DNA of 64,000 nucleotides from the NCBI GenBank assembly GCA_903902855.1, contig CAIUWK010000040.1, forward strand, positions 8,279 to 72,278, written 5' to 3'. A model generated the notes under the pieces. That model made no database searches. It was not told where the DNA came from and saw only the letters and a program-made list of their open reading frames with translations. Positions within the stretch are counted from its first letter, which is position 1, and the number at the start of each line of letters is the position of its first letter. Source of the DNA: an uncultured Geobacter sp. (GTDB taxonomy: Bacteria > Desulfobacterota > Desulfuromonadia > Geobacterales > CAIOGM01). The translations under genes and the position numbers were made by a program. Of this stretch, positions 1 through 64,000 are shown one piece after another.

Positions 1-48
1 CACTGCTACCTTGAAAATAATATCGGTGATACACGTCTTTTTTTCCAT
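1..48 (-). CDS. 5' end of an unidentified CDS that runs off the window start
   Basis: ATG at 48..46 preceded by ggagacacaacc (SD-like). Only 16 codons are visible (MEKKTCITDIIFKVAV). Region is AT-rich. Confidence 0.25.
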   Translation of the reverse strand, partial: MEKKTCITDIIFKVAV

Positions 49-107
49 GGTTGTGTCTCCTTGTGTTTTGTGATGTATTTCGTAATGTGCTTACACGGTG
101 CTTACGT

Positions 108-142
108 CAAAATAAAAAGGAGCCAGCATTTAAGCTAACTCC
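108..142 (-). terminator. Rho-independent terminator downstream of tRNA-Val
   Basis: On the minus strand, GGAGUUAGC-UUAAAU-GCUGGCUCC forms a 9-bp stem with 2 G.U pairs, followed by UUUUUAUUUU. Confidence 0.6.
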
Positions 143-152
143 TTATTATTAT

Positions 153-227
153 TGGTGGGCGATGCTGGTTTCGAACCAGCGACCCCTGCCGTGTGAAGGC
201 AGTGCTCTCCCGCTGAGCTAATCGCCC
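153..227 (-). tRNA. tRNA-Val (anticodon CAC), CCA encoded
   Basis: The reverse complement folds by hand into a cloverleaf: acceptor GGGCGAT/ATCGCCC, anticodon stem CTGCC/GGCAG with loop TTCACAC, T-arm GCTGG-TTCGAAA-CCAGC, then ACCA. Confidence 0.9.
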
Positions 228-243
228 TTGAATTGTGTTGCTT

Positions 244-272
244 TAAATAACAGATGCCGCTGTTGCTGTCAA
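244..272 (-). promoter_or_regulatory. Sigma70-type promoter for tRNA-Val
   Basis: Minus strand reads TTGACA (272..267), a 17-nt spacer, then TATTTA (249..244), about 16 nt upstream of the tRNA 5' end. Confidence 0.5.
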
Positions 273-378
273 GAAAGTTTCATTCCGTTCCCGGATAAAG
301 CGGAAAAACGGCCACCCCCCTCCCCATCCCAGCCACCGGATCAGAAGAGAGTTTTCTCAGCATCTTCAGCAATTCACC

Positions 379-408
379 TTGACACCGGAAAGCCCCCCTT
401 GTTATAGT
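379..408 (+). promoter_or_regulatory. Sigma70-type promoter upstream of the cobO cluster
   Basis: TTGACA (379-384), an 18-nt spacer, then TATAGT (403-408), 40 nt upstream of the ATG at 448. Confidence 0.5.
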
Positions 409-447
409 TCCCCCCGTTAATTCAAAGAGTTTCCTTGCACGGAGATC

Positions 448-984
448 ATGACCATGCCGCTGGAACAGGGACAAATTCAGGTATATACCGGTAACGGCAA
501 AGGGAAGACTACGGCAGCGCTGGGACTGGCGCTGCGCGCCTGCGGCCGGGGTCTCCGGGTCTTGATGATTCAGTTCATGAAGGGGGGTGGGCCTTACGGC
601 GAACATATCGCAGCCGAAAAGCTGGCGCCACTCCTCACCATCATCCCCAGTGGCAGACCCGGCTGGGTGAAACGCCCGATTCCAGATCCCGAGGATGTGG
701 AACTGGCCCGGATAGCCTTTGCCAAGGCGACTCTGGCGGTGACCGGCGGGGAGTACGATCTGGTAATCCTGGATGAGATCAACGGCGCGATTTCCTTCAA
801 CCTGATCCCCCTAGATGACCTGCTCACCCTTATGAAACAGAAACCGGCAACAGTGGAACTGGTGCTCACCGGTCGTGATGCACATGAAGAGGTCATCTCC
901 GCCGCCGATCTGGTGACCGAGATGCAAGAAATCAAGCATTACTACCGGGCTGGGGTGCCTTCCCGGGAGGGGATAGAGAAGTAA
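448..984 (+). CDS. cobO: Cob(I)yrinic acid a,c-diamide / corrinoid adenosyltransferase (CobO/BtuR type)
   Basis: P-loop YTGNGKGKTTAALG and overall CobA/CobO/BtuR-like sequence, 178 aa. Confidence 0.88.
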   Translation: MTMPLEQGQIQVYTGNGKGKTTAALGLALRACGRGLRVLMIQFMKGGGPYGEHIAAEKLAPLLTIIPSGRPGWVKRPIPDPEDVELARIAFAKATLAVTGGEYDLVILDEINGAISFNLIPLDDLLTLMKQKPATVELVLTGRDAHEEVISAADLVTEMQEIKHYYRAGVPSREGIEK

Positions 985-1034
985 CCAAACAGCGTGACGG
1001 TATCGTCTACCTATTTATTTAAAGGGAGCAGCCT

Positions 1035-1436
1035 ATGTCAGAAAGAAAACTGCGCATATTAGTCGGCAAACCAGGCCTTGACGGCCATGACCGTGGGGCA
1101 AAAATCATCGCCCGAGCCTTTCGTGATGCCGGGTTCGAGGTCATCTACACCGGCCTTCACCAGACCCCTGACCAGATCGTCTCCGCCGCCATCCAGGAGG
1201 ATGTGGACTGCATCGGCCTCTCCATTCTTTCCGGCGCCCATAATACCCTGCTCCCTAAGGTCTGCGACCTGCTCAAAGAGAAGAAAGCCGAGGAGATCGT
1301 CGTTTTTTGCGGCGGAGTCATCCCGGAGGACGACATCCCCGGCCTGAAGGCTGCCGGCATAAGAGAGGTCTTTACCCCCGGCGCCTCCACGGACCAGATC
1401 GTCGCCTGGGTCAAAAGCACCATAGCCCCGCTCTAA
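1035..1436 (+). CDS. Stand-alone cobalamin-binding domain protein (acyl-CoA mutase small subunit type)
   Basis: DxHxxG B12-binding motif ([10 protein letters not shown]). The 133-aa Rossmann-like sequence is typical of a methylmalonyl/isobutyryl-CoA mutase C-terminal domain. Confidence 0.88.
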
Positions 1437-1437
1437 C

Positions 1438-2382
1438 ATGTCTCTTTACGAACGGATCCTGGCGGGCGATATTCGCGCCGCCGCGCGCCTCATGCGCAAC
1501 ATCGACGACAATCTCCCCAGCTCCCGCAGTGACCTGCAGGAACTCTTCCCCCATACCGGAGGGGCCTTTCTCATCGGCGTCACCGGCCCGCCGGGTGCCG
1601 GTAAATCCACCCTGGTGGACCAGATTACCGCAGCCTACCGGAAACGGGGGAAACGGGTGGGGGTGGTGGCCATTGACCCCACGAGCCCCTTTACCGGCGG
1701 GGCGATCCTGGGGGACCGGATCAGGATGAATCGTCATGCCGACGACGAAGGGGTCTTTATCCGGAGCCTCGCCACCCGCGGCCACATGGGGGGACTCTCC
1801 CGCTCCACGGCCGACGTGGCCAACGTCATGGACGCCATGGGGATGGATGTGGTGATCATCGAGACCGTGGGGGTCGGGCAGGATGAGGTGGATATCGTCC
1901 GCCTGGCCCACACCACCCTGGTGGTCATGGTGCCGGGGATGGGGGATGACATCCAGGCGATCAAGGCGGGAATTCTGGAGATCGGCGACCTCTTCGTGGT
2001 GAACAAGGCCGACCGGGACGGCGCCGACCGGACCGCCCGGGAACTCTCCATGATGCTGGAGATGAACAAATACGCCGAGGGAGCATGGCGACCGCCGGTA
2101 CTCAAGACCGAAGCCCAGCGCAATGTGGGGGTGGACGAACTGGTGGAGAGCATGGAGAACCATCGCCAGTGGCTGGTGAACTCCGGAGAGATCAACCTCC
2201 TTCTCAAGGAAAAAAATGCAGCCCTCTTCCAGACCCTTCTGAAGGAACGGCTCTTTGCCGAAGTGTACGGCAGAATCGAGGAAGATGGCCGATTCGGAGA
2301 GATTCTGGATGGCATGCTCTCCCGACGGCAGGACCCTTATTCGGCCGTGGAGCAGATCCTGGCGGAACGACTCAAATCCTGA
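1438..2382 (+). CDS. meaB: Methylmalonyl-CoA mutase-associated G-protein chaperone (MeaB/ArgK)
   Basis: Walker A GPPGAGKST, NKAD G4 motif, 314 aa. It follows the B12-binding subunit with a 1-nt gap. Confidence 0.9.
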   Translation: MSLYERILAGDIRAAARLMRNIDDNLPSSRSDLQELFPHTGGAFLIGVTGPPGAGKSTLVDQITAAYRKRGKRVGVVAIDPTSPFTGGAILGDRIRMNRHADDEGVFIRSLATRGHMGGLSRSTADVANVMDAMGMDVVIIETVGVGQDEVDIVRLAHTTLVVMVPGMGDDIQAIKAGILEIGDLFVVNKADRDGADRTARELSMMLEMNKYAEGAWRPPVLKTEAQRNVGVDELVESMENHRQWLVNSGEINLLLKEKNAALFQTLLKERLFAEVYGRIEEDGRFGEILDGMLSRRQDPYSAVEQILAERLKS

Positions 2383-2400
2383 TGAAAAAAATCTCCTAGC

Positions 2401-3297
2401 ATGCACCTTATTCTGGCCAGGCTCATTGCCCTGACGCTCTTCAGCGCCATCGTCGTCAACTCCCCTCTGGTGGTTTCCGAACCGGGGGCAAATCCCAGGG
2501 ATCCCGCACGGGAAGATCTGACCAGGGTGGAGTATCCCAGCCTGGTCCAGGGAGCCTGGACCCCACGCTTTATCCTCCCTCAGGAAACCCTCGAATCACT
2601 CTACGGCGACGATTGGGTCACCGTGGCCCGGTTCAACCGGGTCGACCGCCGCCACGTCTATCCCGGTATGACCATCAAGGAACCCCTGGACATGGCTGCG
2701 GCCCGGGAGTATACCCCCATGCCGGAGTTCTATGAACCGGCAAGTGGACATGAGAAATATATCCTCATCAATATCACCGAACAGTGGCTGGGTGCCTACG
2801 AATCCGGCAGGCTGAAATTCTCCATGCCGGCGGCCACTGGAAAAAAAGGAACCGAAACCCCCACCGGCATCTTCCGGGTAAGCGCCCGGCACCTGAACCA
2901 CTCTTCATCCCTCTACCAGACCGATGCCGGTGACGAGCAGTATCCCATGGATAACGCCATCCGGTTCCATATCGACGAGAATGCGGTGGCCTACTGGATT
3001 CACGCCCGGGACCTCCCGGGGCGACCAGCCTCCCATGGCTGCGTGGGGCTCTTTGACGAGACGATGCAGAACCGGGTCTACGGCTTTCCCGACGAACCGG
3101 TTCTCCTGGACTCGGAAAAACTCTACGAGTGGGCCGTGGGGGAAGAGGAGTACGAAGACGACGTGGGTGAACAGGAAGAGCTGGAAGATGGACCCGTGGT
3201 GGAAATCATCGGCGCCAATCCCCCCTATCTACCGTTCCCCGTCAAGGCGCTTCCGGGCCAGGCCCGTCGACAAATGACGCCGGGCCGGAAACCATGA
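2401..3297 (+). CDS. L,D-transpeptidase (YkuD domain) with signal peptide and acidic C-terminal tail
   Basis: Catalytic SHGCVGL motif, hydrophobic N-terminus, and an E/D-rich tail. Confidence 0.8.
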   Translation: MHLILARLIALTLFSAIVVNSPLVVSEPGANPRDPAREDLTRVEYPSLVQGAWTPRFILPQETLESLYGDDWVTVARFNRVDRRHVYPGMTIKEPLDMAAAREYTPMPEFYEPASGHEKYILINITEQWLGAYESGRLKFSMPAATGKKGTETPTGIFRVSARHLNHSSSLYQTDAGDEQYPMDNAIRFHIDENAVAYWIHARDLPGRPASHGCVGLFDETMQNRVYGFPDEPVLLDSEKLYEWAVGEEEYEDDVGEQEELEDGPVVEIIGANPPYLPFPVKALPGQARRQMTPGRKP

Positions 3298-3358
3298 GTT
3301 CCGCTGCCGACCTGGTGACTTTTCACCTCTCACCCTTGACCTATTACCTGGTTCTCTC

Positions 3359-3940
3359 ATGACGACTGCCCAGTTCCTCTCCATCTTCGGCATGGTTTTT
3401 CTCGCGGAACTGGGAGACAAGACCCAGCTCACTGCCATGACCCTGGCGACCCATTTCCCGTGGAAGAAAATCTTCCTGGGGATTGCCGCGGCCTTTGCCC
3501 TCCTCAACCTGGCTGCGGTCTTTGTGGGAAAGATCCTGTTCGTGTTTCTCTCCCCCTTCTGGATACAACTCCTCTCCGCGGGGCTGTTCCTCTTTTTCGG
3601 CATCAACTCCCTGCTGGAGAAGAGTTTCGACGAACATGAGGAGGAAGGGGAGGAAAAACGGTTTGCCCGAAAAGGGCCCGTCCTCACCGCATTTTTCATG
3701 ATCCTGTTGGCGGAACTGGGTGACAAGACCCAACTGGTGACGGCAAGCCTGGCAGCCCAAAACCCTCCTTTGGTGGTATTCGTCGCATCAACCCTGGCGC
3801 TCTGGTCGGTCTCCCTCATGGGAATCTTCTTGGGGCGACAGCTCACCCGCTTCATCCCCCTCTTCTGGATACACCGGGCCGCCGGTCTCCTCTTCCTCGT
3901 CTTTGCCGCGCACAACGTCTGGCAGGCTTTTTCCGGATGA
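3359..3940 (+). CDS. UPF0016 / GDT1 (TMEM165) family membrane cation transporter
   Basis: Two copies of the E-x-G-D-K-T motif (AELGDKTQL twice) in a polytopic 193-aa protein. Confidence 0.85.
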   Translation: MTTAQFLSIFGMVFLAELGDKTQLTAMTLATHFPWKKIFLGIAAAFALLNLAAVFVGKILFVFLSPFWIQLLSAGLFLFFGINSLLEKSFDEHEEEGEEKRFARKGPVLTAFFMILLAELGDKTQLVTASLAAQNPPLVVFVASTLALWSVSLMGIFLGRQLTRFIPLFWIHRAAGLLFLVFAAHNVWQAFSG

Positions 3941-3953
3941 TACTCTCCTTTAC

Positions 3954-4835
3954 ATGACCGACTCTTCCGTAGAAAAAATCTTTCTGTACCTGGTCGGGCT
4001 CTCCCTTCTCCTTCATTGTGCCGTCTTCGCCCTCTTTTACTATCTTCCTCAGGAAAAACCCCCTCAAAAAACGGAACCGTACATGGTGGATCTCCGGGAG
4101 ATGCCGGAGGTTCCTCCCACCCCTACCCCGCGGGAGGAGGTCAAACGGCTCTCCAATGAGCGGCGTCGGGTGAAACAGGAAACGGCTCCCAAGGGAACTC
4201 GCGAGCTTGACCGACCCAAGCCTCCCTCAACCAGGGCTAAGCCGGCGCCGACTCCCCGACAGACGGCGGCAGTACCAGGGAGGCAGGATAACCGCCCTGC
4301 CAAGAGGACGCCGACCGGAACTCCCCAGGAACCGGGAGATCTGCCGGGGGCCGAGCAGCCGTCGGCCCAGGACTTTTTCAAAGCGGACCGGAAGAAATCT
4401 CAGCAGGCCAAACTCTTTCCCAGCGCCGGTTCCATGGCCCGCATGGAAGAGAGCTACCGGAAACGGTTCGAGGCGGACGTGGCCGAGGGAGACACCAATT
4501 TTCTCAACACGGACGACATCCAGTTCGGTTCATTCCTCCGCCGGTTCGAGACCGCCATCTACGGGGTCTGGCGCTACCCCACCGAGGCGGCCCGACTGGG
4601 GGTGGAGGGGGTGGTGCCGGTGCGGATCACCTTCAACAAGAAGGGAGAGGTGGAGCATGTGGAGCTGCTGGAATCATCCCACAGTCGCATCCTGGATGAC
4701 GAGGTGCTCCGGACCCTGCACACCCTTGGTCCCATCGGCGGTTTCCCCCGCAACTACAGCAAGGATCAGTTCCATCTCATCGCCTTCTTCCAATACAACA
4801 TCAGCCGCGGGGGGATGACCGGCAGGCTGAGATAG
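3954..4835 (+). CDS. TonB-family energy transducer
   Basis: N-terminal TM helix, Pro/Lys-rich spacer, and a C-terminal TonB-like domain (GVEGVVPVRITFNKKGEV...). Start moved to the ATG at 3954 (MTDSSVEK). Confidence 0.75.
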   Translation: MTDSSVEKIFLYLVGLSLLLHCAVFALFYYLPQEKPPQKTEPYMVDLREMPEVPPTPTPREEVKRLSNERRRVKQETAPKGTRELDRPKPPSTRAKPAPTPRQTAAVPGRQDNRPAKRTPTGTPQEPGDLPGAEQPSAQDFFKADRKKSQQAKLFPSAGSMARMEESYRKRFEADVAEGDTNFLNTDDIQFGSFLRRFETAIYGVWRYPTEAARLGVEGVVPVRITFNKKGEVEHVELLESSHSRILDDEVLRTLHTLGPIGGFPRNYSKDQFHLIAFFQYNISRGGMTGRLR

Positions 4836-4897
4836 TAACGCAAGAAGGGGTGCCAAATGGCCCCCCTTCTTATTTTCGTGCGCAGTGAGTGCTCCCC

Positions 4898-5767
4898 CTA
4901 AAGCCGGCAAACCTTGGTCTGGAGAAAGGCGGTAAAATCGTCCCGGAACTCCTCCCGCTTCAACGCCAGATCCACTGTGGCCTTGAGAAAACCGAGCTTG
5001 TCGCCGCAGTCATGACGTATCCCCTCGAAATGACAGCCGTAGATGGTGCGGCTCTTGGAGAGTTCCAGAATGGCGTCGGTGAGCTGAATCTCCCCCCCCT
5101 TGCCCGGTTTCTGCTTTTCCAGGATCGGGAAGATGTCCGGAGTCAGAATATAGCGACCGATGATCGCCAGGTCGGAGGGAGCATCCTCCTGTTTCGGCTT
5201 CTCTACCAGATCCAGCACCTCATAGGTGCGGGTGGCGATGGTCTGGGCCTTCACGCAACCATAGGAGGAGATGGCTTCCATGGGAACCTGCTCCAGCGCC
5301 AGGACCGGCCCCCGCCAGTGGCGGTAGACATCCAGAAGCTGGGCCAGACAGGGTTTCTCGGAGTCAATGATGTCATCCCCCAGAAGCACGGCAAAAGGTT
5401 CGTTGTTGATGAATTCCCGGGCGCAGAGAATGGCGTGACCAAGCCCCAACGCCTGTTTCTGCCGGACATAGAAGATGTTCACCAGGTCCGCCAGAGAACG
5501 GACCGCATCCCGTTCGGAATGCTTCCCCTTCTCGTGAAGGAGCGCCTCCAACTCGAAAGCGATGTCGAAATGATCCTCGATGGCCCGCTTGCTCCGCCCC
5601 GTCACGAAGATGATCTGTTCGATACCGGCGTTCACCGCCTCCTCCACCACGTACTGGACCAGCGGTTTGTCGATGAGGTTAAGCATCTCCTTGGGAGAGG
5701 CCTTGGTTGCCGGGAGGAACCGGGTGCCGAGACCGGCAACAGGAAAAATAGCTTTTTTTATCTGCAT
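4898..5767 (-). CDS. galU: UTP--glucose-1-phosphate uridylyltransferase
   Basis: N-terminal PVAGLGTRFLPATKA motif, 289 aa. Confidence 0.93.
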   Translation of the reverse strand: MQIKKAIFPVAGLGTRFLPATKASPKEMLNLIDKPLVQYVVEEAVNAGIEQIIFVTGRSKRAIEDHFDIAFELEALLHEKGKHSERDAVRSLADLVNIFYVRQKQALGLGHAILCAREFINNEPFAVLLGDDIIDSEKPCLAQLLDVYRHWRGPVLALEQVPMEAISSYGCVKAQTIATRTYEVLDLVEKPKQEDAPSDLAIIGRYILTPDIFPILEKQKPGKGGEIQLTDAILELSKSRTIYGCHFEGIRHDCGDKLGFLKATVDLALKREEFRDDFTAFLQTKVCRL

Positions 5768-5785
5768 GGGAAATCTCCTTTAAAA

Positions 5786-5870
5786 AAGTGAATAGTGCAT
5801 AGTGAATGGTGAAACGACAAGAACAAAAACAGTTTTTTTCACTTTTCACTTTTCACTTTTCACTTTTCGC
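5786..5870. repeat. Inverted pair of heptamer arrays: (A/T)AGTGAA-type x4 on the left, TTTTCAC x5 on the right
   Basis: 5786-5813 reads aagtgaa tagtgca tagtgaa tggtgaa. 5836-5870 reads ttttcac x4 plus ttttcgc. The arms are mutually complementary around a 22-nt spacer. The folD stop codon lies inside the right arm. Confidence 0.85.
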
Positions 5871-6710
5871 CTGCCTCTTCGCCGACTCAACGGTGTTGTA
5901 GAGGAGCATGGTGATGGTCATGGGGCCGACTCCGCCGGGGACCGGCGTGATGGCCGAGGCCCGCTCCGCCGCCGCGGCGAACTCCACATCCCCCACCAGC
6001 TTCTTCTCCCCCACCCGGTTCACCCCCACGTCGATGACCACCGCTCCCGGCTTGATCCATTCCCCCTTGATCATCTCAGCCTTCCCCACCGCGGCGATGA
6101 CCACATCGGCCCGTCCCACATGAACCGCCAGATCCTTGGTCCGGGAGTGACAGAGGGTAACGGTGGCATGCTCCTGAAGACACATGAAAGCCACCGGCTT
6201 CCCCACGATGTTGGACCGCCCGACCACCACCACCTCTTTGCCGGCCAGACTGACCCCGCTCTCCTTCAGCATCACCATCACCCCATAGGGGGTGCAGGGC
6301 TGGAAGAGCGGCTTTCCCACCACCAGCCGTCCCACGTTGTAGGGATGAAACCCGTCCACATCCTTCAGCGGAGAGATCGCCTCCAGCACCTTGTCCGTAT
6401 CGATGTGCCCCGGCAAAGGGAGTTGGACGAGTATCCCGTGAATGCGGGAATCGTTGTTGAGCCGATGGATGAGCGCCAGCAGTGCCGCCTCTGCGGTGTC
6501 CGCCGGGAGTTTGTGCTCATCGGAAAAAATCCCGGCCGCGGCGCAGGCCTTCTCCTTCATGCTGACATAGACCGCACTGGCAGGATCTTCTCCCACCAGC
6601 ACCACAGCCAGTCCCGGCTGTATCCCCTGCGCCGTCAACGCCAGAGCATCGGCGGCTATCTCTATACGCAGTTTCGCGGCAATGGCCTTGCCGTCAATAA
6701 TCGTCGCCAT
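5853..6710 (-). CDS. folD: Bifunctional methylenetetrahydrofolate dehydrogenase / methenyl-THF cyclohydrolase
   Basis: Full-length FolD-like sequence ([11 protein letters not shown]..., [19 protein letters not shown]). Confidence 0.94.
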
Positions 6711-6790
6711 CTGTCAAACCTCCTGGGAAATATGCGTCGACTATAAGAGACAACTCCCCTGCTTGTAAAGAATCTTTCCGTAGTACGGAC

Positions 6791-6817
6791 AAAAAAAATC
6801 CTCCACGAGGGAGGATT
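6791..6817 (-). terminator. Rho-independent terminator after the zinc-ribbon gene
   Basis: Minus strand stem AATCCTCCC-TCGT-GGGAGGATT followed by a T8 run. Confidence 0.7.
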
Positions 6818-6862
6818 CAAGGTTAAACATGGCAATGATCAGGAAACGGCACTCCCGGCGGT

Positions 6863-7120
6863 TCAGGCCGCGGTGGCCGAAGGGCATCCGGCACATCCGC
6901 CGCCGCCGGCTCCGGCGCAGGGGGTTGCCGCAGCTTGTTTCTTGGCGCCGTATCCTTCATTATACCAGCCTCCCCCCTTCAGGGTAAAGGCAGCCTGTGA
7001 AATCATTTTTTCCACGGCGGAACCACAGGCCGGACAGGACGTTGCAGGTGGATCGGAAAATTTCTGACGAAGCTCGAATTGTTCGTCACAACTCGTACAG
7101 CGGTACTCGTACACAGGCAT
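6863..7120 (-). CDS. FmdB-family zinc-ribbon protein
   Basis: MPVYEYRC-x2-C...C-x2-C signature. ATG at 7120 is preceded by GGAGGTG. Gly/Cys-rich tail. Confidence 0.8.
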   Translation of the reverse strand: MPVYEYRCTSCDEQFELRQKFSDPPATSCPACGSAVEKMISQAAFTLKGGGWYNEGYGAKKQAAATPCAGAGGGGCAGCPSATAA

Positions 7121-7156
7121 GGTTACTACACCTCCGGTCAATAGTGATCTGGTTTG

Positions 7157-7186
7157 AATATAAGGATCTTACCCATGGTTTGTCAA
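7157..7186 (-). promoter_or_regulatory. Sigma70-type promoter for the zinc-ribbon gene
   Basis: Minus strand reads cTTGACAaacc, an 18-nt spacer, then TATATT. Confidence 0.45.
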
Positions 7187-7208
7187 GCCCTTACCCGCGA
7201 ACTCCGCT

Positions 7209-7766
7209 TCAAACCCCACGCACGGGGAGGAACTCCCGAAGCCAGGCATCGAAAATAAGGACTTTCTTCTCCCCGAAGCGCGACAATCCCAGGCGCACCT
7301 CGTCCACGGTCAGCTCCCGGTCCACACGCCCCGGCTTCTTGGTATAGAAGAGATCGGCAAAACAGATGATCCGCTCGGAAAGGGTAACCGGCGTCATCTC
7401 CCGGTGGGGTAAGGGGAGAGCCTGGCCGATGATATCCTCAATGGTCAACCCCACGCCGATATGCCGCTCGCAGACCAGCCCATGTTCCGGATACCCCTCC
7501 CGCTCCAGGATCTCCCGTCCCAATATCCCATGGCAGAGATAGGAGGCGCTCCCCCGGCAGCCAAGCCGGGGAGTACCGGTCCCCACGACTCCGATATCGT
7601 GAAGCAGGGCCGCCTCTTCGATAAACTTCAACCCGTTCCCGTCAAATCCCAGGGAAATGGCCACAGTAAGCGCCTTGCCGGCCACCAGGCGACTATGCTC
7701 ATACACCAGGTCGAACCCTTTTTCGTTGCCGTCGAAATATTTTTTTAGGAGAATAAGAGGATTCAA
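7209..7766 (-). CDS. HD-domain phosphohydrolase
   Basis: The HD dyad (ALLHDIGV) sits in a 185-aa protein. Subfamily not resolved. Confidence 0.7.
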   Translation of the reverse strand: MNPLILLKKYFDGNEKGFDLVYEHSRLVAGKALTVAISLGFDGNGLKFIEEAALLHDIGVVGTGTPRLGCRGSASYLCHGILGREILEREGYPEHGLVCERHIGVGLTIEDIIGQALPLPHREMTPVTLSERIICFADLFYTKKPGRVDRELTVDEVRLGLSRFGEKKVLIFDAWLREFLPVRGV

Positions 7767-7825
7767 CGGTTTACCCCGCAGAGGAAGAACGATAGTATAA
7801 GAGAATATATCTGCAAAAGGGCGCC

Positions 7826-8155
7826 ATGAAAACAGATTTCGACCCGTCAGAACTTGAATTCGAATTTTTCCGCGGTTCAGGACCGGGAGGACAGCATCGC
7901 AACACCACCGATTCGGGAGTGCGGGTCCGCCACCTCCCCACCGGTCTCGTGGCCCAGGCCACCGAAAGCAGATCGCAACTCCGTAACCGGGAGTCCGCGC
8001 TCACCCGTCTGGCCGAACTTCTGGAGCGGCGCAACCGGGTTCAGAAAAAGCGCCACGCCACCAATATCCCCCGTGGGGAGCGTGAACGGAGGATCGAGGC
8101 AAAGAAGCACCGCTCCGCCAGAAAAAGAGATCGCTCCCTCCCCGGCGATGAGTAG
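7826..8155 (+). CDS. Class-I release-factor-like peptidyl-tRNA hydrolase (ArfB/RF-1 domain, GGQ)
   Basis: SGPGGQHRNTTDSGVR GGQ motif plus a basic C-terminal tail, 109 aa. Confidence 0.8.
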   Translation: MKTDFDPSELEFEFFRGSGPGGQHRNTTDSGVRVRHLPTGLVAQATESRSQLRNRESALTRLAELLERRNRVQKKRHATNIPRGERERRIEAKKHRSARKRDRSLPGDE

Positions 8156-8266
8156 AGCTCCCTTCACCCCTGTTTTCCGGAGAGGAGCAAAATGTCCCTT
8201 GCGTGACCCGACGTTTATCTCTATTATTCACTGTTTATTACCTCTCAACAGAAGGGATTCCGGTAC

Positions 8267-9268
8267 ATGATCGCCGCCATCATCTTCATCTTCGGCCTGC
8301 TCATCGGCTCATTTCTCAATGTCTGCATCAGCCGTATGCCCCGCAACGAGTCACTGGTATTCCCGGCATCACACTGCCCCGCATGCGGCGCGGCCATCCC
8401 CCCCTGGCTCAACATCCCCGTGGTGAGTTACCTCCTCCTCAAGGGGCGCTGCCGTTCCTGCTCAGGTTCCATATCGGTGATCTACCCCCTAGTGGAACTG
8501 CTCACCGCTCTTCTCGCCCTCGCCCTCTACCTTCGGTTCGGCCTTACCCTTCATTTTTTCGTCCTGGCGTTTCTCTGCGCGGCCCTGGTCGTCGTCACCT
8601 TCATCGACCTGGAACACCAGATCATCCCCGACGAGATCTCAGTGACCGGAATCTTCATCGGTTTCGCCTACTCATTATTCTCCACGAACTATCTCTTCCC
8701 CGCCACAACCATCGGTCTGGCAGTGTCGGTCATCACCCTGCTGGTTCTTTTTGGGCATCAGCTCTTATCCGTAGTCGTGAACATCTTCACGAATAGATCA
8801 GCCGAACCTGGTGAAGAGTCCGAATTCAGATACGGGGAATATGTTAAGATCCTTGCGACAACAATCCCGGGGATAGCCTGTTGCATCTACTCCCTGCTCC
8901 ATTTTCCCCGGCAGAGTTGGGCCGATTCTCTTTTGGGGATACTCCTGGGTACCGACGTCATCGTTATATCCACGCTCCTCTATTATCTCCTCAGAAGGAC
9001 GGAAGGGATGGGGGGAGGCGATGTCAAACTCCTGGCCATGCTGGGGGCGTTTTTCGGCTGGCAGGCCATCCCGTTCATCATCTTCGTCAGCTCCCTGGCC
9101 GGGTCGGTCATCGGCGTGGCCATCATGTTCATCAAGAAACAGGACAGCAAGCTGGCCATCCCCTTCGGCCCCTTCCTGGTCATGGGGAGCCTGATTCATA
9201 TTTTTTACGGAGCTCAGCTGGTTTCCTGGTATTTGAAGCTCTTCTCCCCCGGCGGAGCGCTGCCGTGA
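8267..9268 (+). CDS. pilD: Type IV prepilin peptidase / N-methyltransferase (A24 family)
   Basis: N-terminal CPACG...CRSC zinc motif. Catalytic Asp contexts FIDLEHQ and GGGDVKLLAMLGAFFGW. 333 aa. Confidence 0.88.
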   Translation: MIAAIIFIFGLLIGSFLNVCISRMPRNESLVFPASHCPACGAAIPPWLNIPVVSYLLLKGRCRSCSGSISVIYPLVELLTALLALALYLRFGLTLHFFVLAFLCAALVVVTFIDLEHQIIPDEISVTGIFIGFAYSLFSTNYLFPATTIGLAVSVITLLVLFGHQLLSVVVNIFTNRSAEPGEESEFRYGEYVKILATTIPGIACCIYSLLHFPRQSWADSLLGILLGTDVIVISTLLYYLLRRTEGMGGGDVKLLAMLGAFFGWQAIPFIIFVSSLAGSVIGVAIMFIKKQDSKLAIPFGPFLVMGSLIHIFYGAQLVSWYLKLFSPGGALP

Positions 9269-10746
9269 AGCGGTTGCGCCTCACTCTCTCCGCCACCATC
9301 CTCTCGGCCATCTCTCTGGTCCTCATCGCCACCTGGATTCTGCTGGGAGTCGTTGCCCTCAAGATCACCGAACGAAATCTCTATGACCGGAAGACCAACG
9401 AGGCCCGGCGCCTGGTCTCGCTCCTGACCCACCTCCTTCCGGAAGATATGGCCGCCGTCAGGAGCTCTCCGGTGGTGAGCGGCTTTCTGGCAACCCTCAG
9501 CCAGGATGACGAATTCCGGGAACTGGTCATCACCGACCCCCAGGGACGGATGCTTCTGGCAACGCCAGCCGCTGCGGGCCCGGACAAGCTGTTAGGGGAA
9601 GTCGCGAAAAAACGGCACCCACAGGTGACGATTTCCACAGAGCTTCGAAGTATTACCCGTTACGACCCTCTTATTTCCGGGGATGGCTCCTTGCGGGGAG
9701 TGGTGCGGCTCACCCTGACCCTTGACGAAGAGAACGACCTGCTCAGCCGGTTCCGGAAAATATTCCTGGCCTATTTCACCCTGGACTTTCTCCTGCTGCT
9801 GGGACTGGGATCGCTCCTCCTCTCCCGGTTGATCGTTAATCCTGTCCGGAGGCTGGTCAGCGCCACTCACTCCATAGACAGCGGCGACCTCTCCCATCGG
9901 GTTGCGGTTTCCGGCACCGTGGAAACCGCCGAACTGGCCCGGTCGTTCAACAGCATGGCCGAATCGCTCACCCGCCAGCGGAGTGAAATTGAAAACCAGG
10001 TTGTCTCGCTGGAAGCCGCCAACCGGGAGTTGCAGGAGGCTCGGGAAGAGAGCATCCGCACCGAAAAGTTGGCATCCATGGGACTGCTGGCCGCAGGGAT
10101 GGCCCATGAAGTCGGTACGCCGCTCACCGCCATCCTGGGGTATGCCGGCATCCTGAGCCGGGAACTGCGGGACGACCCGGAGCGAGGAGCGTATCTGCAG
10201 CGGATCGAAGAGAACGCCCGGCGCATCGACCATATTATCCGGCACCTGCTGGATTACGCCCGCCCCCGCAGCGGGGCATGCGGCAGGGTTAACGCCGGTG
10301 AGATCATCCGGAGCGCCCGGGAACTCCTGGATGACCAGGGTCTCTTTAAAAAAATCCGGGTCAGCGTCCGGATTCCCGACGACCTCCCTGAGCTCTTCCT
10401 TGACGGCCACCAGCTCCAGCAGGTGCTCATCAACCTGATGATCAACGCGTGTGACGCCATGACGGCCGGAGGTGAGCTGCAACTCTCCGCGGCACAAGAC
10501 GAAACCGACCCGGCTCACCCTTCCCTGGAGATTCAGGTGGGTGATACCGGTGAAGGGATTCCTCCGGAGAACATGAATAAACTCTTCGACCCATTCTTTA
10601 CCACCAAGGAGCCGGGTAAGGGGACCGGGCTCGGACTGGCCATCTGCGCCCGGATCATCGATTCCTTTAACGGCAACATCACCGTGAAGAGCAGCGTGGG
10701 AAAAGGGAGCATCTTCACGCTCCGGCTCCCCGGCGCAGAGCAGTGA
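9265..10746 (+). CDS. Sensor histidine kinase (TM-HAMP-HisKA-HATPase)
   Basis: H-box MAHEVGTPLTAILGYA, N/G boxes (NLMINACDAM, DTGEGIP, GTGLGLAI). GTG at 9265 overlaps the pilD stop (GTGA). The upstream part of ORF 8881.. lies inside pilD and is rejected. Confidence 0.85.
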   Translation: MKRLRLTLSATILSAISLVLIATWILLGVVALKITERNLYDRKTNEARRLVSLLTHLLPEDMAAVRSSPVVSGFLATLSQDDEFRELVITDPQGRMLLATPAAAGPDKLLGEVAKKRHPQVTISTELRSITRYDPLISGDGSLRGVVRLTLTLDEENDLLSRFRKIFLAYFTLDFLLLLGLGSLLLSRLIVNPVRRLVSATHSIDSGDLSHRVAVSGTVETAELARSFNSMAESLTRQRSEIENQVVSLEAANRELQEAREESIRTEKLASMGLLAAGMAHEVGTPLTAILGYAGILSRELRDDPERGAYLQRIEENARRIDHIIRHLLDYARPRSGACGRVNAGEIIRSARELLDDQGLFKKIRVSVRIPDDLPELFLDGHQLQQVLINLMINACDAMTAGGELQLSAAQDETDPAHPSLEIQVGDTGEGIPPENMNKLFDPFFTTKEPGKGTGLGLAICARIIDSFNGNITVKSSVGKGSIFTLRLPGAEQ

Positions 10747-10753
10747 CCGGCAG

Positions 10754-12142
10754 ATGGAACTCGGAGCAAATCAGCGCATACTGGTCATCGATGACGAGGA
10801 GAGTCTCCGGCAGATGCTGGCGCTCCTGCTCAGCCGTGAAGGACTCCTCGTGGAGAGCGCGGCCAACGGCGAAGAAGGGCTCTCCCTGGCCGAGAAAAGA
10901 GAGTATGACTACATCCTCTGTGATATCATGATGCCGGTCATGGACGGCATCGGTTTCCTCAAGAAGGCCCACGAAGCCGGTGTGACCGCCCCCATCATCA
11001 TGATGTCCGCCTACGGCACCATGGAATCCGCCATCCACTGCATGAAAGAAGGTGCCTACGACTACATCTCCAAACCGTTCCACCCCGATGAGATCCTCCT
11101 GACCCTGAAGAAGGCCGATGAGCGGGAGCGGCTCAAGAGCGAGAACCGACGGCTCAAGGAAGAACTGGCCGGCAGCTACTGTTTCCGAAATATCATCAGC
11201 GGTCACCCGCGAATGAAAGAGATTTTCGACCAGATCAGAAAAGTCTGCGACTACAAGACCACGGTGCTCATCCTCGGCGAATCAGGTACGGGAAAAGAGC
11301 TGGTCGCCAAGGCGATTCACTATAACAGTACCCGGCGCCATGGGCCGTTCATCCCCATCAACTGCGGCGCCATCCCCGAAAACCTGCTGGAGAGCGAACT
11401 GTTCGGTCACATGAGGGGAGCCTTCACCGACGCCACCATGGACAAGGCGGGACTGTTCGAACTGGCCGATAACGGCACCCTCTTCCTGGACGAGATCGGG
11501 GAGATGTCGTTCCCCTTGCAGGTAAAACTCCTCCGGGTACTCCAGGAAGGAGAGATCCGCCGGGTGGGAGCGGTGACCCCAAAGAAGATCGATGTGCGCG
11601 TCATCTCCGCCACCTCCAAGACCCTTTCCCGGGAGGTGACAGACGGCCGGTTTCGGGGGGACCTCTTCTACCGTCTCAACGTCTTCACCATCCAACTCCC
11701 CCCGCTCCGGGAGAGGATGGAGGATCTGCCGCTGCTCGTCGGACACTTCCTGACGAAGAACGCCGCCAAGCTGGGTATTCCTCCTCCCCGGATGACTCCC
11801 CAGGCGATGAAGTGTCTCATGGCCTACTCCTGGCCGGGGAATATCAGGGAGCTGGAGAACTGCATCGAGCGGAGCCTGGTCCTAGCTGAAGAGGGGATTA
11901 CCCTGGAGACGCTCCCCGACACGGTCCGGGAACGCCATGATGCTACCGGAAGCGTCGTACTCCCTGCGGATTCCCTGTCGCTTAAGGTCGCGGTAGAGGA
12001 GATGGAACGGCGCCTGATCAGGAAGGCCCTGGACCGGACCCACGGGAACCGGACCCATGCCGCCCGGATCCTGGAGATAAGCCACCGTTCACTCCTTTAC
12101 AAACTGAAGGAATATTCGATAGATCGTAACTTCTCAGGTTGA
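10754..12142 (+). CDS. Sigma54-dependent response regulator (NtrC/Fis family: REC-AAA+-HTH)
   Basis: REC domain (ILVIDDE...CDIMMP), Walker A GESGTGKE, GAFTGA-like RGAFTDA, and a C-terminal Fis-type HTH. Confidence 0.92.
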   Translation: MELGANQRILVIDDEESLRQMLALLLSREGLLVESAANGEEGLSLAEKREYDYILCDIMMPVMDGIGFLKKAHEAGVTAPIIMMSAYGTMESAIHCMKEGAYDYISKPFHPDEILLTLKKADERERLKSENRRLKEELAGSYCFRNIISGHPRMKEIFDQIRKVCDYKTTVLILGESGTGKELVAKAIHYNSTRRHGPFIPINCGAIPENLLESELFGHMRGAFTDATMDKAGLFELADNGTLFLDEIGEMSFPLQVKLLRVLQEGEIRRVGAVTPKKIDVRVISATSKTLSREVTDGRFRGDLFYRLNVFTIQLPPLRERMEDLPLLVGHFLTKNAAKLGIPPPRMTPQAMKCLMAYSWPGNIRELENCIERSLVLAEEGITLETLPDTVRERHDATGSVVLPADSLSLKVAVEEMERRLIRKALDRTHGNRTHAARILEISHRSLLYKLKEYSIDRNFSG

Positions 12143-12144
12143 CA

Positions 12145-12232
12145 GGCTGAAGGCTGAAGGTAATCAGGAAAAGCTCTTCAAAATCAATAAAGGTGATATA
12201 TACGAGACGGGTTTAACCTTCAGCCTTCAGCC
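12145..12232. repeat. Inverted heptamer pair GGCTGAA x2 / TTCAGCC x2 around a 54-nt spacer
   Basis: ggctgaaggctgaaggt (12145-12161) is the exact reverse complement of accttcagccttcagcc (12216-12232). Confidence 0.85.
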
Positions 12233-12272
12233 TTAATACCTGAGTACCATAGATCAATAAAGTGAGGTTATC

Positions 12273-12923
12273 GTGAAGGTCACATTCTTTCGCCGCTGCT
12301 GGGTCACCTTCTCATCCCATGTCATCGGCTGTTACGCCTCGCTGCTCAACCGCTTCCGGATCCTGGGAGCCGACCAGATCCCCCGAAAAGGGGGGGTGCT
12401 CATCGCCTCCAACCATATCTCCGCCTATGACACCATCTTCCTCCCCTGGGCGGTGAACCGGACCAACCGTCTCCAGATGCTCTGGGCCCCGGCCAAGGAG
12501 GAACTCTTCTCGGGTTTCCCCGGCTGGCTCTACCGCTCCTGGGGAGCATTTCCGGTGAGGCGGGGGCGCGACGTCCGGGCCGGAAAAATCATCAACGAAC
12601 TCCTCTCCGACCAGAAGGTGATGCTCTTTCCCGAGGGGACTCGCCACAAAAACGGCGTGCTGGGACAGGGGAATCGCGGGGTGGGGAAGATCATCTACGA
12701 CACCCGCCCCACGGTCATCCCCACCGCGCTCATCGGACTCAATCGGTGGGAATTCCCCGACATCGGCCGTGAGGCGCGGGTTGTCTTCGGTTCTCCCCTG
12801 GAGTTCTCCGACCTCTTCGTCCTGGATAACTGCAAGGAGACCCACCAGAAGATCGTTGACCGGGTCATGGATGCCATCGCCGGAATCCTCAAGAAAGAAG
12901 GTGCCTATGTCAACCCCAGTTGA
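12273..12923 (+). CDS. 1-acyl-sn-glycerol-3-phosphate acyltransferase family protein
   Basis: HX4D (NHISAYD) and FPEGTR motifs. GTG start with GTGAGG SD. Confidence 0.82.
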
Positions 12924-13359
12924 GATCTTCTGCGACGGCGCCTGCAGCGGTAACCCCGGTGTGGGGGGGTACGGCGCCATCCTGCGCCACGGCAACCTGG
13001 AAAAAGAGCTCTCCGGCGCTCACGGGGAAACCACCAACAACCGGATGGAGATGACCGCCGCCATCGAGGCGCTGGCAGCCCTGAAACGCCCCTGCACGGT
13101 CACCATCACCACCGACTCCCAGTACCTGGTAAAAGGGATGACCGAGTGGCTCTCCGGGTGGGTCAAGCGGGGGTGGATCAACAGCAAAAAAGAGCCGGTC
13201 CTGAATCGCGACCTCTGGGAGCGGCTCAGGGAATCGGCTAAAATCCACCAGGTCACCTGGCTCTGGGTCAGGGGGCATGACGGTCACGCGGAAAACGAAC
13301 GGTGCGACGAACTGGCCCGTGCCGCCATCACCGCCTGGCGGCAGGACCAAAAAATCTAG
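12907..13359 (+). CDS. rnhA: Ribonuclease HI
   Basis: [24 protein letters not shown] and DSQY motifs. ATG at 12907 overlaps the preceding gene's end by 17 nt. Confidence 0.92.
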
Positions 13360-13367
13360 GTTCTAGG

Positions 13368-13403
13368 TCACCATTCACCATTCACCATTCACGGTTCACG
13401 GTT
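13368..13403. repeat. Heptamer array TCACCAT x3 + TCACGGT x2
   Basis: tcaccattcaccattcaccattcacggttcacggtt lies immediately upstream of the HNH gene. Confidence 0.85.
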
Positions 13404-13410
13404 TACAACA

Positions 13411-13716
13411 ATGACCGACTATTTCATTACTGATGTTACCGAGCAGGATGTGCGCCGCGAACGCGACAAGGGGCGGGATCTGCGCCGCACCCGATGGTGG
13501 CAGAACCGTCTTGCCCGGGGAATCTGTCACTACTGCGGCGAGACGTTTCCTCCCGACGAGCTGACCATGGACCATCTCGTGCCGGTGGCTCGAGGGGGAA
13601 AAAGCACCCCCGGCAATGTGGTCCCGGCCTGCCGCGGCTGCAACAGCCGGAAGAAATACCTCCTCCCCATGGAGTGGGATGAGTATCTGGAAAAGATGAA
13701 AGCGACTGAAGACTGA
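13411..13716 (+). CDS. Small HNH endonuclease-domain protein
   Basis: CHYCG...DHLVPVARGG...N...CRGCN is an HNH / zinc-finger signature, 101 aa. Confidence 0.8.
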   Translation: MTDYFITDVTEQDVRRERDKGRDLRRTRWWQNRLARGICHYCGETFPPDELTMDHLVPVARGGKSTPGNVVPACRGCNSRKKYLLPMEWDEYLEKMKATED

Positions 13717-13720
13717 GAAA

Positions 13721-13755
13721 TGAAGGCTGAAGGCTGAAGGTGAAAGGTGAAAAGT
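13721..13755. repeat. Heptamer array TGAAGGC x2, TGAAGGT, GAAAGGT, GAAAAGT
   Basis: The array lies immediately downstream of the HNH stop. It is inverted relative to the upstream TTCACC-type array, and it contains the same 17-mer as 12145-12161. Confidence 0.85.
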
Positions 13756-13760
13756 TCCAT

Positions 13761-14381
13761 ATGGCATTCAAGACGATCATCTACGATTGCGACGGCGTGA
13801 TGTTCGACTCTCTGGAGGCGAATACCGCCTTCTATGAGCGAATCATGACGCCACTGGGAGAGACCCTGGACCGACAGGACGAGACGCTTATGCGGGTACT
13901 GCATACCCATGCAAACCGGGATGTCCTCTCCTTTATCTTCGCCCATGAGCCCCAAAGAAGCCGGGCGCTGGAGCAGGCGGCCGCCATTAACTATCGGGAA
14001 CTGATCCCGCTCATGCGGATGGAACAGGGGTTCAGGGAAACGCTGGAGGAGCTTCACCTGAGATTTGACCTGGCCGTCTGCACCAACCGCGCCTCCTCCA
14101 TGGAGGATCTCCTCACGGAGTTTGACCTGGGGCGGTTCTTTGGCTGCGTGATGACGGCCGCCCTGGTGAAAAACCCCAAGCCCCACCCGGAACCGCTCCA
14201 ACGGATTCTGCACCATTACCGGATCGCCCCCCATGAGGCGCTCTTCGTGGGTGATTCCCACCTGGATAGCCAAGCAGCGGCCGCGGCCGGCATCCCTTTT
14301 GTCGCCTATAAGGCTGATCTGCCGGGGTTCGCCCGGATCGACCACCATGGCGAGATCCTTAACCTCCTGGAGCGCCGGTGA
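13761..14381 (+). CDS. HAD-superfamily hydrolase (phosphoglycolate phosphatase-like)
   Basis: Motif I DCDGVMFDS, motif III/IV KPHPEP...VGDS. ATG at 13761. Confidence 0.8.
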   Translation: MAFKTIIYDCDGVMFDSLEANTAFYERIMTPLGETLDRQDETLMRVLHTHANRDVLSFIFAHEPQRSRALEQAAAINYRELIPLMRMEQGFRETLEELHLRFDLAVCTNRASSMEDLLTEFDLGRFFGCVMTAALVKNPKPHPEPLQRILHHYRIAPHEALFVGDSHLDSQAAAAAGIPFVAYKADLPGFARIDHHGEILNLLERR

Positions 14382-15709
14382 TGGAAAGAGAACGGATGCG
14401 ACAGAGTAGCGGTGCTATCATCCTGCTGGTGGCAGAGGAACAAGCGGTTGCCCTGGATGTTGAGCTTCAGCTGCAACTCTTCGGTTGCCACGCCCACTGG
14501 GTCACCACCGGCGAAGAAGCCATAGAGCTGATGAAAAAGCTTCATCCGCACCTGCTGCTCGTGGATATCGACCCGGCCGGAGCCATGTACGGACCCCGGG
14601 CAGGCGCCATCATCAGGGAACGCCATGGTATTCCGGTCCTCTTTTTAACCACTGCCGCGGAACTGGTAACGGGAGAAACGGGGATAGAGAGCGATCCCTG
14701 CAGCTACGTCCTGAAACCGTGCCGATCACGGGAACTGGAACTCGCCATCGAGATGGCGCTCTACCGATCCCGGATGAACCTGCTTCTGGACGAGGCACTT
14801 CATCAGGCCGAACTGAAACGGGCCACCCTGGAGGCTATCGTCGCCGGCATCGGTGTGGGGCTCTGCGTACTGGACACCGAATTCCGCATTTTTTACCAGA
14901 ATCCGCTGCATCGAGTGATAACCAACGGTGACAAGGTGGGAACCTACTGCTTCGCATCCATCCGGAACCGGGACCAGCCCTGCGAGGAGTGCCCCATGAA
15001 ACGGTGCTTTGAGACGGGACGGGTGGATACGACGGAACGGGAGTACCACAATGGTGAACTGCTGCAGTTTCTGGAGATAACCACATCCCCCATCACCAAC
15101 TCCCGTGGGGTCATAATTGCCGGAGTGGAGCTGGTGAAGGAGATTACGACACGCAAGGAGAGCGAATTAGCCCTGCAGGAAAGCGAGGAGCGACACCGGG
15201 AACTGGCCAACTACGATACTCTCACCGGCCTCCCCAACCGACGATTCTTCGACGACCGGCTCCACCAGGCCCTGGCGCAGGCCCGCCGCTTTGATCGACA
15301 GGTTGCCATTCTCTTCATCGACCTGGACCACTTCAAACCGATCAACGACCGGTTGGGACATGCGGCGGGTGACGACCTGCTCAAGAAGGTCGCACTCCGG
15401 CTGCGCGACTGCTGCCCGCGTGAAAGCGAGACCGTGGCCCGGATCGGTGGCGACGAATTCATCATCCTCCTGCCGGAGCTGCGAGAACAGTCAGAGGCCA
15501 CCTCCATGGCCGCCAGGCTCATCCGGCGCTTCAGCGAGAAATTTTCCATCGAATCGGAGGAGCTGACCATCAACCTGAGCATCGGGATCAGTCTCTACCC
15601 CCAGGACGGCACTGACGCCAAGATCCTCCTGAAACACGCCGATACCGCTCTCTACCGTGCCAAGAGAGAAGGACGCAACACCTGGCGCCGGGACTCTCAA
15701 ATCAGCTGA
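14378..15709 (+). CDS. Response-regulator receiver - PAS - GGDEF diguanylate cyclase
   Basis: REC-like N-terminus (LLLVDID), a Cys-rich PAS-like middle, and GGDEF active site RIGGDEFIILL. ATGA overlap with the upstream gene. Confidence 0.88.
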   Translation: MMERERMRQSSGAIILLVAEEQAVALDVELQLQLFGCHAHWVTTGEEAIELMKKLHPHLLLVDIDPAGAMYGPRAGAIIRERHGIPVLFLTTAAELVTGETGIESDPCSYVLKPCRSRELELAIEMALYRSRMNLLLDEALHQAELKRATLEAIVAGIGVGLCVLDTEFRIFYQNPLHRVITNGDKVGTYCFASIRNRDQPCEECPMKRCFETGRVDTTEREYHNGELLQFLEITTSPITNSRGVIIAGVELVKEITTRKESELALQESEERHRELANYDTLTGLPNRRFFDDRLHQALAQARRFDRQVAILFIDLDHFKPINDRLGHAAGDDLLKKVALRLRDCCPRESETVARIGGDEFIILLPELREQSEATSMAARLIRRFSEKFSIESEELTINLSIGISLYPQDGTDAKILLKHADTALYRAKREGRNTWRRDSQIS

Positions 15710-15725
15710 AGCGGAGCTCCTCCCC

Positions 15726-17063
15726 CTACCCCTCTTCCCCCTCCGTGGGAGGGCGTTTCAACAGCTCCATCCGCTCCCTGATGAATTTTTCGTAACCATG
15801 CTTCGTTGGCTTGTAGAACTGTTTTCCGGTCAGCGCCTCCGGGAGGTAGTCCTGGGGGACATACCCGCCGGTGAAGCTATGGGCATACTTGTACCCCTTG
15901 CCATACCCCAGCTCCTTCATGAGCTTGGTCGGGGCATTGCGGATATGCAGCGGCACCGGGAGCTGGCCGCTCTGCCGAACCTCCGCCAATGCCCCATCGA
16001 TCCCCGCATAGGAGGCATTGGACTTGGGGGCCGTAGCCAGATAGGTGACCGCCTGGGCCAGGATGATCCGTCCCTCGGGCATTCCCACCAGTTGAAACCC
16101 CTGTAGCGCCGCCACAGCCATCTGAAGCCCCCGGGGGTCGGCGTTACCGATATCTTCGCTGGCCATGATTACCATCCGCCGGAGGATAAAGATGGGATCC
16201 TCACCCGCCTCCAGCATCCGGGCCAGCCAGTAGAGCGCCCCGTCCGGGTCGCTTCCCCTCAGCGATTTGATGAAGGCGGAGACGACATTGTAGTGCTCTT
16301 CCCCCCCCTTGTCGTACAGCAACGGTTTTTTCTGCAGCGCCTCCCGGGCCGTGACCAGGTCGATGGTCTGTTGTCCGGAGAGGTGAGCCGCAGTTTCCAG
16401 GGTATTCAGCGCCACCCGGGCATCGCCACCGGCCTGTTCGGCCATGTAGGAGAGGGCCTCGGGGGCAATGGAGAGCTCCCGCCTCCCCAGTCCTCGGTGC
16501 GGATCGGTCAGCGCCCGCATGAGGATCTCCTGCAGCTCGTCCCGAGCCAGGGGGAAAAGAGTCAGTACCGTACAGCGGGAGAGGAGCGGCGCGATGACTT
16601 CGAAGGAGGGATTTTCAGTGGTGGCCCCCACGATGGTGAGGAGGCCGCTCTCCACATAGGGGAGAAAGGCGTCCTGCTGGGACTTGCTGAAGCGATGGAT
16701 CTCGTCCACAAAAAGGAGCGTCCGCGCCTTCCGGTATTTCCACTCCTCTTCCGCCTCCCGGACGATCTCCCGGATTTCTTTCACCCCCGAGAGGATGGCG
16801 GAGAAAAAGACAAAGCGGGCGCGGGTGGCGCCGGCGATGACCTTTCCCAGGGTCGTCTTACCGGAACCGGGAGGGCCCCAGAGGATGAGAGAACCCAGGG
16901 AATCGGTCTCGATGAGGCGGCGCAGAAGCTTCCCCTCCCCCAGGATATGCCGCTGCCCCACAAACTCCTCCAGCGAGGTGGGGCGCATCCGGTCGGCCAG
17001 GGGAGCCTTCCCCTTGGTCGGCTCCCCCGCGCCACCGGTATCGAACAGGTCTTTCATGGGCAA
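15726..17063 (-). CDS. rarA: Replication-associated recombination protein A (AAA+ ATPase)
   Basis: Walker A GPPGSGKTT, DEIHRF, and a MgsA C-terminal region, 445 aa. Confidence 0.93.
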   Translation of the reverse strand: MPMKDLFDTGGAGEPTKGKAPLADRMRPTSLEEFVGQRHILGEGKLLRRLIETDSLGSLILWGPPGSGKTTLGKVIAGATRARFVFFSAILSGVKEIREIVREAEEEWKYRKARTLLFVDEIHRFSKSQQDAFLPYVESGLLTIVGATTENPSFEVIAPLLSRCTVLTLFPLARDELQEILMRALTDPHRGLGRRELSIAPEALSYMAEQAGGDARVALNTLETAAHLSGQQTIDLVTAREALQKKPLLYDKGGEEHYNVVSAFIKSLRGSDPDGALYWLARMLEAGEDPIFILRRMVIMASEDIGNADPRGLQMAVAALQGFQLVGMPEGRIILAQAVTYLATAPKSNASYAGIDGALAEVRQSGQLPVPLHIRNAPTKLMKELGYGKGYKYAHSFTGGYVPQDYLPEALTGKQFYKPTKHGYEKFIRERMELLKRPPTEGEEG

Positions 17064-17166
17064 ACCTCGGTGATTTCGTTACCAACGGGAGAAATCTTGT
17101 CATCCTAAGCCGGAACCAGACAGGACGCTGATACACGCTGATGAACGCGGATCTGGACAAAATCAA

Positions 17167-17284
17167 CTCACACGAAGGCACAAGGGCACAAAGAAAACCA
17201 AACAGATAAAACAGAAAGATTTCAGGATAACCAAAGCAACTGTTTAAGCCTTATACCTTCTTTGTGCCTTCGTGTCTTTGTGAG
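17167..17284. repeat. Inverted octamer arrays (AAGGCACA-type / TGTGCCTT-type) around a 62-nt AT-rich spacer
   Basis: ctcacacgaaggcacaagggcacaaagaa (17167-17195) faces ttctttgtgccttcgtgtctttgtgag (17258-17284). The unit length here is 8 nt, not 7. Confidence 0.75.
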
Positions 17285-17385
17285 AGATCGGAGTAAAAAA
17301 ACGAACAGGAATCTGACGCCACAAAGTCGTGAAGCTCGATTCCTGTCCATCCTGTTCATCCCTGTAACTTATGACTTACCTGCTC

Positions 17386-19932
17386 TCAGTTCTCCCCGCC
17401 CACCAGATGACCGGTAAGGTCGGGGAGTTCCTGCCCCTTCTTGTGATACCCCTGGAATTCGTTCACCCGCACCGGCTTGGCGTTCCAGATATGGGCGGCA
17501 TATTCGGCGATGCTCCGATCGCTGGAGAATTTCCCCATCCGGGCGGTGTTGAGAATCGCCATCCGGATCCAGGCATCCTGATCCCGGTAGAGTTCCGCCA
17601 CCTTCTCCTGACAGGTCACGTAGGAGGTATAGTCGGCACAGAGGAGATACTGGTCGTTATTCAACAACGAGTTGACGATGGGGACGAAAAGATCCCGCTG
17701 CAGAGGGGAGAAGGCGCCGCTGCTGATCATATCGAGAACCTGCTTCAGTTCCGGATCGCGCTCGTAGTATTCACGGGGGCGATACCCCTGCTTTTTGAGC
17801 TCGTTGACCTCGTCGGTGACGAGACCGAAGATGAAGATGTTCTCCTCCCCCACCTCTTCCCGCATCTCCACGTTGGCCCCATCCAGAGTCCCGATGGTGA
17901 GCGCCCCGTTGAGGGCGAATTTCATGTTGCCGGTGCCCGATGCCTCGGTCCCCGCCGTGGAGATCTGCTCGGAGAGGTCCGAAGCAGGGAAGATCTTCTC
18001 CGCCAGGGAGACGCTGTAGTTGGCCAAAAAGACCACCTTGAGCCGCCCCGCCACATCGGGGTCATTGTTCACCACCTCCCCCACCGCGTTGATGAGCCGG
18101 ATAATCAGCTTGGCCATCTGGTAGGCCGGGGCCGCCTTGCCGCCGAAGATCACGGTACGGGGGGTCACCACGGCCTTGGGGTCGGCCTTGATCCGGTTGT
18201 AGAGGGTGATGACATGCAGGACATTGAGCAGCTGCCGCTTGTATTCGTGGAGCCGCTTTACCTGACAGTCGAAGAGGGAGTCGGGATCTACCTCGATCCC
18301 GTTATGCTCCTTGATGTAGGCCGCCAGACAGAGTTTGTTGTCCCGCTTCACCTGCCGCCACCGGGCAGTGAAGGCGGGATCGTCCAGCCGCGTCTCCAGC
18401 CCGCGCAGCAGGTCCAGCTCGGTTACCCACTCCGGCCCCACACTCTCGGTGACCAGCGCCGCCAGGGTCGGGTTGCACGCCATGAGCCAGCGCCGGGGGG
18501 TGATGCCGTTGGTCTTGTTGTTGAACCGCTCCGGGAACATCTCGTAAAACTCCCGGAAGACATCTTTCTTGATGATCTCCGAATGGAGCGCCGAAACCCC
18601 GTTCACCGAATGGCTCCCCACGATGGCCAGATGGGCCATGCAGACCTTCTTCTCCCCATGCTCCTCGATGATGGACATCCTCGCCAGCCGCCCCAGATCG
18701 CCGGGGAAGCGGAGCCGCACCTCGGCGAGAAACTTCTCGTTGATGTCGAAGATGATCTGGAGATGCCGCGGCAGGAGATTCCCCACCATCCAGACCGGCC
18801 ACCGCTCCAGCGCCTCGGGGAGGACCGTGTGGTTGGTGTAGGCAAAGGTCTTGACGGTAATCTCCCAGGCGGTATCCCAGTCAAGATGTTCCAGATCCAG
18901 GAGGACTCGCATCATCTCGGGAATGGCCAGAGCCGGGTGGGTATCGTTCAGCTGGATGGCCGCCTGTTCCGGAAGCTGACGCCAGTCGCCACAATGCTTG
19001 CGGAACCGGTCCAAAATATCCGCCAGAGTGGCGGCAGAGAGGAAATACTCCTGTTTCAGCCGGAGCTCCTTCCCTTCCCGCACATCATCCGCCGGGTAGA
19101 GAACCTTGGAGATATTCTCCGTGGCGGCCTTTTCCTCCACTGCCCGGATGTAATCCCCCCGGTTGAAGAACTGGAGGTCGAACTCACGGGACGCCTTGGC
19201 GCTCCAGAGGCGCAGGGTATTCACCGTGCTGGTGCCGTAGCCGGGGACCGGAGTATCGTAGGCAAGGGCCACCACCTCCTCCGTATCCACCCAGTCGTGA
19301 CGGATGACGCCGGTGGCGTCCAGAGCCGTCACCACCCGGCCGAAGAAGCGGATGGGGTGGCAGTGCCGCTGCCGGTCGAACTCCCACGGATTCCGGTAGC
19401 GGAGCCAGTTGTCCGGAACCTCCACCTGAGCGCCGTCCACGATCTTCTGGGCAAAGATCCCGTATTCGTAGCGAATGCCGTAGCCATAGGCGGGAAGAGC
19501 CAGGGTCGCCAGAGAATCCAGGAAGCAGGCGGCCAACCGACCGAGCCCCCCGTTCCCCAGACCGGCGTCATGCTCTTCTTCCACCAGTGCGTTAAAATCA
19601 TACCCCAACGACTCCACCGCCTCACGGAACTGGTGGTAGAGCCCCAGATTGATGAGTGAATTCACCATAGTCCGCCCCATGAGGAACTCCATGGAGAGGT
19701 AGTAGACCCGCTTGGGATTCTCGCTGTGATAGGTCTGCTGGGTATCCAGCCAGCGCTCCACCATCCGGTCCCGCACCGCATAGGCCAGGGAGTTATAGAA
19801 GTCAAAATTGGAGGCCGAGTACTTGTCTTTACCCAGAGAGTACTCCAGGTGCTCCAGAAATTTCTTAATGATATTCATGAAATCGTCAAGTTCAGCGGCT
19901 TCGTTAATCATGTCCACAGGTTCAGTACTCAT
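17386..19932 (-). CDS. glgP: Glycogen / maltodextrin phosphorylase
   Basis: PLP site [14 protein letters not shown] with full-length GT35 similarity. Start chosen at ATG 19932 (GAGGAG SD). Confidence 0.93.
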
Positions 19933-20041
19933 GCTCTCCTCGGGGCGCGGCAGGCCGGTTCCGGCTGCAAATCCATTGGACATGCCGGCGCGGGTATGAT
20001 AATAAACGGGGACTTTATATAGCACAAATCGGGGATAAACG

Positions 20042-20896
20042 ATGAAAAAAATTGCGCTCTTCGCTAAAGTTCACGATCCCCGCTGCCAAGTAGTGGCAGG
20101 TGAGCTGATCCCGTGGCTGGTGGCCCGGGGGTGCGAACCTCTGGTGGAGGCGCACCTGGCCCGGCATCTGGCGTGGCCCAGCGGTATGGCCGACGAGGAT
20201 ATTCCCGGGGAGGCCGACCTGGTGGTGGTGCTGGGTGGGGACGGAACCCTCATCTCAGTGGCCCGACTGGTGGGGGACCGCCGGGTCCCCATCCTGGGGA
20301 TCAACCTGGGGAGCCTGGGCTTTCTTACCGAGATCACCGTGGACGAACTCTATCCCGCCCTGGAGGCCTGCCTGGCGGGAGAATATCATACATCCGAGAG
20401 GATGATGCTCCACGTCACCATCGAGCGGGGAGGAGAGATCATCGCCGAACACCGGGTGCTCAACGACGCGGTCATCAACAAAGGGGCTCTGGCCAGGATC
20501 ATCGATCTGGAAGCCACGGTGAATGGTCACTACCTGACCACCTTCAAGGCCGACGGCCTCATCATCTCCAGCCCCACCGGCTCCACGGGGTACTGCCTCT
20601 CTGCCAACGGCCCCATCGTCCACCCTTCACTGGATTGTATCGTCATCACCCCCATCTGTCCCCACACCCTGACCAACCGCTCCATCGTGGTGGACCGCAA
20701 CGCCGAGGTCACCCTCATCCTCAAATCCCAGCATGAAGATGTTTATCTCACCCTGGACGGCCAGGTAGGAGTGGAGATGAAGATGGGGGATATGGTCCGG
20801 ATCATGAAGGCGGTGAGCAAGACCCGGCTGGTCACCTCGGTCAACCGCGATTTTTTCGAAGTCCTGAGAACCAAACTGAAGTGGGGAGAACGGTAA
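20042..20896 (+). CDS. nadK: NAD kinase
   Basis: GGDGT motif and NAD-kinase C-terminal domain, 284 aa. Confidence 0.92.
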
Positions 20897-20900
20897 TTCC

Positions 20901-20972
20901 GGGACAAGGGATTGGGGACCGGTAAAATCAAAAAACAGATTTTCCTTCTCCCCGGTTCCCGGTTCCCGGTCC
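20901..20972. repeat. Inverted heptamer arrays GGGA(C/T)NN x3 / CCCGGTT x3
   Basis: The sequence reads gggacaagggattggggaccggtaaaa ... ccccggttcccggttcccggtcc. It shares the 14-mer ggggaccggtaaaa with 22637-22650. Confidence 0.8.
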
Positions 20973-20980
20973 TGGAATTT

Positions 20981-22648
20981 ATGCTCATCGATCTTGCCAT
21001 CAAAAACATCGCCATCATCGACACCCTTCAGGTGACTTTCCAGCCGGGGCTGAACATCCTTACCGGGGAGACCGGGGCGGGGAAGTCCATCATCATCGAC
21101 GCGGTGAACCTGATTCTGGGGGGGAGAGCCTCCACGGAGCTGATCCGGAGCGGTACGGACGAGGCCCAGGTGGAGGCGCTCTTCAGCCTCGCCGGGGCCC
21201 CCCACATCGCCGCAGAGCTGGCCGAAGCAGGGATTGAGGCGGACGAAGAGCTGATCGTCAGGCGGACGGTAAGCCGCGCCGGCAGAAACCGGGTCTACCT
21301 CAACGGCTCTTTGGCCACCACGGCCCAGTTGGCCACGATTGCTCCCCGACTCATTAATATCTACGGTCAGCACGAATCCCAGACTCTGCTCCGCCTGGCC
21401 AACCATCAGGAACTGCTGGACGGTTTCGGTCGACTGACCCCCCTGGCCACGACCTATACCGGACTCCATACGGAATACCGGAGGCTCGTCTCCGAACTCC
21501 GCACCCGGGAGAAGGATGGCCGGGAGGCGGCCCGCCGGCTGGACCTCCTTACCTTTCAGTGCCAGGAGATCGCCACGGTTGCCCCCCTGGCCGACGAAGA
21601 GGAGGAACTGGAGCAGGAGCGGGAGCTTCTGGCCCATGCCGAACGGCTCCTCCAGGGGACCACCGACGCCTTTGCTCGTCTCTACGGTGATGACGGGGCC
21701 CTCCTCTCCCGCCTGGGGGAAATCCGGAGAAACCTGGCCGACTGCGCCGGGATAGACCCCCGACTGGCTCCCCTGGATGCCTCACTGGCAGAGGCGGCGC
21801 TGCAACTGGAGGATGCCGCCCTGGCGCTTCGTGACTACGCCGCCAAGGTGGAAGCCGACCCTTGTCGTCTCCAGGCGGTGGACGACCGGCTCAATCTTTT
21901 GAGGGCACTGAAACGGAAGTATGCCCCCACCATCCGGGAGATCCTGATCATGAAGGAGGAGATGGAACGGGAGCGGGAGGCGCTCCTCCAACGTGGAGAA
22001 GTGCAGGAGGGTCTGGAGCTACGGCGTGACGAGATGATGGGTGAGCTGCTGCGACAAGGTAAAGAGCTTTCGGTCCGCCGCCGGGAAGCAGCGAAGAGAC
22101 TGACCAAGGAGATGAGCGCTCAGCTCCAGGATCTGGCCATGCAAAACGCCCTCTTTATCCCCGCGTTTACCCCCCTTGACGAACCGGACCCCAGCGGGAT
22201 GGACCGGGTGGAGTTTCTCTTCGCCCCCAACCCCGGAGAGCCTCCCCGCCCACTGGCCCGCATCGCCTCAGGGGGGGAACTCTCCCGCCTCATGCTGGCG
22301 CTGAAACAGATCCACCCGGAGAGCGACGTCCCCACCCTCATCTTCGACGAAGTGGATACCGGCATCGGCGGCGCCGTTTCGGCCCTGGTGGGGGAGAAAC
22401 TGCACCGGGTGGCCGAGAGCCAGCAGGTCCTCTGCATCACCCATCTCCCCCAGGTGGCGGCCTATGCCGACCACCACTTCCAGGTCCGGAAACTGATTCA
22501 GGCAGGGAGAACCACCACCACGGTCACCCCGCTGGATGACGCCGCACGGATCGAGGAACTCGCCCGGATGTTGGGGGGAATCACCATCACCGAGACCACC
22601 CGACAGCACGCCCGGGAGATGCTGCAATCAGTAAACGGGGACCGGTAA
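20981..22648 (+). CDS. recN: DNA repair protein RecN
   Basis: N-terminal GETGAGKS and C-terminal SGGELSR signature. The start is set at ATG 20981, because the upstream ORF extension translates the repeat array. Confidence 0.93.
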   Translation: MLIDLAIKNIAIIDTLQVTFQPGLNILTGETGAGKSIIIDAVNLILGGRASTELIRSGTDEAQVEALFSLAGAPHIAAELAEAGIEADEELIVRRTVSRAGRNRVYLNGSLATTAQLATIAPRLINIYGQHESQTLLRLANHQELLDGFGRLTPLATTYTGLHTEYRRLVSELRTREKDGREAARRLDLLTFQCQEIATVAPLADEEEELEQERELLAHAERLLQGTTDAFARLYGDDGALLSRLGEIRRNLADCAGIDPRLAPLDASLAEAALQLEDAALALRDYAAKVEADPCRLQAVDDRLNLLRALKRKYAPTIREILIMKEEMEREREALLQRGEVQEGLELRRDEMMGELLRQGKELSVRRREAAKRLTKEMSAQLQDLAMQNALFIPAFTPLDEPDPSGMDRVEFLFAPNPGEPPRPLARIASGGELSRLMLALKQIHPESDVPTLIFDEVDTGIGGAVSALVGEKLHRVAESQQVLCITHLPQVAAYADHHFQVRKLIQAGRTTTTVTPLDDAARIEELARMLGGITITETTRQHAREMLQSVNGDR

Positions 22649-22730
22649 AACCGGGGACTGGTAAAAGCGGGTACCGGTTCCTAACCCCCAGTCCCCAGTC
22701 CCTGGGTTTCTCCGGTCCCCAGTCCCTACG
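22636..22730. repeat. Inverted arrays: GGGGAC(C/T)GGTAAAA(C/G)C x2-3 facing CCCCAGT heptamers
   Basis: The sequence reads ggggaccggtaaaaccggggactggtaaaagcgggtaccgg ... cccccagtccccagtccc ... ccggtccccagtccc. The recN stop codon lies inside the first unit. Confidence 0.8.
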
Positions 22731-22742
22731 AGGTAACGAGTT

Positions 22743-23192
22743 ATGATCCGCAAGGCCCGTATTGCCGACGTCAAACCTATCCAGAAACTCCTCACCCACT
22801 TCGCCTCCCAGGGTGACATGCTCTCCCGTTCCCTGTCGGAACTGTATGAGGCGCTCCGAGATTTCTATGTTTTCGAAGAAGATGGCGCCCTCCTGGGGGT
22901 CTCGGCTCTCCATATCGTCTGGGACGACCTGGCCGAGGTCCGCTCCGTGGCGGTCACCGAGGATGCGGGGCGCAAGGGGATCGGGAGCCAAGTCGTGCAG
23001 GCTTGCATCGACGAGGCGAGGGAACTGGGGTTGAAACGAATCTTCTGTCTCACCTACAAACCCGATTTCTTTGCCAAGTTCGGCTTCCGGCTCGTGGACA
23101 AGTCGGAACTCCCCCACAAGGTCTGGGGGGATTGCGTCAAGTGCGTCAAGTTCCCCGACTGCGACGAAAATGCCATGATCCTCGACCTTTAG
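22743..23192 (+). CDS. GNAT-family N-acetyltransferase (small ArgA-like)
   Basis: Acetyl-CoA motif RKGIGSQVV, 149 aa. Confidence 0.8.
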   Translation: MIRKARIADVKPIQKLLTHFASQGDMLSRSLSELYEALRDFYVFEEDGALLGVSALHIVWDDLAEVRSVAVTEDAGRKGIGSQVVQACIDEARELGLKRIFCLTYKPDFFAKFGFRLVDKSELPHKVWGDCVKCVKFPDCDENAMILDL

Positions 23193-23995
23193 TCCAAGAC
23201 CGCCCTCACCGGCAGCGAACCGTAAAAGTCCACCAGCAGGGCGGTACAGTCATCCTCCGGCGGATTGGGGATGCCGAACCGTTCCAGGGATTCAAAAAGA
23301 GTATCCAGAAAGATGAGGTGATCGGAGTCGTCGGTCAAGAGCTCCTGTTTCATCCGAGCCATGCCGAAGAACTCTCCCTCCGGGTTTGCCGCCTCGATGA
23401 TGCCGTCGGTGTAGAGGAGCAGACGGTCTCCTTTTTGGAATTGAAAGCTCTTCACCTCGATCTCCAGGAGGTCAAAGAACCCAACAGGAGGAGATGTGGG
23501 AGAGAGTTCAATGAGCTCATCCCCGCGGCGCACCAGGGCCGGCGGGTGACCGGCGTTGACGTAGGTGATCAGGAGAGTCTCCGGGTTAATGATGCCGAAG
23601 AAGAGGGTGGAAGAGAAGTATTGATCAAACGTCTGAGAGCGCCGGCTGAAGTGCAGGAGAAAAGAGTTGACCTCATGCACCACCCGATACGGATCGCAGT
23701 TTCCCATGGCGGCGTGGTGAATGAAGCCGTAGATCAGTGACATGACCACCGAGGCATGGAGACCATGACCGGTAACATCCCCCACAAAGAGCACCTGACG
23801 TCCGTCCGGCATGTCGATAAAATCGTAATAATCCCCCCCCAACATACCGTCGATACGGTTTTTCACCGCGATGCAGCTCCAGGTACAGGCCGGTGAACTC
23901 CGGGGAAAGAGGAGCAACTGGACCTGACGGGCCAGCTCCAGCTCCGCGCCATCCACGGTGACCATGGCTGGAAGATCGTGCTCGGCATCACTCAT
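23189..23995 (-). CDS. PP2C/SpoIIE-family serine phosphatase
   Basis: GGDYYDF, DVTGHG and TDGIIEA motifs. There is no N-terminal sensor domain. Confidence 0.82.
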   Translation of the reverse strand: MSDAEHDLPAMVTVDGAELELARQVQLLLFPRSSPACTWSCIAVKNRIDGMLGGDYYDFIDMPDGRQVLFVGDVTGHGLHASVVMSLIYGFIHHAAMGNCDPYRVVHEVNSFLLHFSRRSQTFDQYFSSTLFFGIINPETLLITYVNAGHPPALVRRGDELIELSPTSPPVGFFDLLEIEVKSFQFQKGDRLLLYTDGIIEAANPEGEFFGMARMKQELLTDDSDHLIFLDTLFESLERFGIPNPPEDDCTALLVDFYGSLPVRAVLD

Positions 23996-24033
23996 ACGTC
24001 ACCTCTCTCACACATTTGATTCACCCGACAGGA

Positions 24034-24957
24034 TCATCCCACCGGTGACACGGTACATTGATCAGCGCACTCCCCGCAGATCCCCGGGCATGGCTCGATA
24101 TGGACCAGCGTATGACTGTGAGCCAACCGCTCCCCGATACGGTCTGCAATCTCATGGCTCAGCCGGTGCCCCGCCTCCACCGTGGTTCCGCCGGGGACCA
24201 CCAGATGCATGTCGATATGCCGGATATGCCCTGATTTACGGGTCCGCACCTTGTGGTACTCTTGATAGCGCCCCTGATACTCCGCCATGACCTCATGAAT
24301 GATCTGAGCTTCCTCTTCGGGGAGACTGACGTCCAGGATATGGAAAAAGGCGCTTTTGGTGAGATCCCAGGCAGCCTTGAGGATGAAGAGCGCCACCACC
24401 ATGGCCACCAGAGGATCGAGCATGGTGATGCCGGTGAGTTTAATGGCCACAAGCCCCACCATGACCCCCGCCGAAGTATAGACATCGGTGCGCAGATGAA
24501 GGGCATCCGCCGCCAGAGCCACAGAATCGGTGATACGGGCCACCTTCATGAGATGACGCGAGACAAGATAGTTGGCCAGAGCCGAAACCGCCATGACCCC
24601 GGCCCCCACCCCCAGAGAGCCGACCCCCACCGTCCCCTCGCGAAGCTTCATCACCGCTTCATACATGATATAGAGTGCGGCGCCGAAGATGAGCAACGCC
24701 TCGATGGTCCCGGCAACATTCTCTATCTTGCCATGACCGAAGGGGTGCTCTTCATCCGCCGGTTTTCCCGACTCCCGCACGGCGAACCAGGCAATGATTG
24801 CAGCCAGGAGATCCAGGCCGGAGTGGACCGCCTCGGAGATGACGCTCACCGACTGCATCATGATACCTACGGTCAGTTTGATCACGATGAGGATGGAATT
24901 GGAGACGATGGAGAGAACGGCAGCGCCGGATTTGGCCTGCTGATGATGCGGAGTCAC
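24034..24957 (-). CDS. Cation diffusion facilitator (CDF) metal efflux transporter
   Basis: Six predicted TM helices, HSGLD and HLRTD motifs, a cytoplasmic C-terminal domain, and an unusual Cys-rich tail CPGICGECADQC. Confidence 0.88.
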   Translation of the reverse strand: MTPHHQQAKSGAAVLSIVSNSILIVIKLTVGIMMQSVSVISEAVHSGLDLLAAIIAWFAVRESGKPADEEHPFGHGKIENVAGTIEALLIFGAALYIMYEAVMKLREGTVGVGSLGVGAGVMAVSALANYLVSRHLMKVARITDSVALAADALHLRTDVYTSAGVMVGLVAIKLTGITMLDPLVAMVVALFILKAAWDLTKSAFFHILDVSLPEEEAQIIHEVMAEYQGRYQEYHKVRTRKSGHIRHIDMHLVVPGGTTVEAGHRLSHEIADRIGERLAHSHTLVHIEPCPGICGECADQCTVSPVG

Positions 24958-25026
24958 GGAGTATCCTTGTCTGGTACGGCGTTTCCTCCGCGCCGGTTCA
25001 CCGACGCGGAGTTGACGGAAGAGGGA

Positions 25027-25647
25027 TCAGATCAGCCCCGCCTTGAGCAGATTCTGGATAATGAGTTTCGACAGATCCTTGCTGACCGTAACGGACTGCT
25101 TCGTCTCGAAGGTCGTGGAAGTTCCCGACCAGATCATGGCGGCATCGGCCACATCAAAAAGAACCGTCTCCAGGGTCGCCACCTCGTAATTCTGGACGGT
25201 GGGAGGCTGGATCACCTGGGTGGTACCGTAATAGGAGTAGAGGTCCCGCTGGGGATAGCGATGGGGAAAGTTTCCGGGGCCGGGGCCGAAATTCTCCACA
25301 TAGCCGGGGGTTACCGTACTCTCGTGCTGAACATTGACGACCCGGGTCGTGATGACGGCGTCAGAACCGGTTTTTTTCACCGCTTCGGCAATCAGTTCCT
25401 TGGTAACCGTCTGCTCCTGGGGGGTGACCGAATAGCTGGCAGTCGCCTGCAGACCGCGGCTCTTCAGTTCGGCAGTAAAGATGTCCTCAAAAACCCGCCG
25501 GACTCCCGGATCCTTGGTAATCCCCACCACGAGGAAGTTGTGGAAACTCTTCCCCTTGTAATTGGGATCACGCCAGGTATCCACCATGGAGGTTGAGGCG
25601 CACCCTGCCACCAAGAACAGCGCGCCCACAACCGGCATGAACCGCAT
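25027..25647 (-). CDS. Lipoprotein of unknown function (possibly DUF4136-like)
   Basis: Signal peptide with lipobox MRFMPVVGALFLVAG|C. The family assignment is from memory only. Confidence 0.55.
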   Translation of the reverse strand: MRFMPVVGALFLVAGCASTSMVDTWRDPNYKGKSFHNFLVVGITKDPGVRRVFEDIFTAELKSRGLQATASYSVTPQEQTVTKELIAEAVKKTGSDAVITTRVVNVQHESTVTPGYVENFGPGPGNFPHRYPQRDLYSYYGTTQVIQPPTVQNYEVATLETVLFDVADAAMIWSGTSTTFETKQSVTVSKDLSKLIIQNLLKAGLI

Positions 25648-25797
25648 CAACCTGACTGACTTCAGCACTCGTTGGGATATTCCAGTCATACTCGCCATGA
25701 TATCTCCTCCTTGATATATTATTATGGAGCCGTGTCGCAGTATATCGTGTCCGATGGATTAGTAACACTCTTTTTGCATTCTCTCCCTGGTGAAGGA

Positions 25798-27153
25798 TCA
25801 CTCCTCTCCCGCCGGCGTCTCCTCCCGCTCTTCCCGGGTAAGAGGCGCCGTCTCCAGCAGCAGAGCCGCCTGGGAGGAAGGAAGCGCCTGGACGTCGCGG
25901 AGTTTACGCTCTATGGCCCGGGAACGAACCGCGGCCGAGTCGATGCTGTTGCTCGCCTCCTGGAGCTTCTTGGATGTCTTGTCCAGGATGATCCCGAAGG
26001 TGGCAAATTCACTCTTTACCCCCCCCAGCAGGGTCCAGACCTCACTGGAGCGCTTCTCGATGGCCAGGGTTCTGAACCCCATCTGGAGACTGTTAAGGAG
26101 CGCCGCCAAGGTGGTGGGGCCGGTGAGGATCACCTTATACTCCCGCTGGAGCAGTTCGAAGAGGCCGGGGCGCCGGAGCACCTCCGCATAGAGCCCTTCA
26201 GTGGGGAGAAACATGATCCCGAAGTCGGTGGTATCGGGTGGAGAAAGGTACTTGTCCCTGATTGACTTGGCCGACTCCCGGACACTCTTTTCCAGCTGCT
26301 TGAGAGCCTCGGCAGCCAGTTCCGGGTTCCCCGACTCCTGAGCCTCCTGCAACCGAAGGTAATCTTCCTGGGGAAACTTGGCGTCAAGGGGGAGCCAGAC
26401 CGTATGGCGCTGGGCCTCATCCCGTCCGGGGAGCTTCACGGCAAACTCCACCCGTGCCGCGCTCCCCTTCTTCGTCGCCACATTGGCCTCATACTGCTCC
26501 GGAGCCAGTATCTGCTCCAGCAGGCTCCCCAACTGGATCTCCCCCAGCGTCCCCCGTGTCTTCACGTTGGTCAGCACCTTTTTCAGGTCTCCCACGCCGC
26601 TGGCCAGGCTCTGCATCTCCCCCAGCCCCTTCTGGACCAGCTCCAGCCGCTCGCTCACCAGCTTGAAGGAGTCTCCCAGCCGTTTCTCCAGGGTATGGTG
26701 AAGCTTCTCATCCACCGTGGCTCGCATCTGCTCCAACTTCCCGGCCGTATCCTCCTGGATAAGCCGGAGTTGGCTTTCCACCGTCTCCCGGAGTTTGTCC
26801 AGCCGCTGTTCCGTGCTCCCGGTGAGCCCCTTCAGCTGCTGGGCGAAGGTATCCAGTTGAGCCTTCTGAAACTGGGCGATCTCGATCATCCGTTTCTGGA
26901 GCGCCTCGCCGAAGTTTTTAAAGGAAGTTGCCAGCTCTTCCCGCCCCTGGCGACTCCCTGCCGAGCCCTCCTCGCGGTTCTTGGCCAGCTCTTCCCGCAG
27001 GGTCCGCTCCAGTCGCTCCTCTCCCCGAGCAAGAAGCTCCAGGCGAGCCTCCAGAGCGGCGACGGGGCGACCGCTTCTGGTGAGGAGAAGGAGCAGAAGC
27101 GCCACAACCACAACGGCGAGGATGAGAATCATTATAAGGAGGAGTTCGATCAT
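25798..27153 (-). CDS. rmuC: DNA recombination protein RmuC
   Basis: N-terminal TM helix, long coiled coil and a RmuC C-terminal region. The start is placed at ATG 27153 because a terminator hairpin lies at 27193-27216. Confidence 0.85.
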   Translation of the reverse strand: MIELLLIMILILAVVVVALLLLLLTRSGRPVAALEARLELLARGEERLERTLREELAKNREEGSAGSRQGREELATSFKNFGEALQKRMIEIAQFQKAQLDTFAQQLKGLTGSTEQRLDKLRETVESQLRLIQEDTAGKLEQMRATVDEKLHHTLEKRLGDSFKLVSERLELVQKGLGEMQSLASGVGDLKKVLTNVKTRGTLGEIQLGSLLEQILAPEQYEANVATKKGSAARVEFAVKLPGRDEAQRHTVWLPLDAKFPQEDYLRLQEAQESGNPELAAEALKQLEKSVRESAKSIRDKYLSPPDTTDFGIMFLPTEGLYAEVLRRPGLFELLQREYKVILTGPTTLAALLNSLQMGFRTLAIEKRSSEVWTLLGGVKSEFATFGIILDKTSKKLQEASNSIDSAAVRSRAIERKLRDVQALPSSQAALLLETAPLTREEREETPAGEE

Positions 27154-27192
27154 GGAACGGTTGTATAAGATTTCGTCATCTCTTACAACATG

Positions 27193-27216
27193 AAAAGCCC
27201 GCTTTCGCGGGCTTTT
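27193..27216 (-). terminator. Rho-independent terminator after the dodecaheme cytochrome gene
   Basis: aaaagcccgc-tttc-gcgggctttt is a perfect 10-bp stem with a flanking A/T run. Confidence 0.75.
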
Positions 27217-27249
27217 CATGTTCTGTCTGTACAATCGTGACTCGGGAGC

Positions 27250-28131
27250 TTACTTCCCCTTCACCTGTTTGGCCGGGGGATCGTGGGGGTCCAGGTGACA
27301 GGTGAGACAGTTGGGATAACGGCTCAGGAACTCCTTCTTGTGGGGTGCCGCGTGACACTCGGTACATTTCGGTACGTAACCATGCTTCAAGTGATGACAG
27401 GCGGCGCAGTTGACCTTACCGTGCCTGCTGGGAGTTTTCTGCCATTTGGCATAAATCTTACCGTGACAGGAACCGCAGGTAACCGCCGGGGCGTCTTTCG
27501 CGTAGGTAACCTGAAGCGGTTTATGCACCTGATGGCAGGTGCTGCAGGGGCCAACAACCTCTCCTCCACGGTGCGGTTTCGCATGGCAGGAACTACAGGC
27601 AGGCTTGTAACCATGTGTGGTATGACAGGTCTGACAGGAGAGCTTGGAATGCTTGCTGGGGAACGTGACGAGCTGCTCTTTGGGTGAGGCGTGGCACTCG
27701 GGACAGGCGTTTGTCAGCCGCGCATCCATAAGGACTTTCTTCGGCGTGTGAGGGTTGGCGTGGCAACTGGCACAGTCGGTGATACTCTTGCCGTGGGGCT
27801 CGCTGTGACAGGAGGCGCACTTGGGCATGATGGCGTCCCAGTTCATCTTCTTGGGATTGAAGGCATGGAAGGTGGCGTGGCAACTCTGGCAGTCGAAGCG
27901 GTGTCGGGCCCCATCCTCCTTGAGTCCCTTGAAAACCCCGGGATGGCACTGGCCGCACTGGGTGACCGTCAGCGGTTGGGGAACGGCGGCATAGAGCTCC
28001 GGTACCGGCGGGATGGTCACCGTGGCAATCTTCTTCCCTTCTCCGGCACCGGCCAGCGCTGCCAGAGCCAGTGCCGCTATCTGGATACCTGCGACAAGCA
28101 CTCCCTTTTTCAGTACGTTCCTTACGTTCAT
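27250..28131 (-). CDS. Periplasmic dodecaheme c-type cytochrome
   Basis: 12 CXXCH motifs counted in about 290 aa, with a signal peptide. Start set at ATG 28131 behind GGAGGAG. The length and heme count recall polymerised c7-type domains of Geobacter, which is an inference. Confidence 0.9.
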   Translation of the reverse strand: MNVRNVLKKGVLVAGIQIAALALAALAGAGEGKKIATVTIPPVPELYAAVPQPLTVTQCGQCHPGVFKGLKEDGARHRFDCQSCHATFHAFNPKKMNWDAIMPKCASCHSEPHGKSITDCASCHANPHTPKKVLMDARLTNACPECHASPKEQLVTFPSKHSKLSCQTCHTTHGYKPACSSCHAKPHRGGEVVGPCSTCHQVHKPLQVTYAKDAPAVTCGSCHGKIYAKWQKTPSRHGKVNCAACHHLKHGYVPKCTECHAAPHKKEFLSRYPNCLTCHLDPHDPPAKQVKGK

Positions 28132-28194
28132 CCTTTTCTCCTCCATCTCTGTGGGATACGCCGATGGAGCAAAAACCCCCTTCGGACGTGATTA

Positions 28195-28222
28195 CTTATA
28201 TCGGGAACAATTCGTCTGTCAA
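28195..28222 (-). promoter_or_regulatory. Sigma70-type promoter for the cytochrome gene
   Basis: Minus strand reads TTGACA (28222..28217), a 16-nt spacer, then TATAAG (28200..28195). Confidence 0.45.
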
Positions 28223-28341
28223 TCATAAAATCCGGGAAAATCGACGCAGAACAAAAACAAAGGTTATATTGATTACTTTGTTTTAAATTTGCTATGATGG
28301 CGACCATTGCATCAGACCACATTTCTTCGAAAGGAACTGCC

Positions 28342-28836
28342 ATGAAACGGTATCTCACGCTCATCCCCCTCCTCCTTCTCACCGGCATCGCCATTGCGGC
28401 CGAGCCTCACACAACCCCCAACGGCATCTCTCTCTTCACGGGGTACGGAACCTGGAAAGTTATCGCCCCCTCCTACCGGCCGGATAAGGATCATCTCCGG
28501 GTGATCCTGGGGAACGACACGGCAGTGCAGGCAATGACCAAGGGAACCCGTCCCTTCCCCGACGGCACCGTCATGGCCAAGGTAGCCTGGACGGTGCGCA
28601 AGAATCCCGCGTTTCCCGTGGCCCTGGAACCGGACCGGTTTGTCCAGGTGGAGTTCATGATCAAGGACGCGAAGAAGTACGCTGCCACCGGCGGCTGGGG
28701 GTTCGCCCGTTTCCTGGGGCCGGAGCTGAAACCCTACGGCAAGGATGCGGGTTTTGTCCAGGAGTGCTTCGGCTGCCATACCCCGGTTAAAGAGAACGAT
28801 TACGTCTTCACCCACCGGCCGGCGTACCCCGAGTAA
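28342..28836 (+). CDS. Cytochrome P460-family monoheme protein
   Basis: Signal peptide, TGGWGFARF block, and a single C-terminal CFGCH followed by DYVFT. Family assigned from remembered family features. Confidence 0.7.
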   Translation: MKRYLTLIPLLLLTGIAIAAEPHTTPNGISLFTGYGTWKVIAPSYRPDKDHLRVILGNDTAVQAMTKGTRPFPDGTVMAKVAWTVRKNPAFPVALEPDRFVQVEFMIKDAKKYAATGGWGFARFLGPELKPYGKDAGFVQECFGCHTPVKENDYVFTHRPAYPE

Positions 28837-28842
28837 GGGGAG

Positions 28843-31326
28843 ATGCAAACCCTCATCCAGCTCTTCCGGAGCTTCCCCCATCACGGGGAACATGCTGCCA
28901 TCATTCACCGGACCGGGGTACGACGGCTGATCACTACCTATGATGAGCTGCACCAGGGGGCGCTGCGCTGCGCTTCCCTCCTGCAACAGCAGGGGGTGGG
29001 ACCGGGTGACCGGGTGATGCTCTGGGGCCCCAACTCCCCGGCCTGGGTCATCGCCTTCTGGGGGATTCTCGCCCGGGGAGCCGTGGCCGTTCCGGTGGAC
29101 TTCATGTCCGGCCGGGAGCGGGCCGAGACCATCGCCCGGCTGACTGATTCCCGAGTCGCGTTCCAGAGCCGGACCAAGGGTGATCCCCTGGGATCGGTAC
29201 CGGTCACCATCCGCCTGGAAGAGCTCCTCTTCATTCTCCCCCGGCATCCGCCGGCGCCGGTGGCGCTTCCCGCAGAACCCGATGACCTGGCTCAACTGGT
29301 CTACACCTCCGGCACCACCGGCAATCCCAAGGGGGTAATGCTCACCCATGGCAATCTGGCCGCCAATCTCCGGCAGGTAAACGAGCATATCCCGGTGGTG
29401 GGTCCCGAGTACCTCTTCCTCTCCGTCCTCCCCCTGTCGCATATGTTCGAGCAGATCGGGGGGATGCTGGTCCCTCTCTCCCGGGGGGGAGCCATCGTTT
29501 ATCTGGGGACGATCAAACCGTCGGCCCTCATGCAGGCGTTCCGGGAAGAAGATATCCGGGCCATGATCCTGGTTCCCCGACTCCTCCTCATGCTGAAAAC
29601 CTCCCTGGAGCGTAAACTTGTGGCCCACGGCCTGGAGCGCCTCTTTGCCCGGCTCGTGGCACGGGTCTCCCCCCTCCCGCTCCCCCTGCGCCGGGCGCTC
29701 TTCTTCCCCATCCACCGCTCCTTCGGGAGTCACTTCACCCTCTTCGTCTCCGGCGGTGCCCCCCTTGACCCCCATCTGGCCCGTTTCTGGAACAGCCTGG
29801 GGTTCCGGCTCCTGGAGGGGTACGGACTCACCGAGTGTTCTCCGGTCCTCACCGCCGCCACCTTCCGGCAACAGATCCCCGGGAGCGTGGGGCTCCCTCT
29901 CCCCGGCGTAGAGATCCGGCTGGAACAGGGGGAGGTCCAGGCCCGGGGGGCAAATATCTTCAGCGGCTACTTCCGAAACCCTGAGGCAACCAGGGAAGCC
30001 TTCACCCCTGACGGCTGGTTTCGCACCGGCGATCTGGGGGAACTGACGCCTGATGGCTGGCTCCTGATCAGGGGGCGGAGCAAGGAGCTCATCGTCACCG
30101 GTGCCGGGGTCAATGTCTACCCCGACGAGATTGAGGCGCTCCTCTCAAAGGTTCCCGGGCTCCGGGAGGGGTGCGTCATCGGCCTGGACCGGGGGGAGGG
30201 GGAAAGTGTCCACGCGGTGATCATCCCCGATGGGAGCGGGAGAAAACCCGACGAGATCATGGCCGAGGTGAACAGGGGGCTGGACCCGCTCCACGCCGTC
30301 ACCGGCATCTCCATCTGGCCGGAAGGAGAGTTCCCCAAGACCACCACCCTCAAGGTGCAAAAGTTCAAGGTCCTGGAGCGGTTGAGGGCGACCAGGGAGG
30401 GGGACGCGGTCACGGCAACAGACCAGCTGACAGGGATGGTTGCCCGGATCACCGGCTGCCGCTGCGACGAGGTGAGGGAGGAGTCGTATCTGGTGGCTGA
30501 CCTGGGACTCACCTCCATCGCCCGGCTGGAGTTGGTGACCGCCCTGGAACAGGAGTACCGGCTGGACCTGGAAGACACCCTCATCGGCCCCCAGAGCCGG
30601 GTGAGCGATGTGCGGGAACTGCTCCGGAAACGGGAGCAGCTTGCCGGCCCCCGTCATCGCTTCCGCTTCTGGAGCAACAGTCTCCCCATCCGGCTCTTCC
30701 GGCAGCTCTGCGACCTCTGCCTCAACTACCCCCTCTTCCGGCTCTTCGTCCGGCTGGAGGTCCGGGGGGTGGAACAGCTGGCAGAGCTGGACGGTCCGCT
30801 TTTCTTCATCGCCAATCATCTGAGCTACCTGGACCACCCCTGCATCATGTTCGCCCTCCCCCGCTCCCGGCGCTACCGCACCGCCACCGCCGCTTGGGCC
30901 GAGTTCTTCTTCCAGAACTTCAGTAACCCCTGGCAGCGCGCCTGGAAGCGGTTCACCTACGACTACGGGACCCTGGCCCTCAACCTCTTCCCCCTTCCCC
31001 AGGAGAGCGGCTTTCGCCCCACCGTGGCGTTCATGGGAAAGCTGGTGGACGCCGGCATCAGCATCCTCCTCTTCCCCGAGGGAGAACGAACTCTCTCCGG
31101 GAAATTACTCCCCTTTCGTCCGGGGATGGGGCTCATGGCTCGGGAATTGGGGATACCGGTGATTCCGGTGGGAATCCGGGGGGCGGAAACGGTGCTCCCC
31201 CGGGGGAGAAACATCCCCCGGCGGGGAACGGTGACGGTGACCTTCGGTTCACCTCTCCGTTTTACGGTGGAGACGCCGGAGGAGATCATCCGGCAGAGCG
31301 AAGAAGCGGTGGCCCGACTCCTCTGA
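28843..31326 (+). CDS. Tri-domain fusion: acyl-AMP ligase (AMP-binding), carrier (PP-binding-like) domain, lysophospholipid acyltransferase
   Basis: AMP motif YTSGTTGNPKGVMLTH. Carrier-like segment LVADLGLTSIARLELV. Acyltransferase HX4D (NHLSYLD) and FPEGER motifs. 827 aa. Confidence 0.85.
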   Translation: MQTLIQLFRSFPHHGEHAAIIHRTGVRRLITTYDELHQGALRCASLLQQQGVGPGDRVMLWGPNSPAWVIAFWGILARGAVAVPVDFMSGRERAETIARLTDSRVAFQSRTKGDPLGSVPVTIRLEELLFILPRHPPAPVALPAEPDDLAQLVYTSGTTGNPKGVMLTHGNLAANLRQVNEHIPVVGPEYLFLSVLPLSHMFEQIGGMLVPLSRGGAIVYLGTIKPSALMQAFREEDIRAMILVPRLLLMLKTSLERKLVAHGLERLFARLVARVSPLPLPLRRALFFPIHRSFGSHFTLFVSGGAPLDPHLARFWNSLGFRLLEGYGLTECSPVLTAATFRQQIPGSVGLPLPGVEIRLEQGEVQARGANIFSGYFRNPEATREAFTPDGWFRTGDLGELTPDGWLLIRGRSKELIVTGAGVNVYPDEIEALLSKVPGLREGCVIGLDRGEGESVHAVIIPDGSGRKPDEIMAEVNRGLDPLHAVTGISIWPEGEFPKTTTLKVQKFKVLERLRATREGDAVTATDQLTGMVARITGCRCDEVREESYLVADLGLTSIARLELVTALEQEYRLDLEDTLIGPQSRVSDVRELLRKREQLAGPRHRFRFWSNSLPIRLFRQLCDLCLNYPLFRLFVRLEVRGVEQLAELDGPLFFIANHLSYLDHPCIMFALPRSRRYRTATAAWAEFFFQNFSNPWQRAWKRFTYDYGTLALNLFPLPQESGFRPTVAFMGKLVDAGISILLFPEGERTLSGKLLPFRPGMGLMARELGIPVIPVGIRGAETVLPRGRNIPRRGTVTVTFGSPLRFTVETPEEIIRQSEEAVARLL

Positions 31327-31384
31327 TCTCCTGCTGAGGTAAGATCAGGGGGCACTACTTGAAATCCCGTTAAAAAGGATGGAA

Positions 31385-32221
31385 TTATCTCAGGGCATCT
31401 CTCAGTTCCAGGGCCCGCGCATAGATCTCGCTTCGGGGAGCCCCTGTCTCGCCGGCAACCCGACTGACCATGTCGCGAAATGAGAGATCAGGATCAGCCA
31501 GATAACGCTGGAGAAGGTCGTCCGGGTCCACCGCCGCTGGCATCTCGGCGGTCGGCGCCACCAGCAGCACCACCTCCCCCTTCACCTCCCGATGGGCAAA
31601 ACTGGCCAGAACCTCCGTCACGCTCCCCCGGACAAACTCCTCAAAAAGCTTGGTCAGTTCCCGAGCCACCACGATCTGCCGGTCGCCGCAAACCTCCAAC
31701 AGGTCGGCCAGGGTCGCCGGGAGCCGGTGGGGCGCCTCGTAATAGATGACCACCCTCCCCTCATCCCGTAACTGGGTCAGCCGTTCCCGCCGCTTTCCCT
31801 GGCGGTTGGGTAAAAACCCGGCAAAGGTGAATGAATCCGTAGGGAGTCCTGATGCGGAGAGGGCCGTCACCGTGGCGGAGGCACCGGGGATGGGGACCAC
31901 GACAATTCCGGCGGCCACTGCGTCCCGCACCAGCTGATAACCGGGATCGGAGATACAGGGAGTTCCGGCATCGCTGATGAGCGCCACCGATGCCCCTTCC
32001 CGCAACCGCTCCAGGAGATACTCCCCCTTCAGTGACTTGTTGTGATCAAAATACGAGGTGAGATGACCATTGATCCCGAAATGGGTCAGGAGCCTGCGGG
32101 AGTGGCGGGTATCCTCGGCGGCGATGACGTCCGCCTCTTTCAGAATCCGCACCGCCCGGAAGGTCATGTCCTCCAGGTTTCCGATGGGAGTGGCGACTAT
32201 GTACAGGGTTCCGTTTGCCAT
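31385..32221 (-). CDS. rsmI: 16S rRNA (cytidine1402-2'-O)-methyltransferase
   Basis: LYIVATPIGNLEDMT N-terminus and tetrapyrrole-methylase fold, 278 aa. Confidence 0.9.
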   Translation of the reverse strand: MANGTLYIVATPIGNLEDMTFRAVRILKEADVIAAEDTRHSRRLLTHFGINGHLTSYFDHNKSLKGEYLLERLREGASVALISDAGTPCISDPGYQLVRDAVAAGIVVVPIPGASATVTALSASGLPTDSFTFAGFLPNRQGKRRERLTQLRDEGRVVIYYEAPHRLPATLADLLEVCGDRQIVVARELTKLFEEFVRGSVTEVLASFAHREVKGEVVLLVAPTAEMPAAVDPDDLLQRYLADPDLSFRDMVSRVAGETGAPRSEIYARALELRDALR

Positions 32222-32225
32222 AAAT

Positions 32226-32301
32226 CCGTTCTCCGTTCTCCGTTCTACGTTCTACGTTTTCAGCTTTAACCTTGAACATAGAACATAGAACGTAGAACCG
32301 G
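32226..32301. repeat. Inverted heptamer arrays CCGTTCT x3 / ACGTTCT x2 facing GAACATA x2 / GAACGTA
   Basis: The left array is 32226-32260 and the right array 32274-32301. The arms are partly complementary around a 13-nt spacer and fill the whole rsmI-nadE gap. Confidence 0.85.
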
Positions 32302-33123
32302 TTATTTCCCCCAATCTCGGGAGTAGCGGAAATCCCGGTCGATGGTCCGGTTGGAGACCTTGGCGATGATGGGGAGACGGCGCTTGAAGTGGGAATTCTG
32401 CACCTTGGCGTAGATCTCGTCGATGAACCCGGTGGCGAAACCGTGGGCGGCCAGTTCCCCCCGGCTCATGCGAAGGTCAACCATCCGGTAGAGAAGTTCA
32501 TCCACCTCCCGATAGGTGAACCCCAGCTCCTGTTCGTCGGTCTGCCCCGCCCAGAGGTCTGCGGAGGGCTTCTTCTCCACAATCTCCATGGGGACCCCCA
32601 TGGCCTCGGAGAGCTGCCAGACCTGACTCTTGTAGATGTCGCCGATGGGGTTCAGGGCGCTGGCCATGTCCCCATGGAGGGTACCGTACCCCAACAGCAG
32701 TTCGGTCTTGTTGCTGGTCCCCAGCACCAGGGCCGACAGGAGCGCCGAGTGATCGAAGAGGACCGTCATCCGTTCCCGGGCCATCTTGTTCCCCCGCCGC
32801 AAGGGGCTCGCATCAGGAAAGAGGTTGAAATAGGCGTCCACCATGGGGGTGATCTCCACCACCTGACAGTTGATACCCAGCCGCTCACCCACCAGCCGAG
32901 CATGGGCCTCGCTCTCCGGGTTGCTCGTCTGGTACGGCATGATGATGGCATGAACGTTCTCCGGACCCAGGGCTTCAGCGGCAATATACGCCACCAGGGC
33001 CGAGTCGATCCCGCCGGAGAGCCCCAGCACCGCCTTCTTCAGCCCCACCTTCAGGATTTCTTCCCGGACGAACCCCACCAAGATCTTTCGCAGCAGCTCC
33101 GTGTTCACCTTCAACATGCTCAT
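32302..33123 (-). CDS. nadE: NAD+ synthetase (synthetase domain only)
   Basis: PP-loop SGGIDS, 273 aa. Confidence 0.92.
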
Positions 33124-33971
33124 CGGTTGCGCTCCTTTCCGATCCGCTTCAGCTCCTTGAGGGTGACGAAGAGGTTTTCGTCCCGCATCATGGGTGAAGA
33201 GATCCGCTCCCGCCGGAGCAGTTCCTCGCTGATGCCGGCAACAACGAAATCTTCCTCCAGGATCGCCCCCCGTGCGGTGACCGTGCCGGAGGGATCAATG
33301 ATCTCGGACCCCCCCCAGAAATTGACCCCGTCCTCATACCCCACCCGGTTGCAGTAGAGAACCCGGCTGTTGAGGAACATGGCCGTGGCGCTGGTCAGCT
33401 TCTGCCATGAGACAGTGGAGCCCAGGCTCTCGGCCTCGGAAATCCCCCGACCGGGGCTGCTGGAGAGACAGAGCAGGGTGGTGGCACCATCCATGGCCAG
33501 GATATACGGCGCCGAAAGGTGCCACATGTCCTCGCAGATGAGGATTCCCATCCGGCCGAAGCGGCAGTCAAAGGCCCGGAACCGCTCTCCCGACGCCAGA
33601 TAACGCTGCTCGTCGAAGAGTCCGTAGGTGGGGAGATAGACCTTCCGGTGGTGATGCAGTATCTCCCCCCCGGCCAGATAGAGAGCGGCATTGTAGAAAT
33701 GGTAGTCAGGGGAGACCTCGACGAACCCCACCGCGATGTCGATATGCCGGGAAAGATCGGCCAGACGGCGAATCTCGGGGGAATCAAGGGTAAGCGCCAC
33801 CTCGGGAACCAGGTCCTTGAGGAAGTAGCCGGTGAGGGCCAGCTCCGGAAAGAGAACCAGCCCGGCCTGCTCCCTGATGCCCCGCTCCACCGCTTCTTGG
33901 ATGAGGAGCAGATTGTCGGCCACGCAACCGAGCTTCGGCTTGATCTGGGCCAGGGCAACAGTGAAATCCAT
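33120..33971 (-). CDS. Carbon-nitrogen hydrolase (nitrilase superfamily), likely the glutaminase partner of NadE
   Basis: E-K-C triad context (FPELALTGY ... ICEDMW). ATGA overlap with nadE. Start at ATG 33971 behind GGAG. Confidence 0.85.
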
Positions 33972-34059
33972 AATAAACTCCATATGAGTAAAGTGGCTGC
34001 ACGGTATCACAGGATGAAGGAGTTTGCAAAGGGTAGGTGTTGAGGGAAAGCGTGATAGT

Positions 34060-34443
34060 TCAGGAGGTCAGATCAAAGGCGTTGCGGATATGCTCGATCT
34101 GCGGGAGCTCATGGTCGGGGAGGAGGATGGCGATGACATCGAACCGGGCGATGGCGTTGGGTTTCTTCCGATGGGCCAGCCAGGTGAGGGCGGTGCGGGA
34201 GATCTGGCGCTGCTTGAAGGGGGTCACCGCCAGCAGTGGCGACCCATAGGCCAGGTTGCGACGGGCCTTCACCTCCACGAAGACGATGGAGTCCCCATCC
34301 CGCGCCACGATGTCGATCTCGCCGGTCTTGCCGCGATAATTCTTCTCCAGGATGGTAAACCCTTGCCCCCGGAGATACGCCTCGGCAATCGCCTCCCCAC
34401 GCGCCCCGAGACTCTTGTTCCCGCTCTTCTCCCCGTCAATCAT
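34060..34443 (-). CDS. yraN: YraN-family (UPF0102) endonuclease-like protein
   Basis: GEIDIVARDGDSIVFVEVKAR motif. The start is ambiguous (34443 or 34449). Confidence 0.85.
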   Translation of the reverse strand: MIDGEKSGNKSLGARGEAIAEAYLRGQGFTILEKNYRGKTGEIDIVARDGDSIVFVEVKARRNLAYGSPLLAVTPFKQRQISRTALTWLAHRKKPNAIARFDVIAILLPDHELPQIEHIRNAFDLTS

Positions 34444-34633
34444 GTTCATTCCTCCCCCACCGGCAACAAGCGGGTGTGACACGTCGCGCCCCTACACTCC
34501 CCCACCCTTCCCCACAGCTTTTCTGATTTTTCACTCTTCACTCTTCACCCACCAACAGGACACAGCAAGCCGTGCCCCTACGCCATCATCCCCACACCCG
34601 GCGCCACACTTATTGTCCGTTTCTTTTAACCAT

Positions 34634-35251
34634 TTACCCTTCACCATTCACCCTTTCTTTCACCCCCTTGAAGCTTTTCCGATGAATGGGGGACGGACCG
34701 AGTCGAGCCACGGCTTCCCGGTGGGCAGCGGTGGGGTATCCCTTGTGTTCGGCAAAGCCATAACCTGGATAGAACGCAGCGAAATCCTTCATGAGTCGGT
34801 CACGGGTCACCTTGGCGATGATGGAGGCGGCGGCGATGGAGAGGCTGAGGGAATCCCCCTTGATGATGGTCTGCTGGGGAAAATCCAGGGGAATGGAGAA
34901 GGTGCCGTCGATGAGGACGAAATCAGCTGTCACGGGAAGCGAGGTAACGGCCCGTTTCATGGCCTCCAGGGACGCCCGGAGGATATTCAACCGGTCGATC
35001 TCATCATGATCGCAGATACCGATGGCGACGGCTCTCGCCTCTGCCATGATCATGGGGAACAACTTCTCCCGCTGCCGCTCGGTCAGTTTCTTGGAGTCGG
35101 TGACCCCAGGGATGATCTGTCCGGGATGAAGGATGACGGCGGCCGCCACCACCGGTCCGGCCAACGGCCCCCGCCCCGCCTCGTCGGTCCCGGCGATGGC
35201 GTGAAAGCCCAATACTTGCAATTGCGTTTCATAGCGGAGAAGATCAGTCAT
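34634..35251 (-). CDS. rnhB: Ribonuclease HII
   Basis: GTDEAGRGPLAGPVV and DSKKL motifs. The last codons run through TTCACC-type heptamers (34631-34664). Confidence 0.93.
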   Translation of the reverse strand: MTDLLRYETQLQVLGFHAIAGTDEAGRGPLAGPVVAAAVILHPGQIIPGVTDSKKLTERQREKLFPMIMAEARAVAIGICDHDEIDRLNILRASLEAMKRAVTSLPVTADFVLIDGTFSIPLDFPQQTIIKGDSLSLSIAAASIIAKVTRDRLMKDFAAFYPGYGFAEHKGYPTAAHREAVARLGPSPIHRKSFKGVKERVNGEG

Positions 35252-35260
35252 AACAACTCC

Positions 35261-35842
35261 CTATTCCGCAAATACCGCGGCAAGGTCTATCTCCAGATCG
35301 GGAAAGATCCCGACAATAACAGTGTCACCCTCCCGATAGAACTGATGCGCACCATACCGGCCATCCGTACCGAGGATAAAAATATGCACCGTCTTATCAT
35401 CCGGATCAACTATCCAGTATTCCCGCACCCCGGCACGCTCATACCGGGCGAACTTCACCGTAAGATCCTTCCGAGCAGTTGCGGGGGAGAGGATTTCCAC
35501 CACAAGGTCGGGCGCCCCCCGGCACCCTGCCGTATCTACTTTCATTTTATCGCAGATTATGGAGAGATCCGGCTGTACCACCGTCTCGACCTGGTCGTCA
35601 GGCTCGTCTGTTTCAGAAAGGCGAACGTCAAAGGAAGCAGGGAAAATCTTGCACCGCTTACCTGTCAGATAAACCGCAAACTGTTTCCCCAGATCCATGA
35701 GGATGCTCTGGTGCGCCGCTGACGGCGCCGGCGACATGTCATAGGCAACTCCGTCAATGAGTTCCCACCGCTCGTCGTCATCCCAGGTAAGGTAATCGCC
35801 GTAGGTGAACCGTTCTTCCCGTTTAAGCGCCAATGGTCCCAT
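35261..35842 (-). CDS. Uma2-family (DUF820) PD-(D/E)xK endonuclease-like protein
   Basis: The pattern YELIDGV-like (WELIDGVAYDMSPAP) ... PDL(S/V)I... EILSP ... YxxxGVxEYWIVDP is typical of Uma2. Confidence 0.75.
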   Translation of the reverse strand: MGPLALKREERFTYGDYLTWDDDERWELIDGVAYDMSPAPSAAHQSILMDLGKQFAVYLTGKRCKIFPASFDVRLSETDEPDDQVETVVQPDLSIICDKMKVDTAGCRGAPDLVVEILSPATARKDLTVKFARYERAGVREYWIVDPDDKTVHIFILGTDGRYGAHQFYREGDTVIVGIFPDLEIDLAAVFAE

Positions 35843-36015
35843 GAGAGTCTCCCGGTAACTGTTCAGGAATAGATGCAGCGGAAGTATAGCAGAAACCCAA
35901 GGATCAGTTTTAAAACAAAAACAGATTCGCTACGCTCAGAATGACAAATTGGGCTTATGATTCCGAGAAAGAGATTATTATTGACAGAACAGACCGGTTC
36001 CACTACTGTTTTTCC

Positions 36016-36306
36016 ATGGCAACCATAACCTTCGACACTCTCAAATTCGTCACGCATCTCAAAGAGTCCGGTCTGGCGGAAAAGCAGGCTGTCGCCATCA
36101 CTGAGGCTTTTCGGGAAGCCCATAGCGACGCGGAAGTAGCAACCAGACGAGATGTTGAGGAGTTGCGTCTGGAGATGAAAGCCATCGAGGCCCGCCATGA
36201 AGTTAAACTAGCTGAAACTAAAAGTGAACTCATCCGTTGGGTGGTCGGCGCCGGTTTTTTCCAGACTGCGCTCATTACCGCGCTCCTGCTCAAACTGATC
36301 AAATAA
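36016..36306 (+). CDS. DUF1640-like coiled-coil protein with C-terminal TM helix
   Basis: FDTLKFVTHLKESGLAEKQAVAITEAF, then a coiled coil and a hydrophobic tail. AT-richer than the flanks. Confidence 0.6.
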   Translation: MATITFDTLKFVTHLKESGLAEKQAVAITEAFREAHSDAEVATRRDVEELRLEMKAIEARHEVKLAETKSELIRWVVGAGFFQTALITALLLKLIK

Positions 36307-36385
36307 CCAACTCCCATCAGTACCGGGATATTCAGGATTGAAGGATTTGCCGGATTCTGCTCCGCATGCCGCGTCCCGATAAAAA

Positions 36386-36420
36386 AAGGGTTCCGAGATT
36401 TGAAAATCTCGGAGCCCTTT
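36386..36420. terminator. Bidirectional terminator-like hairpin
   Basis: aaggg-ttccgagatt-tgaa-aatctcggag-ccctt, with A7 on the left and TTT on the right. Confidence 0.55.
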
Positions 36421-36451
36421 CAGGTGCACCAGCAGCATAAGAAAACTCGCA

Positions 36452-36483
36452 ACGAAAAACGCCCCGGTTTAGCCGGGGCGTTT
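36452..36483 (-). terminator. Rho-independent terminator after rplS
   Basis: Minus strand stem AACGCCCCGG-CTAA-ACCGGGGCGTT followed by TTTTCGTT. Confidence 0.75.
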
Positions 36484-36487
36484 CGTG

Positions 36488-36844
36488 TTACTTCACTGCG
36501 ATGTATTTCTTTTCCTTGATGCGGGCGGCCTTGCCGCGGAGTTTTCTCAGGTAGTAGAGCTTGGCCCGACGGACCTGGCCCCGGGTAATGACCTCGATCT
36601 TGTCCAGCGTGGGGGAATGGAGCGGAAAAACACGCTCGACACCGATGTTGTTGGAGATCTTCCGGACGGTGAACGTCTCACGCACGCCGCCGTTCTGCCG
36701 GTTGATCACCACCCCCTGGAATGCCTGGATACGGCTCTTGTCCCCTTCCACGATCTTCACGTGGACCTTGACGGTATCGCCGGCCTTGAACACCGGGATG
36801 TTCTTCTTCATCTGCTCCATTTCGATCAAATCAATCACGTTCAT
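36488..36844 (-). CDS. rplS: 50S ribosomal protein L19
   Basis: Full-length L19 sequence, 118 aa. Confidence 0.96.
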
Positions 36845-36900
36845 CTGGTCTTTCCTCCGTTATCTCTCACTATCCGTTTGTGATGTGATGGTCTGTTTCT

Positions 36901-37461
36901 TTATTCACCAAAAAGCCGGTCCAGGATGATTGCCACTGCGGAACGGACCGAAAGGTGGTTGTACTCACCCACCCCCTTGACCGGCGGCAGGATCACGTCG
37001 GCTGCGGCCATTATCTCATCCGCCAGCCCCCACCCCGTACCGAAGAGGAGCAGATGGGGTATCGAAGAGCTCCGGAGTTCTTCCCTGAAGCCGGCATAGG
37101 TGACCGTTGCGGCGGCTGCAGCGCCGGTGGCTACCAGTCGCGGAGCGACACCGTATTCGGTCTCAACATCACGGACAACATCGGCCAGCGAGGAATTGAC
37201 GGTGACCAGATCCAGCGCCACCTTCCGTTTCGGGTTGTAGGTCGCTCCATACCCCTGTTGCCAGTGCCCGATGATCTGCCCTGCCAATCGTTGCTGCTCA
37301 TTGGCCGGGGTTATCAGATAATAGCGGGAGAGTCCGAAGGTCCGGGCGGCCCGGGCGATGTCATGGATGTCCAGGTTGGTAATGGCCGACACCACTGTCC
37401 GATGATTCCGATCATAGACCGGATAATGCATCAGAACTATTGCCACCGGTGCCCCGTTCAT
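36901..37461 (-). CDS. Predicted SAM-dependent RNA methyltransferase (TM1570 / Methyltrn_RNA_4-like)
   Basis: The [32 protein letters not shown] block matches my recollection of this family. ATGA overlap with trmD. Confidence 0.6.
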
Positions 37462-38198
37462 CCGCCTTCTTCCTGCCGTTGGGTTTTCGCCAACCAAAGG
37501 CGCTCCTTATCCGTCATTTCTGCAGAGGTCAGAAGCTCGGGGCGCATCTGCCGGGTTTTCAGGAGCGACTCTCTCCTTCGCCACCGGGCGATCTCGGCAT
37601 GATTGCCGGAGAGGAGAGGCTCAGGCACCGTCAAACCCTTGAACTCCGGAGGCCGGGTATACTGGGGATACTCCAGGAGACCGTCACTGAAGGAATCGGT
37701 CTGAGCCGCACCCGCCCCCCCCAACACCCCCGGCAGGAAACGGGAGACGGCATCCACAATAACCATGGCCGCCAATTCGCCGCCGGTAAGGACAAAATCC
37801 CCCAGGGATATTTCTTGGTCGACGTACAGAGAGCCGACCCGCTCATCCACCCCTTCGTAACGGCCACAGATGATGATCAACCCCGGTTCTTGCGCCAGCT
37901 CCCGCGCAATCCGTTGGGTAAAGCAGTTCCCCCGGGGAGAGGTGAGGATCACCTTGGCCCGGGGACGATCCGCCTTCACCGCCTGAATGCAGCCGGATAA
38001 CGGCTCCACTTTCATGATCATCCCGGTGCCGCCACCGTAGGGAGCATCGTCGGCGGTCCGGTGTTTGTCCGTGGCGTAATCGCGGATGTTGTGACAACGT
38101 ACCGTTATCAGACCGCTCTCCGCGGCCCGCTTGAGGATGCTCTCCGTGAGCGGCCCGTCAAACATCCCGGGAAAGAGGGTCAGAATATCAAAGGTCAC
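37458..38198 (-). CDS. trmD: tRNA (guanine37-N1)-methyltransferase
   Basis: Full-length TrmD similarity ([22 protein letters not shown]). Confidence 0.95.
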
Positions 38199-38716
38199 AG
38201 ATCGAGCAGGCCGTCAGGCGGGGCAACGGTCATCGTCCCGGCCGCAAGGTCGATGTTCAGGATAACATCCTCCAGGGCCGGAATAAGATACTCCTTCTCC
38301 CCCCCCTGGACGACATAGACATCGTTGCTTCCCGTTTCGATGATCTCCTTAAGCAGACCGAGCTGGTTCCCCCCATCGGCCACGACCCTGAGACCGATAA
38401 GGTCGGCCCAGTAGTATTCATCCGGATCGGTTTCCGGAAACTGATCCCGCCGGACCAGCAGTTCTCCCCCCACAAGAGGCAAAACATCGTTGATGGTGCC
38501 ATATCCCTTCAAGGAGACGAGTGTCTTGCGCCCATGCCCCTGCAGAGCGACTACCGAGACCGACTGCACCACACCATTGGAATGACGCAGGGTAAGCTCT
38601 TCAACTGCCCGTAGCGTACGGTCATCACCCGAATAGAGATAAACCTTCACCATCCCTTTGATGCCGTGAGTCCCGGTGATCTTGCCGATGGTCAGCAGTT
38701 CGGATGGATCGGACAT
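38195..38716 (-). CDS. rimM: 16S rRNA processing protein RimM
   Basis: [12 protein letters not shown]-terminus and a PRC barrel C-terminus. Confidence 0.92.
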
Positions 38717-38946
38717 TACTCTACGATCTTCAGAACAGCCTTGCTGTTGTTCCTGGTGGAGACCGCATTTAACAAGGTTCTGATAGCCTTTGCGGTCCGC
38801 CCTTCCTTACCGATTATCCGCCCCATGTCTTCCTTGGCCACGGAAAGTTTGATCACCGTGGTGTCGTCTTCCATCTCTTCGGAAACCTCCACCTTGCTGG
38901 GGTCATCCACGAGCGACTTGGCAATGGCCACTACGAGATCTTTCAT
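38716..38946 (-). CDS. KH-domain RNA-binding protein (YlqC/UPF0109)
   Basis: The GRIIGKEGRTAKAIRTL motif sits in a 76-aa protein between rpsP and rimM. Confidence 0.9.
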   Translation of the reverse strand: MKDLVVAIAKSLVDDPSKVEVSEEMEDDTTVIKLSVAKEDMGRIIGKEGRTAKAIRTLLNAVSTRNNSKAVLKIVE

Positions 38947-39003
38947 GTGGGTATCCTCTGGTGCTGGAATATCCGGCGGACCGGTTCGGGCAGAGAACAG
39001 GAA

Positions 39004-39264
39004 TTATACGGTGAGGAACTTCTCCCAGACCCCTTGAGTCTTGAGGATCTGCTTGACCGTATCGGTGGGCTGTGCCCCCTTGGAAAGCCACTCAAGGGTC
39101 TTCCCCTCTTCCAGCTTCACGACCGCAGGATTTTTGGTGGGATCATAGGTGCCGACATTTTCGATGAAACGGCCGTCACGACGACAACGCTCGTCAGCGA
39201 TAACAATCTGGTAAAAGGGGCGTTTCTTTGCGCCGGCACGGGCCAGTCTGATTTTTACTGCCAT
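39004..39264 (-). CDS. rpsP: 30S ribosomal protein S16
   Basis: [19 protein letters not shown]-terminus. Confidence 0.96.
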
Positions 39265-39284
39265 TGTGTTTCCTCCTGGAAATC

Positions 39285-39368
39285 GGTTCTAAGTTCTAGG
39301 TTCTATGTTTTAAGTTCTAGGTTCTAGGTTTAAGGTTCTAGGTTCTAGGTTTACCGGTCCCCAGTCCC
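39285..39368. repeat. 12-unit heptamer array (GGTTCTA and variants, ending CGGTCCC CAGTCCC)
   Basis: The array reads ggttcta agttcta ggttcta tgtttta agttcta ggttcta ggtttaa ggttcta ggttcta ggtttac cggtccc cagtccc. It fills the ffh-rpsP gap. Confidence 0.9.
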
Positions 39369-39374
39369 GGCTTT

Positions 39375-40745
39375 TCATCCGAAGGGGGGGAACATCCCTT
39401 TACCCATTCCACCGAGACCCCCCATCCCTTTCATGAGCCCTTTGGGACCAAGCTTCTGGAGCTGTTTCATCATCTTCTGGGCCTCGGTGAACCGTTTAAG
39501 AAGCTGGTTAACCTCCTGTACGGTGGTCCCGCTCCCCTTGGCGATCCTCAGCCGTCGGCTCCCGTTGATGATAGTATGGTTGGCCCGTTCACCCCTGGTC
39601 ATGGAGTCGATGATCGCCTCGATCCGCTTCAGATCTTTTTCACCGGGGGCTGCTCCCTGCATCTGCTTGAGAGCCTTACCGACTCCCGGAATCATCCCCA
39701 AGATCGACTCCAGCGACCCGAGCTTCTTGATCTGCTGGAGCTGATTTTTAAAATCTTCAAGATCGAATTGGCTTTTCTTAAGCTTTTGCTGGAGCCGCTC
39801 CGTCTCTTTCACATCGAAGGTGGACTGAGCCTTTTCGATGAGGGTCAGCACATCCCCCATACCCAGAATCCGCGATACCAGTCGGTCGGCGTAGAAGACC
39901 TCCAGGGCGTCCAGCTTCTCTCCCATCCCGATGAATTTCACCGGTTTGCCGGTAACCGCACGGATAGAGAGAGCCGCTCCCCCCTTGGCATCGCCGTCCA
40001 GCTTGGTCAGGATGACACCGGTTATGTCCAACTTGTCATTGAAGCCTGAGGCCACATTCACCGCTTCCTGACCGGTCATGGCGTCAGCCACGAAAAGAAT
40101 CTCCCGCGGCAGGACGGCATCCTTGATCCGGGCCAGTTCGTCCATGAGGAACTCATCGATCTGGTGCCGACCGGCGGTATCGAAGAGCACGGTATCGAAG
40201 CCGTTCAGCTCGGCGTACTGAAGTGCCTGCCGGCAAATTTCCACCGGTTGGTTGCTCTCCGACTGATAAACCTCAATGGAGAGCTGTTTTCCCAGGGTCT
40301 TGAGCTGCTCGATGGCCGCCGGACGGTACACGTCCGCAGGAACCAGGAGTGGGCGCCGACGCTGGGCCTTGAGATGCTTGGCCAGTTTGCCGCAACTGGT
40401 GGTCTTGCCGGAACCCTGGAGGCCGACCAACATGATCCCCACCGGCGGACGGGCCGCCAAGTCGAGACTGTTATCCGCATCACCCCCCATGAGCTGGACC
40501 AGCTCATCGTGGACTATTTTAATGACCTGCTGGCCGGGAGCGAGGCTCTGAAGCACCTGAGTGCCCACGGAGCGCTCCCGGACCTTTTCAATAAAATCTT
40601 TGACGACCTTGAAATTGACATCCGCTTCGAGAAGGGAGAGCCGGACCTCGCGGAGAGCCTCCTTGATATTCTCTTCGGTCATCACCCCGTGGCCGCGGAG
40701 TTTCTTGAAAATGCCGTCTAATTTGTCTGAAAGTGAATCGAACAT
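39375..40745 (-). CDS. ffh: Signal recognition particle protein Ffh
   Basis: MFDSLSDKL start, [14 protein letters not shown], and a Met-rich M domain. Confidence 0.95.
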
Positions 40746-40822
40746 GCCCGCCTGATGACGCTCCCTGTACAGGGTGATGGACGCACAAACCCCTGGTGAC
40801 ACCCACCGCCCGAAAGTACTGC

Positions 40823-40852
40823 ACTATAGTGGAGAGCCCGATGGCTTGTCAA
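40823..40852 (-). promoter_or_regulatory. Sigma70-type promoter for the ffh operon
   Basis: Minus strand reads cTTGACAagcc, an 18-nt spacer, then TATAGT. Confidence 0.5.
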
Positions 40853-40878
40853 GCCAAAACTACAGGTGGTTACGCCGT

Positions 40879-41463
40879 TCAGAGACGGATTGTCCCGCCA
40901 GCCGCCATGAGAGTTTCGACGATGGTGAACATATTCGTCACCGACCCGGCTCGCAACGCATCCCGCTTGCCGAAGAAATCGAGACAGACACCGCAGGAGA
41001 GGAGCTCCACCCCCCGGTTCCCCAGCTTCTCCAGCGTCTCCAGCAATTCCGACCCTTCCGTGGCCAGCAGTACCCCCTGATTCACTAGGAGGATCTTGTC
41101 GGGAAGCAGTGGGCTCTCCAGGAGCGTGATGATAAAGTTTTTCATCAGAAGCCGCCCCAGCTCCTCGGGGCCGTCACCCAGGCGGTCCGAAGTCACGAAC
41201 AGGTTGCGCCGCTCCGGTTGCGACGAGATAGTTGGCGACGCCACCCCACCCGAGGAGCCGGTAATGGTCAGGGTTATCCCGTCAGCAGTCACCGCCTCGT
41301 TTACCTCATACCCCCGGTTGCGGGCAAAACGGGTCACGTTCTCCCGTGGTGCGCCATCGTCCAGCATGACCGTCACCCCGACACTCCCCGGCTCTTCCAG
41401 CGCCCGCTTTACCGTCACCACCGGTAACGGACAGGCCATGCCTCGACACTCTATACTTTTCAT
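40879..41463 (-). CDS. yedF: YedF-type selenium/sulfur metabolism protein (TusA-like N-domain + DsrE-like C-domain)
   Basis: CRGMACPLPV (CPxP) N-terminal domain and a C-terminal ...SCGVCLDF... domain. Start at ATG 41463. Confidence 0.75.
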   Translation of the reverse strand: MKSIECRGMACPLPVVTVKRALEEPGSVGVTVMLDDGAPRENVTRFARNRGYEVNEAVTADGITLTITGSSGGVASPTISSQPERRNLFVTSDRLGDGPEELGRLLMKNFIITLLESPLLPDKILLVNQGVLLATEGSELLETLEKLGNRGVELLSCGVCLDFFGKRDALRAGSVTNMFTIVETLMAAGGTIRL

Positions 41464-41464
41464 A

Positions 41465-41506
41465 ATTTCACCTTTCACCATTCACAATTCACCCTTTGCC
41501 TTTAAC
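41465..41506. repeat. Heptamer array ATTTCAC CTTTCAC CATTCAC AATTCAC CCTTTGC CTTTAAC
   Basis: Six phased 7-nt units lie between the DUF3343-like gene and yedF. Confidence 0.8.
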
Positions 41507-41795
41507 TCTCCACCCCGCGGCAGAGGAGATAGTCATTGCCGCGCCGGCAATAGACCATTTCCGGCGCCAGTTCCGAGCCGGCCAGTGCGCTCTCAACCGC
41601 AATCCGCTCCTTCTCCGTGTATCTGAGGGCAAGTCCGCAGTCGGAGCTTACCGCCCGGGGGGCGGGAATGAGAAGGATCGGGAACTTCAGTTCCTTGAGA
41701 AACTTCTCAGCCTTCATCACCCTGTGAATGGAATTGAATACCGCGATATATTCACCTTCGTTAACCACGTCCATGCACCTCCGAAAATTTGCCAT
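41502..41795 (-). CDS. DUF3343-like small protein (putative Se/S carrier partner of YedF)
   Basis: About 90 aa with AVFNSIHRVMKAEKFLKE...CGLAL. Adjacency to yedF is typical. The start is ambiguous (41795 or 41774). Confidence 0.6.
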   Translation of the reverse strand: MANFRRCMDVVNEGEYIAVFNSIHRVMKAEKFLKELKFPILLIPAPRAVSSDCGLALRYTEKERIAVESALAGSELAPEMVYCRRGNDYLLCRGVES

Positions 41796-41897
41796 TGTAC
41801 CCGGCAGCAGTCATATTCGCAACCGACAAACGACAGTGACGAACAACTCCCGGATGCGACCATCAAGCGATTGACAAACACCGGGCAAAACCCTACT

Positions 41898-42188
41898 ATG
41901 CTTTTCATGTATTCCATGCTCGCCCTGGCAGGGCTCATCTTCCTTGGTTTTCTTGTCAACATCCCCCTGGGCTATATCCGACAGAACTATGAAAAGTTCT
42001 CCTTCGGTTGGTACTTCTACATCCACATCTCCATCCCCCTCATCATCTATCTCCGGGTCAAGTCCGGTTTCAGTTGGCAGATCATCCCCCTCACCGTCGG
42101 TGCGGCCATCGCAGGACAGATCGTGGGGGGAAGAATCAAGCGGCGGAGAATCCAGGAACTGCTTGCCAACCATGAAAAGCCCCTCTGA
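41898..42188 (+). CDS. Small membrane protein, unknown function
   Basis: Three hydrophobic segments in 96 aa. ATG at 41898. The upstream part of ORF 41496.. is antisense to the DUF3343-like gene. Confidence 0.5.
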   Translation: MLFMYSMLALAGLIFLGFLVNIPLGYIRQNYEKFSFGWYFYIHISIPLIIYLRVKSGFSWQIIPLTVGAAIAGQIVGGRIKRRRIQELLANHEKPL

Positions 42189-42630
42189 GCTCTCCACCCT
42201 CCTCCCCACACTCTTTACCGGCAAGCCGCTGGAGAAGCGATTTCGCGAGTCGATTATCTGGCGGGTCTGGGACAAAGCCGTGGGTCAGCCCATCGCTTCC
42301 AAGGCGCGTCCTGCCGCCTTTCGCGAAGGAACCCTCATCGTCGCGGTCACCAGTCCCCCCTGGATGCAGCAGCTCGGCTTTCTCAAGCGGCAGTTGATGG
42401 ATGCCGTCAACGGAGCGCTGGGGGAAGAGATGATCACCGACATCCACCTCAAGGCAGGCATCCTCCCCCCCCCTTATTTCCCTCCTCCCCCCCCCCCGCG
42501 CCGCCCCACCCGTCCCCTCACCCCGGAAGAGGAGAACCGTATCCGAGAGGAGACGGCGGCCGTTCACGATGAAGAGCTCCGCGCCGCCATCATTCACTGC
42601 CGTGAAGTCTGGTTGAGCAGCAGAAGTTGA
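42172..42630 (+). CDS. DUF721 / DciA-like protein with poly-proline insert
   Basis: The WxxxVG...A.P..F..GTL.V.V.S..W...L motif pattern is present. The PPPYFPPPPPPRRP segment is encoded by C9 and C11 runs. Confidence 0.65.
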   Translation: MKSPSELSTLLPTLFTGKPLEKRFRESIIWRVWDKAVGQPIASKARPAAFREGTLIVAVTSPPWMQQLGFLKRQLMDAVNGALGEEMITDIHLKAGILPPPYFPPPPPPRRPTRPLTPEEENRIREETAAVHDEELRAAIIHCREVWLSSRS

Positions 42631-42649
42631 ATTGGGGGGGATAAAGACA

Positions 42650-42681
42650 AAGGCCGTTCCTGCATGAGCAGGAACGGCCTT
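42650..42681. terminator. Bidirectional terminator hairpin between the DUF721 gene and secA
   Basis: aggccgttcctgc-atga-gcaggaacggcct is a perfect 13-bp stem between convergent genes. Confidence 0.65.
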
Positions 42682-42723
42682 CAGTACCTTCAGAATGTTT
42701 GACGTAACAGGGACGCTATCCCC

Positions 42724-45432
42724 TTACGCTCCGCAGCACTTCTTGAATTTCTTCCCGCTGCCGCAGGTGCAGGGATCGTTTCGCCCCACGCTCTTGCTGC
42801 TCTTGATCGGCTTGAGCGGGACGGTTCCCCCCTCCACCAGATTGAAGACCAGCTTCTGCTTCTTCTGCTGCTGCTCCTCAATCTGCTCGATGTCCCGCTC
42901 CACCGCCTCCTGCTCCTTGGCAATCTGGACCCAGAAGATCTTCTCCACCACCTCCTGGCGGATCCGGGTGATCAGATCCATAAAGAGCTGATACGCCTCC
43001 TTCTTGTACTCCTGTTTGGGGTCCTTCTGGCCGTAACCACGGAGACCGATCCCCTCCTTGAGGTGGTCGATGGAGAGGAGATGATCCTTCCACTGCTGGT
43101 CGATGGCCTGAAGCATGATCACCTTGATGAGGTGCTCCATCAGATCACTGCCGAAGGATTCGAGTTTGGCGTCGAAGATCTCACGGCTCTTTTGCGTCAA
43201 CAGTTCCTGGAAGTTGGTGGGGTTCAGCCGGAGCAGGGTCTCCTGAGGGACATCCAGCTGAAAACCGAAGAGGCGGAAGGATTCGCCGGTAATACCGTCC
43301 CAATCCCATTCCGCGGCAGGAACCTTCTCCACGGCAAAGGTCTCGGAAATATCCTCCACGGCGTTCTCCATCATCTCCAAAAAATTACCGCGGGGATCGG
43401 TCCCGGCCAGGATCTCCTTGCGCTGGGTGTAGATCACCTCCCGCTGCTTGTTCATGACATCGTCATACTCGATGAGGTGTTTCCGGATCTCGAAGTTGTG
43501 GGCCTCCACCTTCTTCTGGGCGTTCTCGATGGCCCGGGAGATCATCCCGTGAGTGATGGCCTCCCCCTCCTCGATTTTGAGCATATCCATGATCCTGGCC
43601 ACCCGGTCGGAGCCGAAGATCCGGAGCAGGTCGTCCTGGAGAGAGAGGAAGAACTTGGATGACCCCGGGTCCCCCTGACGGCCGGAACGCCCCCGGAGCT
43701 GATTGTCGATGCGGCGGGACTCATGCCGCTCGGTCCCCAGAATATGAAGCCCCCCCAGCTTGACCACCTCTTCATGTTCAGCGGCACACTGGATCTTGAA
43801 CTTCGCCAGGGTTGCCGCGATCTCCTCTTCCGTTGCCTCCGGATTGCCCCGTTGCCACTGGATGGTCATCCCATCGGGATTCCCCCCCAGGACGATGTCG
43901 GTGCCGCGCCCCGCCATGTTGGTGGCGATGGTAATAGCCCCCTTACGCCCGGCCTGGGCCACGATCTCCGCCTCCCGGTCATGCTGTTTGGCGTTAAGCA
44001 CGTTGTGCGGCACACCAAACTTCTTGAGCATCTCGGAGAGGAGTTCCGATTTCTCGATGGAGATGGTTCCCACCAGAACCGGCTGCCCCTTGGCGTACAT
44101 CTCCTTGATCTCCTCGATGACCGCGGTGAACTTCTCCTTTTCGGTCTTGTAGACCACATCCGGGAAGTCGGGGCGGAGCAGCGGCCGATTGGTGGGAATG
44201 ACGGTCACGTCCAGCTTGTAGATCTTGTGAAACTCCTCGGCCTCGGTGTCGGCGGTGCCGGTCATCCCCGAGAGCTTCTCGTACATCCGGAAATAGTTCT
44301 GAAAGGTGATGGTGGCCAGGGTCTGGTTCTCATTCTCGATCTGGACCCCCTCCTTGGCTTCGATGGCTTGGTGGAGCCCGTCGGACCAGCGGCGCCCCGG
44401 CATGAGACGGCCGGTGAACTCGTCCACGATGATCACCTCTCCATCCTTGACCACATACTCCACATCCCGTTTGAACAGGGCGTGGGCGCGCAACGCCTGG
44501 TTCACATGGTGGAGGAACTCGATATGCCGCGGGTCGTAGAGGTTGTCCAGCTGCAGGAGCTTCTCCACCTTGAGGACCCCCTCCTCGGTGAGGGTGGCGG
44601 ACTTGGCCTTCTCGTCCACGGTGAAGTCGCCGGTGTGGCTCTTCCGCTTGCCGGAAAGGGTGTTGGCCTCCACCTCGATGACCTCCCCCTTCTTCAGCTT
44701 GGGGATAATCCGGTCGATGATGTAATACTTGTCCGTGGAATCTTCCGTGGGGCCGGAGATGATGAGCGGAGTCCTCGCCTCATCAATGAGAATGGAGTCC
44801 ACCTCATCCACCACGCAGAAGTAAAAGGGGCGCTGCACATAATCCTCCAGGGCGAACTTCATGTTGTCGCGGAGGTAGTCGAAACCGAACTCGTTGTTGG
44901 TCCCGTAGGTGATGTCCGCGGCATAGGCTTCCCGCCGCTGATCATCATCCAGCCCATGGACAATGACCCCCACCTGGAGTCCCAGGAACTGGTGGATCTT
45001 CCCCATCCATTCGGAGTCCCGGCGTGCCAGGTAATCGTTCACCGTGACCACATGAACCCCTTTACCGGCCAGGGCGTTCAGATAAGCGGGAAGGGTCGCC
45101 ACCAGGGTCTTCCCCTCGCCGGTCTTCATCTCGGCGATCTTCCCCGAGTGCAGGACCATGCCGCCGATGAGCTGCACGTCGAAGTGCCGCATCCCCAGGA
45201 CCCTTTTCCCCGCCTCACGGCAGACGGCAAAGGCATCAGGAAGGATGTCATCCAGGGTAGCCCCCTTGGCCAAACGCTCCTTCAACTCCGGAGTCTTGGC
45301 CCGGAGCCGCTCGTCGTTGAGCGCCGCCATCTGCGGCTCCAGCGAGTTGATCTTCTCCACAATTGGGCGCATCCGCTTCAACTCACGCTCGTTCTTGCTG
45401 CCGACAATCTTTCGTATGAGTCCACCAAGCAT
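42724..45432 (-). CDS. secA: Preprotein translocase ATPase SecA
   Basis: Full-length SecA ([27 protein letters not shown]) with a C-terminal zinc motif [14 protein letters not shown]. Start at ATG 45432. Confidence 0.96.
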
Positions 45433-45588
45433 TATCTGATCTCCTGAGCTAAAGGGGGGATTGACTATGAAAAAACAGGTAAAGATACCATAATCTCCCC
45501 GCCCCCTCAACAGAAAAGGGATGAACCGCCTGGCGGCCCACCCCTTCCCGTCTTACTTCATGGTTTGTGACCGGTTGCGGCGACTCCC

Positions 45589-46107
45589 CTACCCCACGAC
45601 CTTTGCCGAGAGGATGGTCACCGTTTCCACCGGAACATCGGATTGCCCGGACTTGTTACCGGTCTTGACGGCCCGAATGAGGTCAACCACCTCCATGCCG
45701 TCGGTCACCTCGCCGAAGACGGCATAGCCGAAGCGATCGGGGGTTTTGCCGCTGTTGTTGAGAAAAGCGTTATCCACGGTGTTGACGAAGAACTGGGAGG
45801 TGGCGCTGTCCACCACGGAGGTCCTGGCCATGGCCACGGTCCCCCGCTTGTTCAGGAGACCGTTGGTCGCCTCATTCTTGATGGCGAATTTGGTCTTCTT
45901 CGGCTGCAGGTCGGCGTCCATCCCCCCACCCTGAATCATGAAATTACTGATGACCCGATGAAAAATGGTGCCGTCATAGTACCCTTCCTTCACATAGTTG
46001 AGGAAGTTGCGAACGGAGATGGGGGCTTTTTCCATATTGAGGGTGATGGTAAAGGTCCCCATGGAGGTTTCGATGGCCACAACGGGGCTTGCTGCTACGT
46101 CACTCAT
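45589..46107 (-). CDS. ppiB: Cyclophilin-type peptidyl-prolyl cis-trans isomerase
   Basis: [13 protein letters not shown] and GTVAMAR motifs. Start at ATG 46107 behind AAGGAG. Confidence 0.9.
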
Positions 46108-46199
46108 GCCGTACTCCTTATAAGTTAGTGGTACAGACAAGCGTAAGGCCGCGCTCTTCCACGGCCTTACGCTTGTCTACGCTGGATGAGTCGAAGAAA

Positions 46200-46580
46200 T
46201 CAGGCTTCCGCCTTCCACTGACCGTGAAGGTTGCAGTATTCCCGGGCAACAACGTTGTCCCCCGTGATGGGGAAGAACGCCTCCGGAGCATCGCCCGGGT
46301 TGAGGAACTGGCGGTAAGCCTTGCCGTCCACCAGAAGTTCGACCCACTGGATGTAATGCTTTTCTTCCATGGGATGGGCCACACTCCCTACCTTGACGAG
46401 GATACCGGCTTCACATTTTTCGATAACCGGCAGATGTTTCTCTTTGGCCGCATCAACGGTATTTTCGGCCATCAGCTTCATCTCCTGACCGCAGCAGAAG
46501 AGTTCCCCGCCGCCGCCAAAAAGAGTTTCAACAATATTGCCGCAGAGTTCGCACTTGTAAACTTCCAGTTGTTTCGCCAT
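46200..46580 (-). CDS. dfx: Desulfoferrodoxin (2Fe superoxide reductase)
   Basis: N-terminal desulforedoxin CELCGN...CCG and a C-terminal neelaredoxin domain ([11 protein letters not shown] ... CNLHG). Confidence 0.9.
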
Positions 46581-46611
46581 GTTGTTCGTCTCCTTTTCGT
46601 GTGTGTTGATA

Positions 46612-47184
46612 CTACCAGTTCTCACCAAGAATCTCGAAATGGGCCTTGGGGTGGTGACAGGCCGGGCAGAGGTCCGGGGCATCGGTTCCATCGTGGAGAT
46701 AACCGCAGTTGATACAGCGCCAGGTCACCGGTTCGTCCCGTTTGAATACCTCTCCCTTCTCAATATTGGCCAGAAGATCCAGGTACCGCTTCTCATGCTG
46801 TTTCTCCGCCACCGCAATGGCTGAAAAAACATCGGCGATCTTGTCGAACCCTTCTTCACGAGCGATCTCGGCAAAGGAGGGATACATCTCCGTATACTCG
46901 TAATTCTCCCCACCGGCAGCCCGTTTCAGGTTTTCGGCGGTGGAGCCGATGGTTCCGGCGGGAAAGGTTGCCGTTATCTGAGCATCCCCCCCTTCCAGGA
47001 ACTTATAGAGACGCTTGGCGTGCTCCCGTTCCTGGTTGGCGGTCTCTTCGAAGATATTCGCGATCTGAACCATCCCCTCGGTTTTGGCCTTGGCAGAATA
47101 GTAAGTATAGCGATTACGCGCCTGGCTCTCGCCGGCAAAGGCGGTGAGAATATTGGTTTCCGTCCGTGTTCCCTTCAGGCCCAT
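46612..47184 (-). CDS. rbr: Rubrerythrin
   Basis: Diiron ferritin-like domain (two ExxH motifs) plus a C-terminal rubredoxin CINCGY...CPAC. Confidence 0.92.
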
Positions 47185-47249
47185 GGCAGACTCCTCCTTC
47201 TGATAATTTTGGGCAGGCTAACAGAAGCCGCGTCTTCGTGCAAGTATCT

Positions 47250-47489
47250 TTATTCCGGCAGCTCTTCCAGAGATATCTCCAAAGAAAGTTCCCGGAGTAG
47301 CTCCCCCGCCTCCTCTTCCCGGCCGGCAGGAATAATTATCCGAACGATTCCGTCCTTGGCATCCACGGTACTGACGGTGGCCACCCCGTCATAAGCCTCG
47401 AAGATGAAGTGAAGATACCAGATATCTTTCCGGTTGACCCGGAAGAGACGAAGCAAGGTATCACTGAAAGTAGTGGCGACTCTCTGCAT
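47250..47489 (-). CDS. Small conserved protein (DUF4911-like)
   Basis: 79 aa. YLHFIFEAYDGVATVSTVD..GIVRI resembles DUF4911 as I remember it. Confidence 0.5.
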   Translation of the reverse strand: MQRVATTFSDTLLRLFRVNRKDIWYLHFIFEAYDGVATVSTVDAKDGIVRIIIPAGREEEAGELLRELSLEISLEELPE

Positions 47490-47542
47490 CTTCGGAAAAT
47501 AGCACGCGCCATTTAATATGACAAGTGCTCCGACATTTTAAT

Positions 47543-47571
47543 TGACAACACGAACAACCGCTAGTATTAAT
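47543..47571 (+). promoter_or_regulatory. Sigma70-type promoter for the PilZ / HD-GYP operon
   Basis: TTGACA (47543-48), a 17-nt spacer, then TATTAA (47566-71), 34 nt upstream of the ATG. Confidence 0.55.
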
Positions 47572-47604
47572 AAAAATTAACCATTACTCTTCCAGAGGCC
47601 ATCC

Positions 47605-49641
47605 ATGGGCACTCCAGTCGCTACCACTTCCGACAACACCGAGGCCACCACCGGCAAACATAATTACGTCACACGACGGTTCATTGTCAACAAATTGAAT
47701 TATATCAATTTCCAGAACCGAACCGTACAGGTCAACCTGAGGCATGTCAAATACGACAATACCACCATACTCCTCGCCTCCCCCCTTCCCTGCAGCGGAG
47801 AACTCCTGGAATGTAGCTGGGAGGAACCGTCAGAACTGGGCACTCTACTGAGAACTCACCGGTTCCAAAATCTGCTGATTCTGGATGAGGAAAAGCTCTA
47901 TCTGGTAACGCCAAAAGTACTCCGTCTGGATGAATCGGGGATGAGTCTGCAGTTACCGGAAAACGGTTGTGAAGTCTTTTCCAGGAAGATTTGCCGTCAT
48001 CCCTGCGTCGGTATCGCGGTCCGGTTTATTCAGAACAGCATCCTTTTTACCGGGTTCCTTGCCGATTTCAACCCCGTATCGTTCAGGATAAAACTGGAGC
48101 TTTCCCCTGACCAGACTTTTCGCTGGATCGACGGGGAAACCACGGCAGTCATCATCCTGGAGGCGGAAGGCTCTCTCCTCTATTCCGGTGAATGCCGCAT
48201 CATCAGGCACGACGCCGGACAGAGTCGGCGAGACTACGTGCTTGAACCCATTGACAACGGTAACCGAAGAAGGTTCCGGCCCAAGAAATATCGCAGCACC
48301 CGCCAGGAACTCATTCCTGCCCCCACCATCGAGTTCCGTCATCCGTTCACCCGGAGAAAGATAACTCTCAAGATCCTGGATATCTCCGGTGGGGGATTTT
48401 CCGTGGAAGAGACTTCAAGGGTTTCCGTACTGCTGCCGGGAATGATCCTCCCGGAGATAGAGTTGAACTTCGCCGGCAGCTTCCGGATTACCTGCAGGTG
48501 TCAGGTGATCTATCGGAATCCCGTCGAAACAACCGGAGAAGAATCTCTTGTCAAGTGCGGCATCGCCATTCTTAACATGGATGCCGACGATCATCTGAAA
48601 CTCTTATCCCTGCGACAACAGGCAGCCAACAGGAAATCATATATCGGCGCCAGCGTGGAGATGGATGCACTCTGGAATTTTTTCTTCGCCTCCGGCTTCG
48701 TCTACCCGGGAAAATATGCATATTTCGAGAGCAACAAGGAAGAAATCAAGCGCCTCTATGACAAACTCTACGACCAAAGCCCCCATATCGCCCGACACTT
48801 CATCTACCAGGATCGGGGTGTAATCCTGGGGCACATGGCAATGATCCGCTTTTTTGAAAATTCCTGGCTGATCCACCATCACGCAGCAAGCAAAAATGAA
48901 TCAATGCGGGCGGGGGTCGCCGTGCTGAACCAGATCGGGCAATTCATCAATGATTCCCATGCTATCGGCTCTCTACGAATGAATTATGTTTTATGCTATT
49001 TCCGCCCTGACAACAAATTTCCGGACCGGATCTTCGGCGGTCTCGCCCGGAATCTGAAGGCGCCGCGGGAGTGCTCTCTTGACACCTTCGCCTATTTCCA
49101 CTTCCATCCGGAGGCTCAACCAGCGGAAGAACTCCCCTCGACCTGGCTCATCGAACCGGCGGACATCGATGACCTGCGGGAGTTGTCCCGCTTTTACCGG
49201 CATACCTCGGGGGGGCTGATGCTGGATGCAGTGGATCTGACGCCGGATACGGCGACATGTCGCAAGCTCACCGATGAGTACCGGAAACTGGGGTTCAAGA
49301 AAGAACGTTATCTTTATTCCCTGAAAAAAGAGGGAGAGCTCAAGGCGTTCGCCATGGTCAACATCTCGGACATTGGTCTCAACATGTCGAATCTCACCAA
49401 CTGCCCCACGATTATCATCCTGGGCGATGAAGTTAACAAAGTCATTCTATCCCGTTTTCTGTCATGTATCGCCGTGAAGTACGACGGGAACGAACTCCCG
49501 GTCCTCCTCTACCCCGCCACCCATGCCATGAAATGCTCCGTCTCCACCGAGAAACTATACACGCTCTGGGTGCTTGACATGCAGTATACCGACCATTATT
49601 TCCGTTATCTGGAAAATCTGATCAAGCATATTCAACTCTGA
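47605..49641 (+). CDS. PilZ-domain protein with large unassigned C-terminal region
   Basis: Canonical c-di-GMP motifs R221RRFR225 ... D259ISGGG264. An upstream degenerate PilZ-like segment carries RKICR but no DxSxxG. Residues from about 340 to 678 have no motif I can assign. Confidence 0.8.
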   Translation: MGTPVATTSDNTEATTGKHNYVTRRFIVNKLNYINFQNRTVQVNLRHVKYDNTTILLASPLPCSGELLECSWEEPSELGTLLRTHRFQNLLILDEEKLYLVTPKVLRLDESGMSLQLPENGCEVFSRKICRHPCVGIAVRFIQNSILFTGFLADFNPVSFRIKLELSPDQTFRWIDGETTAVIILEAEGSLLYSGECRIIRHDAGQSRRDYVLEPIDNGNRRRFRPKKYRSTRQELIPAPTIEFRHPFTRRKITLKILDISGGGFSVEETSRVSVLLPGMILPEIELNFAGSFRITCRCQVIYRNPVETTGEESLVKCGIAILNMDADDHLKLLSLRQQAANRKSYIGASVEMDALWNFFFASGFVYPGKYAYFESNKEEIKRLYDKLYDQSPHIARHFIYQDRGVILGHMAMIRFFENSWLIHHHAASKNESMRAGVAVLNQIGQFINDSHAIGSLRMNYVLCYFRPDNKFPDRIFGGLARNLKAPRECSLDTFAYFHFHPEAQPAEELPSTWLIEPADIDDLRELSRFYRHTSGGLMLDAVDLTPDTATCRKLTDEYRKLGFKKERYLYSLKKEGELKAFAMVNISDIGLNMSNLTNCPTIIILGDEVNKVILSRFLSCIAVKYDGNELPVLLYPATHAMKCSVSTEKLYTLWVLDMQYTDHYFRYLENLIKHIQL

Positions 49642-49660
49642 GACCAGGACCGGCGCTTCG

Positions 49661-51595
49661 ATGACGTCATTTCAAACGTCTCCACTGCTCTACAACAGCA
49701 GAATAATCGACACCTACATGAAACTGATCAGAAACCGGTACAGCTATGTGAATGTCACTGAACTGTTGAGTCATGCCGGCATGAAACCCTACGAGATCGC
49801 GGATCAGGGGCACTGGTTCACCCAGGAGCAGGTAAACCGGTTCTATGAAAAACTGGTCTCCATGACCAAGAACGAGAATATCGCACGAGAGGCGGGACGC
49901 TACGCCGCTTCACCGGACGCCATCGGCGTCATGCGTCAGTATATCCTCGGCATGGTCACTCCGGCCACGGTGTATGAACTGATCGGGAAAGCCTCTGCAA
50001 ATTTCACCCGTTCGTCCAGGTACGAATCAAAGAGACTCTCCCCCTCCCAGATAGAGATAACCGTCACCCCCCATGAGGGGGTAACCGAACAGCGCTTTCA
50101 GTGTGAAAACCGGTTCGGCTTTTTTGACGCAATCGTCAACATCTATCAAAACAAATTTCCCAAAATCGAACATCCCGAATGCCTGTTCACCGGCGGGAAA
50201 GTCTGTCGCTATATCATCTCCTGGGAAAACTCCCCCTCCATCTACTGGGGGAGAATCAGGAACTATTCACTCCTCCCGCTGCTGTCGCTCAACCTGCTCC
50301 TGGCGCTCCTGGATGAATGGACCCTGCTTGAATTATCCGGCCCGCTCTCTCTGGCACTGTATCTGTTTCTGACGCTGATCACCAAAAACCGGGAAGCAGA
50401 GGAGATGAAGACAAGTCTCGAAAACACGCGGGATTCGGTGGATTCCCTGCTGGAACAGATCAACCGGAACTACAACAACGCCCTCATGGCCAACGAGATC
50501 GGAAGAGCCATAAGCATCCATACGTCGGTCCCGGAGATCCTGACCAGTGTGAGTCAGATCATGGAAAACCGCCTGGATTTCGATCGAGGTCTCATCCTGC
50601 TTGCCGACAAGAAACGGACTGAATTGGTTCTCTGCGCCGGCTACGGCTACTCGGAGGAAAATATTCAGTTAATACGCAACAGCTCGTTCCATCTGGATCG
50701 CCCGGAGGCCCGGGGTATTTTCGTCGTGTCATTCCATGAGAGAAAACCGTTTCTGGTGAATGATCTCAATGACATCGAAGAGTCGCTCTCTCCCCGGAGC
50801 GTAGAGTTCGCTCGACAGATGGGAAGCCGCTCGTTCATCTGTTGCCCCATCGTCTACTCGGACAGATCCCTGGGGATCGTGGCGGTGGACAACGTCAACT
50901 CCAAAAGGCCGCTCATCGAGAGCGACATGAGCCTCCTCATGGGGATAGCTTCGTCTCTGGGAATAAGCCTCAGGAACGCCGAATATCTGGAATCAAGCAT
51001 CAGGCAGTTCAACTCCATCATCCAGGTACTGGCGGCCAGCATCGACGCACGGGACAACCTCACTTCCGGTCATTCGAAAAAAGTCACCGAATACGCCTTG
51101 GGAATCTGCGATGAACTGGGGCTTAACGGTGACTATCGGAAAATGATCCAGGTGGCGGCTCTCCTCCACGACTACGGTAAGATCGGGGTGCCTGACGCCA
51201 TCCTCAAAAAACAGGGATCCCTGACGTCGGATGAATACGAGGCCGTCAAGCAGCATGCGGACAAATCACGGGAAATTCTGGAGCAGATCAACTTCGAAGG
51301 GATGTACCGGCAGATTCCGGAAATCGTGGGGGCTCACCACGAGAAGATCGACGGGACCGGCTATCCTCGCGGACTCAAGGGGATGGAGATTCCGGTGGGG
51401 GCACGGATCATCTCGGTGGCTGACTATTTCGAGGCCATCACCGCCAAGAGACATTACCGGGACCCCATGCCGGTGGAAGAGGCGTTCAAACTCCTGCGGG
51501 GGGAAATAGGGGTGCATTTCGACGAAAGCTACGTGGAGGCCCTGATTGCCTCTTATATCAGGAGCAACTCATCCCCCAAAAGCGGAACCGATTGA
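49661..51595 (+). CDS. Sensor - 2TM - GAF - HD-GYP c-di-GMP phosphodiesterase
   Basis: HD (LLHDYGKIGVP) and GYP (HHEKIDGTGYPRGL) motifs. A GAF-like middle follows two hydrophobic helices. The N-terminal domain of about 200 aa has an unresolved family. Confidence 0.88.
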   Translation: MTSFQTSPLLYNSRIIDTYMKLIRNRYSYVNVTELLSHAGMKPYEIADQGHWFTQEQVNRFYEKLVSMTKNENIAREAGRYAASPDAIGVMRQYILGMVTPATVYELIGKASANFTRSSRYESKRLSPSQIEITVTPHEGVTEQRFQCENRFGFFDAIVNIYQNKFPKIEHPECLFTGGKVCRYIISWENSPSIYWGRIRNYSLLPLLSLNLLLALLDEWTLLELSGPLSLALYLFLTLITKNREAEEMKTSLENTRDSVDSLLEQINRNYNNALMANEIGRAISIHTSVPEILTSVSQIMENRLDFDRGLILLADKKRTELVLCAGYGYSEENIQLIRNSSFHLDRPEARGIFVVSFHERKPFLVNDLNDIEESLSPRSVEFARQMGSRSFICCPIVYSDRSLGIVAVDNVNSKRPLIESDMSLLMGIASSLGISLRNAEYLESSIRQFNSIIQVLAASIDARDNLTSGHSKKVTEYALGICDELGLNGDYRKMIQVAALLHDYGKIGVPDAILKKQGSLTSDEYEAVKQHADKSREILEQINFEGMYRQIPEIVGAHHEKIDGTGYPRGLKGMEIPVGARIISVADYFEAITAKRHYRDPMPVEEAFKLLRGEIGVHFDESYVEALIASYIRSNSSPKSGTD

Positions 51596-51602
51596 AGGTG
51601 AG

Positions 51603-52406
51603 TTACCGCCGGGTTCCCCGGCAGAGGATGAGCGGCGTATAGGTAAAACGGCGGGGATCGGCAAAAAATGCCCTGAATTCTTCCAGGAATTCAGGGTAAC
51701 CGCCGGCATACTCCACAAACGGGAAACCGGAATGCCTGGCAGCGACTTCGATCTTCCGGCTCCAGTTGTAGGCGTCAACATCACTCAGGTTGCCGTAAAT
51801 CAGATGATGCGACGTCACGTCCACGGCGATCTGTTCCAATCCGTTGTCATAGAGAAAAGCATAGAGCTTCCTCCCCACATAGGGATCAAAATCGAAATCA
51901 CGTTCAATGAGCGCCATGAGTCCGTTGAGGGTAGTTTCAAGGCGTGGTGAAAGGGGGTAGTGGGTAAGGCAATTATAATCCAGATCGATGAGACAGAGCA
52001 CCCCCCCCGGATTCAGCAAAGAGATCAGGTTTTTCACGATTTCAGCGGCAGCAGAACGGTGGTATTCCAGCAGGAAGCGAACCCAGATGAAATCGAAACC
52101 ACCCAGGTCACCGAGCGGCAGGCAGATGTCCCGGCAGACGAACTCTATCCCGGCAACTCCGTACCGCGTACGGGCATGCTCGACTCGTGACTCCGAGGCA
52201 TCCACCCCCAGAACCGTCCCGCCCGGCCCGACCAGGTCAAAGAGGTACGAAGTCGTTTTGCCGGAACCGCACCCGAAATCGGCCACCCGCATCCCCGGCG
52301 TCACTCCGGCCCAGAGTGCCTGCCGGTTGACGGCGGCGCGGTCGGTTTTCAGATCCAGACGCAGGGCCTCTTCCTCATGTTCCATGAGATAACGGTTTTC
52401 CGGCAT
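51603..52406 (-). CDS. Class I SAM-dependent methyltransferase
   Basis: Motif I VADFGCGSGKTT, 267 aa. Confidence 0.8.
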   Translation of the reverse strand: MPENRYLMEHEEEALRLDLKTDRAAVNRQALWAGVTPGMRVADFGCGSGKTTSYLFDLVGPGGTVLGVDASESRVEHARTRYGVAGIEFVCRDICLPLGDLGGFDFIWVRFLLEYHRSAAAEIVKNLISLLNPGGVLCLIDLDYNCLTHYPLSPRLETTLNGLMALIERDFDFDPYVGRKLYAFLYDNGLEQIAVDVTSHHLIYGNLSDVDAYNWSRKIEVAARHSGFPFVEYAGGYPEFLEEFRAFFADPRRFTYTPLILCRGTRR

Positions 52407-52473
52407 GGCACCCCCCTTTCTTCGGAAAAAGGTGTCGCTCTCAGCTTCAGGTCAGGTCACAAGGAGTTTCGCC

Positions 52474-53739
52474 ATGGCATGCAAAAACTCGATCCGAAAC
52501 GGAGTACTCTTCTTTTTCGCGCTGTGCGGTTTCACCTCCGTCGCCCAGGGATCGGGCTACGGTCTCTTCACCCAGGGAGCATCCCCCCTGGGCCAGGCAG
52601 ACGCCGTGGTCGCCCACTGTGACGGCGCGTCGACGCTCTTCTTCAATCCTGCGCTCATGAGTAAACTACCGGGAACCCGGGTGGAAATAGGCACAACCCT
52701 GCTCTTTCCCACTCGCCATTACACGGCTCCCGACGGGTACACGGCAAGCACCAAGGATACGGTTTTTACTCCCAGCACCTTTTACCTGACCCACACCTTC
52801 AACGACAAGATCAGCGCCGGTCTGGCGGTATTTAACCCCTTCGGGCTGGGAACCGACTGGGGGAGTAATTGGGGAGGGGCTTATGGTGGCCAATACATTG
52901 CAACGAAGTCGGAACTGACGACCTGGGAGATCAACCCGGCAGTTTCATACCGGATACTGCCGGCGCTTTCCGTCGCAGCCGGGCTTGACGTTCTGTTGCT
53001 CAACGCAACTCTCGAAAACAAAAATCTGTCAACCACTTACGGTTTCCCTACCCGTTTTGATGTTGCGCAAAAATTCACCGGTTCAGGCAACGGAGTAGGT
53101 TACAATTTCGGCCTATCGTTGGAATTGCCCTACGATATCTCTTTTGGCGCTTCGTACAGGAGTCAGGTAACCATCGACGTGGATGGCGATTTTACTGCCG
53201 ATGTCCTTTCCCAAAGCGTCGGAGGCAAGACAACAGTGAAGCTTCCCCAACAGGTTTTCGCCGGAGTTGCCTACAAACCGACGGATCGAATGACGCTGGA
53301 AGCCGGAATGCGCTGGGAAGATTGGAGCTCATTCCAACAGCTGCAAATCCAATTTGCCCCCAACATATTCGGTCTGCCCTCTCCTTCTCCCTCTCCCCGC
53401 GACTGGCACAGCAGCTACGCCTTCAACCTGGGGGGTAAATTCAAGATCAACGATACCTTTTCCCTTATGGCGGGGTACCTGCACGGCTGGAATCCGGTGC
53501 CGGACAGCACCTTTGACCCGTCAATACCTGATTCGGACACCAATCTCTATACCTTCGGCGGGGAAGCCCGTTACCACGGCTTTACCCTGGGGTTGGCCTA
53601 TGGCTACCAGATGCAGAGCGCCCGTTACAAGTCCGACAACGCTTACGCCCCTACACCTCTCAATGCCTCTGCCTCTGCCGATGGCACCTACGAAACCGAC
53701 CTCCACCTGGTGGGGTTGAGCCTGGGATACACGTTTTAA
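52474..53739 (+). CDS. Outer-membrane hydrophobic-compound transporter (FadL/OMPP1/TodX family)
   Basis: Signal peptide, an N-terminal G(Y)GLFTQGA hatch-like motif, beta-barrel alternation, and a C-terminal aromatic residue (GYTF). Confidence 0.8.
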   Translation: MACKNSIRNGVLFFFALCGFTSVAQGSGYGLFTQGASPLGQADAVVAHCDGASTLFFNPALMSKLPGTRVEIGTTLLFPTRHYTAPDGYTASTKDTVFTPSTFYLTHTFNDKISAGLAVFNPFGLGTDWGSNWGGAYGGQYIATKSELTTWEINPAVSYRILPALSVAAGLDVLLLNATLENKNLSTTYGFPTRFDVAQKFTGSGNGVGYNFGLSLELPYDISFGASYRSQVTIDVDGDFTADVLSQSVGGKTTVKLPQQVFAGVAYKPTDRMTLEAGMRWEDWSSFQQLQIQFAPNIFGLPSPSPSPRDWHSSYAFNLGGKFKINDTFSLMAGYLHGWNPVPDSTFDPSIPDSDTNLYTFGGEARYHGFTLGLAYGYQMQSARYKSDNAYAPTPLNASASADGTYETDLHLVGLSLGYTF

Positions 53740-54629
53740 GTTCCCTGCAGCGCCACTACTCCTGCCCGCCCCTCGATCTCTCCCATGCTCAAGGGGGAAT
53801 CAGGGGCCCCCTTGCCGAACTCCACGGCAGCCTCCGCCAGGGTGATGAACCGGCACCCCAGAGCAGTCAACCGCTCCAAAAGGTCCACAAAAATTGCAGC
53901 GGTCGCCTTCCCTTCCAGTTCCGCATGGATGGTCAGCACGTTGAGTCCCGGAGTGATGAGGGAGAGATAGTGGTCGTTGAGCGTCTGAGTCGTGATCCCG
54001 TTTTCACCCAGCAGTTCATCGGTGGTGGGGAGGGTGGTGGGAAGTTGCAGAGTCCGGAACCGCCGCCCCTCCCAGACCGGATAGAAGGGGGCGCGGCCGC
54101 GACTGTCGCTGCTGTACTCAAGCTTCAGTGCGTCCTGCACCTCCAGGGAAGCGGCAGAGACCATCCACCCCGGCGCGGCCACCGTTTTTGTCCGGTGGCC
54201 GAAGATCTCCTCATAGACGGCGCTGGCCTGTCCCATTTCCAGGGCCACGGTGGGCTTCAGCATTCGGGGGAGATAGTCGTGCCACTTCACATGGTCCCAG
54301 CAGTGGATTCCCACCTCATGCCCCTCCTGCTCCGTCCGGCGGATAATCTCGCCAGAACGCGCCCCGATCATGGGAGGGGGTAACAGCGTACCGTAGAGGA
54401 GGGTACGCAGGCCATAGACCGACGGCGCCCGGGTCCGGATCATCTTGGCGAGAAACCCTTTTCGGGTAAAGATGCGTCGGATGGCCTTACCGGAGTTATC
54501 CGGGCCCAGGGAGAAGTAGAAGGTCCCCCGGATGCCGAACCGCCGGAAGAGGTCCAGCAGCGCCGGAACCCCGTCTCGGGTGCCGATAAAGGTGTCCACA
54601 TCAACTTTCAGGGCAATGACTGGGAGCAT
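53736..54629 (-). CDS. Polysaccharide deacetylase family protein (ArnD-like deformylase)
   Basis: LKVDVDT ... HCWDH NodB-type motifs. Start at ATG 54629. The longer ORF start only translates the heptamer array. Confidence 0.75.
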   Translation of the reverse strand: MLPVIALKVDVDTFIGTRDGVPALLDLFRRFGIRGTFYFSLGPDNSGKAIRRIFTRKGFLAKMIRTRAPSVYGLRTLLYGTLLPPPMIGARSGEIIRRTEQEGHEVGIHCWDHVKWHDYLPRMLKPTVALEMGQASAVYEEIFGHRTKTVAAPGWMVSAASLEVQDALKLEYSSDSRGRAPFYPVWEGRRFRTLQLPTTLPTTDELLGENGITTQTLNDHYLSLITPGLNVLTIHAELEGKATAAIFVDLLERLTALGCRFITLAEAAVEFGKGAPDSPLSMGEIEGRAGVVALQGT

Positions 54630-54636
54630 AATATCC

Positions 54637-54733
54637 AGGTTCAAGGTTAGAGGTTCAAGGTTCGAGGCCGAGGTTCGAGGTTCAAGGTTCAAGGTTCAAG
54701 GTTCAAGGTTCAAGGTTCAAGGTTCAAGGTTCA
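54637..54733. repeat. 14-unit heptamer array, consensus AGGTTCA (8 perfect consecutive copies at the 3' side)
   Basis: The array reads aggttca aggttag aggttca aggttcg aggccg aggttcg, then aggttca x8. Confidence 0.95.
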
Positions 54734-54803
54734 AAAACGATACTATACTGCGATTCACCGGTTTTTTAGAACTTATTTTTACCGGAGAGCCGCAGTTAAC
54801 GGG

Positions 54804-55616
54804 CTAAAGAGTCAGGGGAACATACCCGTCACTGACATACCGCTGGGCGTAGTTCTGACCACCGAAAATGAGAAGATAGAGGTCCATGACCTCCGGCTTT
54901 ATCTTTCTGGAACAACAGTATTCCTGAACGGTTCGGACAACGGATTTTCTTTCTTTCAGGCTGCATAACGTGTAATCCTTCCTGGAATCGATCAATCCAA
55001 TAGCTGCTGCAACTTTCATGACTATCAAATCCGGTTTAATGCAGGGAAAACCCAGATACAATAACAAGTGCAACAGGGCAGTATCATTCTTGAAATAGGG
55101 CATGTCCATGACAATAAATCCGGCGAGGAGATAATCGTACTGTTGCCAAAATCTGTTTATATCATCTTCCGTTGCCAGCTCTTTCGGCAGGTTATAGTTG
55201 TCGAAAAATGTTTCAATGCTTATGTTGCTGTTCCGGTTGGAGGCGAGTAGTTTGGCGCACGTGATGATCGCACCCACTTTCTTCTTAAAGCGAATATCCC
55301 GTATGGCGCCCCAATTGTTTTCGATGATCCAATCGGGATTCATTCGGGCGACTGTCCGTATGTCAAAATGAAAAAAGACCCTCTCGAAAACACCACTCTC
55401 CAGGATGGCAGCCACCGCATCCGATGGCGCATTATTGCTGTAGGCTATCAGGGACGCCATGACCCGCAGCAGATTGTTGTTCTCCCTGGCGACAGTTTCC
55501 GCGTATCTGTTGGTACGTGACTGTATCTCCTGGGAGAAGAGCGGGGTTACCGCACACAGGTCGATCTTTGTTCGCAGGGCATCCAGCTTTTGATACATAT
55601 CCACAACATCCTCCAC
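54804..55616 (-). CDS. Hypothetical protein, divergent helix-hairpin-helix glycosylase-like (Tag-like?)
   Basis: This is the clearly lowest-GC gene in the window. The segment FFHFDIRTVARMNPDWIIENNWGAIRDIRFKKKVGAIITCAKLL parallels E. coli Tag CFHQFDPVKVAAM...GIIRHRGKIQAIIGNARAYL by eye only. Confidence 0.35.
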   Translation of the reverse strand: MEDVVDMYQKLDALRTKIDLCAVTPLFSQEIQSRTNRYAETVARENNNLLRVMASLIAYSNNAPSDAVAAILESGVFERVFFHFDIRTVARMNPDWIIENNWGAIRDIRFKKKVGAIITCAKLLASNRNSNISIETFFDNYNLPKELATEDDINRFWQQYDYLLAGFIVMDMPYFKNDTALLHLLLYLGFPCIKPDLIVMKVAAAIGLIDSRKDYTLCSLKERKSVVRTVQEYCCSRKIKPEVMDLYLLIFGGQNYAQRYVSDGYVPLTL

Positions 55617-55680
55617 AAATTAAGGGGTTGATTTTTTTCGTGATCTCCAGGCGCCCCTTCGGACCTTAGCCGGACGCCTG

Positions 55681-55691
55681 CCCCCCCCCCC
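55681..55691. repeat. C11 homopolymer tract
   Basis: Eleven consecutive C residues lie 65 nt upstream (in the minus sense) of the start of the 54804..55616 gene. Confidence 0.9.
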
Positions 55692-55815
55692 GGAAAACCC
55701 CTGTTTTCCAACGTTTCCAATAATCATTCAAGAATAATAACAGTTAGTTATAGAGAAACTTCGGCATGCCGAAGTGTTGCGTTCAAACGGTCCCGAAACG
55801 CCCTGAAATCGTTTT

Positions 55816-55845
55816 CTTGTTCCCAAGCCAAAGCTTGGGAACAAG
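55816..55845. terminator. Perfect 13-bp hairpin downstream of the OmpA-family gene (no U-tract)
   Basis: The hairpin is cttgttcccaagc-caaa-gcttgggaacaag. It may act as a terminator or stabiliser, but there is no T-run on either side. Confidence 0.4.
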
Positions 55846-55862
55846 CGGAAAACTATGATGGG

Positions 55863-56591
55863 TTACACTTGGGGAACGATCCGGATTTCGACGCGCCGGT
55901 TCAACATCCGTCCGGCTTCCGTGCCGTTGCTCACAATCGGTTTACTCTTGCCATACCCCACGGTGACCAGTCGACCCGGCTCCACCCCTGATTTCACCAG
56001 AGCACTCTTGACGGCTTCGGCCCGGCGTTCGGAGAGCTTCTTGTTGTACTCTTCCGTACCGGTACCGTCGGTATGTCCGGCAATCTGTATGGTCGTCTGC
56101 GGATACTGCTTCAGAACCTGGGCGACACGATTGACCTCATCATACCCACCAGGCTGGAGCATAACGGCATTCACGGCAAACAGGTAGTCGGATTTAAACG
56201 TGACCGTCAGGACATCCACCGTTTTTCTGGTACCGCTTTCCTCCGCCTTGGCCAGCGTCTCTGCTGATTTCCTGCTGATACTATCCTCCGCATGGGCCAA
56301 CAGCTCCTGTTCCCTCTTGATGCTGGCCGCCTCGGAGTTTGCCAGGGTTTCACGGAGAGTAGCCTCCTGCTCGTCCATGTAATTACCGATGGCATTCCCG
56401 GCCAATCCACCCACAAGTGCCCCGGCAGCGGCGCCTAGCAGGGTGGACGACGTGTTGCGCCCGATTGCCTGGCCAAGCCCGGCCCCAACCGCAGCGCCGA
56501 ATCCGGTGCCGACAGCGGCTCCGGTCTGAGTTTTGGTGGCACAACCGGATGCCACCACCAGAATACAGAGGATAATCGTTAGCTTTTTCAT
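55863..56591 (-). CDS. OmpA-family lipoprotein with glycine-zipper region
   Basis: Lipobox LVVASG|C, a Gly-zipper (GAAVGTGFGAAVGAGLG), and an OmpA C-terminal domain (GHTDGTGTEEYNKKLSERRA). ATG at 56591 behind AAGGAG. Confidence 0.88.
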   Translation of the reverse strand: MKKLTIILCILVVASGCATKTQTGAAVGTGFGAAVGAGLGQAIGRNTSSTLLGAAAGALVGGLAGNAIGNYMDEQEATLRETLANSEAASIKREQELLAHAEDSISRKSAETLAKAEESGTRKTVDVLTVTFKSDYLFAVNAVMLQPGGYDEVNRVAQVLKQYPQTTIQIAGHTDGTGTEEYNKKLSERRAEAVKSALVKSGVEPGRLVTVGYGKSKPIVSNGTEAGRMLNRRVEIRIVPQV

Positions 56592-56739
56592 TTTATCTAC
56601 TCCTTTCTGACCCCAGCCCGGCAGGAGAAGTGAGGGGACTCCCAAAAATGAGAGCCAGCTATTTTTATCATTATTAGCACAGTCGGTAGACTCCCGCTTG
56701 AAAAAACAACCTCCGGAAGCCATGTAAGGAGCCGGCATC

Positions 56740-56773
56740 AAAAAAAACAGGCCCCGTTTATGGCGGGGCCTGT
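56740..56773 (-). terminator. Rho-independent terminator after tRNA-His
   Basis: Minus strand stem ACAGGCCCCG...CGGGGCCTGT followed by T8. Confidence 0.75.
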
Positions 56774-56780
56774 TTCAAAA

Positions 56781-56857
56781 TGGGGTGGCTAGTGGGATTT
56801 GAACCCACGTATGTACGAGTCACAGTCGTAAGTGTTAACCGCTTCACCATAGCCACC
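56781..56857 (-). tRNA. tRNA-His (anticodon GTG), with G-1 and encoded CCA
   Basis: The reverse complement is GGTGGCTATGGTGAAGCGGTTAACAC... It has anticodon stem TACGA/TCGTA with loop CTGTGAC, T-arm GTGGG-TTCAAAT-CCCAC, and 3' end CCCA. Confidence 0.9.
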
Positions 56858-57131
56858 AGATATGATGCCGTCCCAAAAGCCATTTTCCCTCCAATGACTG
56901 ACAGAACGAAGTAGCCTTATAGCATAACAGAAAGAATGGTACAAGCGAAAAAATCAACGTATGCCTTCCCCGTGCCTTCATCCCCTCAAGCTCCACCCTC
57001 TTCCGTTGCGGCTCAGGCAAGAGGCCGTACATCTCCGTGATGCTCCAGTGACATGGCGCTCCTCCGTATTCATTCCCTCCCCCAGCGGGGGAGGGTTAGG
57101 GAGGGGGAGTCCGGAATGTGACAAAGTAGAA

Positions 57132-58100
57132 TCACCCCTTCCCCGTCAACTCCCGCAACGCCTCTTGCGCCTCTTCGTAGTCGGGGCGCTTCACCAACGC
57201 CTCGGCATAACACTCCTCGGCATACTTGGGCATGGTCAACGCCTCGTAGCAGCGCCCCAGGAGGTAGTTCACCTCGGGAAGCGGGCATTGCTGACGAAAA
57301 AACTCGTCATCCAGCACATCCCAGAGGATCGCCGCCGCTTCGGCGTACTCCTGCTGCTGCTGAAGATTCAGGGCTACCCCGATGGCCTCCAGATAATCCA
57401 CCGCAGGCACCAGGGGATGCGCCCCCGCCTCCAGCCGCCCCAACCGCTCCTCCAGTTCTAAAGAGCGCTCCCCCACCCCGATCCGGCACGCCGTCTGAAA
57501 ACTCTCCAGGGCCTCGTCGTACTTCCCCAGCAGCCAGGAGACATCCCCATACAGGAGGAGCAGGTCCGGATCTTCCGGGGTCAAGAGCAAGGCCCGGTTC
57601 AGGTAGCCTTGAGAATGGTAAAGATTGCGCGTGGTCTGATTCAGGGCCGAAAGGCGTAACCCCTTTTCCCGGTAGACACGGCCGATCTGTTTGAGAAAAA
57701 GCGGATTCTCCGGTTCCATGAGCAAAAAGATCCGAAGCGCCGTTATCAGCCGGTCAAGGTAGAGGATATCCACATCCTTTTGCTCCAGCATGAGGAGCTG
57801 GGTGGCCAAATCCGCCACCAAATGAGGATAGGCATCCCGCAGCAGCAGCGCGTAGTGGTCGGCAAAGGTGCAGCCGGGGTTTTGCCGCAGAGCCTGATAG
57901 AGCCCGTCACCCACCGCGTCATAGGAGGGGATCTCTCCCGGAAGAAGCGCCGCCACAACCTCTTCCCGCAACGGGATGGGGATTCCGCCACAGGGGACCG
58001 TGGCCCGACCGTCCCGGGCCGAAAGAATTGTCCCCTCGGGTGGGGTCACATAGCTGATCCCCGCCAAGGGGGTCGGCTCCATCATGCCGGTTCCTGCCAT
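57132..58100 (-). CDS. TPR-repeat protein
   Basis: Several TPR-like helical pairs are present (e.g. YLLGRCYEALTMPKYAEECYAEALVKRPDYEEA). The start overlaps the upstream stop (TAATG). Confidence 0.75.
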   Translation of the reverse strand: MAGTGMMEPTPLAGISYVTPPEGTILSARDGRATVPCGGIPIPLREEVVAALLPGEIPSYDAVGDGLYQALRQNPGCTFADHYALLLRDAYPHLVADLATQLLMLEQKDVDILYLDRLITALRIFLLMEPENPLFLKQIGRVYREKGLRLSALNQTTRNLYHSQGYLNRALLLTPEDPDLLLLYGDVSWLLGKYDEALESFQTACRIGVGERSLELEERLGRLEAGAHPLVPAVDYLEAIGVALNLQQQQEYAEAAAILWDVLDDEFFRQQCPLPEVNYLLGRCYEALTMPKYAEECYAEALVKRPDYEEAQEALRELTGKG

Positions 58101-58948
58101 TATCGAACCTCCTCTTCCGGCTCACGTTCCGGAAAGGTGTTGACGCCGGCGAAGTCGCCGACGGATTTATAGATCCGGACACCGTCCCACGGCTCGTCAA
58201 GGATGCCGTCGTGGATCGCCCAGCTTCGCCCCCGAACGGTCAGCTCCGCACCCGGCATCCGGAAAGGGGTAGAGCCGTCCAGCCGAGAGAAAAGCCTCCC
58301 ACCGGGACGAAACTCCTCATTGATCCGCAGCATGAGGGTCCGGCCGGTGAGATAGTCGAACCCGTATTTTTCGTACCGGATGGCGTTGTCGTAGGAAAGC
58401 GGCTCCGCCGTGATGATATCCACACCTAGGCCATCCACGAAGCGCTCGAACCGGGGAAAAAACTCGGTGAACAACCGCAACCCCCGGCGAACCTGATTGG
58501 GGAAGAGTCCCGCCTGCATGGAGCGAAGCTCTTCAGGAATATTGCGCCCCAGGGAGGCGAACCAGTTATCCTTCCCCATGGCATCCACATCCACCTGGAA
58601 ACGGGGCGCATCGGGATCGGTGATGATGCAGAAGGAGAGTTCGATCTGATGATAGGCGGTATCGGAGATCTCCAGGAAAAAGAGCGGGTCCCGCTCCCCG
58701 GGGCTCCGTCGGGCCACGATTCGGGTGAACCCCAGACCAACCGGAGCGATGAACTCCACCGAGGGGGCGCCGTCAGCTCCCAAGGAAGCTTCGGGGGTAA
58801 TCCCCAGGACAGAGAAGAGCCGCGGCGGAAGGAGTGCCCGGTAAAGCCGCTCCTTCTCCTGCACGTCCAGGACGTTGATCTCCCGCAGGGAACAGAGCGG
58901 CTTCCCCAGGCGGGTAACGAGCTGTTCATTCCCCGGAAGTCGTGGCAT
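58100..58948 (-). CDS. Conserved hypothetical protein with GNAT-like C-terminal signature
   Basis: The segment VRRGLRLFTEFFPRFERFVDGLGVDIITAEPLSYDNAIRYEKYGFDY resembles GNAT motif A/B (…N.AI.lYEK.GF). This was judged by eye only. Confidence 0.6.
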   Translation of the reverse strand: MPRLPGNEQLVTRLGKPLCSLREINVLDVQEKERLYRALLPPRLFSVLGITPEASLGADGAPSVEFIAPVGLGFTRIVARRSPGERDPLFFLEISDTAYHQIELSFCIITDPDAPRFQVDVDAMGKDNWFASLGRNIPEELRSMQAGLFPNQVRRGLRLFTEFFPRFERFVDGLGVDIITAEPLSYDNAIRYEKYGFDYLTGRTLMLRINEEFRPGGRLFSRLDGSTPFRMPGAELTVRGRSWAIHDGILDEPWDGVRIYKSVGDFAGVNTFPEREPEEEVR

Positions 58949-60080
58949 AGGTCCCGATGATCACCGGAAAGATCCGCTTCCGGATGGCTGAAATACTCTT
59001 CTCCACCTCGTCCAGCGCCCGGTTCCGGTCCCCCTCTTCGGCCCAGTACATGGCGTCCAGCAGCATGGTATTGGCGCACCCCATCTCCGAGATGGTCCGG
59101 ATGAATTCCACCGGGAGCCGGGGGGAGAGCTCCACCCCGTTCATGATCCCCCAGGCGATGGTCCAGGCCCGGGCCACATTCACCAGGTCATACCCTCCCC
59201 CCCCCAGGGCCACCCAGGGAATCCGCAACGCCTTAAGCTTTCGAAGGACATAGGAGTAGCTGTGGGTGGTGATCTCCAGCCGCGAGAGAGGGTCGGTGCG
59301 GAAGGTGTCGGCCCCCAACTGGGTAACCAGGACATCGGGATTGTAGGCGGCGATGAGAGGATAGGCGACCTCGTCGAAGGCCTTCATGAAGAGGGCGTCG
59401 TCGGTATGCTCCATGAGGGGGACGTTTACCGAATACCCCTTCCCCGCCCCCTTCCCCGTCTCATGTTCGAAACCGGTGCCGGGAAAAAAATGGAGCCCGG
59501 TTTCGTGGAGGGAGATGGTGAGCACCCGGTCGGTGTCGTAGTACGCCTCCTGTACCCCGTCGCCATGATGGGCATCCAGGTCCAGGTAGACGACCCGCAA
59601 CCCTTGGGCCACCAGCTGGTTGATGGCCACCACCGCATCATTCAGATAGGAAAAGCCCGAAGCCCGGCCCCTGTGGGCATGATGCAGGCCGCCGGCAAGG
59701 TTGAAGGCGATATCATACCCCTCCCGGGTCACCAGGCGGGCCGCCTCCAGGGTCCCGGCGGTGCAGAGGCGGGCCCAGTCGTAGAAGCCGGGGAAGACCG
59801 GATTCTCCACATCCCCCAGGCCATAGCGGAAATCGGCCCGGGAATCGGTGGAATCGTTGAACTCGGCCAGTCGCCGGAGATAGTCGGAGGAATGAAAGGT
59901 CAGGAGTTCGGCGTCACTCACCCTCCCGCACTCCCGGATATGGGCGTTCTTCAGGCGGGTCAGGCCGTACGCTTCCATGAGATCAAAGGCCAGCCGGTAG
60001 CGCTGCACCTTGAAGGGGTGGTAGTCGCCATAGGAACAGGCGCTGAAATCGTGGGAGTAGACGAGGGCTGTTCTGGTCAT
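58926..60080 (-). CDS. Histone-deacetylase-family (AcuC/arginase-fold) deacetylase
   Basis: GGLHHAHRGRASGFSYLND and DLDAHHGDGVQ zinc/catalytic motifs, 384 aa. Confidence 0.9.
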   Translation of the reverse strand: MTRTALVYSHDFSACSYGDYHPFKVQRYRLAFDLMEAYGLTRLKNAHIRECGRVSDAELLTFHSSDYLRRLAEFNDSTDSRADFRYGLGDVENPVFPGFYDWARLCTAGTLEAARLVTREGYDIAFNLAGGLHHAHRGRASGFSYLNDAVVAINQLVAQGLRVVYLDLDAHHGDGVQEAYYDTDRVLTISLHETGLHFFPGTGFEHETGKGAGKGYSVNVPLMEHTDDALFMKAFDEVAYPLIAAYNPDVLVTQLGADTFRTDPLSRLEITTHSYSYVLRKLKALRIPWVALGGGGYDLVNVARAWTIAWGIMNGVELSPRLPVEFIRTISEMGCANTMLLDAMYWAEEGDRNRALDEVEKSISAIRKRIFPVIIGTYATTSGE

Positions 60081-60218
60081 GGGATACTTGGGTAAGGAGA
60101 TGTCTGCCGCGAAACTCTACTACCTCCCGCCGGGAGCGTCAACCGGTAACTTCTCCCCGGAAACAGAGAAAGGCGGAGGAATACCCCGCCTTTCTCTGAA
60201 ACAGGTGAAGCAAGAGTG

Positions 60219-61022
60219 TTACGGAGCCAGCGGTACCAGCGTAACCTTGCCGCTGGTCACATCGTATTCGGCTCCGACCAGACGCGCCTTTGTCCCCGGC
60301 AGCAGTTTCCCGGCTGTGGGCAAGGCGGTGGTGAGGCAGGCGGCCGGCATTTCCAGTTCAACGGCCTCCTTGACGATCAGTGATTTGGCCAAGAGGTCGG
60401 CTGCCGTCAACTTGATATTATCGATAATCGCCTCATCGATAAGAGACGCAACATCGCCAACCCTGGCGTAGGCAGACTTGACCGCGGGGAGGAGCGTATT
60501 GACGAGGCTGTTGACGTAATTGCCGCCGGGGGCCGGCGCCACCGGAGCATCGGGAACCGGATTGCCCAGTCTAAGGAACGGAAGGGCGTAGTTCACCGCT
60601 GCGGTAACTGCTCCGCACTTGGTGTGCCCCATGACCACGATGAGGGGTGAGCAGAGGTGCTCGACGCCATATTCGATCGTTCCGATCTGGTGATCGGCGA
60701 TGATGTTACCGGCAACGCGGACGGGGAATACTTCTCCCAACCCCTTGTCAAAGATGATTTCGGGGGATACGCGGGAATCCGAGCAACCCAACACGATGGC
60801 ATAGGGGCTCTGGCCGGCGGCCAGAGTCGTGCGCACGCCAGGCTGGGCGTTTTTACTCAGGGCCGCAAAATTTCCAGCAAGGTAAGGAGTGTTGCCCGAC
60901 AGCAACGTAGACAGAGACTGATTTGCCGTGAGGGTTGTTCCTGCCCCAGCCACTGCGGCAGTTGCCAGCAACGCCATTACCGTAATACTTTGAATGAGAC
61001 GCAAACGTACCGATTTTTTCAT
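60219..61022 (-). CDS. Secreted beta-class carbonic anhydrase
   Basis: CSDSR and HTKCGA zinc-ligand motifs with a signal peptide. ATG at 61022. Confidence 0.85.
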   Translation of the reverse strand: MKKSVRLRLIQSITVMALLATAAVAGAGTTLTANQSLSTLLSGNTPYLAGNFAALSKNAQPGVRTTLAAGQSPYAIVLGCSDSRVSPEIIFDKGLGEVFPVRVAGNIIADHQIGTIEYGVEHLCSPLIVVMGHTKCGAVTAAVNYALPFLRLGNPVPDAPVAPAPGGNYVNSLVNTLLPAVKSAYARVGDVASLIDEAIIDNIKLTAADLLAKSLIVKEAVELEMPAACLTTALPTAGKLLPGTKARLVGAEYDVTSGKVTLVPLAP

Positions 61023-61065
61023 GTGTTCCTCCATGATGGATAATCCCCTTGTGGGGGTTGATACA

Positions 61066-61746
61066 TTACGCGGTTTTCTTTTTCCGGAGCAGCGCCAGAC
61101 CGGCAAGACCGGCCCCCAGCAACAGGAAGGTGGAGGGCTCGGGAACGGCGGCGGCGGCATCGGTGGTCACGCCATAAGCGTAATAGCCGCTCTGACCGTT
61201 AGTAAAGGATATTGCTTGCGACGAGGCGTCGACTCCATTGGTGAGAAACAACGAATCCGAAGCGCCGGTATCCAAATTCCAGAGTTCAAGATAGCCGCTT
61301 GCTGCTGCCGTCGCATAGGGTGAATAGTTACTGGCGCTGTTTAGAAAAAAATAGCTGTTCAAGAGACTCAAGGTCACCGTGCCGGTACCCGTAACGGTAA
61401 AAACGACCCGTTGGAGCGCCGCGGCGCTGGCGGTAAACGGGGTGGTGGTTGATGCGGCGGCATCAGCGGAGACCGACATGAGGGCGGCATTATTGCTCAC
61501 CACAATAGAAGTTGCATGTCCCCCGGGGCCGGCACTATCGGCATTCTGCGACGAGTCGTAAACCACCGGATCAGGGTTAATCGTCAAACCTGACAGAGTG
61601 ACCTGGAGTTGCGACACATTAATGCCGGCCGAACCGGATGCCACCATCGAACCCCACGACTGACCGGCCATTCCCAGCGCCAGAGCCACCATCAGCGTCC
61701 CAAACCGTAACGTCCTGAGGAACCCTTTACACCCTTTCATTCCCAT
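61066..61746 (-). CDS. PEP-CTERM sorting-domain secreted protein
   Basis: The C-terminus VPEPSTFLLLGAGLAGLALLRKKK is a PEP motif followed by a TM helix and a basic tail. A signal peptide is present. ATG at 61746 behind AGGAGG. Confidence 0.85.
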   Translation of the reverse strand: MGMKGCKGFLRTLRFGTLMVALALGMAGQSWGSMVASGSAGINVSQLQVTLSGLTINPDPVVYDSSQNADSAGPGGHATSIVVSNNAALMSVSADAAASTTTPFTASAAALQRVVFTVTGTGTVTLSLLNSYFFLNSASNYSPYATAAASGYLELWNLDTGASDSLFLTNGVDASSQAISFTNGQSGYYAYGVTTDAAAAVPEPSTFLLLGAGLAGLALLRKKKTA

Positions 61747-61794
61747 GTTGTACCTCCTTTTGATGTTGAAGCATAAAACAAGCCAACGCCTAAT

Positions 61795-61810
61795 TGCAAG
61801 TACTGTGCCG
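61795..61810 (-). promoter_or_regulatory. Sigma54 (-24/-12) promoter upstream of the PEP-CTERM gene
   Basis: Minus strand reads cGGCACagtacTTGCA, with GG-N10-GC spacing matching the TGGCAC-N5-TTGCW consensus, about 50 nt upstream of the ATG. Confidence 0.65.
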
Positions 61811-62065
61811 TGAATTTCAGGAACTCCTGTCACAGGTTTCCAACAGTTTAGAAATAACTCCGTTCCTGAGCCCGGAAATATGTAAAGAATTCCGACACTC
61901 AATGAGTGACTAGCTTTACACAATTAATCCGTATGAAACATCTGTTTACCACCTCACCGGAACTCAACTCTCAGTTACGTAGTGCGTGAACACCAGATCT
62001 TTTTCTTGCATCAGATTCCCTCACATGACATGCTACGCCGAAAATTCGTAACAGAGGAGATCTCC

Positions 62066-62515
62066 ATGGCTCAGGCAGCAAAGGGGAGTAAAGTCCGGGT
62101 TTCGTATACCGGCAGATTGGAAGACGGCTCGATCTTTGACGCCTCCGAGACATGCATCGGCTGGGAAGAGGGCACGGGGCCTCTGGAATTCACCATCGGC
62201 GATGGTTCGGTGATTCTCGGTTTCAACGGGGCGGTGATAGGGATGACTCCGGGAGAGGAAAAAACCGTATTCATCCCCGTGGACCAGGCATATGGAGCTT
62301 ATAAGGAAGAACTGGTGGCCGACCTGGAACGAAAAGATATTCCCAAAGGGATGATGCCGATGCCGGGGGAGCAGCTGGAAATCGCCCTTGAAGAAGGACA
62401 AATAATCCCGGTAACGGTGCTGCATGTGACCCCGGCGAAGGTGACCCTGGACGCCAATCACCCCCTGGCCGGAAAGGATCTCACCTTCCGGATCAGGCTG
62501 GACGAACTACTCTAG
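62066..62515 (+). CDS. FKBP-type peptidyl-prolyl isomerase (SlyD-like, with IF insert, no His tail)
   Basis: VRVSYTGRLEDGSIFD ... LDANHPLAGKDLTF. ATG at 62066 behind GAGGAG. Confidence 0.85.
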   Translation: MAQAAKGSKVRVSYTGRLEDGSIFDASETCIGWEEGTGPLEFTIGDGSVILGFNGAVIGMTPGEEKTVFIPVDQAYGAYKEELVADLERKDIPKGMMPMPGEQLEIALEEGQIIPVTVLHVTPAKVTLDANHPLAGKDLTFRIRLDELL

Positions 62516-64000
62516 TCACAATCACCCGCTCCCCCTCCCCCTGCTTGGCCACGTAGGTGAAGAGAAACTCCGTCGGCTCATCCCCCCAGGGGGTTTCCAG
62601 GTAGTTTTTGAGAAACGTCCGCCTGAATCTCCGGATCCGCGCCCCTGCGGGAAACGTTTCCCCACCCTGAAACCCTGGGCCTCGCGCCTCCCGACTCCCG
62701 GCGACCTGACCGAAACAGAGGGGGAGGCGGGATGTGGCGGGGTATTCGTTCCGGCAGAAGTCGAAGCTGAGGAGGTCCTGGATGAGCGGCTCCTCCCCCT
62801 GAATTTCCACCAGGAACCGATGGATCAGGTCGCAGAGATCCAGAAACGACCGGGGGTCGGTTGTTCCGGCGAACAGACGGGCAGAGTGGTGAAAGAAGGA
62901 CGACAACGTCCCTTCCCGCTCCAATCCCTTCAGTAACAGGAGAAAGCGGCCACTGTTATGGATCAGGTCCAGGAGCCGGGAGAGATCCTCGATGCATGAA
63001 ATCTCCGCAAAAGTGAGCCAGGGAGTCGAAAGGATCTTGTAGGGGGGGGTAGCGGAATAGAGGTACCCCTCCTCCGCCGCGATCCGCCGCATGGGAACCC
63101 CCTTCAGCACCTTCAGCGGCTCCACCTGGATATGGTGGGGAGCGGTGACCAGCAAACGCTCTAAAGAGCCGAGAAAACCGTCATACCCCTCTCCCGGCAG
63201 ACCGGCAACCAGGTCCAGGTGAACCACAACCCCGGTCTCTTCCCGAACTCTCCGGACCGCAGCCAGGAGTTTCTCCGGGTCGGACTTTCTCCCCACCCGT
63301 TCCAGGGTTGCGCCATCCCCCGACTGAACCCCGATCTCAAACCGGAAGAGACCCGGCGGCACCCTCCTCAGCACCCTGAAATTCTCCTCGGTGAGGAGTT
63401 CGGCGGCAATCTCGAAATGAAACAGGCTGGAGCGGTTCCGGAGAAGGATAAACTCCCAGATCTCGGTGGCCCGTCGGGGGTCATAGTTGAAGGTCCGGTC
63501 CACCAGTTTGATCGTCGCCACCTCCCGAGCCATGATCAGGGAGAGATCCTCCCTGATCCGCTCTGCTCCGTAGGAACGGACGGTGCGATCCAGGGAAGAG
63601 AGACAGAAGGCGCAGGAAAAGGGACACCCCCGGGAGGTTTCCACGTAGACCAGGGGCTTGGCCAGATCAACGAGCTCGGCATGAAAGGGTGAGGGGAGAA
63701 GGTCAAGGGAGGTGCAAGGGGGACGATCCGGGGTGGCGACGAGCTCATCGTCAACACGGCAGGTAATACCGGCAACCCTCTCCAGAAACTCTCCCGGGGG
63801 GAGCCCGCCGGAGGCGACAATGAGGAGGGCCAGCTCCCTGAGGCTCTCCTCCCCTTCCCCCCGCACCACGCAATCGATGGCCGGGTGACCGGCCATGAGT
63901 TCAAAGGTGCCGTAGGAGACCTCCGGCCCCCCCAGGACGATGATACTCTGAGGGAGGATCTGCTTCAGGTCGGCAACAAGCTTGAGGGTCTGCTCCAGAT
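62493..64000 (-). CDS. B12-binding-domain radical SAM protein (N-terminus beyond window end)
   Basis: CxxxCxxC cluster (GCPFSCAFC). The reading frame stays open upstream of M at 63896 (...IIVLGGPEVSYGTFEL) to the window edge, and the C-terminal region is long. Confidence 0.85.
   Translation of the reverse strand, partial: LEQTLKLVADLKQILPQSIIVLGGPEVSYGTFELMAGHPAIDCVVRGEGEESLRELALLIVASGGLPPGEFLERVAGITCRVDDELVATPDRPPCTSLDLLPSPFHAELVDLAKPLVYVETSRGCPFSCAFCLSSLDRTVRSYGAERIREDLSLIMAREVATIKLVDRTFNYDPRRATEIWEFILLRNRSSLFHFEIAAELLTEENFRVLRRVPPGLFRFEIGVQSGDGATLERVGRKSDPEKLLAAVRRVREETGVVVHLDLVAGLPGEGYDGFLGSLERLLVTAPHHIQVEPLKVLKGVPMRRIAAEEGYLYSATPPYKILSTPWLTFAEISCIEDLSRLLDLIHNSGRFLLLLKGLEREGTLSSFFHHSARLFAGTTDPRSFLDLCDLIHRFLVEIQGEEPLIQDLLSFDFCRNEYPATSRLPLCFGQVAGSREARGPGFQGGETFPAGARIRRFRRTFLKNYLETPWGDEPTEFLFTYVAKQGEGERVIVTRVVRPA

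Follow-up and report, generated by a model that had tools for sequence, protein, structure and literature searches.

Tandem heptanucleotide arrays in the co-directional gaps of an uncultured Geobacteraceae genome

Intergenic transcribed repeats that form stem-loops are familiar from the REP/BIME elements of enterobacteria, which lie within operons or at operon ends, commonly a few nucleotides from a stop codon. Heptamers of cyanobacteria, the STRR sequences, were reportedly described by Mazel in 1990. The survey of prokaryotic long simple sequence repeats (SSRs) by Mrazek, Guo & Shah (2007), as summarised in PMC4679880, found tandem 5–11-nt units in runs longer than chance; heptanucleotides headed the long-SSR units of most prokaryotes, non-triplet units were kept out of genes, and polymerase slippage was the proposed origin. 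Among the ‘multicopy nucleotide sequences’ of Geobacter metallireducens, Aklujkar 2009 (PMC2700814) described heptanucleotide families paired on opposite strands, including Gmet_H4 (GGACCGG x4, about 49 copies); each family was treated separately, and IHF/HU binding or regulatory RNAs were proposed without tests. Rehm 2015 (PMC4692102) reported intergenic heptamer repeats with the units GGGAATC in Xanthomonas and GGGGA(C/T)T in Nostoc. The Xanthomonas heptamers make 70–75 convergent pairs, near or over stop codons, whose position is kept while their length varies. TAACTGA heptamers are present in Beggiatoaceae, cyanobacteria and Bacteroidetes (MacGregor 2015, PMC4679880).

We analysed a stretch of 64,000 nt (the window) from an uncultured member of the Geobacteraceae. 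A first-pass annotation had listed 12 loci at which period-7 arrays fill short intergenic gaps, and Tandem Repeats Finder (TRF) recovered all 12 (Table 1). It had left open whether the class was new; the class is already described in the literature (Aklujkar 2009, PMC2700814; Rehm 2015, PMC4692102; Mrazek 2007 as summarised in PMC4679880). A self-match scan of the window detected 14 period-7 arrays with a score of at least 10 versus 0.0 in Markov-1 shuffles, a comparison that the annotation had proposed for the whole genome, and 0–2 arrays at each of the other periods from 4 to 13. The 80 related loci contain 55 period-7 arrays versus 0, 8, 8 and 4 at periods 5, 8, 10 and 11. An unbiased scan of the window and these loci, recording any 4-mer seen three times at one fixed period, yielded 329 period-7 clusters versus 22, 72 and 37 at periods 5, 8 and 10. 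In agreement with the first-pass annotation the arrays are not CRISPRs, nor are they assembly artefacts, because heptad arrays were found again in independent metagenome assemblies.

Table 1. Heptanucleotide arrays of the window (TRF, Tandem Repeats Finder; PD, pair detection; SD, Shine-Dalgarno sequence; energies in kcal/mol)
Coordinates	Strand	Array	Detection	Position	RNA fold
5784..5868	−	Inverted pair: (AGTGAAT)x~4, 22-nt spacer, (TTTTCAC)x4.7 on + strand; TRF arms 5787–5813/5836–5868	TRF, PD	Between folD stop (TGA at 5853–5855, within array) and NTP-transferase gene start (5767)	−26.8, z −2.65
12144..12234	+	Perfect inverted pair: (GGCTGAA)x2.4, 56-nt loop, (CCTTCAG)x2.6; TRF arms 12144–12160/12217–12234	TRF, PD	2 nt past sigma-54 response regulator stop (12142); acyltransferase gene downstream	12140–12240: −37.3, z −5.9
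13357..13403	+	One-sided composite: GGTTCTAGG, (TCACCAT)x3.6, (TTCACGG)x2.3	TRF	Between rnhA stop (13359) and small HNH gene (13411)	Unstructured, z −0.96
13704..13755	+	One-sided composite: (GACTGAA), (TGAAGGC), (AAGGTGA) units	TRF	Covers HNH gene stop (13716), stops shortly before HAD hydrolase start	Unstructured
20899..20976	+	Inverted pair: GGGACAA GGGATTG GGGACCGGTAAAA, loop, (CCCGGTT)x2.9	TRF	Fills nadK-recN gap; stem takes in last nadK stop codon bases and stops 1 nt short of recN ATG	20895–20980: −45.5, z −5.2; second computation −45.9, z −7.2
22636..22730	+	Inverted pair: (CGGGGACCGGTAAAAC)x2.7, then CCCCAGT units	TRF	Overlaps recN stop (22646–22648); N-acetyltransferase gene (22743) downstream	−50.5, z −2.6
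32225..32301	−	Inverted pair: (TCCGTTC/ACGTTCT)x4.9, 16-nt loop, (GAACATA/GAACGTA)x3.6; TRF arms 32225–32258/32274–32298	TRF, PD	Fills nadE-rsmI gap; nadE stop adjoins; rsmI SD (GGAG) inside last units	32222–32304: −35.1, z −7.0
34527..34548	−	Short one-sided array (TTCACTC)x2.7	TRF	rnhB-yraN gap	Gap without structure, z −0.07
34629..34664	−	(ACCATTC/ACCCTTC)x3.4	TRF	Encodes last 10 codons and stop of rnhB (C-terminus ...KGVKERVNGEG-stop)	
39285..39368	−	One-sided (GGTTCTA)x9.6 (TRF span 39285–39351) + GGGACTGGGGACCGGTAAA module; transcript sense (UAGAACC)n	TRF	Between ffh stop (39375) and rpsP (start 39264, strong SD)	Unstructured, z −0.93
41465..41506	−	(TTCACCN)x4; transcript sense (GGUGAAN)x4	TRF	Between 88-aa Se_S_carrier gene stop and yedF start; supplies SD AGGUGA	
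54637..54734	−	Longest array, (AGGTTCA)x14.1; transcript sense (UUGAACC)n	TRF	Between stop of gene at 54804 and probable ATG (54628) of ArnD-like deformylase gene	Unstructured, z −0.89

The window arrays resemble those of G. metallireducens, a species of the same bacterial family, in being tandem heptads, mostly in opposite-strand pairs at variable distance and often directly after a stop codon, and in placing the G-rich arm first; moreover, the window module GGGGACCGGTAAAA is an exact match to H408, H415 and H426. Most window units (GGTTCTA, AGGTTCA, TTCACCA, GGCTGAA) nevertheless differ from the published consensus sequences (MTYCTGA, TCTCCGTS, GTTGCTYN), and H4 elements were reported within genes too, whereas none lies within a gene in the window. 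Besides Gmet_H4, the class 1–3 ‘global regulator binding sites’ of that species are among the closest known counterparts (PMC2700814). With the Xanthomonas and Nostoc heptamers the arrays share the period, an intergenic location with a strong stop-codon bias, and a conserved place combined with variable length and sequence among close relatives. The window unit CCCCAGT/GGGGACT is the Nostoc unit, and relative L020 has GGGAATC itself. In those genera, however, one G-rich unit dominates each genome and a G-quadruplex was proposed, whereas in the window many units coexist and most, of the GAAC and GTGAA types, are incapable of forming one. The TAACTGA repeats are likewise intergenic direct heptamers near start codons, missing in relatives with the same gene order, but they have one fixed unit, are almost never inverted and keep a fixed orientation to the downstream gene (PMC4679880). 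Heptad dominance, over-chance length and slippage origin agree with the long SSRs of Mrazek 2007; inverted pairing, stop-codon adjacency and conserved cores, all seen in the window, do not figure in the summary of that survey.

Among 40 distinct units, GAA/TTC occurs in 22 (9.9±2.4 in composition-matched shuffles) and GAAC in 13 (2.3 in the shuffles). The first-pass annotation had described locus-specific units with a common TTC+N4 frame. The locus specificity and the enriched TTC/GAA element stand, but the true cores are 4–5 nt long (GAAC, GTGAA, GGGAC) and the recurrent ones form three families, GAAC/GTTC, GTGAA/TTCAC and GGGA(C)/TCCC, which lead the unbiased period-7 scan. The CCCCAGT/GGGGACC units, set apart at first as an exception, are instead the best-known family (Gmet_H4, Nostoc unit) and fall within a broader KTC/GAM core. 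Exact words do recur between loci as had been noted (a 17-mer at 12145 and 13725, a 15-mer at 22712 and 39354, and a 14-mer at 20914 and 22637); such sharing is not improbable per se because the unit vocabulary is small. Variant events number 8 at the GAAC positions versus 23 at the other three unit positions (p=0.0008), and in some pairs (L031) the arms match chiefly at GTTC/GAAC, not in the N3. The conserved 4-nt core with a variable N3 is possibly a new feature.

Conservation of this kind, the enrichment of GAA/TTC and GAAC, and the same few cores at the head of the unbiased scan would suit arrays that serve as sites for an abundant nucleic-acid-binding protein, which would read GAAC, GTGAA or GGGAC (broadly GAM/KTC) every 7 nt. 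On dsDNA the candidate would be a nucleoid protein, IHF/HU as Aklujkar proposed; on RNA it would be a single-strand binder, either a cold-shock domain with its 7-nt footprint or a ring-shaped HutP/TRAP-like protein. The 7-nt register has precedents, as HutP binds UAG-N4 repeats. For CspB, the discussion in PMC4679880 has one molecule bound per heptamer. We nonetheless consider protein binding unlikely: one genome contains at least three unrelated cores, core families are exchanged at the same gap, the arrays are dispensable, a 7-bp spacing is at odds with the DNA helical repeat, and there is no linked candidate protein gene. The cores of single arrays have no fixed direction with respect to transcription; therefore an RNA-strand-specific reader is disfavoured, and so is the GAA/TTC-reading protein suggested at first if it were to act on RNA.

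The arrays occupy almost only presumably transcribed co-directional gaps: in the window they are present in 9 of 27 co-directional gaps of at least 30 nt, in two shorter co-directional gaps and in 0 of 11 convergent or divergent gaps, with a similar bias in the related loci. Their upstream edge lies at or over the preceding stop codon, their downstream edge just short of the following ribosome-binding site or start; upstream stops often fall within or adjoin the arrays, and those of folD, recN and rnhB lie inside, as had been noted. Five window loci are inverted pairs, and folding of the arms gave the long imperfect hairpins that the annotation had thought possible (−27 to −50 kcal/mol, z −2.6 to −7.0). 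The one-sided arrays, also recognised then, have no fold (z about 0 to −1). Pair detection places the G-rich arm first, a rule that is possibly new.

Long GC-rich stems directly after stop codons could be read as operon-boundary signals that terminate or attenuate transcription, and a U run (UUUUUU) follows the folD pair. This is the sole such pair, a U tract being missing in four of the five, and a terminator scan of the window matched 0 arrays, in agreement with the earlier view that these are not classic U-tract terminators. Furthermore, convergent gaps, in which terminators are concentrated, are avoided by the arrays, several stems reach to 1–12 nt of the next start codon, and clear canonical terminators lie elsewhere in the window (e.g. 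42683–42648 and 36457–36483). A terminator function thus appears very improbable. In their presumed working the arrays would resemble REP/BIME, as intergenic transcribed stem-loop-forming repeats. Unlike REP/BIME, they have no conserved palindromic consensus, their stems consist of tandem 7-mers, their units vary by locus, and no RAYT transposase was seen with the window arrays.

Individually the arrays are dispensable, and they evolve far faster than their flanks. Strains ∼99% identical differ in their array regions by a gain or loss of 7 nt or by the exchange of whole modules. In strain L087, GTGAAT units replace the GGGAC module of the ffh-rpsP array and four units differ. Divergence there is 13% (a 12-nt indel plus 20 mismatches per 250 nt around the array), whereas the flanks diverge by about 0.6%, or some 1.5 mismatches over the same length. 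The ffh-rpsP gap measures 103, 108, 110 or 122 nt over strains, and downstream of recN an extra 7 nt (AGTCCCT) and 17 nt are present in strains L081, L082 and L084, which supports the earlier suggestion of slippage-generated variable-number repeats. The array before yedF is identical across all examined strains, and the nadK-recN pair across all same-species contigs.

Relatives about 80–87% identical have other units or copy numbers in orthologous gaps, and the same gap switches between core families across strains and related species. In L002 the gap after rnhA contains (GGTTCTA)x7.5 together with degenerate TCACC units, and the recN–N-acetyltransferase gap is 22 nt long; after the HNH gene the window is longer than L002 by 34 nt. 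The nadK-recN gap holds heptad hairpins in 19 related genomes, with quite different units; in 18 of the 19 the distance from the stop codon to the first base of the stem is −3 to +5 nt, with z down to −8.5. In relatives such as L001, L005, L007 and L069 this gap is absent altogether.

Whole-module replacement between near-identical strains and related species might also reflect the insertion beside stop codons of small elements, mobile or copied in (MITE-like or gene-conversion cassettes), instead of growth in place. The GGGGACCGGTAAAA module with its non-repetitive tail is common to three window loci, among them the nadK-recN pair, where it matches the Gmet_H4 family, and to the 49 members of that family. 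In L041 the nadK-recN gap carries a different multicopy palindrome (GRCGTAGCGCTGCTACGCC), and in G. bemidjiensis multicopy sequences fill 12% of the intergenic regions, with non-random co-occurrence (PMC2996986). Still, we judge such insertion improbable. We saw no target-site duplications, no termini conserved across families and no associated transposase, the majority of units are locus-specific, and a near-identical donor of the L087 module was not found in the window; differences of ±7 nt and a gradation among unit variants indicate slippage in situ.

The explanation that we favour, and hold as a whole to be probable, is that the arrays are slippage-driven, hypervariable and dispensable intercistronic heptad repeats that work like REP hairpins when paired. 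They are heptanucleotide long SSRs, and their class also takes in the heptamers of G. metallireducens, Xanthomonas, Nostoc and other cyanobacteria. Several observations fit it poorly. Purely neutral slippage predicts neither the conserved 4-nt core, nor the ‘G-rich arm first’ rule, nor the array-free convergent and divergent gaps; the one-sided arrays have no hairpin, and the period of 7 finds no account in it. The presence of GGGGACCGGTAAAA at three loci and in about 49 G. metallireducens copies suggests inter-locus copying and thus not a purely in-situ origin.

On the favoured explanation, slipped-strand mispairing of 7-nt units would create and remodel the arrays, and palindrome-templated copying probably keeps both arms of a pair alike. 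One-sided arrays may be overgrown single arms, which would act as unstructured spacers. A paired array in polycistronic RNA would form one long stem, by which the gap would be closed and the following start codon drawn close to the stop codon. In the manner of a REP/BIME-type intercistronic stem-loop, and not of an intrinsic terminator, the stem may stabilise 3′ ends, offer a processing site or modulate translational coupling.

Tandem 7-nt repeats are present at each of the 12 intergenic loci where reading the sequence had suggested them, with 2.3–14.1 copies per array and 75–100% match in the window (Tandem Repeats Finder). A self-match scan with a score cut-off of ≥10 placed 14 period-7 arrays in the window versus 0.0 in Markov-1 shuffles, a window-scale form of the genome-wide comparison that the first-pass annotation had named as able to refute it; any other period from 4 to 13 gave at most two arrays. 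These head-to-tail runs of short units exceed chance length, which makes them long simple sequence repeats (SSRs) in the sense of Mrazek 2007. The exact 17-, 15- and 14-nt words said to recur between loci are also there. Across 80 recN neighbourhoods (1.32 Mb, mostly Geobacterales) we counted 55 period-7 arrays, with 0, 8, 8 and 4 at periods 5, 8, 10 and 11. An unbiased scan for 4-mers that recur three times with fixed spacing gave 329 clusters at period 7, compared with 22 at period 5, 72 at period 8 and 37 at period 10. Since the arrays were found again in independent metagenome assemblies, they are not assembly artefacts. The phenomenon extends beyond Geobacterales, as period-7 arrays (CTGCACC, GAGTCAG and GGGTCAG) occur in two loci from Nitrospirota metagenome-assembled genomes (MAGs), L071 (3323-3346, 11623-11639, 14733-14751) and L073 (6981-7011), one array forming an inverted pair.

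Two classes of repeat that the earlier reading had set aside were indeed rejected. CRISPR arrays have identical 25–40-nt repeats and unique spacers of similar length, while the units here are 7 nt long, contiguous and without spacers. REP/BIME elements have a conserved palindrome consensus and a cognate RAYT transposase; here the units are locus-specific, no shared palindrome was found, and none of the window proteins scanned was IS200/IS605-like.

The proposed TTC+N4 frame proved a fair first approximation. Of the 40 different units collected in the window and at related loci, GAA/TTC occurs in 22 (9.9±2.4 in composition-matched shuffles) and GAAC/GTTC in 13 (2.3 in such shuffles), and the unbiased scan ranked GAAC (24), TGAA (17), GTGA (17) and GGGA (14) highest. 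These counts therefore resolve the single frame into cores of three families (GAAC, GTGAA and GGGA(C)). A broader KTC/GAM core accommodates the GGGGACC/CCCCAGT arrays around recN, previously listed as the exception. In GAAC-type arrays, eight distinct variant events fall at the four core positions versus 23 at the three others (binomial p=0.0008). Selection for stop codons in all three frames was dismissed, with a stop in 24 of the 40 units against 20.5±2.5 expected, as was a tRNA T-arm likeness of GGTTCGA/GGTTCAA units, R57-A58 being absent from most units. The first arm of the pair that lies between recN and the N-acetyltransferase gene NAT is no pure heptamer array; it is a 16-nt repeat, CGGGGACCGGTAAAAC, in 2.7 copies, formed by an H4-like module duplicated along with its tail.

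Proteins encoded in the window (G+C ∼58%) include a sigma-54 response regulator, FolD, RecN, NAD kinase, Ffh, RimM and YedF, and the best RecN relatives (80–81% identity) belong to uncultured Geobacteraceae MAGs, which together assign the window to an uncultured member of the Geobacteraceae. The cyanobacterial origin suggested by CCCCAGT, an STRR unit, is ruled out by these Geobacteraceae proteins and RecN neighbours. By public gene calls, from which the gene boundaries were taken, all window arrays are flanked by two co-directional genes. They occupy nine of the 27 co-directional gaps of at least 30 nt, plus two shorter ones, and none of the 11 convergent or divergent gaps. Arrays begin directly at the stop codon of the upstream gene or overlap it, and they stop a few nucleotides short of the ribosome-binding site or start codon that follows. 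The non-triplet units lie in gaps or overlap only a gene's last codons, and folD, recN and rnhB have their stop codons inside arrays, as had been described.

Several other features adjoin the arrays or share the window. A 101-aa stand-alone HNH endonuclease gene has rnhA as one neighbour and a HAD hydrolase gene as the other, a position that it also has in the related locus L002. Its NCBIfam match (E 1.5e-11) is limited to the Cas9d/IscB HNH domain, and heptad arrays stand on both sides of it with opposite core orientation (TTCACC... and ...TGAAGG). In a selenium-related pair, yedF comes after the gene for an 88-aa Se_S_carrier protein (PF11823). The start of yedF differs between public gene calls (200 versus 186 aa), and one candidate ATG lies within a GGTGAAN array. 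The 15-nt tandem repeat GGTCTTCCCCTCGCC (2.7 copies) is presumably a coding 5-residue repeat.

Five window loci are inverted pairs, each predicted to fold into a single long stem, which agrees with the hairpins foreseen in the first-pass annotation. The one-sided arrays at 39285, 54637, 13357, 13704 and 34490 are predicted to be unstructured (z +0.4 to −1).

Modules, predicted folds and other features of the window
Feature	Position	Strand	Remark
H4 module, GGGGACCGGTAAA(A)	20908-20927		same as 3′ part of H408, H415, H426
H4 module, GGGGACCGGTAAA(A)	22637-22650		same as 3′ part of H408, H415, H426
H4 module, GGGGACCGGTAAA(A)	39345-39368	-	same as 3′ part of H408, H415, H426
Inverted pair, predicted fold	5770-5875		-26.8 kcal/mol, z -2.65
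Inverted pair, predicted fold	12140-12240		-37.3 kcal/mol, z -5.9
Inverted pair, predicted fold	20895-20980		-45.5 kcal/mol, z -5.2
Inverted pair, predicted fold	22630-22742		-50.5 kcal/mol, z -2.6
Inverted pair, predicted fold	32222-32304		-35.1 kcal/mol, z -7.0
16-nt repeat, recN-NAT first arm	22636-22678
HNH endonuclease gene	13411-13716	+
Selenium-related gene pair	40879-41768	-
15-nt tandem repeat	45106-45145		inside 928-aa ORF 42724-45510(-)
Terminator-like hairpin	36457-36483	+	12 bp, strong
Terminator-like hairpin	42648-42683	-	16 bp, strong
tRNA gene	156-227	-	Rfam
tRNA gene	56784-56856	-	Rfam

That the arrays serve as terminators is very improbable: a U run follows the hairpin in one of the five pairs, that of folD, and a terminator scan of the window placed no intrinsic (Rho-independent) terminator at any array, in keeping with the earlier remark that they are not classic U-tract terminators. 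The two canonical terminator-like hairpins in the table illustrate the ordinary form of a terminator in this genome, and the heptad stems look different from them. At gathering score, no Rfam 15 covariance model matched an array, and the whole window yielded two tRNAs only. Searches of the arrays for LexA/SOS or Cheo boxes, considered because of GAAC/GTTC arrays near recN (patterns GAAC-N4-GTTC and GGTT-N2-C-N4-G-N3-ACC), gave no match, and a search for sigma-70 promoters gave a single weak 9/12 match, at 20901. A missing recN Shine–Dalgarno sequence was also discarded as a sign of hairpin coupling (SD-like 4-mer in 13 of 41 recN genes versus 26 of 58 window genes).

The two arms of an inverted pair follow an orientation rule: on either strand the arm with more G than C comes first, with ∼18 independent pairs in agreement, two or three opposite and two neutral. 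Published tables for Geobacter metallireducens obey the same rule, adjacent H4 elements being given as (+) then (−) and class-3 pairs as (−) then (+) for the C-rich strand (PMC2700814).

Comparison of orthologous gaps, which had been suggested as a check, revealed changes in copy number. The nadK-recN gap is filled by heptad arrays in 19 genomes with units that are very unlike between genomes, including GGGAC/CCCGGTT, ATTTTGA/TTCAAAA, AGTTTTG/AACTCAA, GTTCTAN/NTAGAAC, GTTCAAN/AACCTTG, GGGACCGGTGACC/CCTGGTC, AGGAACG/CCTCGCA and others. Predicted folding of this gap reaches z of −8.5, and in 18 of the 19 the stem sets in at −3 to +5 nt relative to the stop codon; in the related loci L001, L005, L007 and L069, nadK and recN overlap or nearly abut. 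In L041 (position 9871) the gap is filled by the palindrome GRCGTAGCGCTGCTACGCC, which belongs to another multicopy family, described for Geobacter by Aklujkar 2009 (PMC2700814); the gap therefore admits several kinds of repeat element. The palindrome recurs at L009 16583, L012 2341, L024 11741, L027 13689 and L050 2498, and a sequence resembling it is found in L006, L026, L029 and L030. Among relatives that are ∼80–87% identical in coding DNA, every orthologous gap compared has diverged. The gap between rnhA and the HNH gene holds two copies of GGTTCTA in the window versus 7.5 in L002. The recN-NAT gap carries a GGGGAC/CCCCAGT pair in the window and a GTGAA/TTCAC pair in L001, and is just 22 nt long in L002.

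Variation reaches the strain level. In contigs ∼99–100% identical to the window, the recN-NAT gap has gains of 7 nt (one AGTCCCT unit, in L081, L082 and L084) and of 17 nt, and the ffh-rpsP gap measures 103, 108, 110 or 122 nt across strains. Such one-unit steps between close relatives are a signature of slippage, one of the origins proposed in the first-pass annotation. The nadK-recN and yedF arrays showed no differences among strains. In contig L087 the GGGACTGGGGACCGG module is swapped for GTGAAT units and four units are altered; the array region has 20 mismatches and a 12-nt indel per 250 nt, compared with 0–4 mismatches in flanking windows. A donor copy for the swapped module was looked for in the window, where no sequence had fewer than nine mismatches in 40 nt. 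Contig L085 (ERZ27313047 k141_808689, 1-4665), taken at first sight for a 92%-identical strain, is 100% identical over its first ∼2700 nt, ∼640 nt into recN, and 76–85% identical thereafter; it comes either from a genome that has recombined or from a metagenome assembly with a chimeric join within recN, and its recN-NAT gap was therefore counted as that of a distant relative.

The class of heptad arrays is already known, and a few of the regularities seen here may be unreported. In most prokaryotic genomes no other long-SSR unit is as abundant as the heptanucleotide, for which an origin in slippage tied to the polymerase footprint was proposed (Mrazek 2007, as summarised in PMC4679880). Tandem hepta- and octanucleotide families, mostly opposite-strand pairs, are annotated in G. 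metallireducens (Aklujkar et al., PMC2700814), with regulatory RNAs or IHF/HU sites as proposed roles. Tandem runs of three or four GGGACCR units with a GG(T/G)AAAA tail behind them characterise the Gmet_H4 family of that species (Aklujkar 2009). The window contains this pattern with 2–3 units rather than four, and its GGGGACCGGTAAAA module is identical to Gmet_H4 members. No window array has the MTYCTGA unit of Gmet class 3 (pairs of five copies); architecture alone is common, namely paired heptad arrays about 80–115 bp apart. Multicopy sequences occupy 12% of G. bemidjiensis intergenic regions (PMC2996986). The heptamer repeats GGGAATC of Xanthomonas and GGGGAYT of Nostoc (Rehm et al., PMC4692102) were reported with 70–75 convergent pairs, a strong stop-codon bias, and positions kept while lengths vary between species; the former unit itself occurs in L020 and the latter in the window. 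TAACTGA repeats have been described with the idea of a cold-shock protein (MacGregor, PMC4679880). No functional test of heptamer repeats is reported in PMC4679880, PMC2700814, PMC2996986 or PMC4692102, or in Mrazek 2007 as summarised there.

The initial observation was thus confirmed and its interpretation supported in part. The best-supported reading is that the arrays are slippage-driven heptanucleotide SSRs, hypervariable and individually dispensable, which persist where transcribed non-coding intercistronic spacer tolerates them. Paired arms are predicted to fold into a stem that shuts the gap and would work like a REP-type intercistronic stem-loop, whether as a stabiliser, processing site or coupling device. 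Neutrality does not predict the conserved core, the G-first rule or the lack of arrays in convergent and divergent gaps. These findings leave room for a sequence-reading factor, which seems unlikely to us, or for modules spreading by copy-paste, which we regard as quite improbable. Binding sites of HutP/TRAP type would call for a fixed triplet on the transcribed strand's RNA at regular spacing, ahead of a regulated terminator, and for a cognate ring protein; the arrays have a GAA/TTC core at 7-nt spacing, on a strand that varies relative to transcription. A bolder and distinctly unlikely proposal is that the arrays are more than slippage debris and form a lineage-wide code of operon punctuation, where selection would keep a 7-nt-periodic core (GAAC, GTGAA or GGGAC; broadly GAM/KTC) because some abundant factor reads it in a 7-nt register. 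A hairpin with fixed G-first order, flush with the stop codon, would then govern how ribosomes are handed over, or what becomes of the mRNA, between one cistron and its neighbour.

Heptamer repeats are the long SSR met most often in bacteria, and for comparing them this lineage is an unusually clean series: its nadK-recN gap contains hairpins made of differing heptads in 19 genomes and nothing in others, and there are strain-level variants too. In practical terms the arrays provide hypervariable markers and are places where metagenome assemblies are likely to break. Any model is constrained by three regularities, a conserved 4-nt core with variable N3, the G-rich arm first, and confinement to co-directional gaps from the stop codon onwards, all testable in cultivable Geobacter.

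Follow-up and report, generated by a model that had tools for sequence, protein, structure and literature searches.

A gene pair in an uncultured Geobacter sp. raises the question of what a PilZ protein does when its C-terminal half matches no known domain, and why it lies beside a gene for a cyclic di-GMP (c-di-GMP) phosphodiesterase. The pair was found in a 64,000-nucleotide stretch of DNA (here, the window). A first-pass annotation had described it as an AT-richer module in which a c-di-GMP receptor, possibly an acyltransferase-like enzyme, is cotranscribed with a signal-gated c-di-GMP degrader. Our best overall explanation, to which we give about an even chance, is that gene 1 encodes a c-di-GMP-gated acyltransferase with HD-GYP and methyltransferase partners; this activity is a prediction.

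The gene pair and its candidate promoter

Both open reading frames (Table 1) and the 19-nt gap between them, which contains AGGA, were confirmed in the ORF list and by reading the sequence. The sigma-70 promoter proposed for the pair is present one base to the left of where it had been placed (TTGACA at 47542-47547, spacer of 17, and TATTAA at 47565-47570; score, 10/12), but the segment of about 30 nt that holds it is absent in the two closest orthologous loci (L004 and L086). It is therefore a plausible candidate, neither conserved nor proven. In the window, 11 site calls on both strands score 10/12, compared with 4.0 +/- 1.9 in shuffled sequences; these represent 10 distinct positions because 47542 scores with two spacers. 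A consensus promoter scan of the window did not list TTGACA-17-TATTAA at 47542 because position 6 of the -10 box is A.

Table 1. Features of the gene pair and its downstream neighbors (window coordinates)
Feature	Coordinates	Strand	Description	Basis
Candidate sigma-70 promoter	47542..47570	+	TTGACA-17-TATTAA, 35 nt upstream of gene 1 ATG	Sequence read
Gene 1	47605..49641	+	678 aa; N-terminal barrel D1, two PilZ-type barrels, predicted tandem GNAT-fold domain	ORF list, homologues, AF2, Foldseek
D1 (aa 20-126)	47662..47982	+	Extra beta-rich N-terminal domain	Secondary structure (AF2 model)
D2 (aa 127-215)	47983..48249	+	PilZ-like barrel; R127xxxR131, D154-F-N-x-x-S	Family conservation, Foldseek
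D3 (aa 223-340)	48271..48624	+	PilZ barrel and C-terminal helix; R223/K227/R230/R233, D259-I-S261-G-G-G264	Pfam, conservation
Lobe 1 (aa 350-505)	48652..49119	+	GNAT-like, best-conserved part; W421, H425, A436-G437, N470, S491, D493	Topology, Foldseek
Lobe 2 (aa 510-678)	49132..49638	+	GNAT-like	AF2 secondary structure, Foldseek
Gene 2	49661..51595	+	644 aa; H-NOX-like sensor, hydrophobic hairpin, GAF, HD-GYP phosphodiesterase	ORF list, Pfam, AF2, Foldseek
H-NOX-fold domain (aa 1-190)	49661..50230	+	Predicted; C148/H171/C174/C182, no proximal His	AF2, Foldseek, profile, conservation
Hydrophobic stretch (aa 202-243)	50264..50389	+	Possible two-helix membrane hairpin	Kyte-Doolittle
GAF domain (aa 288-439)	50522..50977	+		Pfam GAF/GAF_2/GAF_3, E 2e-12
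HD-GYP domain (aa 456-622)	51026..51526	+	HD at 503, HHEKIDGTGYP at 559-569	Pfam HD_5, E 4.9e-42
Class I SAM methyltransferase	51603..52406	-	267 aa, convergent	Pfam Methyltransf_25/11/31
FadL/TodX-family outer-membrane channel	52474..53739	+	ORF listed from 52405; likely true start M24	Pfam Toluene_X, E 5.5e-55

The C-terminal half of gene 1

PilZ is the sole Pfam match of the gene 1 protein, residues 340-678 matching nothing, and no GNAT (acyl-CoA N-acyltransferase) was recognized with this protein in Pfam, NCBIfam, or PDB sequence searches. Among 62 family members, Pfam GNAT gave four weak matches (best E value, 3.7e-4). In the AF2 model (pLDDT 81), residues ~340-678 are predicted to fold as a tandem GNAT, the order of secondary structure across residues 350-678 being consistent with two GNAT units. 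Foldseek matched the C-terminal half to VipF, the Clostridium acetobutylicum glucosamine N-acetyltransferase, 3tt2, 2wpw, MshD, N-myristoyltransferase (NMT), and Eis, with E values from 3e-8 to 1e-4. The tandem-GNAT matches have a probability of 1.0 and 8-13% sequence identity; target-normalized TM-scores are low (0.39-0.47), and the output does not give the query ranges matched. In lobe 1, the beta/alpha order agrees with GNAT topology, and the matches include VipF, 5kf1, 3tt2, MshD, and NMT. The earlier suggestion of an acyltransferase-like enzyme fold is thus supported, and the structures retrieved are tandem-GNAT enzymes rather than a known nonenzymatic scaffold.

The gene 1 family comprises more than 1,500 full-length homologues of fixed architecture (747 clusters at 50% identity) in at least 562 species genomes. 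The conserved residues of the GNAT half are shared by members that are 30-54% identical; H398, H410, H425, N470, S491, D493, D523, S535, N593, and S595 are invariant or nearly so, and lobe 2 has the conserved loops SGGLML (535-540) and N593-x-S595-x-x-T598-N599. The pyrophosphate-binding motif Q/RxxGxG/A is partial, reading x-K/R-A-G-x-x at 434-439.

The N-terminal half of gene 1

The N-terminal half resembles, in its predicted structure, the two-barrel c-di-GMP receptors of the YcgR/MrkH type; Foldseek matched it to MrkH, YcgR, PlzA, MotI, PP4397, and VCA0042 (E values, 7e-9 to 1e-5). D1 is missing from a subfamily of about 530 aa, and P0140, P0151, and P0187 are shorter members. In D2, R127 is kept in 51 and R131 in 53 of the 62 family members, and the family consensus at D154-F-N-x-x-S is D-F-S-x-x-S/A. 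An hhalign comparison of D2 with D3 covers the motif region only and is not significant. For D3, the Pfam PilZ register was read off family member P0160; the match in gene 1 itself (aa 239-334; 20.3 bits) falls under the 22.5 cutoff.

The strings RRRFR and DISGGG both occur in gene 1, and the former had been taken as a c-di-GMP motif. It is not a motif of the family: R221 and R225 are unconserved, and the R221A/R225A controls proposed on that basis are therefore misaimed. The basic positions that the family does conserve are R223, K/R227, R230, and R233, together with R127xxxR131 one barrel earlier.

Have these barrels ceased to bind c-di-GMP and taken on a structural or other regulatory role, with the adjacent HD-GYP gene reflecting a shared sensor input? 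Both textbook motifs deviate in part: the first motif of D3 is [KR]xxRxxR in place of RxxxR, the second motif of D2 has S/A in place of G, and the Pfam score is subthreshold. Binding has been lost in many N-terminal xPilZ domains (bioRxiv 10.1101/814665), and in some loci the HD-GYP output is exchanged for a histidine kinase (see below). However, the D-h-S-x-x-G motif is conserved in 59-60 of the 62 members (S261 and G264) with its hydrophobic h position retained, R230 and R233 are conserved in 57, and Pfam PilZ matches 46 members, with E values down to 6.5e-11. Moreover, Myxococcus PixB binds c-di-GMP though motif 2 deviates in both of its PilZ domains. We consider loss of binding distinctly improbable and favor c-di-GMP binding by gene 1.

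The sensor protein encoded by gene 2

The architecture proposed for gene 2, sensor-GAF-HD-GYP, was borne out: Pfam detected GAF (288-437) and HD-GYP (456-622), and the HD and HHExxDGxGYP motifs are intact. The N-terminal domain had been left unassigned; the sequence ECLFTGGKVCRYIISW, given as its end, is located in gene 2. In the AF2 model (pLDDT 90.8), this domain has a predicted H-NOX fold that appears to keep a Cys-His-Cys-Cys zinc site and lacks the heme-binding His. Foldseek TM-scores to the Shewanella oneidensis and T. tengcongensis H-NOX proteins are 0.66-0.75, and a profile alignment pairs the HxxC-x7-C motif with that of S. oneidensis H-NOX (So). Conservation analysis of the domain found both the heme-binding proximal His and YxSxR missing. 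The two transmembrane helices described earlier are less clear. A 40-residue hydrophobic stretch (202-241) exists, but D/E residues interrupt it, its first half is short, and one 19-residue Kyte-Doolittle window (center 231; maximum, 1.8) exceeds 1.6.

Conserved neighborhood

The most constant neighbor of gene 1 is the convergent methyltransferase, which the first-pass annotation overlooked. It is present, in convergent orientation, in 50 of 56 species loci of the gene 1 family; reciprocally, 36 of 38 loci searched from the methyltransferase side have a gene 1 homologue. At the junction, its stop codon lies 7 nt from that of gene 2. NCBIfam gave it no specific assignment.

The constancy of this partner, packed tightly 3' to 3', bears on whether the tandem GNAT might be a dead pseudoenzyme, with gene 1 acting as a c-di-GMP-dependent adaptor that binds and regulates the methyltransferase or another partner. 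Action through binding rather than catalysis would be analogous to YcgR and MrkH, motif A is degenerate, and, as described above, the protein has no sequence-level match to any GNAT. On the other hand, the polar and His residues of lobe 1 and the interlobe loops are very strongly conserved among 30-54% identical members, a pattern seen more often in active or ligand-binding sites. Tandem GNATs, such as MshD and NMT, often pair one degenerate lobe with one active lobe, and PixB requires its acetyltransferase domain. A pseudoenzyme therefore seems unlikely to us, and we continue to regard gene 1 as a putative acyltransferase.

The HD-GYP sensor gene is adjacent to gene 1 in 29 of the 56 species loci and in all close relatives examined, so that the pair is syntenic outside the source genome. 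Receptor and degrader, however, are paired in only about half of the loci: 19 of 56 have no sensor gene nearby, and in some lineages (loci L056, L096-98, L105, L034, and L055) a histidine kinase output replaces HD-GYP on the same sensor module. The module thus does not always include a c-di-GMP feedback loop. The FadL-like gene is a looser, lineage-restricted neighbor (14 of 29 loci with an adjacent sensor gene and 0 of 27 without).

The GC content of the pair is low, as had been suspected (0.521 for gene 1 and 0.539 for gene 2 versus 0.583 for the window), about 2 standard deviations under the window mean and in the lowest 3% of same-length windows. In L011, a locus from Geobacteraceae, the pair lies 10-13 GC points under its flanks. 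Recent acquisition as an AT-richer accessory cassette is nevertheless very improbable and already largely refuted. In relatives, proteins 67-76% identical occur between the same housekeeping neighbors, within a conserved block (SecA-PPIase-Dfx-Rbr-DUF4911, PilZ gene-HD-GYP, methyltransferase, FadL-like); the surroundings in the window are core genome (Ffh, DciA, and SecA), where we found no mobile-element or defense-system signature. A GC deficit of 3-4 points recurs across species in the PilZ-GNAT, sensor, and methyltransferase genes, at about 90% of the 36-50 loci compared; it is a property of the genes themselves and does not indicate that they arrived recently. Carried by hundreds of anaerobes, with the methyltransferase and in most cases a heme-less H-NOX-like sensor enzyme alongside gene 1, the locus looks like an uncharacterized c-di-GMP-controlled modification pathway, not a local accessory operon.

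Proposed mechanism

The analysis shows the folds, the conserved motifs, the size of the family, and the synteny of three genes; binding of c-di-GMP, catalysis, the direction of regulation, the kind of signal, and the part played by the methyltransferase are inferred. Gene 1 would encode a cytoplasmic c-di-GMP receptor-enzyme in which D1 and the barrels D2 and D3 precede a tandem GNAT-fold acyltransferase. By comparison with YcgR, MrkH, and PixB, c-di-GMP would bind in the arginine-rich linkers, at R127/R131 and at R223-R233, as well as at D259xS261xxG264, and turn the barrels relative to the tandem GNAT, switching acyl transfer, in whichever direction, to some amine substrate, protein or small molecule. 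Gene 2, presumably cotranscribed, would place an HD-GYP phosphodiesterase under a heme-less zinc-Cys3His H-NOX-like domain and a GAF domain; a redox or hydrophobic-ligand signal may then cause its product to lower c-di-GMP and reset the gene 1 enzyme. The methyltransferase might belong to the same pathway, acting on the same target or product.

Comparison with known systems

By published description, the protein closest to gene 1 is probably PixB (MXAN_2604) of Myxococcus xanthus, a PilZ-PilZ-GNAT acetyltransferase that binds c-di-GMP and depends on its acetyltransferase domain; its RxxxR motifs are required for development (PMC8316039). In both proteins, two PilZ-type domains with deviating textbook motifs precede a GNAT-fold transferase, and the logic of a c-di-GMP-regulated acetyltransferase may be shared. 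However, PixB has one Pfam-recognizable GNAT, whereas gene 1 has a predicted tandem GNAT invisible to sequence models and an extra N-terminal barrel; the RxxxR motifs of PixB (R121 and R331) are 210 residues apart and the corresponding motifs of gene 1 about 100; and the taxa and neighbors differ, gene 1 adjoining a methyltransferase and an H-NOX-like sensor.

Structurally, the N-terminal half comes closest to the xPilZ-PilZ proteins YcgR, MrkH, PlzA, and MotI (about 220 aligned columns), which share its arginine-rich interbarrel linker and D-h-S-x-x-G. They are about 230 aa long and work through binding to partners or to DNA, whereas gene 1 adds a predicted 330-aa enzyme fold, and its N-terminal PilZ-like barrel retains the RxxxR that xPilZ domains have mostly lost. 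Legionella VipF, the C. acetobutylicum enzyme, mycothiol synthase MshD, NMT, and Eis likewise consist of two consecutive GNAT units, but gene 1 is only distantly similar in sequence, lacks the canonical acyl-CoA motif, and has a PilZ regulatory module that none of them has.

Mycobacterial Rv0998/MSMEG_5458 are reportedly cAMP-regulated GNAT protein acetyltransferases in which a cyclic-nucleotide-binding domain allosterically gates the fused GNAT; they differ from gene 1 in nucleotide and sensor domain, carry only one GNAT, and have lysine acetylation as a known substrate class. Caulobacter crescentus HfsK acts on holdfast polysaccharide and binds c-di-GMP, and it is not known to have a PilZ domain. 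HfsK is an N-acetyltransferase-family c-di-GMP effector (PMC5362036), comparable to gene 1 as an acyltransferase-family protein under c-di-GMP control; it is unrelated to gene 1 in sequence or synteny.

H-NOX proteins control c-di-GMP enzymes (PMC8846402). Heme-free Vibrio H-NOX senses oxidants through its Cys3-His/Gln zinc site, and conservation of the proximal His among H-NOX proteins is absolute (PMC7108781). The putative zinc ligands of gene 2 (C148/H171/C174/C182) correspond to C139/H161/C164/C172 in So (SO2144) and C149/Q171/C174/C182 in Vibrio cholerae, and their spacing matches that of the MopR site (C155/C181/C189), MopR, DmpR, and PoxR having zinc-containing phenol-sensor domains. 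Whereas the S. oneidensis and V. cholerae H-NOX proteins are stand-alone partners, the H-NOX-like domain of gene 2, with neither proximal His nor YxSxR, is fused through a putative hydrophobic hairpin and GAF to HD-GYP, or elsewhere to a kinase.

Gene pair and promoter region

Gene 1, encoding a PilZ-GNAT protein, and gene 2, encoding a sensor-GAF-HD-GYP protein, lie on the same strand with a 19-nt spacer that contains AGGA. Their GC contents (0.521 and 0.539, respectively) are in the lowest 3% of equal-length windows (0.583 for the whole window), and the two-gene arrangement described in the first-pass annotation, including the gap and the lower GC content, thus stands. The near-consensus sigma70 promoter claimed there is only partly sustained. 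The sequence TTGACA-17-TATTAA does exist 35 nt upstream of the gene 1 ATG and scores 10/12 (11 such calls in the 64-kb window versus 4.0 +/- 1.9 in shuffles). However, because it is absent from the output of the consensus promoter scan and the segment holding it is missing in the two closest orthologous loci, it is a reasonable but unproven candidate promoter.

On the opposite strand lies a promoter-like TTGTCA-17-TATTTT, preceded by a TG, whose end is only 7 nt from the ATG of the divergent DUF4911-rubrerythrin-desulfoferrodoxin genes; this would mean that either the mRNA is leaderless or the start is called wrongly. This divergent stretch, and not the gene 1 promoter, is the intergenic part conserved in two related loci, L004 and L086. 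Terminator-like hairpins occur in the region at chance frequency (6 versus 5.2 expected); a 10-bp G+C-rich hairpin flagged as terminator-like lies inside the gene 2 coding region.

Coordinates of genes and sequence features (window positions, unless a locus is named)
Feature	Location	Strand	Product (aa)	Remark
Gene 1	47605-49641	+	678	
Gene 2	49661-51595	+	644	
Methyltransferase gene	51603-52406	-	267	Class I SAM; stop 7 nt from gene 2 stop
FadL-like gene	52474-53739	+		Probable start; listed start 52405
ArnD-like gene	53736-54692	-		
HDAC/AcuC-like gene	58926-60080	-		
TTGACA-17-TATTAA	47542-47570			Candidate promoter of gene 1
TTGTCA-17-TATTTT	47496-47524	-		Promoter-like
ATG of divergent genes	47487-47489			
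Hairpin GTTACCCCCTCATGGGGGGTGAC	50063-50085	-		Terminator-like
ORF tried as GNAT reference	42136-42597	-		Dropped
Histidine kinase sensor gene, L034	11286-14219	-		
Histidine kinase sensor gene, L055	10870-13752	-		
Histidine kinase sensor gene, L056	10062-12335	+		
Histidine kinase sensor gene, L096	5973-8213	-		

PilZ barrels and tandem GNAT fold of gene 1

The gene 1 family comprises more than 1,500 matches, nearly all of 670 to 735 amino acids and full length, with a fixed architecture; current database labels for its members are only “PilZ domain-containing” or “hypothetical.” A scan by sequence pattern, with a single genome for each species, found it in at least 562 species genomes (562 of the 599 returned stretches were confirmed). 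The C-terminal 339 residues, used as query, yielded 747 clusters at 50% identity, and in most of the 150 best of these the domain occupies about positions 340 to 680 of a protein of ~680 residues. The best 80 loci are labelled Geobacterales, Desulfuromonadales, Desulfobacterales, and Desulfatiglandales, include metagenome-assembled genomes (MAGs) labelled Nitrospirota, Nitrospinaceae, and Planctomycetota, and contain the cultured carriers Geomonas silvestris, G. limicola, and G. azotofigens.

Pfam and NCBIfam recognize in gene 1 only a subthreshold PilZ domain (PF07238, residues 239 to 334; 20.3 bits, cut-off 22.5) and nothing at residues 340 to 678, while 46 of 62 family members match Pfam PilZ at an E value of ≤1 (best, 6.5e-11). 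An AlphaFold2 model built with 32 homologues as input (mean pLDDT, 81) was compared with the PDB by Foldseek, where the targets fall cleanly into two groups, c-di-GMP receptors and tandem-GNAT enzymes. The receptor group has the YcgR-like two-barrel form (MrkH, YcgR, PlzA, MotI, PP4397, and VCA0042; E values of 7e-9 to 1e-5 over ~220 columns). In the third of the three successive barrels (D1 to D3), modelled strands at 241 to 325 and a helix at 327 to 341 make up a six-stranded PilZ barrel with its C-terminal helix, and comparison with the isolated YcgR PilZ domain (5y6g) gave a target-normalized TM score of 0.73 and an rmsd of 2.8.

Motif conservation was assessed in a 62-sequence alignment (29 to 54% identity to the window protein). 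In D3 (residues 223 to 340), D259-I-S261-G-G-G264 fits [D/N]hSxxG, with the Ser present in 60/62 sequences and the Gly in 59/62. Basic residues precede it (R223-x3-K/R227-x2-R230-x2-R233), and R230 and R233 are each found in 57/62; R221 and R225, which had been proposed as the c-di-GMP residues of an RRRFR motif, are both unconserved in this alignment. In a relative, P0160, the PilZ match starts at model position 2, and by this register R230 takes the place of the second Arg of RxxxR; the position of the first Arg falls, in the Pfam register, on a residue that is not basic. Because D2 (residues 127 to 215) keeps R127xxxR131 (51 to 53 of 62) with a variant second motif (D-F-S/N-x-x-S/A) and D3 keeps D-h-S-x-x-G, gene 1 has the look of two PilZ domains in tandem whose deviations complement each other, with a further barrel, D1 (residues 20 to 126), in front; D1 is absent from a subfamily of ~530 residues. 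When D1, D2, and D3 were compared with each other by hhalign, none of the alignments was significant (probabilities of 1 to 13% across barrel and lobe comparisons), and the nonsignificant D2-D3 alignment fell exactly on the D-x-S-x-x-G region; D2 is taken as a putative PilZ domain solely from its structure and motifs. That the barrels have lost c-di-GMP binding, a view to be weighed with the non-basic position of D3 and the variant motif of D2 on one side and with the conserved S261, G264, R230, and R233 on the other, strikes us as quite improbable.

The tandem-GNAT targets of the model are VipF, a Clostridium acetobutylicum glucosamine N-acetyltransferase, 3tt2, 1sqh, 2wpw, MshD, N-myristoyltransferase (NMT), and Eis (E values of 3e-8 to 1e-4 over 280 to 360 columns). 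The Foldseek probability is 1.0 for VipF, 5kf1, 3tt2, 2wpw, MshD, NMT, and Eis, with modest target-normalized TM scores (0.39 to 0.47) and an output that carries no aligned query ranges. In the model, the order of helices and strands at residues 350 to 505 (lobe 1) and 510 to 678 (lobe 2) fits that of GNAT (b1-a1-a2-b2-b3-b4-a3-b5-a4-b6) twice, and four weak Pfam GNAT matches occur among the 62 relatives. These three observations support, at the level of fold, the tentative guess in the first-pass annotation that the C-terminal half is acyltransferase-like. The half itself has no match in Pfam, NCBIfam, or PDB sequences (phmmer), nor does the 62-sequence family profile find one. An ORF elsewhere in the window, tried as the source of a reference GNAT profile, was dropped as spurious.

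In lobe 1, b4 (WLIHHHAA) is followed by a conserved K/R435-A436-G437, a partial counterpart of the pyrophosphate-binding motif A (Q/RxxGxG/A, b4-a3); motif A was not found in lobe 2, and internal homology between the lobes was not significant by hhalign. We think it unlikely, but somewhat less so than a loss of c-di-GMP binding, that the tandem GNAT is catalytically dead and that gene 1 serves as a c-di-GMP-dependent adaptor for the neighbouring methyltransferase.

Rare family members carry additional domains. A complete PilZ-GNAT protein is preceded by a fused NERD domain and Ser/Thr kinase in P0127 (1209 aa) and P0160 (1220 aa), a hint of protein-level signalling. In P0223 (647 aa), a peptide-binding PqqD domain lies C-terminal of the GNAT part, perhaps through an error of gene calling.

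The H-NOX-like sensor and HD-GYP domain of gene 2

Pfam and NCBIfam place a GAF domain at residues 288 to 437 of gene 2 and HD_5/HD-GYP at residues 456 to 622 (E value of 5e-42; 144 bits versus a cut-off of 27.2). With HD at 503 and HHEKIDGTGYP at 559 to 569 intact, gene 2 is a predicted HD-GYP c-di-GMP phosphodiesterase. The “two TM helices” reported earlier correspond to a 40-residue hydrophobic stretch with no more than a single 19-residue window above the usual threshold; on topological grounds, it is likely a hairpin.

Residues 1 to 200 have no convincing Pfam or NCBIfam match, and their model (pLDDT, 90.8) has an H-NOX fold. Foldseek pairs it with H-NOX domains from Shewanella oneidensis, T. 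tengcongensis, and Nostoc and with that of soluble guanylate cyclase (TM scores of 0.58 to 0.75; for the matches at 0.66 to 0.75, rmsd of 3.4 to 3.8 Å over ~190 columns) and, more weakly, with the phenol-sensor domains of MopR, DmpR, and PoxR, which contain zinc. The family profile pairs IEHPEC-x7-C of gene 2 with ISHDTC-x7-C of the S. oneidensis protein. C148 (33/33 homologues), H171 (31/33), C174 (32/33), and C182 (32/33) correspond to the zinc ligands of S. oneidensis H-NOX (C139/H161/C164/C172) and Vibrio H-NOX (C149/Q171/C174/C182) (PMC7108781) and of MopR (C155/C181/C189) (PMC9556785), and in the alignment of 33 homologues they match the Cys3-His/Gln zinc site of the gammaproteobacterial H-NOX subgroup.

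The proximal His is absolutely conserved in H-NOX proteins (PMC7108781). Although the fold matches, the counterpart of S. oneidensis H103 is absent from gene 2: between positions 95 and 131, no position has His in more than 2 of the 33 homologues. The haem-propionate motif YxSxR is likewise absent, the stretch reading V-T-E143-Q-R (family consensus, x-x-E-K-P) in a register inferred from the profile-alignment offset. By these defining features, the domain has an H-NOX fold but is not a haem H-NOX. Its input may be read in two ways: by analogy, it may perform thiol/zinc redox sensing, as haem-free Vibrio H-NOX does (PMC7108781), or, like the sensors of the MopR class, it may bind a small hydrophobic molecule.

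A conserved unit of three genes

For the synteny counts, we used the 56 species loci in which the sequence extends 3.3 kb or more downstream from the gene 1 orthologue. A sensor gene follows directly on the same strand in 29 of them, and a convergent methyltransferase gene comes next in 25 of these 29. In 23 of the 27 loci that have no adjacent sensor gene, the methyltransferase gene converges directly on the gene 1 orthologue; overall, it is nearby in 50/56. The reverse test, which started from methyltransferase homologues in metagenome contigs and counted loci with at least 3 kb of room, found a PilZ-GNAT gene within 2.6 kb in 36/38. Six loci, with or without a sensor gene, have no methyltransferase gene within 8 kb of the PilZ-GNAT gene (L029, L056, L061, L063, L066, and L069).

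The sensor module (H-NOX-like domain, hydrophobic stretch, and GAF) also reappears with other outputs. Among the 27 loci without an adjacent sensor gene, 8 have the module just upstream of the methyltransferase gene; L034 and L055, the two that were examined, show it fused to PAS-HisKA-HATPase-REC. In L056 (G. azotofigens) and L096, a module with histidine kinase output occupies the gene 2 position; L097, L098, and L105 give the same truncated match and are probably alike. Some of these outputs are plain kinases, and others are hybrids with PAS and a receiver domain. The synteny counts and the reappearing module thus define a conserved unit of three genes (sensor module, PilZ-GNAT, and methyltransferase), in which HD-GYP is the commonest output but not the only one. 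All-against-all clustering of flanking ORFs yielded no further gene common beyond the order level.

The methyltransferase could be assigned to no specific family in NCBIfam or the PDB, and its best PDB relative, 3mgg, is itself uncharacterized. PADLOC matches that might have suggested a relation to defence systems (“mad2” for the methyltransferase and Cas3-HD) reflect generic domain similarity and were set aside.

A FadL/TodX channel gene follows the module in 14 of the 29 loci with an adjacent sensor gene versus none of the 27 without, a distribution that fits the hydrophobic-ligand reading of the gene 2 sensor. The listed FadL-like ORF of the window begins 2 nt inside the divergent methyltransferase gene. 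Because M24 opens a typical signal peptide (MACKNSIRNGVLFFFALCGFTSVAQG), translation probably starts at 52474, and the two divergent genes would then be separated by 67 nt, an arrangement also seen in relatives. Converging on it, with stop regions overlapping by 4 nt (53736-53739), is a homologue of ArnD-like 4-deoxy-4-formamido-L-arabinose-phosphoundecaprenol deformylase (NCBIfam E value of 5e-71, below the cut-off); L004 and L028 show these two genes side by side as well. Farther on, 7 kb downstream of the putative acyltransferase gene, is a member of the histone deacetylase family (HDAC/AcuC-like), with no conserved linkage seen in the 8-kb flanks examined.

Origin of the operon

The first-pass annotation had taken the low GC content as a sign of accessory origin, a suggestion that does not hold. 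Relatives with 67 to 76% identical proteins share the full block (SecA, PPIase, desulfoferrodoxin, rubrerythrin, DUF4911, PilZ-GNAT, HD-GYP, methyltransferase, and FadL-like), and the wider window is core genome (Ffh, DciA, and SecA). Moreover, across 36 to 50 loci of different species, the PilZ-GNAT, sensor, and methyltransferase genes run 3 to 4 GC points lower than their surroundings in about 90% of cases; for the 50 loci taken from L004 to L083, the mean deficits versus the rest of the locus are 4.0, 4.0, and 3.2 points, with lower values in 89 to 94% of loci. Because the deficit recurs across species, AT-richness is a property of these genes and not a sign of recent acquisition here; amino-acid composition, low expression, or repeated transfer may be its cause. 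Against the conserved block and the shared deficit, a recently acquired accessory cassette is essentially excluded.

Proposed mechanism

We consider it about an even chance that gene 1 is a c-di-GMP-gated tandem-GNAT acyltransferase that is reset by gene 2, with the methyltransferase in the same pathway. In the PilZ tandem, c-di-GMP would bind both at the linkers rich in arginine and at the D-h-S-x-x-G site; the PilZ tandem would then shift against the tandem GNAT and gate acyl transfer to some amine. The putatively co-transcribed HD-GYP enzyme would lower c-di-GMP once the H-NOX-like/GAF sensor is triggered, and the methyltransferase may act on the same substrate or product as gene 1. We infer this binding, gating, acyl transfer, and methyltransferase role from the observed folds, motif conservation, and synteny.

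More tentatively, and with the balance tilted against it, sensor, dual-PilZ tandem-GNAT effector, and dedicated methyltransferase may constitute a hitherto undescribed pathway under second-messenger control, in which one common target is both acylated and methylated. Its haem-less zinc-thiolate H-NOX-like/GAF sensor would have interchangeable outputs (HD-GYP or histidine kinase), and the module occurs widely among anaerobic Thermodesulfobacteriota as well as among MAGs labelled Nitrospirota and Planctomycetota. The outcome might be a protein modification of a new kind or else a hydrophobic small molecule whose exchange proceeds via the associated FadL-type channel.

Comparison with known systems

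To our knowledge, few c-di-GMP effectors are enzymes whose chemistry the messenger switches directly. In the full-text literature on PilZ, GNAT, acetyltransferase, and c-di-GMP, only PixB and HfsK were found; HfsK is a non-PilZ c-di-GMP effector, and PixB is essentially the sole described PilZ-linked acyltransferase. GNAT fusions are unmentioned in the PilZ census of Galperin and Chou (bioRxiv 10.1101/814665), and literature texts gave no link between the gene 1 family and GSU1240, the Geobacter PilZ gene of biofilm engineering.

Myxococcus xanthus PixB, a PilZ-PilZ-GNAT protein, binds c-di-GMP, requires its acetyltransferase domain, has no known substrate, and needs its RxxxR motifs for development (PMC8316039). 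Compared by description, it is the closest described protein to gene 1, which likewise has two PilZ-type domains N-terminal to a predicted GNAT transferase. Unlike PixB, the gene 1 family has a cryptic tandem GNAT, an extra barrel, a different motif spacing, a dedicated methyltransferase, and an H-NOX-like sensor, and no Myxococcota occur among the 160 loci retrieved with gene 1 or methyltransferase homologues. Gene 2 adds a haem-less H-NOX-fold domain to the known inputs of c-di-GMP turnover. The gene 1 family is far larger than the PixB precedent (at least 562 species genomes and 747 clusters at 50% identity), and its size, fixed architecture, dedicated partner, defined sensor, and cultured Geomonas carriers thus offer, in sediment and metal-reducing anaerobes, a tractable route to c-di-GMP-gated acyl transfer beyond that single case.

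Follow-up and report, generated by a model that had tools for sequence, protein, structure and literature searches.

A strongly conserved protein family with a predicted GNAT-like core, encoded with an AcuC-type deacetylase in Geobacterales and recurring beside ligase-switch genes

The middle gene of a three-gene operon in an uncultured Geobacter sp. encodes a protein, here called MID. It founds a family that has not been described before, is strongly conserved and has a predicted GNAT-like core. Across bacteria, relatives of MID recur as neighbours or fusion partners of components of the switch by which enzymes that activate fatty acids and acetate are turned on and off. In our reading, the operon is a variant form of the lysine-acylation switch known from Bacillus as acuABC/AcsA, arranged around a new GNAT-fold component. 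A link of the whole system to the control of ligase acylation is probable, and we propose more tentatively that MID is a sensor or targeting subunit and not the writer of the mark. What is new is the MID family. The concept of an acetyltransferase/deacetylase operon is already known, as acuABC of Bacillus is a characterised operon of an acetyltransferase, a regulator and an HDAC-type deacetylase (PMC13121692, PMC13039410). The first-pass annotation had not recognised the trio as a characterised system, which is correct for the family of the middle protein and not for the concept.

We confirmed three minus-strand ORFs in the window, defined as the whole stretch of 64,000 nucleotides that was analysed (Table 1). 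The deacetylase ORF ends within the MID ORF, and the MID and TPR genes meet at a TAATG junction, with GAGGAGG 8 nt 5′ of the TPR gene ATG. Both overlaps had been reported before; they were borne out and are kept across species. Judged from the overlaps of the ORFs, the three genes may be co-expressed stoichiometrically. The sigma-70-like promoter candidate is a consensus match only, from a scan that gave 2 matches versus 1.0 expected. At the other end, tRNA-His and an intrinsic terminator are candidates for closing the transcription unit region.

Table 1. Features of the operon and its borders, in positions of the window
Feature	Position	Strand	Basis
Class-I/AcuC-type Zn-dependent lysine deacetylase, 384 aa	58926..60080	-	PF00850, catalytic residues, PDB relatives
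MID, 282 aa, undescribed family, divergent GNAT-like core	58100..58948	-	homologues, AF2, Foldseek
TPR protein, 322 aa	57132..58100	-	Pfam TPR families, AF2, Foldseek
Overlap of 23 nt between deacetylase 3′ end (stop, 58926) and MID 5′ end (start, 58948)	58926..58948	-	ORF coordinates
TAATG stop/start junction of MID and TPR gene	58098..58102	-	MID TAA and TPR ATG, one base in common
Sigma-70-like promoter candidate TTGACG-17-TAGAGT	60114..60142	-	consensus scan; 34 nt 5′ of deacetylase ATG
tRNA-His (56781-56856) and intrinsic terminator (56776-56744)	56744..56856	-	ARAGORN; terminator scan

The product of gene 1 matches PF00850 (Hist_deacetyl) over residues 21-311 with an E-value of 8.5e-84 (281.8 bits, cut-off 27.9), and its nearest solved relatives are RPD3, HDAC1/2 and Aquifex HDLP. 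By analogy with HDAC8 and HDLP, we assigned the His-His pair to GGLHHA (H133, H134), the Zn ligands to DLDAHHGDG (D169, H171) and GADTFRTD (D258), and the catalytic Tyr to GGGGY (Y297). With this full catalytic set, gene 1 encodes an intact AcuC-type Zn deacetylase, in agreement with the earlier assignment to the Zn-dependent HDAC/AcuC type. The product of gene 3 is not the all-TPR protein that had been described. TPR HMMs cover only about residues 148-320, with TPR_16, TPR_2 and TPR_8 above their cut-offs at residues 165-207. In the AF2 model (pLDDT 91) a small four-strand beta unit (15-45) precedes helical repeats that form a TPR solenoid (60-319); the N-terminal beta unit is conserved, and the first ~60 residues are not TPR. 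Foldseek matched the model to consensus TPR and OGT TPR structures (E 2e-6, probability 1.00).

Co-occurrence of the genes was checked in 80 species-level genome loci. The deacetylase gene is directly 5′ of MID in 71 of them, and the TPR gene directly 3′ of MID in 45. Overlap of the deacetylase stop with the MID start was found in nearly all of the 80 loci; the spacing modes are -20, -23 and -8 nt, and an overlap of 8-23 nt is usual in related loci. The MID/TPR boundary could be scored in 42 related loci, and in 30 of these the two genes share 4 or 1 nt. Median identity is 67% for the deacetylase, 63% for MID and 42% for the TPR protein, whose family is confined to Geobacterales. The overlapping deacetylase-MID pair is kept across Geobacterales, and the TPR gene is a clade-specific accessory outside the conserved core. 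In loci without the TPR gene, an ABC ATPase gene 3′ of MID shows conserved synteny. We rejected it as a fourth member of the operon, as the gap exceeds 200 nt and the gene is absent from the window. PADLOC models had no match to any of the three proteins; on this ground, and because of the housekeeping neighbours, we rejected an anti-phage defence system.

The MID sequence had no match in Pfam, NCBIfam, the PDB (phmmer and profile search) or PADLOC, and an exact-sequence look-up of the three operon proteins returned no names. We found 3,856 homologues of MID, every one of them unnamed or “hypothetical”, so that a family of thousands of members has neither a Pfam nor an NCBIfam profile. A search of the literature on Geobacter with AcuC, HDAC or acetylation returned nothing on this operon. 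The MID start codon is backed by conservation from Met1 (M-x-[RK]-L-P-G-N-x-x-L) among 19 homologues, in which N7 and L10 are invariant. Motifs specific to the family are GRNIPEE (134-140), NQVRRGLR (151-158), YDNAIRYEKYGF (186-197), LDGSTPFR (223-230) and GRSWAIHDG (240-248). They are conserved in every genomic context, and we therefore infer that MID has the same function in all of them.

The AF2 model of MID is confident (pLDDT 93.3), and the predicted order of its secondary structure elements is compatible with that of the GNAT core (b1-a1-a2-b2-b3-b4-a3-b5-a4-b6-b7). When the model was searched with Foldseek against the PDB and BFVD, the named top matches were nearly all members of the GNAT/NAT superfamily, with scores that are weak and individually insignificant. 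Canonical GNATs (3d8p, Ard1 4pv6, RimI-type) are the nearest structural neighbours; others include FeeM, an N-acyl amino acid synthase, and the C-terminal domain of M. tuberculosis ICL2 (6edw), which senses acetyl-CoA. Unlike the canonical GNATs, MID lacks a profile match, has a non-canonical pyrophosphate loop, and carries a 50-residue insertion as well as an 80-residue C-terminal extension with the motifs of highest conservation, LDGSTPFR and GRSWAIHDG. MID was also considered, and rejected, as a detectable paralogue of AcuA. The hhalign comparison with an AcuA profile, built from the N-termini of four fusion proteins (see below) and two PDB AcuA sequences, gave a probability of 0.3%, and there was no PDB sequence match, either to AcuA (2q04, 9g7f_C) or to any other entry.

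The fold bears on whether MID itself could be the writer, as a highly divergent GNAT lysine acyltransferase that would modify the A10 lysine of ANL ligases and be opposed by the co-translated AcuC-type deacylase. Such an enzyme would perhaps use longer acyl-CoAs and functionally replace AcuA. We consider this rather unlikely; it is essentially the reading of the first-pass annotation. In its favour, the motif-A-like and motif-B-like segments map to the alpha3-beta5-alpha4 core of the model, the right topological positions, with a motif-B-like helix of N-A-I-x-x-E-x-x-G-F. The conservation of MID resembles that of an enzyme, with many invariant polar residues, and D111 at the end of beta4 (at least 90% conserved) could be a general base. 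However, the loop before helix alpha3, in which Q152, R154, G156 and L157 are at least 90% conserved, reads Q152-V-R-R-G156-L-R158 and departs from the canonical Q/R-x-x-G-x-G/A of motif A in spacing and in its last position. The insertion separates beta4 from alpha3 ahead of this loop, and Y192, at the usual position of the general-acid Tyr, varies among Y, H, F, L and M across the family. GNAT profiles (Acetyltransf_*) had no match in 34 family members in a Pfam scan with E-values up to 10. Of the proposed GNAT-like nature of the middle protein, the motif A/B segments find support in the model and its structural neighbours, and the canonical loop does not. A role as an acetyltransferase is made doubtful by Y192 and by the AcuA fusions described next.

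Four relatives (P0124, P0125, P0128 and P0134) are fusions of an N-terminal AcuA domain to a C-terminal MID. The N-terminus of P0128 matches PDB 2q04 (E 1.4e-12) and B. subtilis AcuA (9g7f_C, E 1.4e-10); a word-index homologue search with the AcuA-like N-terminus gave three matches. In five more loci a divergently transcribed AcuA gene adjoins MID, and that of L161 matches 9g7f_C with an E-value of 3e-28. Most AcuA domains beside or fused to MID keep R-x-x-G-x-G/A, and P0128 has Glu for Gly. HDAC-MID pairs occur in remote lineages, in either order or divergently transcribed (L087, L085, L142, L149, L151, L153 and L174). Of 80 metagenome loci, at least 21 encode an ANL (AMP-forming) ligase on the same strand as MID and within 400 nt of it, and ANL ligases also adjoin MID relatives in L045, L047 and L090. 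The adjoining ligases span three ANL subfamilies, are fatty-acid or FAAL-like and not acetate-specific, and all have an A10 Lys motif (PMTASGKIQKF, PKTTSGKIQH, TPTLKVRRK). The AcuA fusions and the adjacency to ANL ligases are independent evidence, and together they support a link to reversible acylation. Of the reversible acyl-modification module suggested from the letters, the acylation link is thereby strengthened, and the TPR protein falls outside the conserved core.

Many MID relatives lie beside unrelated genes (SmpB, MobA-like, ThiI, Usp, MCP). This, like the individual insignificance of the Foldseek scores, would suit a MID that serves the deacetylase as a structural or chaperone-like partner and has nothing to do with acyl-CoA or ligases, with the GNAT likeness and the other neighbourhoods being incidental. 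We regard this as very improbable, given that three independent kinds of association, in different lineages and gene orders, all indicate the same known pathway, and that the GNAT loop-like segment is conserved family-wide.

We favour an operon that would encode Acu-like control of reversible lysine acylation on ANL acyl-CoA/fatty-acid ligases. The GNAT cleft of MID may bind acyl-CoA or CoA, as suggested by the conserved loop residues. MID and the deacetylase would form a stoichiometric complex, in which MID would gate or target the removal of an inhibitory acyl-lysine according to acyl-CoA status. ANL ligases would be the direct targets of MID, which would play an AcuB-like role through a PanZ-like or ICL2-like non-writer GNAT fold, and the TPR protein may act as a lineage-specific scaffold. 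Several lines of evidence argue for such a control unit: the conserved deacetylase-MID coupling, with overlapping ORFs and recurrence in remote lineages; the fusions to AcuA and the divergent AcuA genes; the adjacency of ANL ligases with an A10 Lys motif; the MID model with its GNAT neighbours, including the acetyl-CoA-sensing ICL2 domain; the family motifs conserved in all contexts; and precedents in the known system. AcuB inhibits AcuC by binding it in a stoichiometric complex (PMC13121692, PMC13039410), and AcsA is both acetylated and physically inhibited by AcuA (PMC11255334, PMC11910552). Against it counts the lack of a ligase gene beside the operon in the window, where AMP-binding genes come no closer than about 28 kb. 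Moreover, in the relatives, an adjoining ligase could instead supply the acyl-CoA donor.

The non-writer role of MID has its own difficulties. Most GNAT-fold proteins are enzymes, and MID is conserved much like one (63% versus 67% for the deacetylase). MID-ligase pairs without AcuA or HDAC nearby do occur, and suit a self-sufficient writer at least equally well. Also in favour of a writer, the window and the 80 Geobacterales loci yielded no AcuA homologue, and the gene of a writer is classically paired with that of its eraser or its substrate, as in acuA/acuC and acsA-acuABC (PMC13121692). On the other hand, where an AcuA domain is fused or adjacent to MID, MID would be redundant as another writer of the lysine that AcuA modifies. 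Between an acyl-CoA sensor that targets the deacetylase and a writer of the mark, we slightly favour the sensor.

The ligase types would also suit a small-molecule module, in which the ANL ligase would make acyl-CoA or acyl-AMP and MID would N-acylate amines such as polyamines, amino acids or lipid head groups. The acyl group would be taken off again by the HDAC-family amidohydrolase. Fatty-acid or FAAL-like ligases fit this scheme, as do FeeM among the structural neighbours, the acyl-CoA catabolic genes around HDAC-less MID paralogues, and the inclusion of acetylpolyamine amidohydrolases among HDAC-family enzymes (PMC11532494). MID is followed by a gene for a FadL-type fatty-acid porin in L080 and L087, and the window contains such a gene at a distance of 3.4 kb; with two loci only, FadL was rejected as a regular partner. 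We find the module improbable, as the deacetylase is class-I/AcuC-like and not APAH-like by the clusters of PMC11532494, the surroundings of the operon have no conserved genes for biosynthesis or export, and the recurrent tie to AcuA, a dedicated AcsA lysine acetyltransferase, would be hard to explain.

Returning to the Acu-like control unit, the closest known system is acuABC/AcsA of B. subtilis, in which AcuA is the GNAT writer, AcuB a CBS-ACT regulator and AcuC the class-I HDAC-type eraser. The operon described here likewise unites an AcuC-type deacetylase, a predicted GNAT-fold protein and a third, non-catalytic protein. MID relatives are fused to AcuA or lie beside AMP-forming ligases, enzymes that the Acu system is known to act on at the A10 lysine (PMC11255334, PMC11910552, PMC13121692, PMC13039410). 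In contrast to acuABC, the AcuC-type gene is the only component of such an operon here, with no AcuA and no CBS-ACT AcuB; the third protein has TPR repeats instead, the deacetylase gene comes first, no acsA is adjacent in the window, and the ligases of the MID family are fatty-acid types and not acetyl-CoA synthetase. Non-catalytic GNAT-fold acyl-CoA sensors are found in PanZ/PanM of E. coli and the C-terminal domain of M. tuberculosis ICL2. A GNAT-like fold as the ligand-dependent regulatory partner of another enzyme is the role we favour for MID, although there is no sequence relationship, the partner enzymes differ, and ligand binding by MID is our proposal. In Pat-type multidomain protein acetyltransferases, the GNAT domain is joined to a regulatory one. 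The AcuA-MID fusions similarly join a writer domain to a second, possibly regulatory, domain, but here the extra domain is itself GNAT-like, and it is also found on its own, as a separate protein that pairs with the eraser.

Among the metabolic uses of protein acetylation in bacteria, the reversible acylation of lysines in acyl-CoA synthetases is understood best. To our knowledge, the writers (Pat, AcuA) and regulators (AcuB) of ligase acylation are known from some phyla only. MID is a strong candidate for a missing component of the switch in Desulfobacterota and other anaerobes, because fusions and gene order tie it to writer, eraser and substrate. It is possible, and we suggest it with caution, that MID founds a new class of regulators that have the GNAT fold and serve AMP-forming ligases only, either an acyl-CoA sensor that switches an HDAC-type deacylase on or off or an unrecognised family of lysine acyltransferases. 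The sensor, if real, would be the first case of a bacterial HDAC directly controlled by acyl-CoA status. The acyltransferase would be a family invisible to every GNAT profile, and would overturn the present view (PMC11532494) that every lysine acetyltransferase of bacteria can be recognised as a GNAT. With either form, Geobacter would possess a dedicated switch for activating fatty acids or acetate. These are the compounds that Geobacter lives on, so control of their activation matters for its electron flow and its use in bioremediation. The deacetylase, MID and TPR genes are found together in the cultured, genetically tractable G. metallireducens, in which the prediction can be tested directly.

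The three overlapping minus-strand ORFs described in the first-pass annotation are present in the window (see table). The deacetylase and middle genes overlap by 23 nt, and a TAATG junction with one base common to both ORFs joins the gene for the middle protein (“MID”) to the TPR gene, whose ATG lies 8 nt downstream of a GAGGAGG Shine-Dalgarno sequence. The start of MID was confirmed by conservation of its N-terminus from Met1. A promoter-like site occurs 34 nt upstream of the deacetylase ATG, and the tRNA-His at the other end is possibly co-transcribed with the operon.

Positions of the operon genes and the adjoining tRNA in the window
Feature	Position	Strand	Remarks
Deacetylase (gene 1)	58926-60080	-	384 aa ORF
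MID (gene 2)	58100-58948	-	282 aa ORF
TPR protein (gene 3)	57132-58100	-	322 aa ORF
tRNA-His and strong terminator (13-bp stem)	56744-56856	same as operon	directly 3′ of TPR gene

The gene 1 protein matches PF00850 (E 8.5e-84), and no member of the catalytic set is missing from it (H133/H134, D169/H171/D258, Y297). Among solved structures it is nearest to the class-I enzymes RPD3, HDAC1/2 and Aquifex HDLP, and it falls in the class-I-type group described as the AcuC-like cluster (PMC11532494).

MID had no match in Pfam, NCBIfam, PADLOC or PDB sequences, and a Pfam scan at E values up to 10 likewise found nothing for the members of a 34-sequence family alignment. In a large protein collection we identified 3,856 homologues (238 representative clusters at 50% identity), every one unnamed or “hypothetical.” The AF2 model from the 34-sequence alignment (pLDDT 93.3, pTM 0.89) has the elements β1 (residues ~11-17), α1/α2 (21-48), β2-β4 (74-110), α3 (160-173), β5 (178-181), α4 (186-194), β6 (198-201) and β7 (258-262). 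By our own element-to-element mapping, this predicted order fits a GNAT core, from which MID departs by a 50-residue insertion between β4 and α3 and a helical C-terminal extension. Foldseek against the PDB returned nothing at E ≤ 1e-3 (best E 0.019). Practically all of the top 50 matches, each with a weak score, are GNAT/NAT-superfamily proteins, including Ard1, YqjY, AAC(6′), NatD, KacT, NMT, p300 and the ICL2 C-terminal domain, and the named matches in BFVD are likewise N-acetyltransferases. These weak Foldseek scores suggest that MID has a GNAT-like fold.

Among one-genome-per-species contigs there were 599 pattern matches, 573 of which encode a MID relative. All of the best 80 loci, mainly from Geobacteraceae and Desulfuromonadales, have one (58-80% identity). 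The proposed three-gene order held for the deacetylase–MID pair in 71 of these 80 loci, with the deacetylase directly 5′ of MID on the same strand, but the TPR gene is not a universal member, being directly 3′ of MID in 45. Overlaps are common at both junctions (modal -20, -23 and -8 nt for deacetylase–MID, -4 and -1 nt for MID–TPR). Median identities in loci with the trio are 67% for the deacetylase, 63% for MID and 42% for the TPR protein. Where the TPR gene is lacking, an ABC ATPase comes next after a gap of >200 nt; it is a general synteny neighbor, and we rejected it as a fourth operon member. The conserved core thus consists of the deacetylase and MID, with the TPR gene added in a clade-specific manner. 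This ATPase, which carries a conserved ~60-residue N-terminal extension, lies 3′ of the operon in 45 of the 80 genome loci (spanning L003-L079, e.g., L010 2273-3148), with or without the TPR gene, and is absent from the window.

Members of the TPR protein family occur in Geobacterales only, among them G. metallireducens, Geotalea uraniireducens and Geomonas. TPR profile matches are confined to about residues 148-320; the AF2 model (pLDDT 91) has a small β unit (15-45) and helical repeats (60-319), and matches generic TPR solenoids.

Remote MID family members were used to seed a metagenome scan of 80 loci, in which neighbor counts are lower bounds because many contigs were too short for scoring. 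HDAC genes adjoin MID in at least five loci, in both orientations. A same-strand AMP-binding ligase is directly beside MID in at least 21 of the 80; it is 3′ in five (15-39 nt away) and 5′ in 16, with its end no more than a few nt from where MID starts. Independent look-ups found the deacetylase then MID, overlapping, in one locus (L087), the reverse order in another (L085), and an AMP-binding gene overlapped by MID in a third (L090). In Geobacteraceae, HDAC-less MID paralogues adjoin a fatty-acid CoA ligase (L045, L047). A second such paralogue (L031, L053, L063, L064 and L066; MID at ~5001-5870) carries a 13-residue internal duplication, ILDEPWDDLSVDK, and is preceded by a DUF6125 gene and followed by enoyl-CoA hydratase, acyl-CoA dehydrogenase and carboxyltransferase genes, a leucine/isovalerate-type catabolic set. 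The MID-associated ligases represent three ANL subfamilies (PRK12583, FadD11-like and FAAL/PRK07768-like), all with the A10 catalytic lysine motif. The sole AMP-binding-type ligase detected in the window (28885-30372, +) is ~28 kb from the operon and 27% identical to that of L045. FadL/TodX-type fatty-acid porin genes lie directly 3′ of MID in L080 (6057-7352) and L087 (6138-7460), and 3.4 kb from the operon on the opposite strand of the window (52405-53739); these cases, three in all, hint at a fatty-acid theme.

Four representative clusters (P0124, P0125, P0128 and P0134; 461-489 aa) are fusions of an N-terminal AcuA domain to a C-terminal MID. The N-terminal domain matches, domain-wide, PDB 2q04 (E 1.4e-12) and B. 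subtilis AcuA (9g7f_C, E 1.4e-10). A stand-alone relative (70% identity) is named AcuA by JGI; its locus (L093 1003-2782) reads CBS-pair gene, AcuA, then a frameshifted MID fragment overlapping AcuA by 4 nt. The latter two look like a frameshifted AcuA–MID fusion, and the CBS gene beside AcuA recalls acuA-acuB. In the metagenome scan, AcuA is fused to or on the same strand as MID in at least three loci and divergent in at least five (L161 AcuA matches 9g7f_C at E 3e-28). N-terminal extensions differ among other relatives, with ~300 residues lacking Pfam or NCBIfam matches in P0164, HEAT-like repeats in P0159 and a further one in P0142; MID thus behaves like a mobile module placed C-terminally.

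The B. subtilis protein AcuA acts on AcsA in two ways, by acetylating its A10 lysine and by inhibitory binding (PMC11255334, PMC11910552). AcuC removes the acetyl mark and is in turn held in check by AcuB, whose inhibitory binding to AcuC responds to adenine nucleotides or Ap4A (PMC13121692, PMC13039410). The trio had not been recognised as a characterised system, but a deacetylase and an acetyltransferase-fold protein within one operon are already known from acuABC. The present operon differs in that MID is not AcuA by profile comparison, AcuB is lacking, a TPR protein is added and the ligases associated with MID relatives are fatty-acid types; our literature search turned up nothing on the operon or the MID family. 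Because MID is tied to writer, eraser and substrate class across lineages and gene orders, the operon probably belongs in an Acu-type circuit, with the target deduced from gene neighborhoods outside the window.

Within such a circuit MID may be the writer, as first proposed, which agrees with its fold, its enzyme-like conservation and the writer–eraser and writer–substrate gene patterns. We consider this slightly less likely than the alternative below, as a second writer would be redundant where AcuA domains, most of them intact-looking, are fused or adjacent, and the MID loop is non-canonical with a variable Tyr position. The same observations, and an association profile mirroring that of AcuB, lead us to lean slightly towards MID as a regulator or targeting component, a tentative reading. 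GNAT folds serve as acyl-CoA sensors in PanZ and the ICL2 C-terminal domain, two precedents for this reading. A part for MID in a small-molecule N-acylation cycle is improbable, and an unrelated structural role still more so.

The genes flanking the operon are unrelated (β-carbonic anhydrase, PEP-CTERM protein, OmpA-like lipoprotein and FadL-type porin). A 270-aa ORF without a Pfam match (54804-55616, -) lies in a lower-GC stretch (0.53). At 54637-54734, 14 copies of the 7-bp tandem repeat AGGTTCA (89% matches, TRF score 147) cover part of the annotated TTG start region of a polysaccharide-deacetylase-like ORF (53736-54692, -), and this array could be slippage-prone or regulatory.
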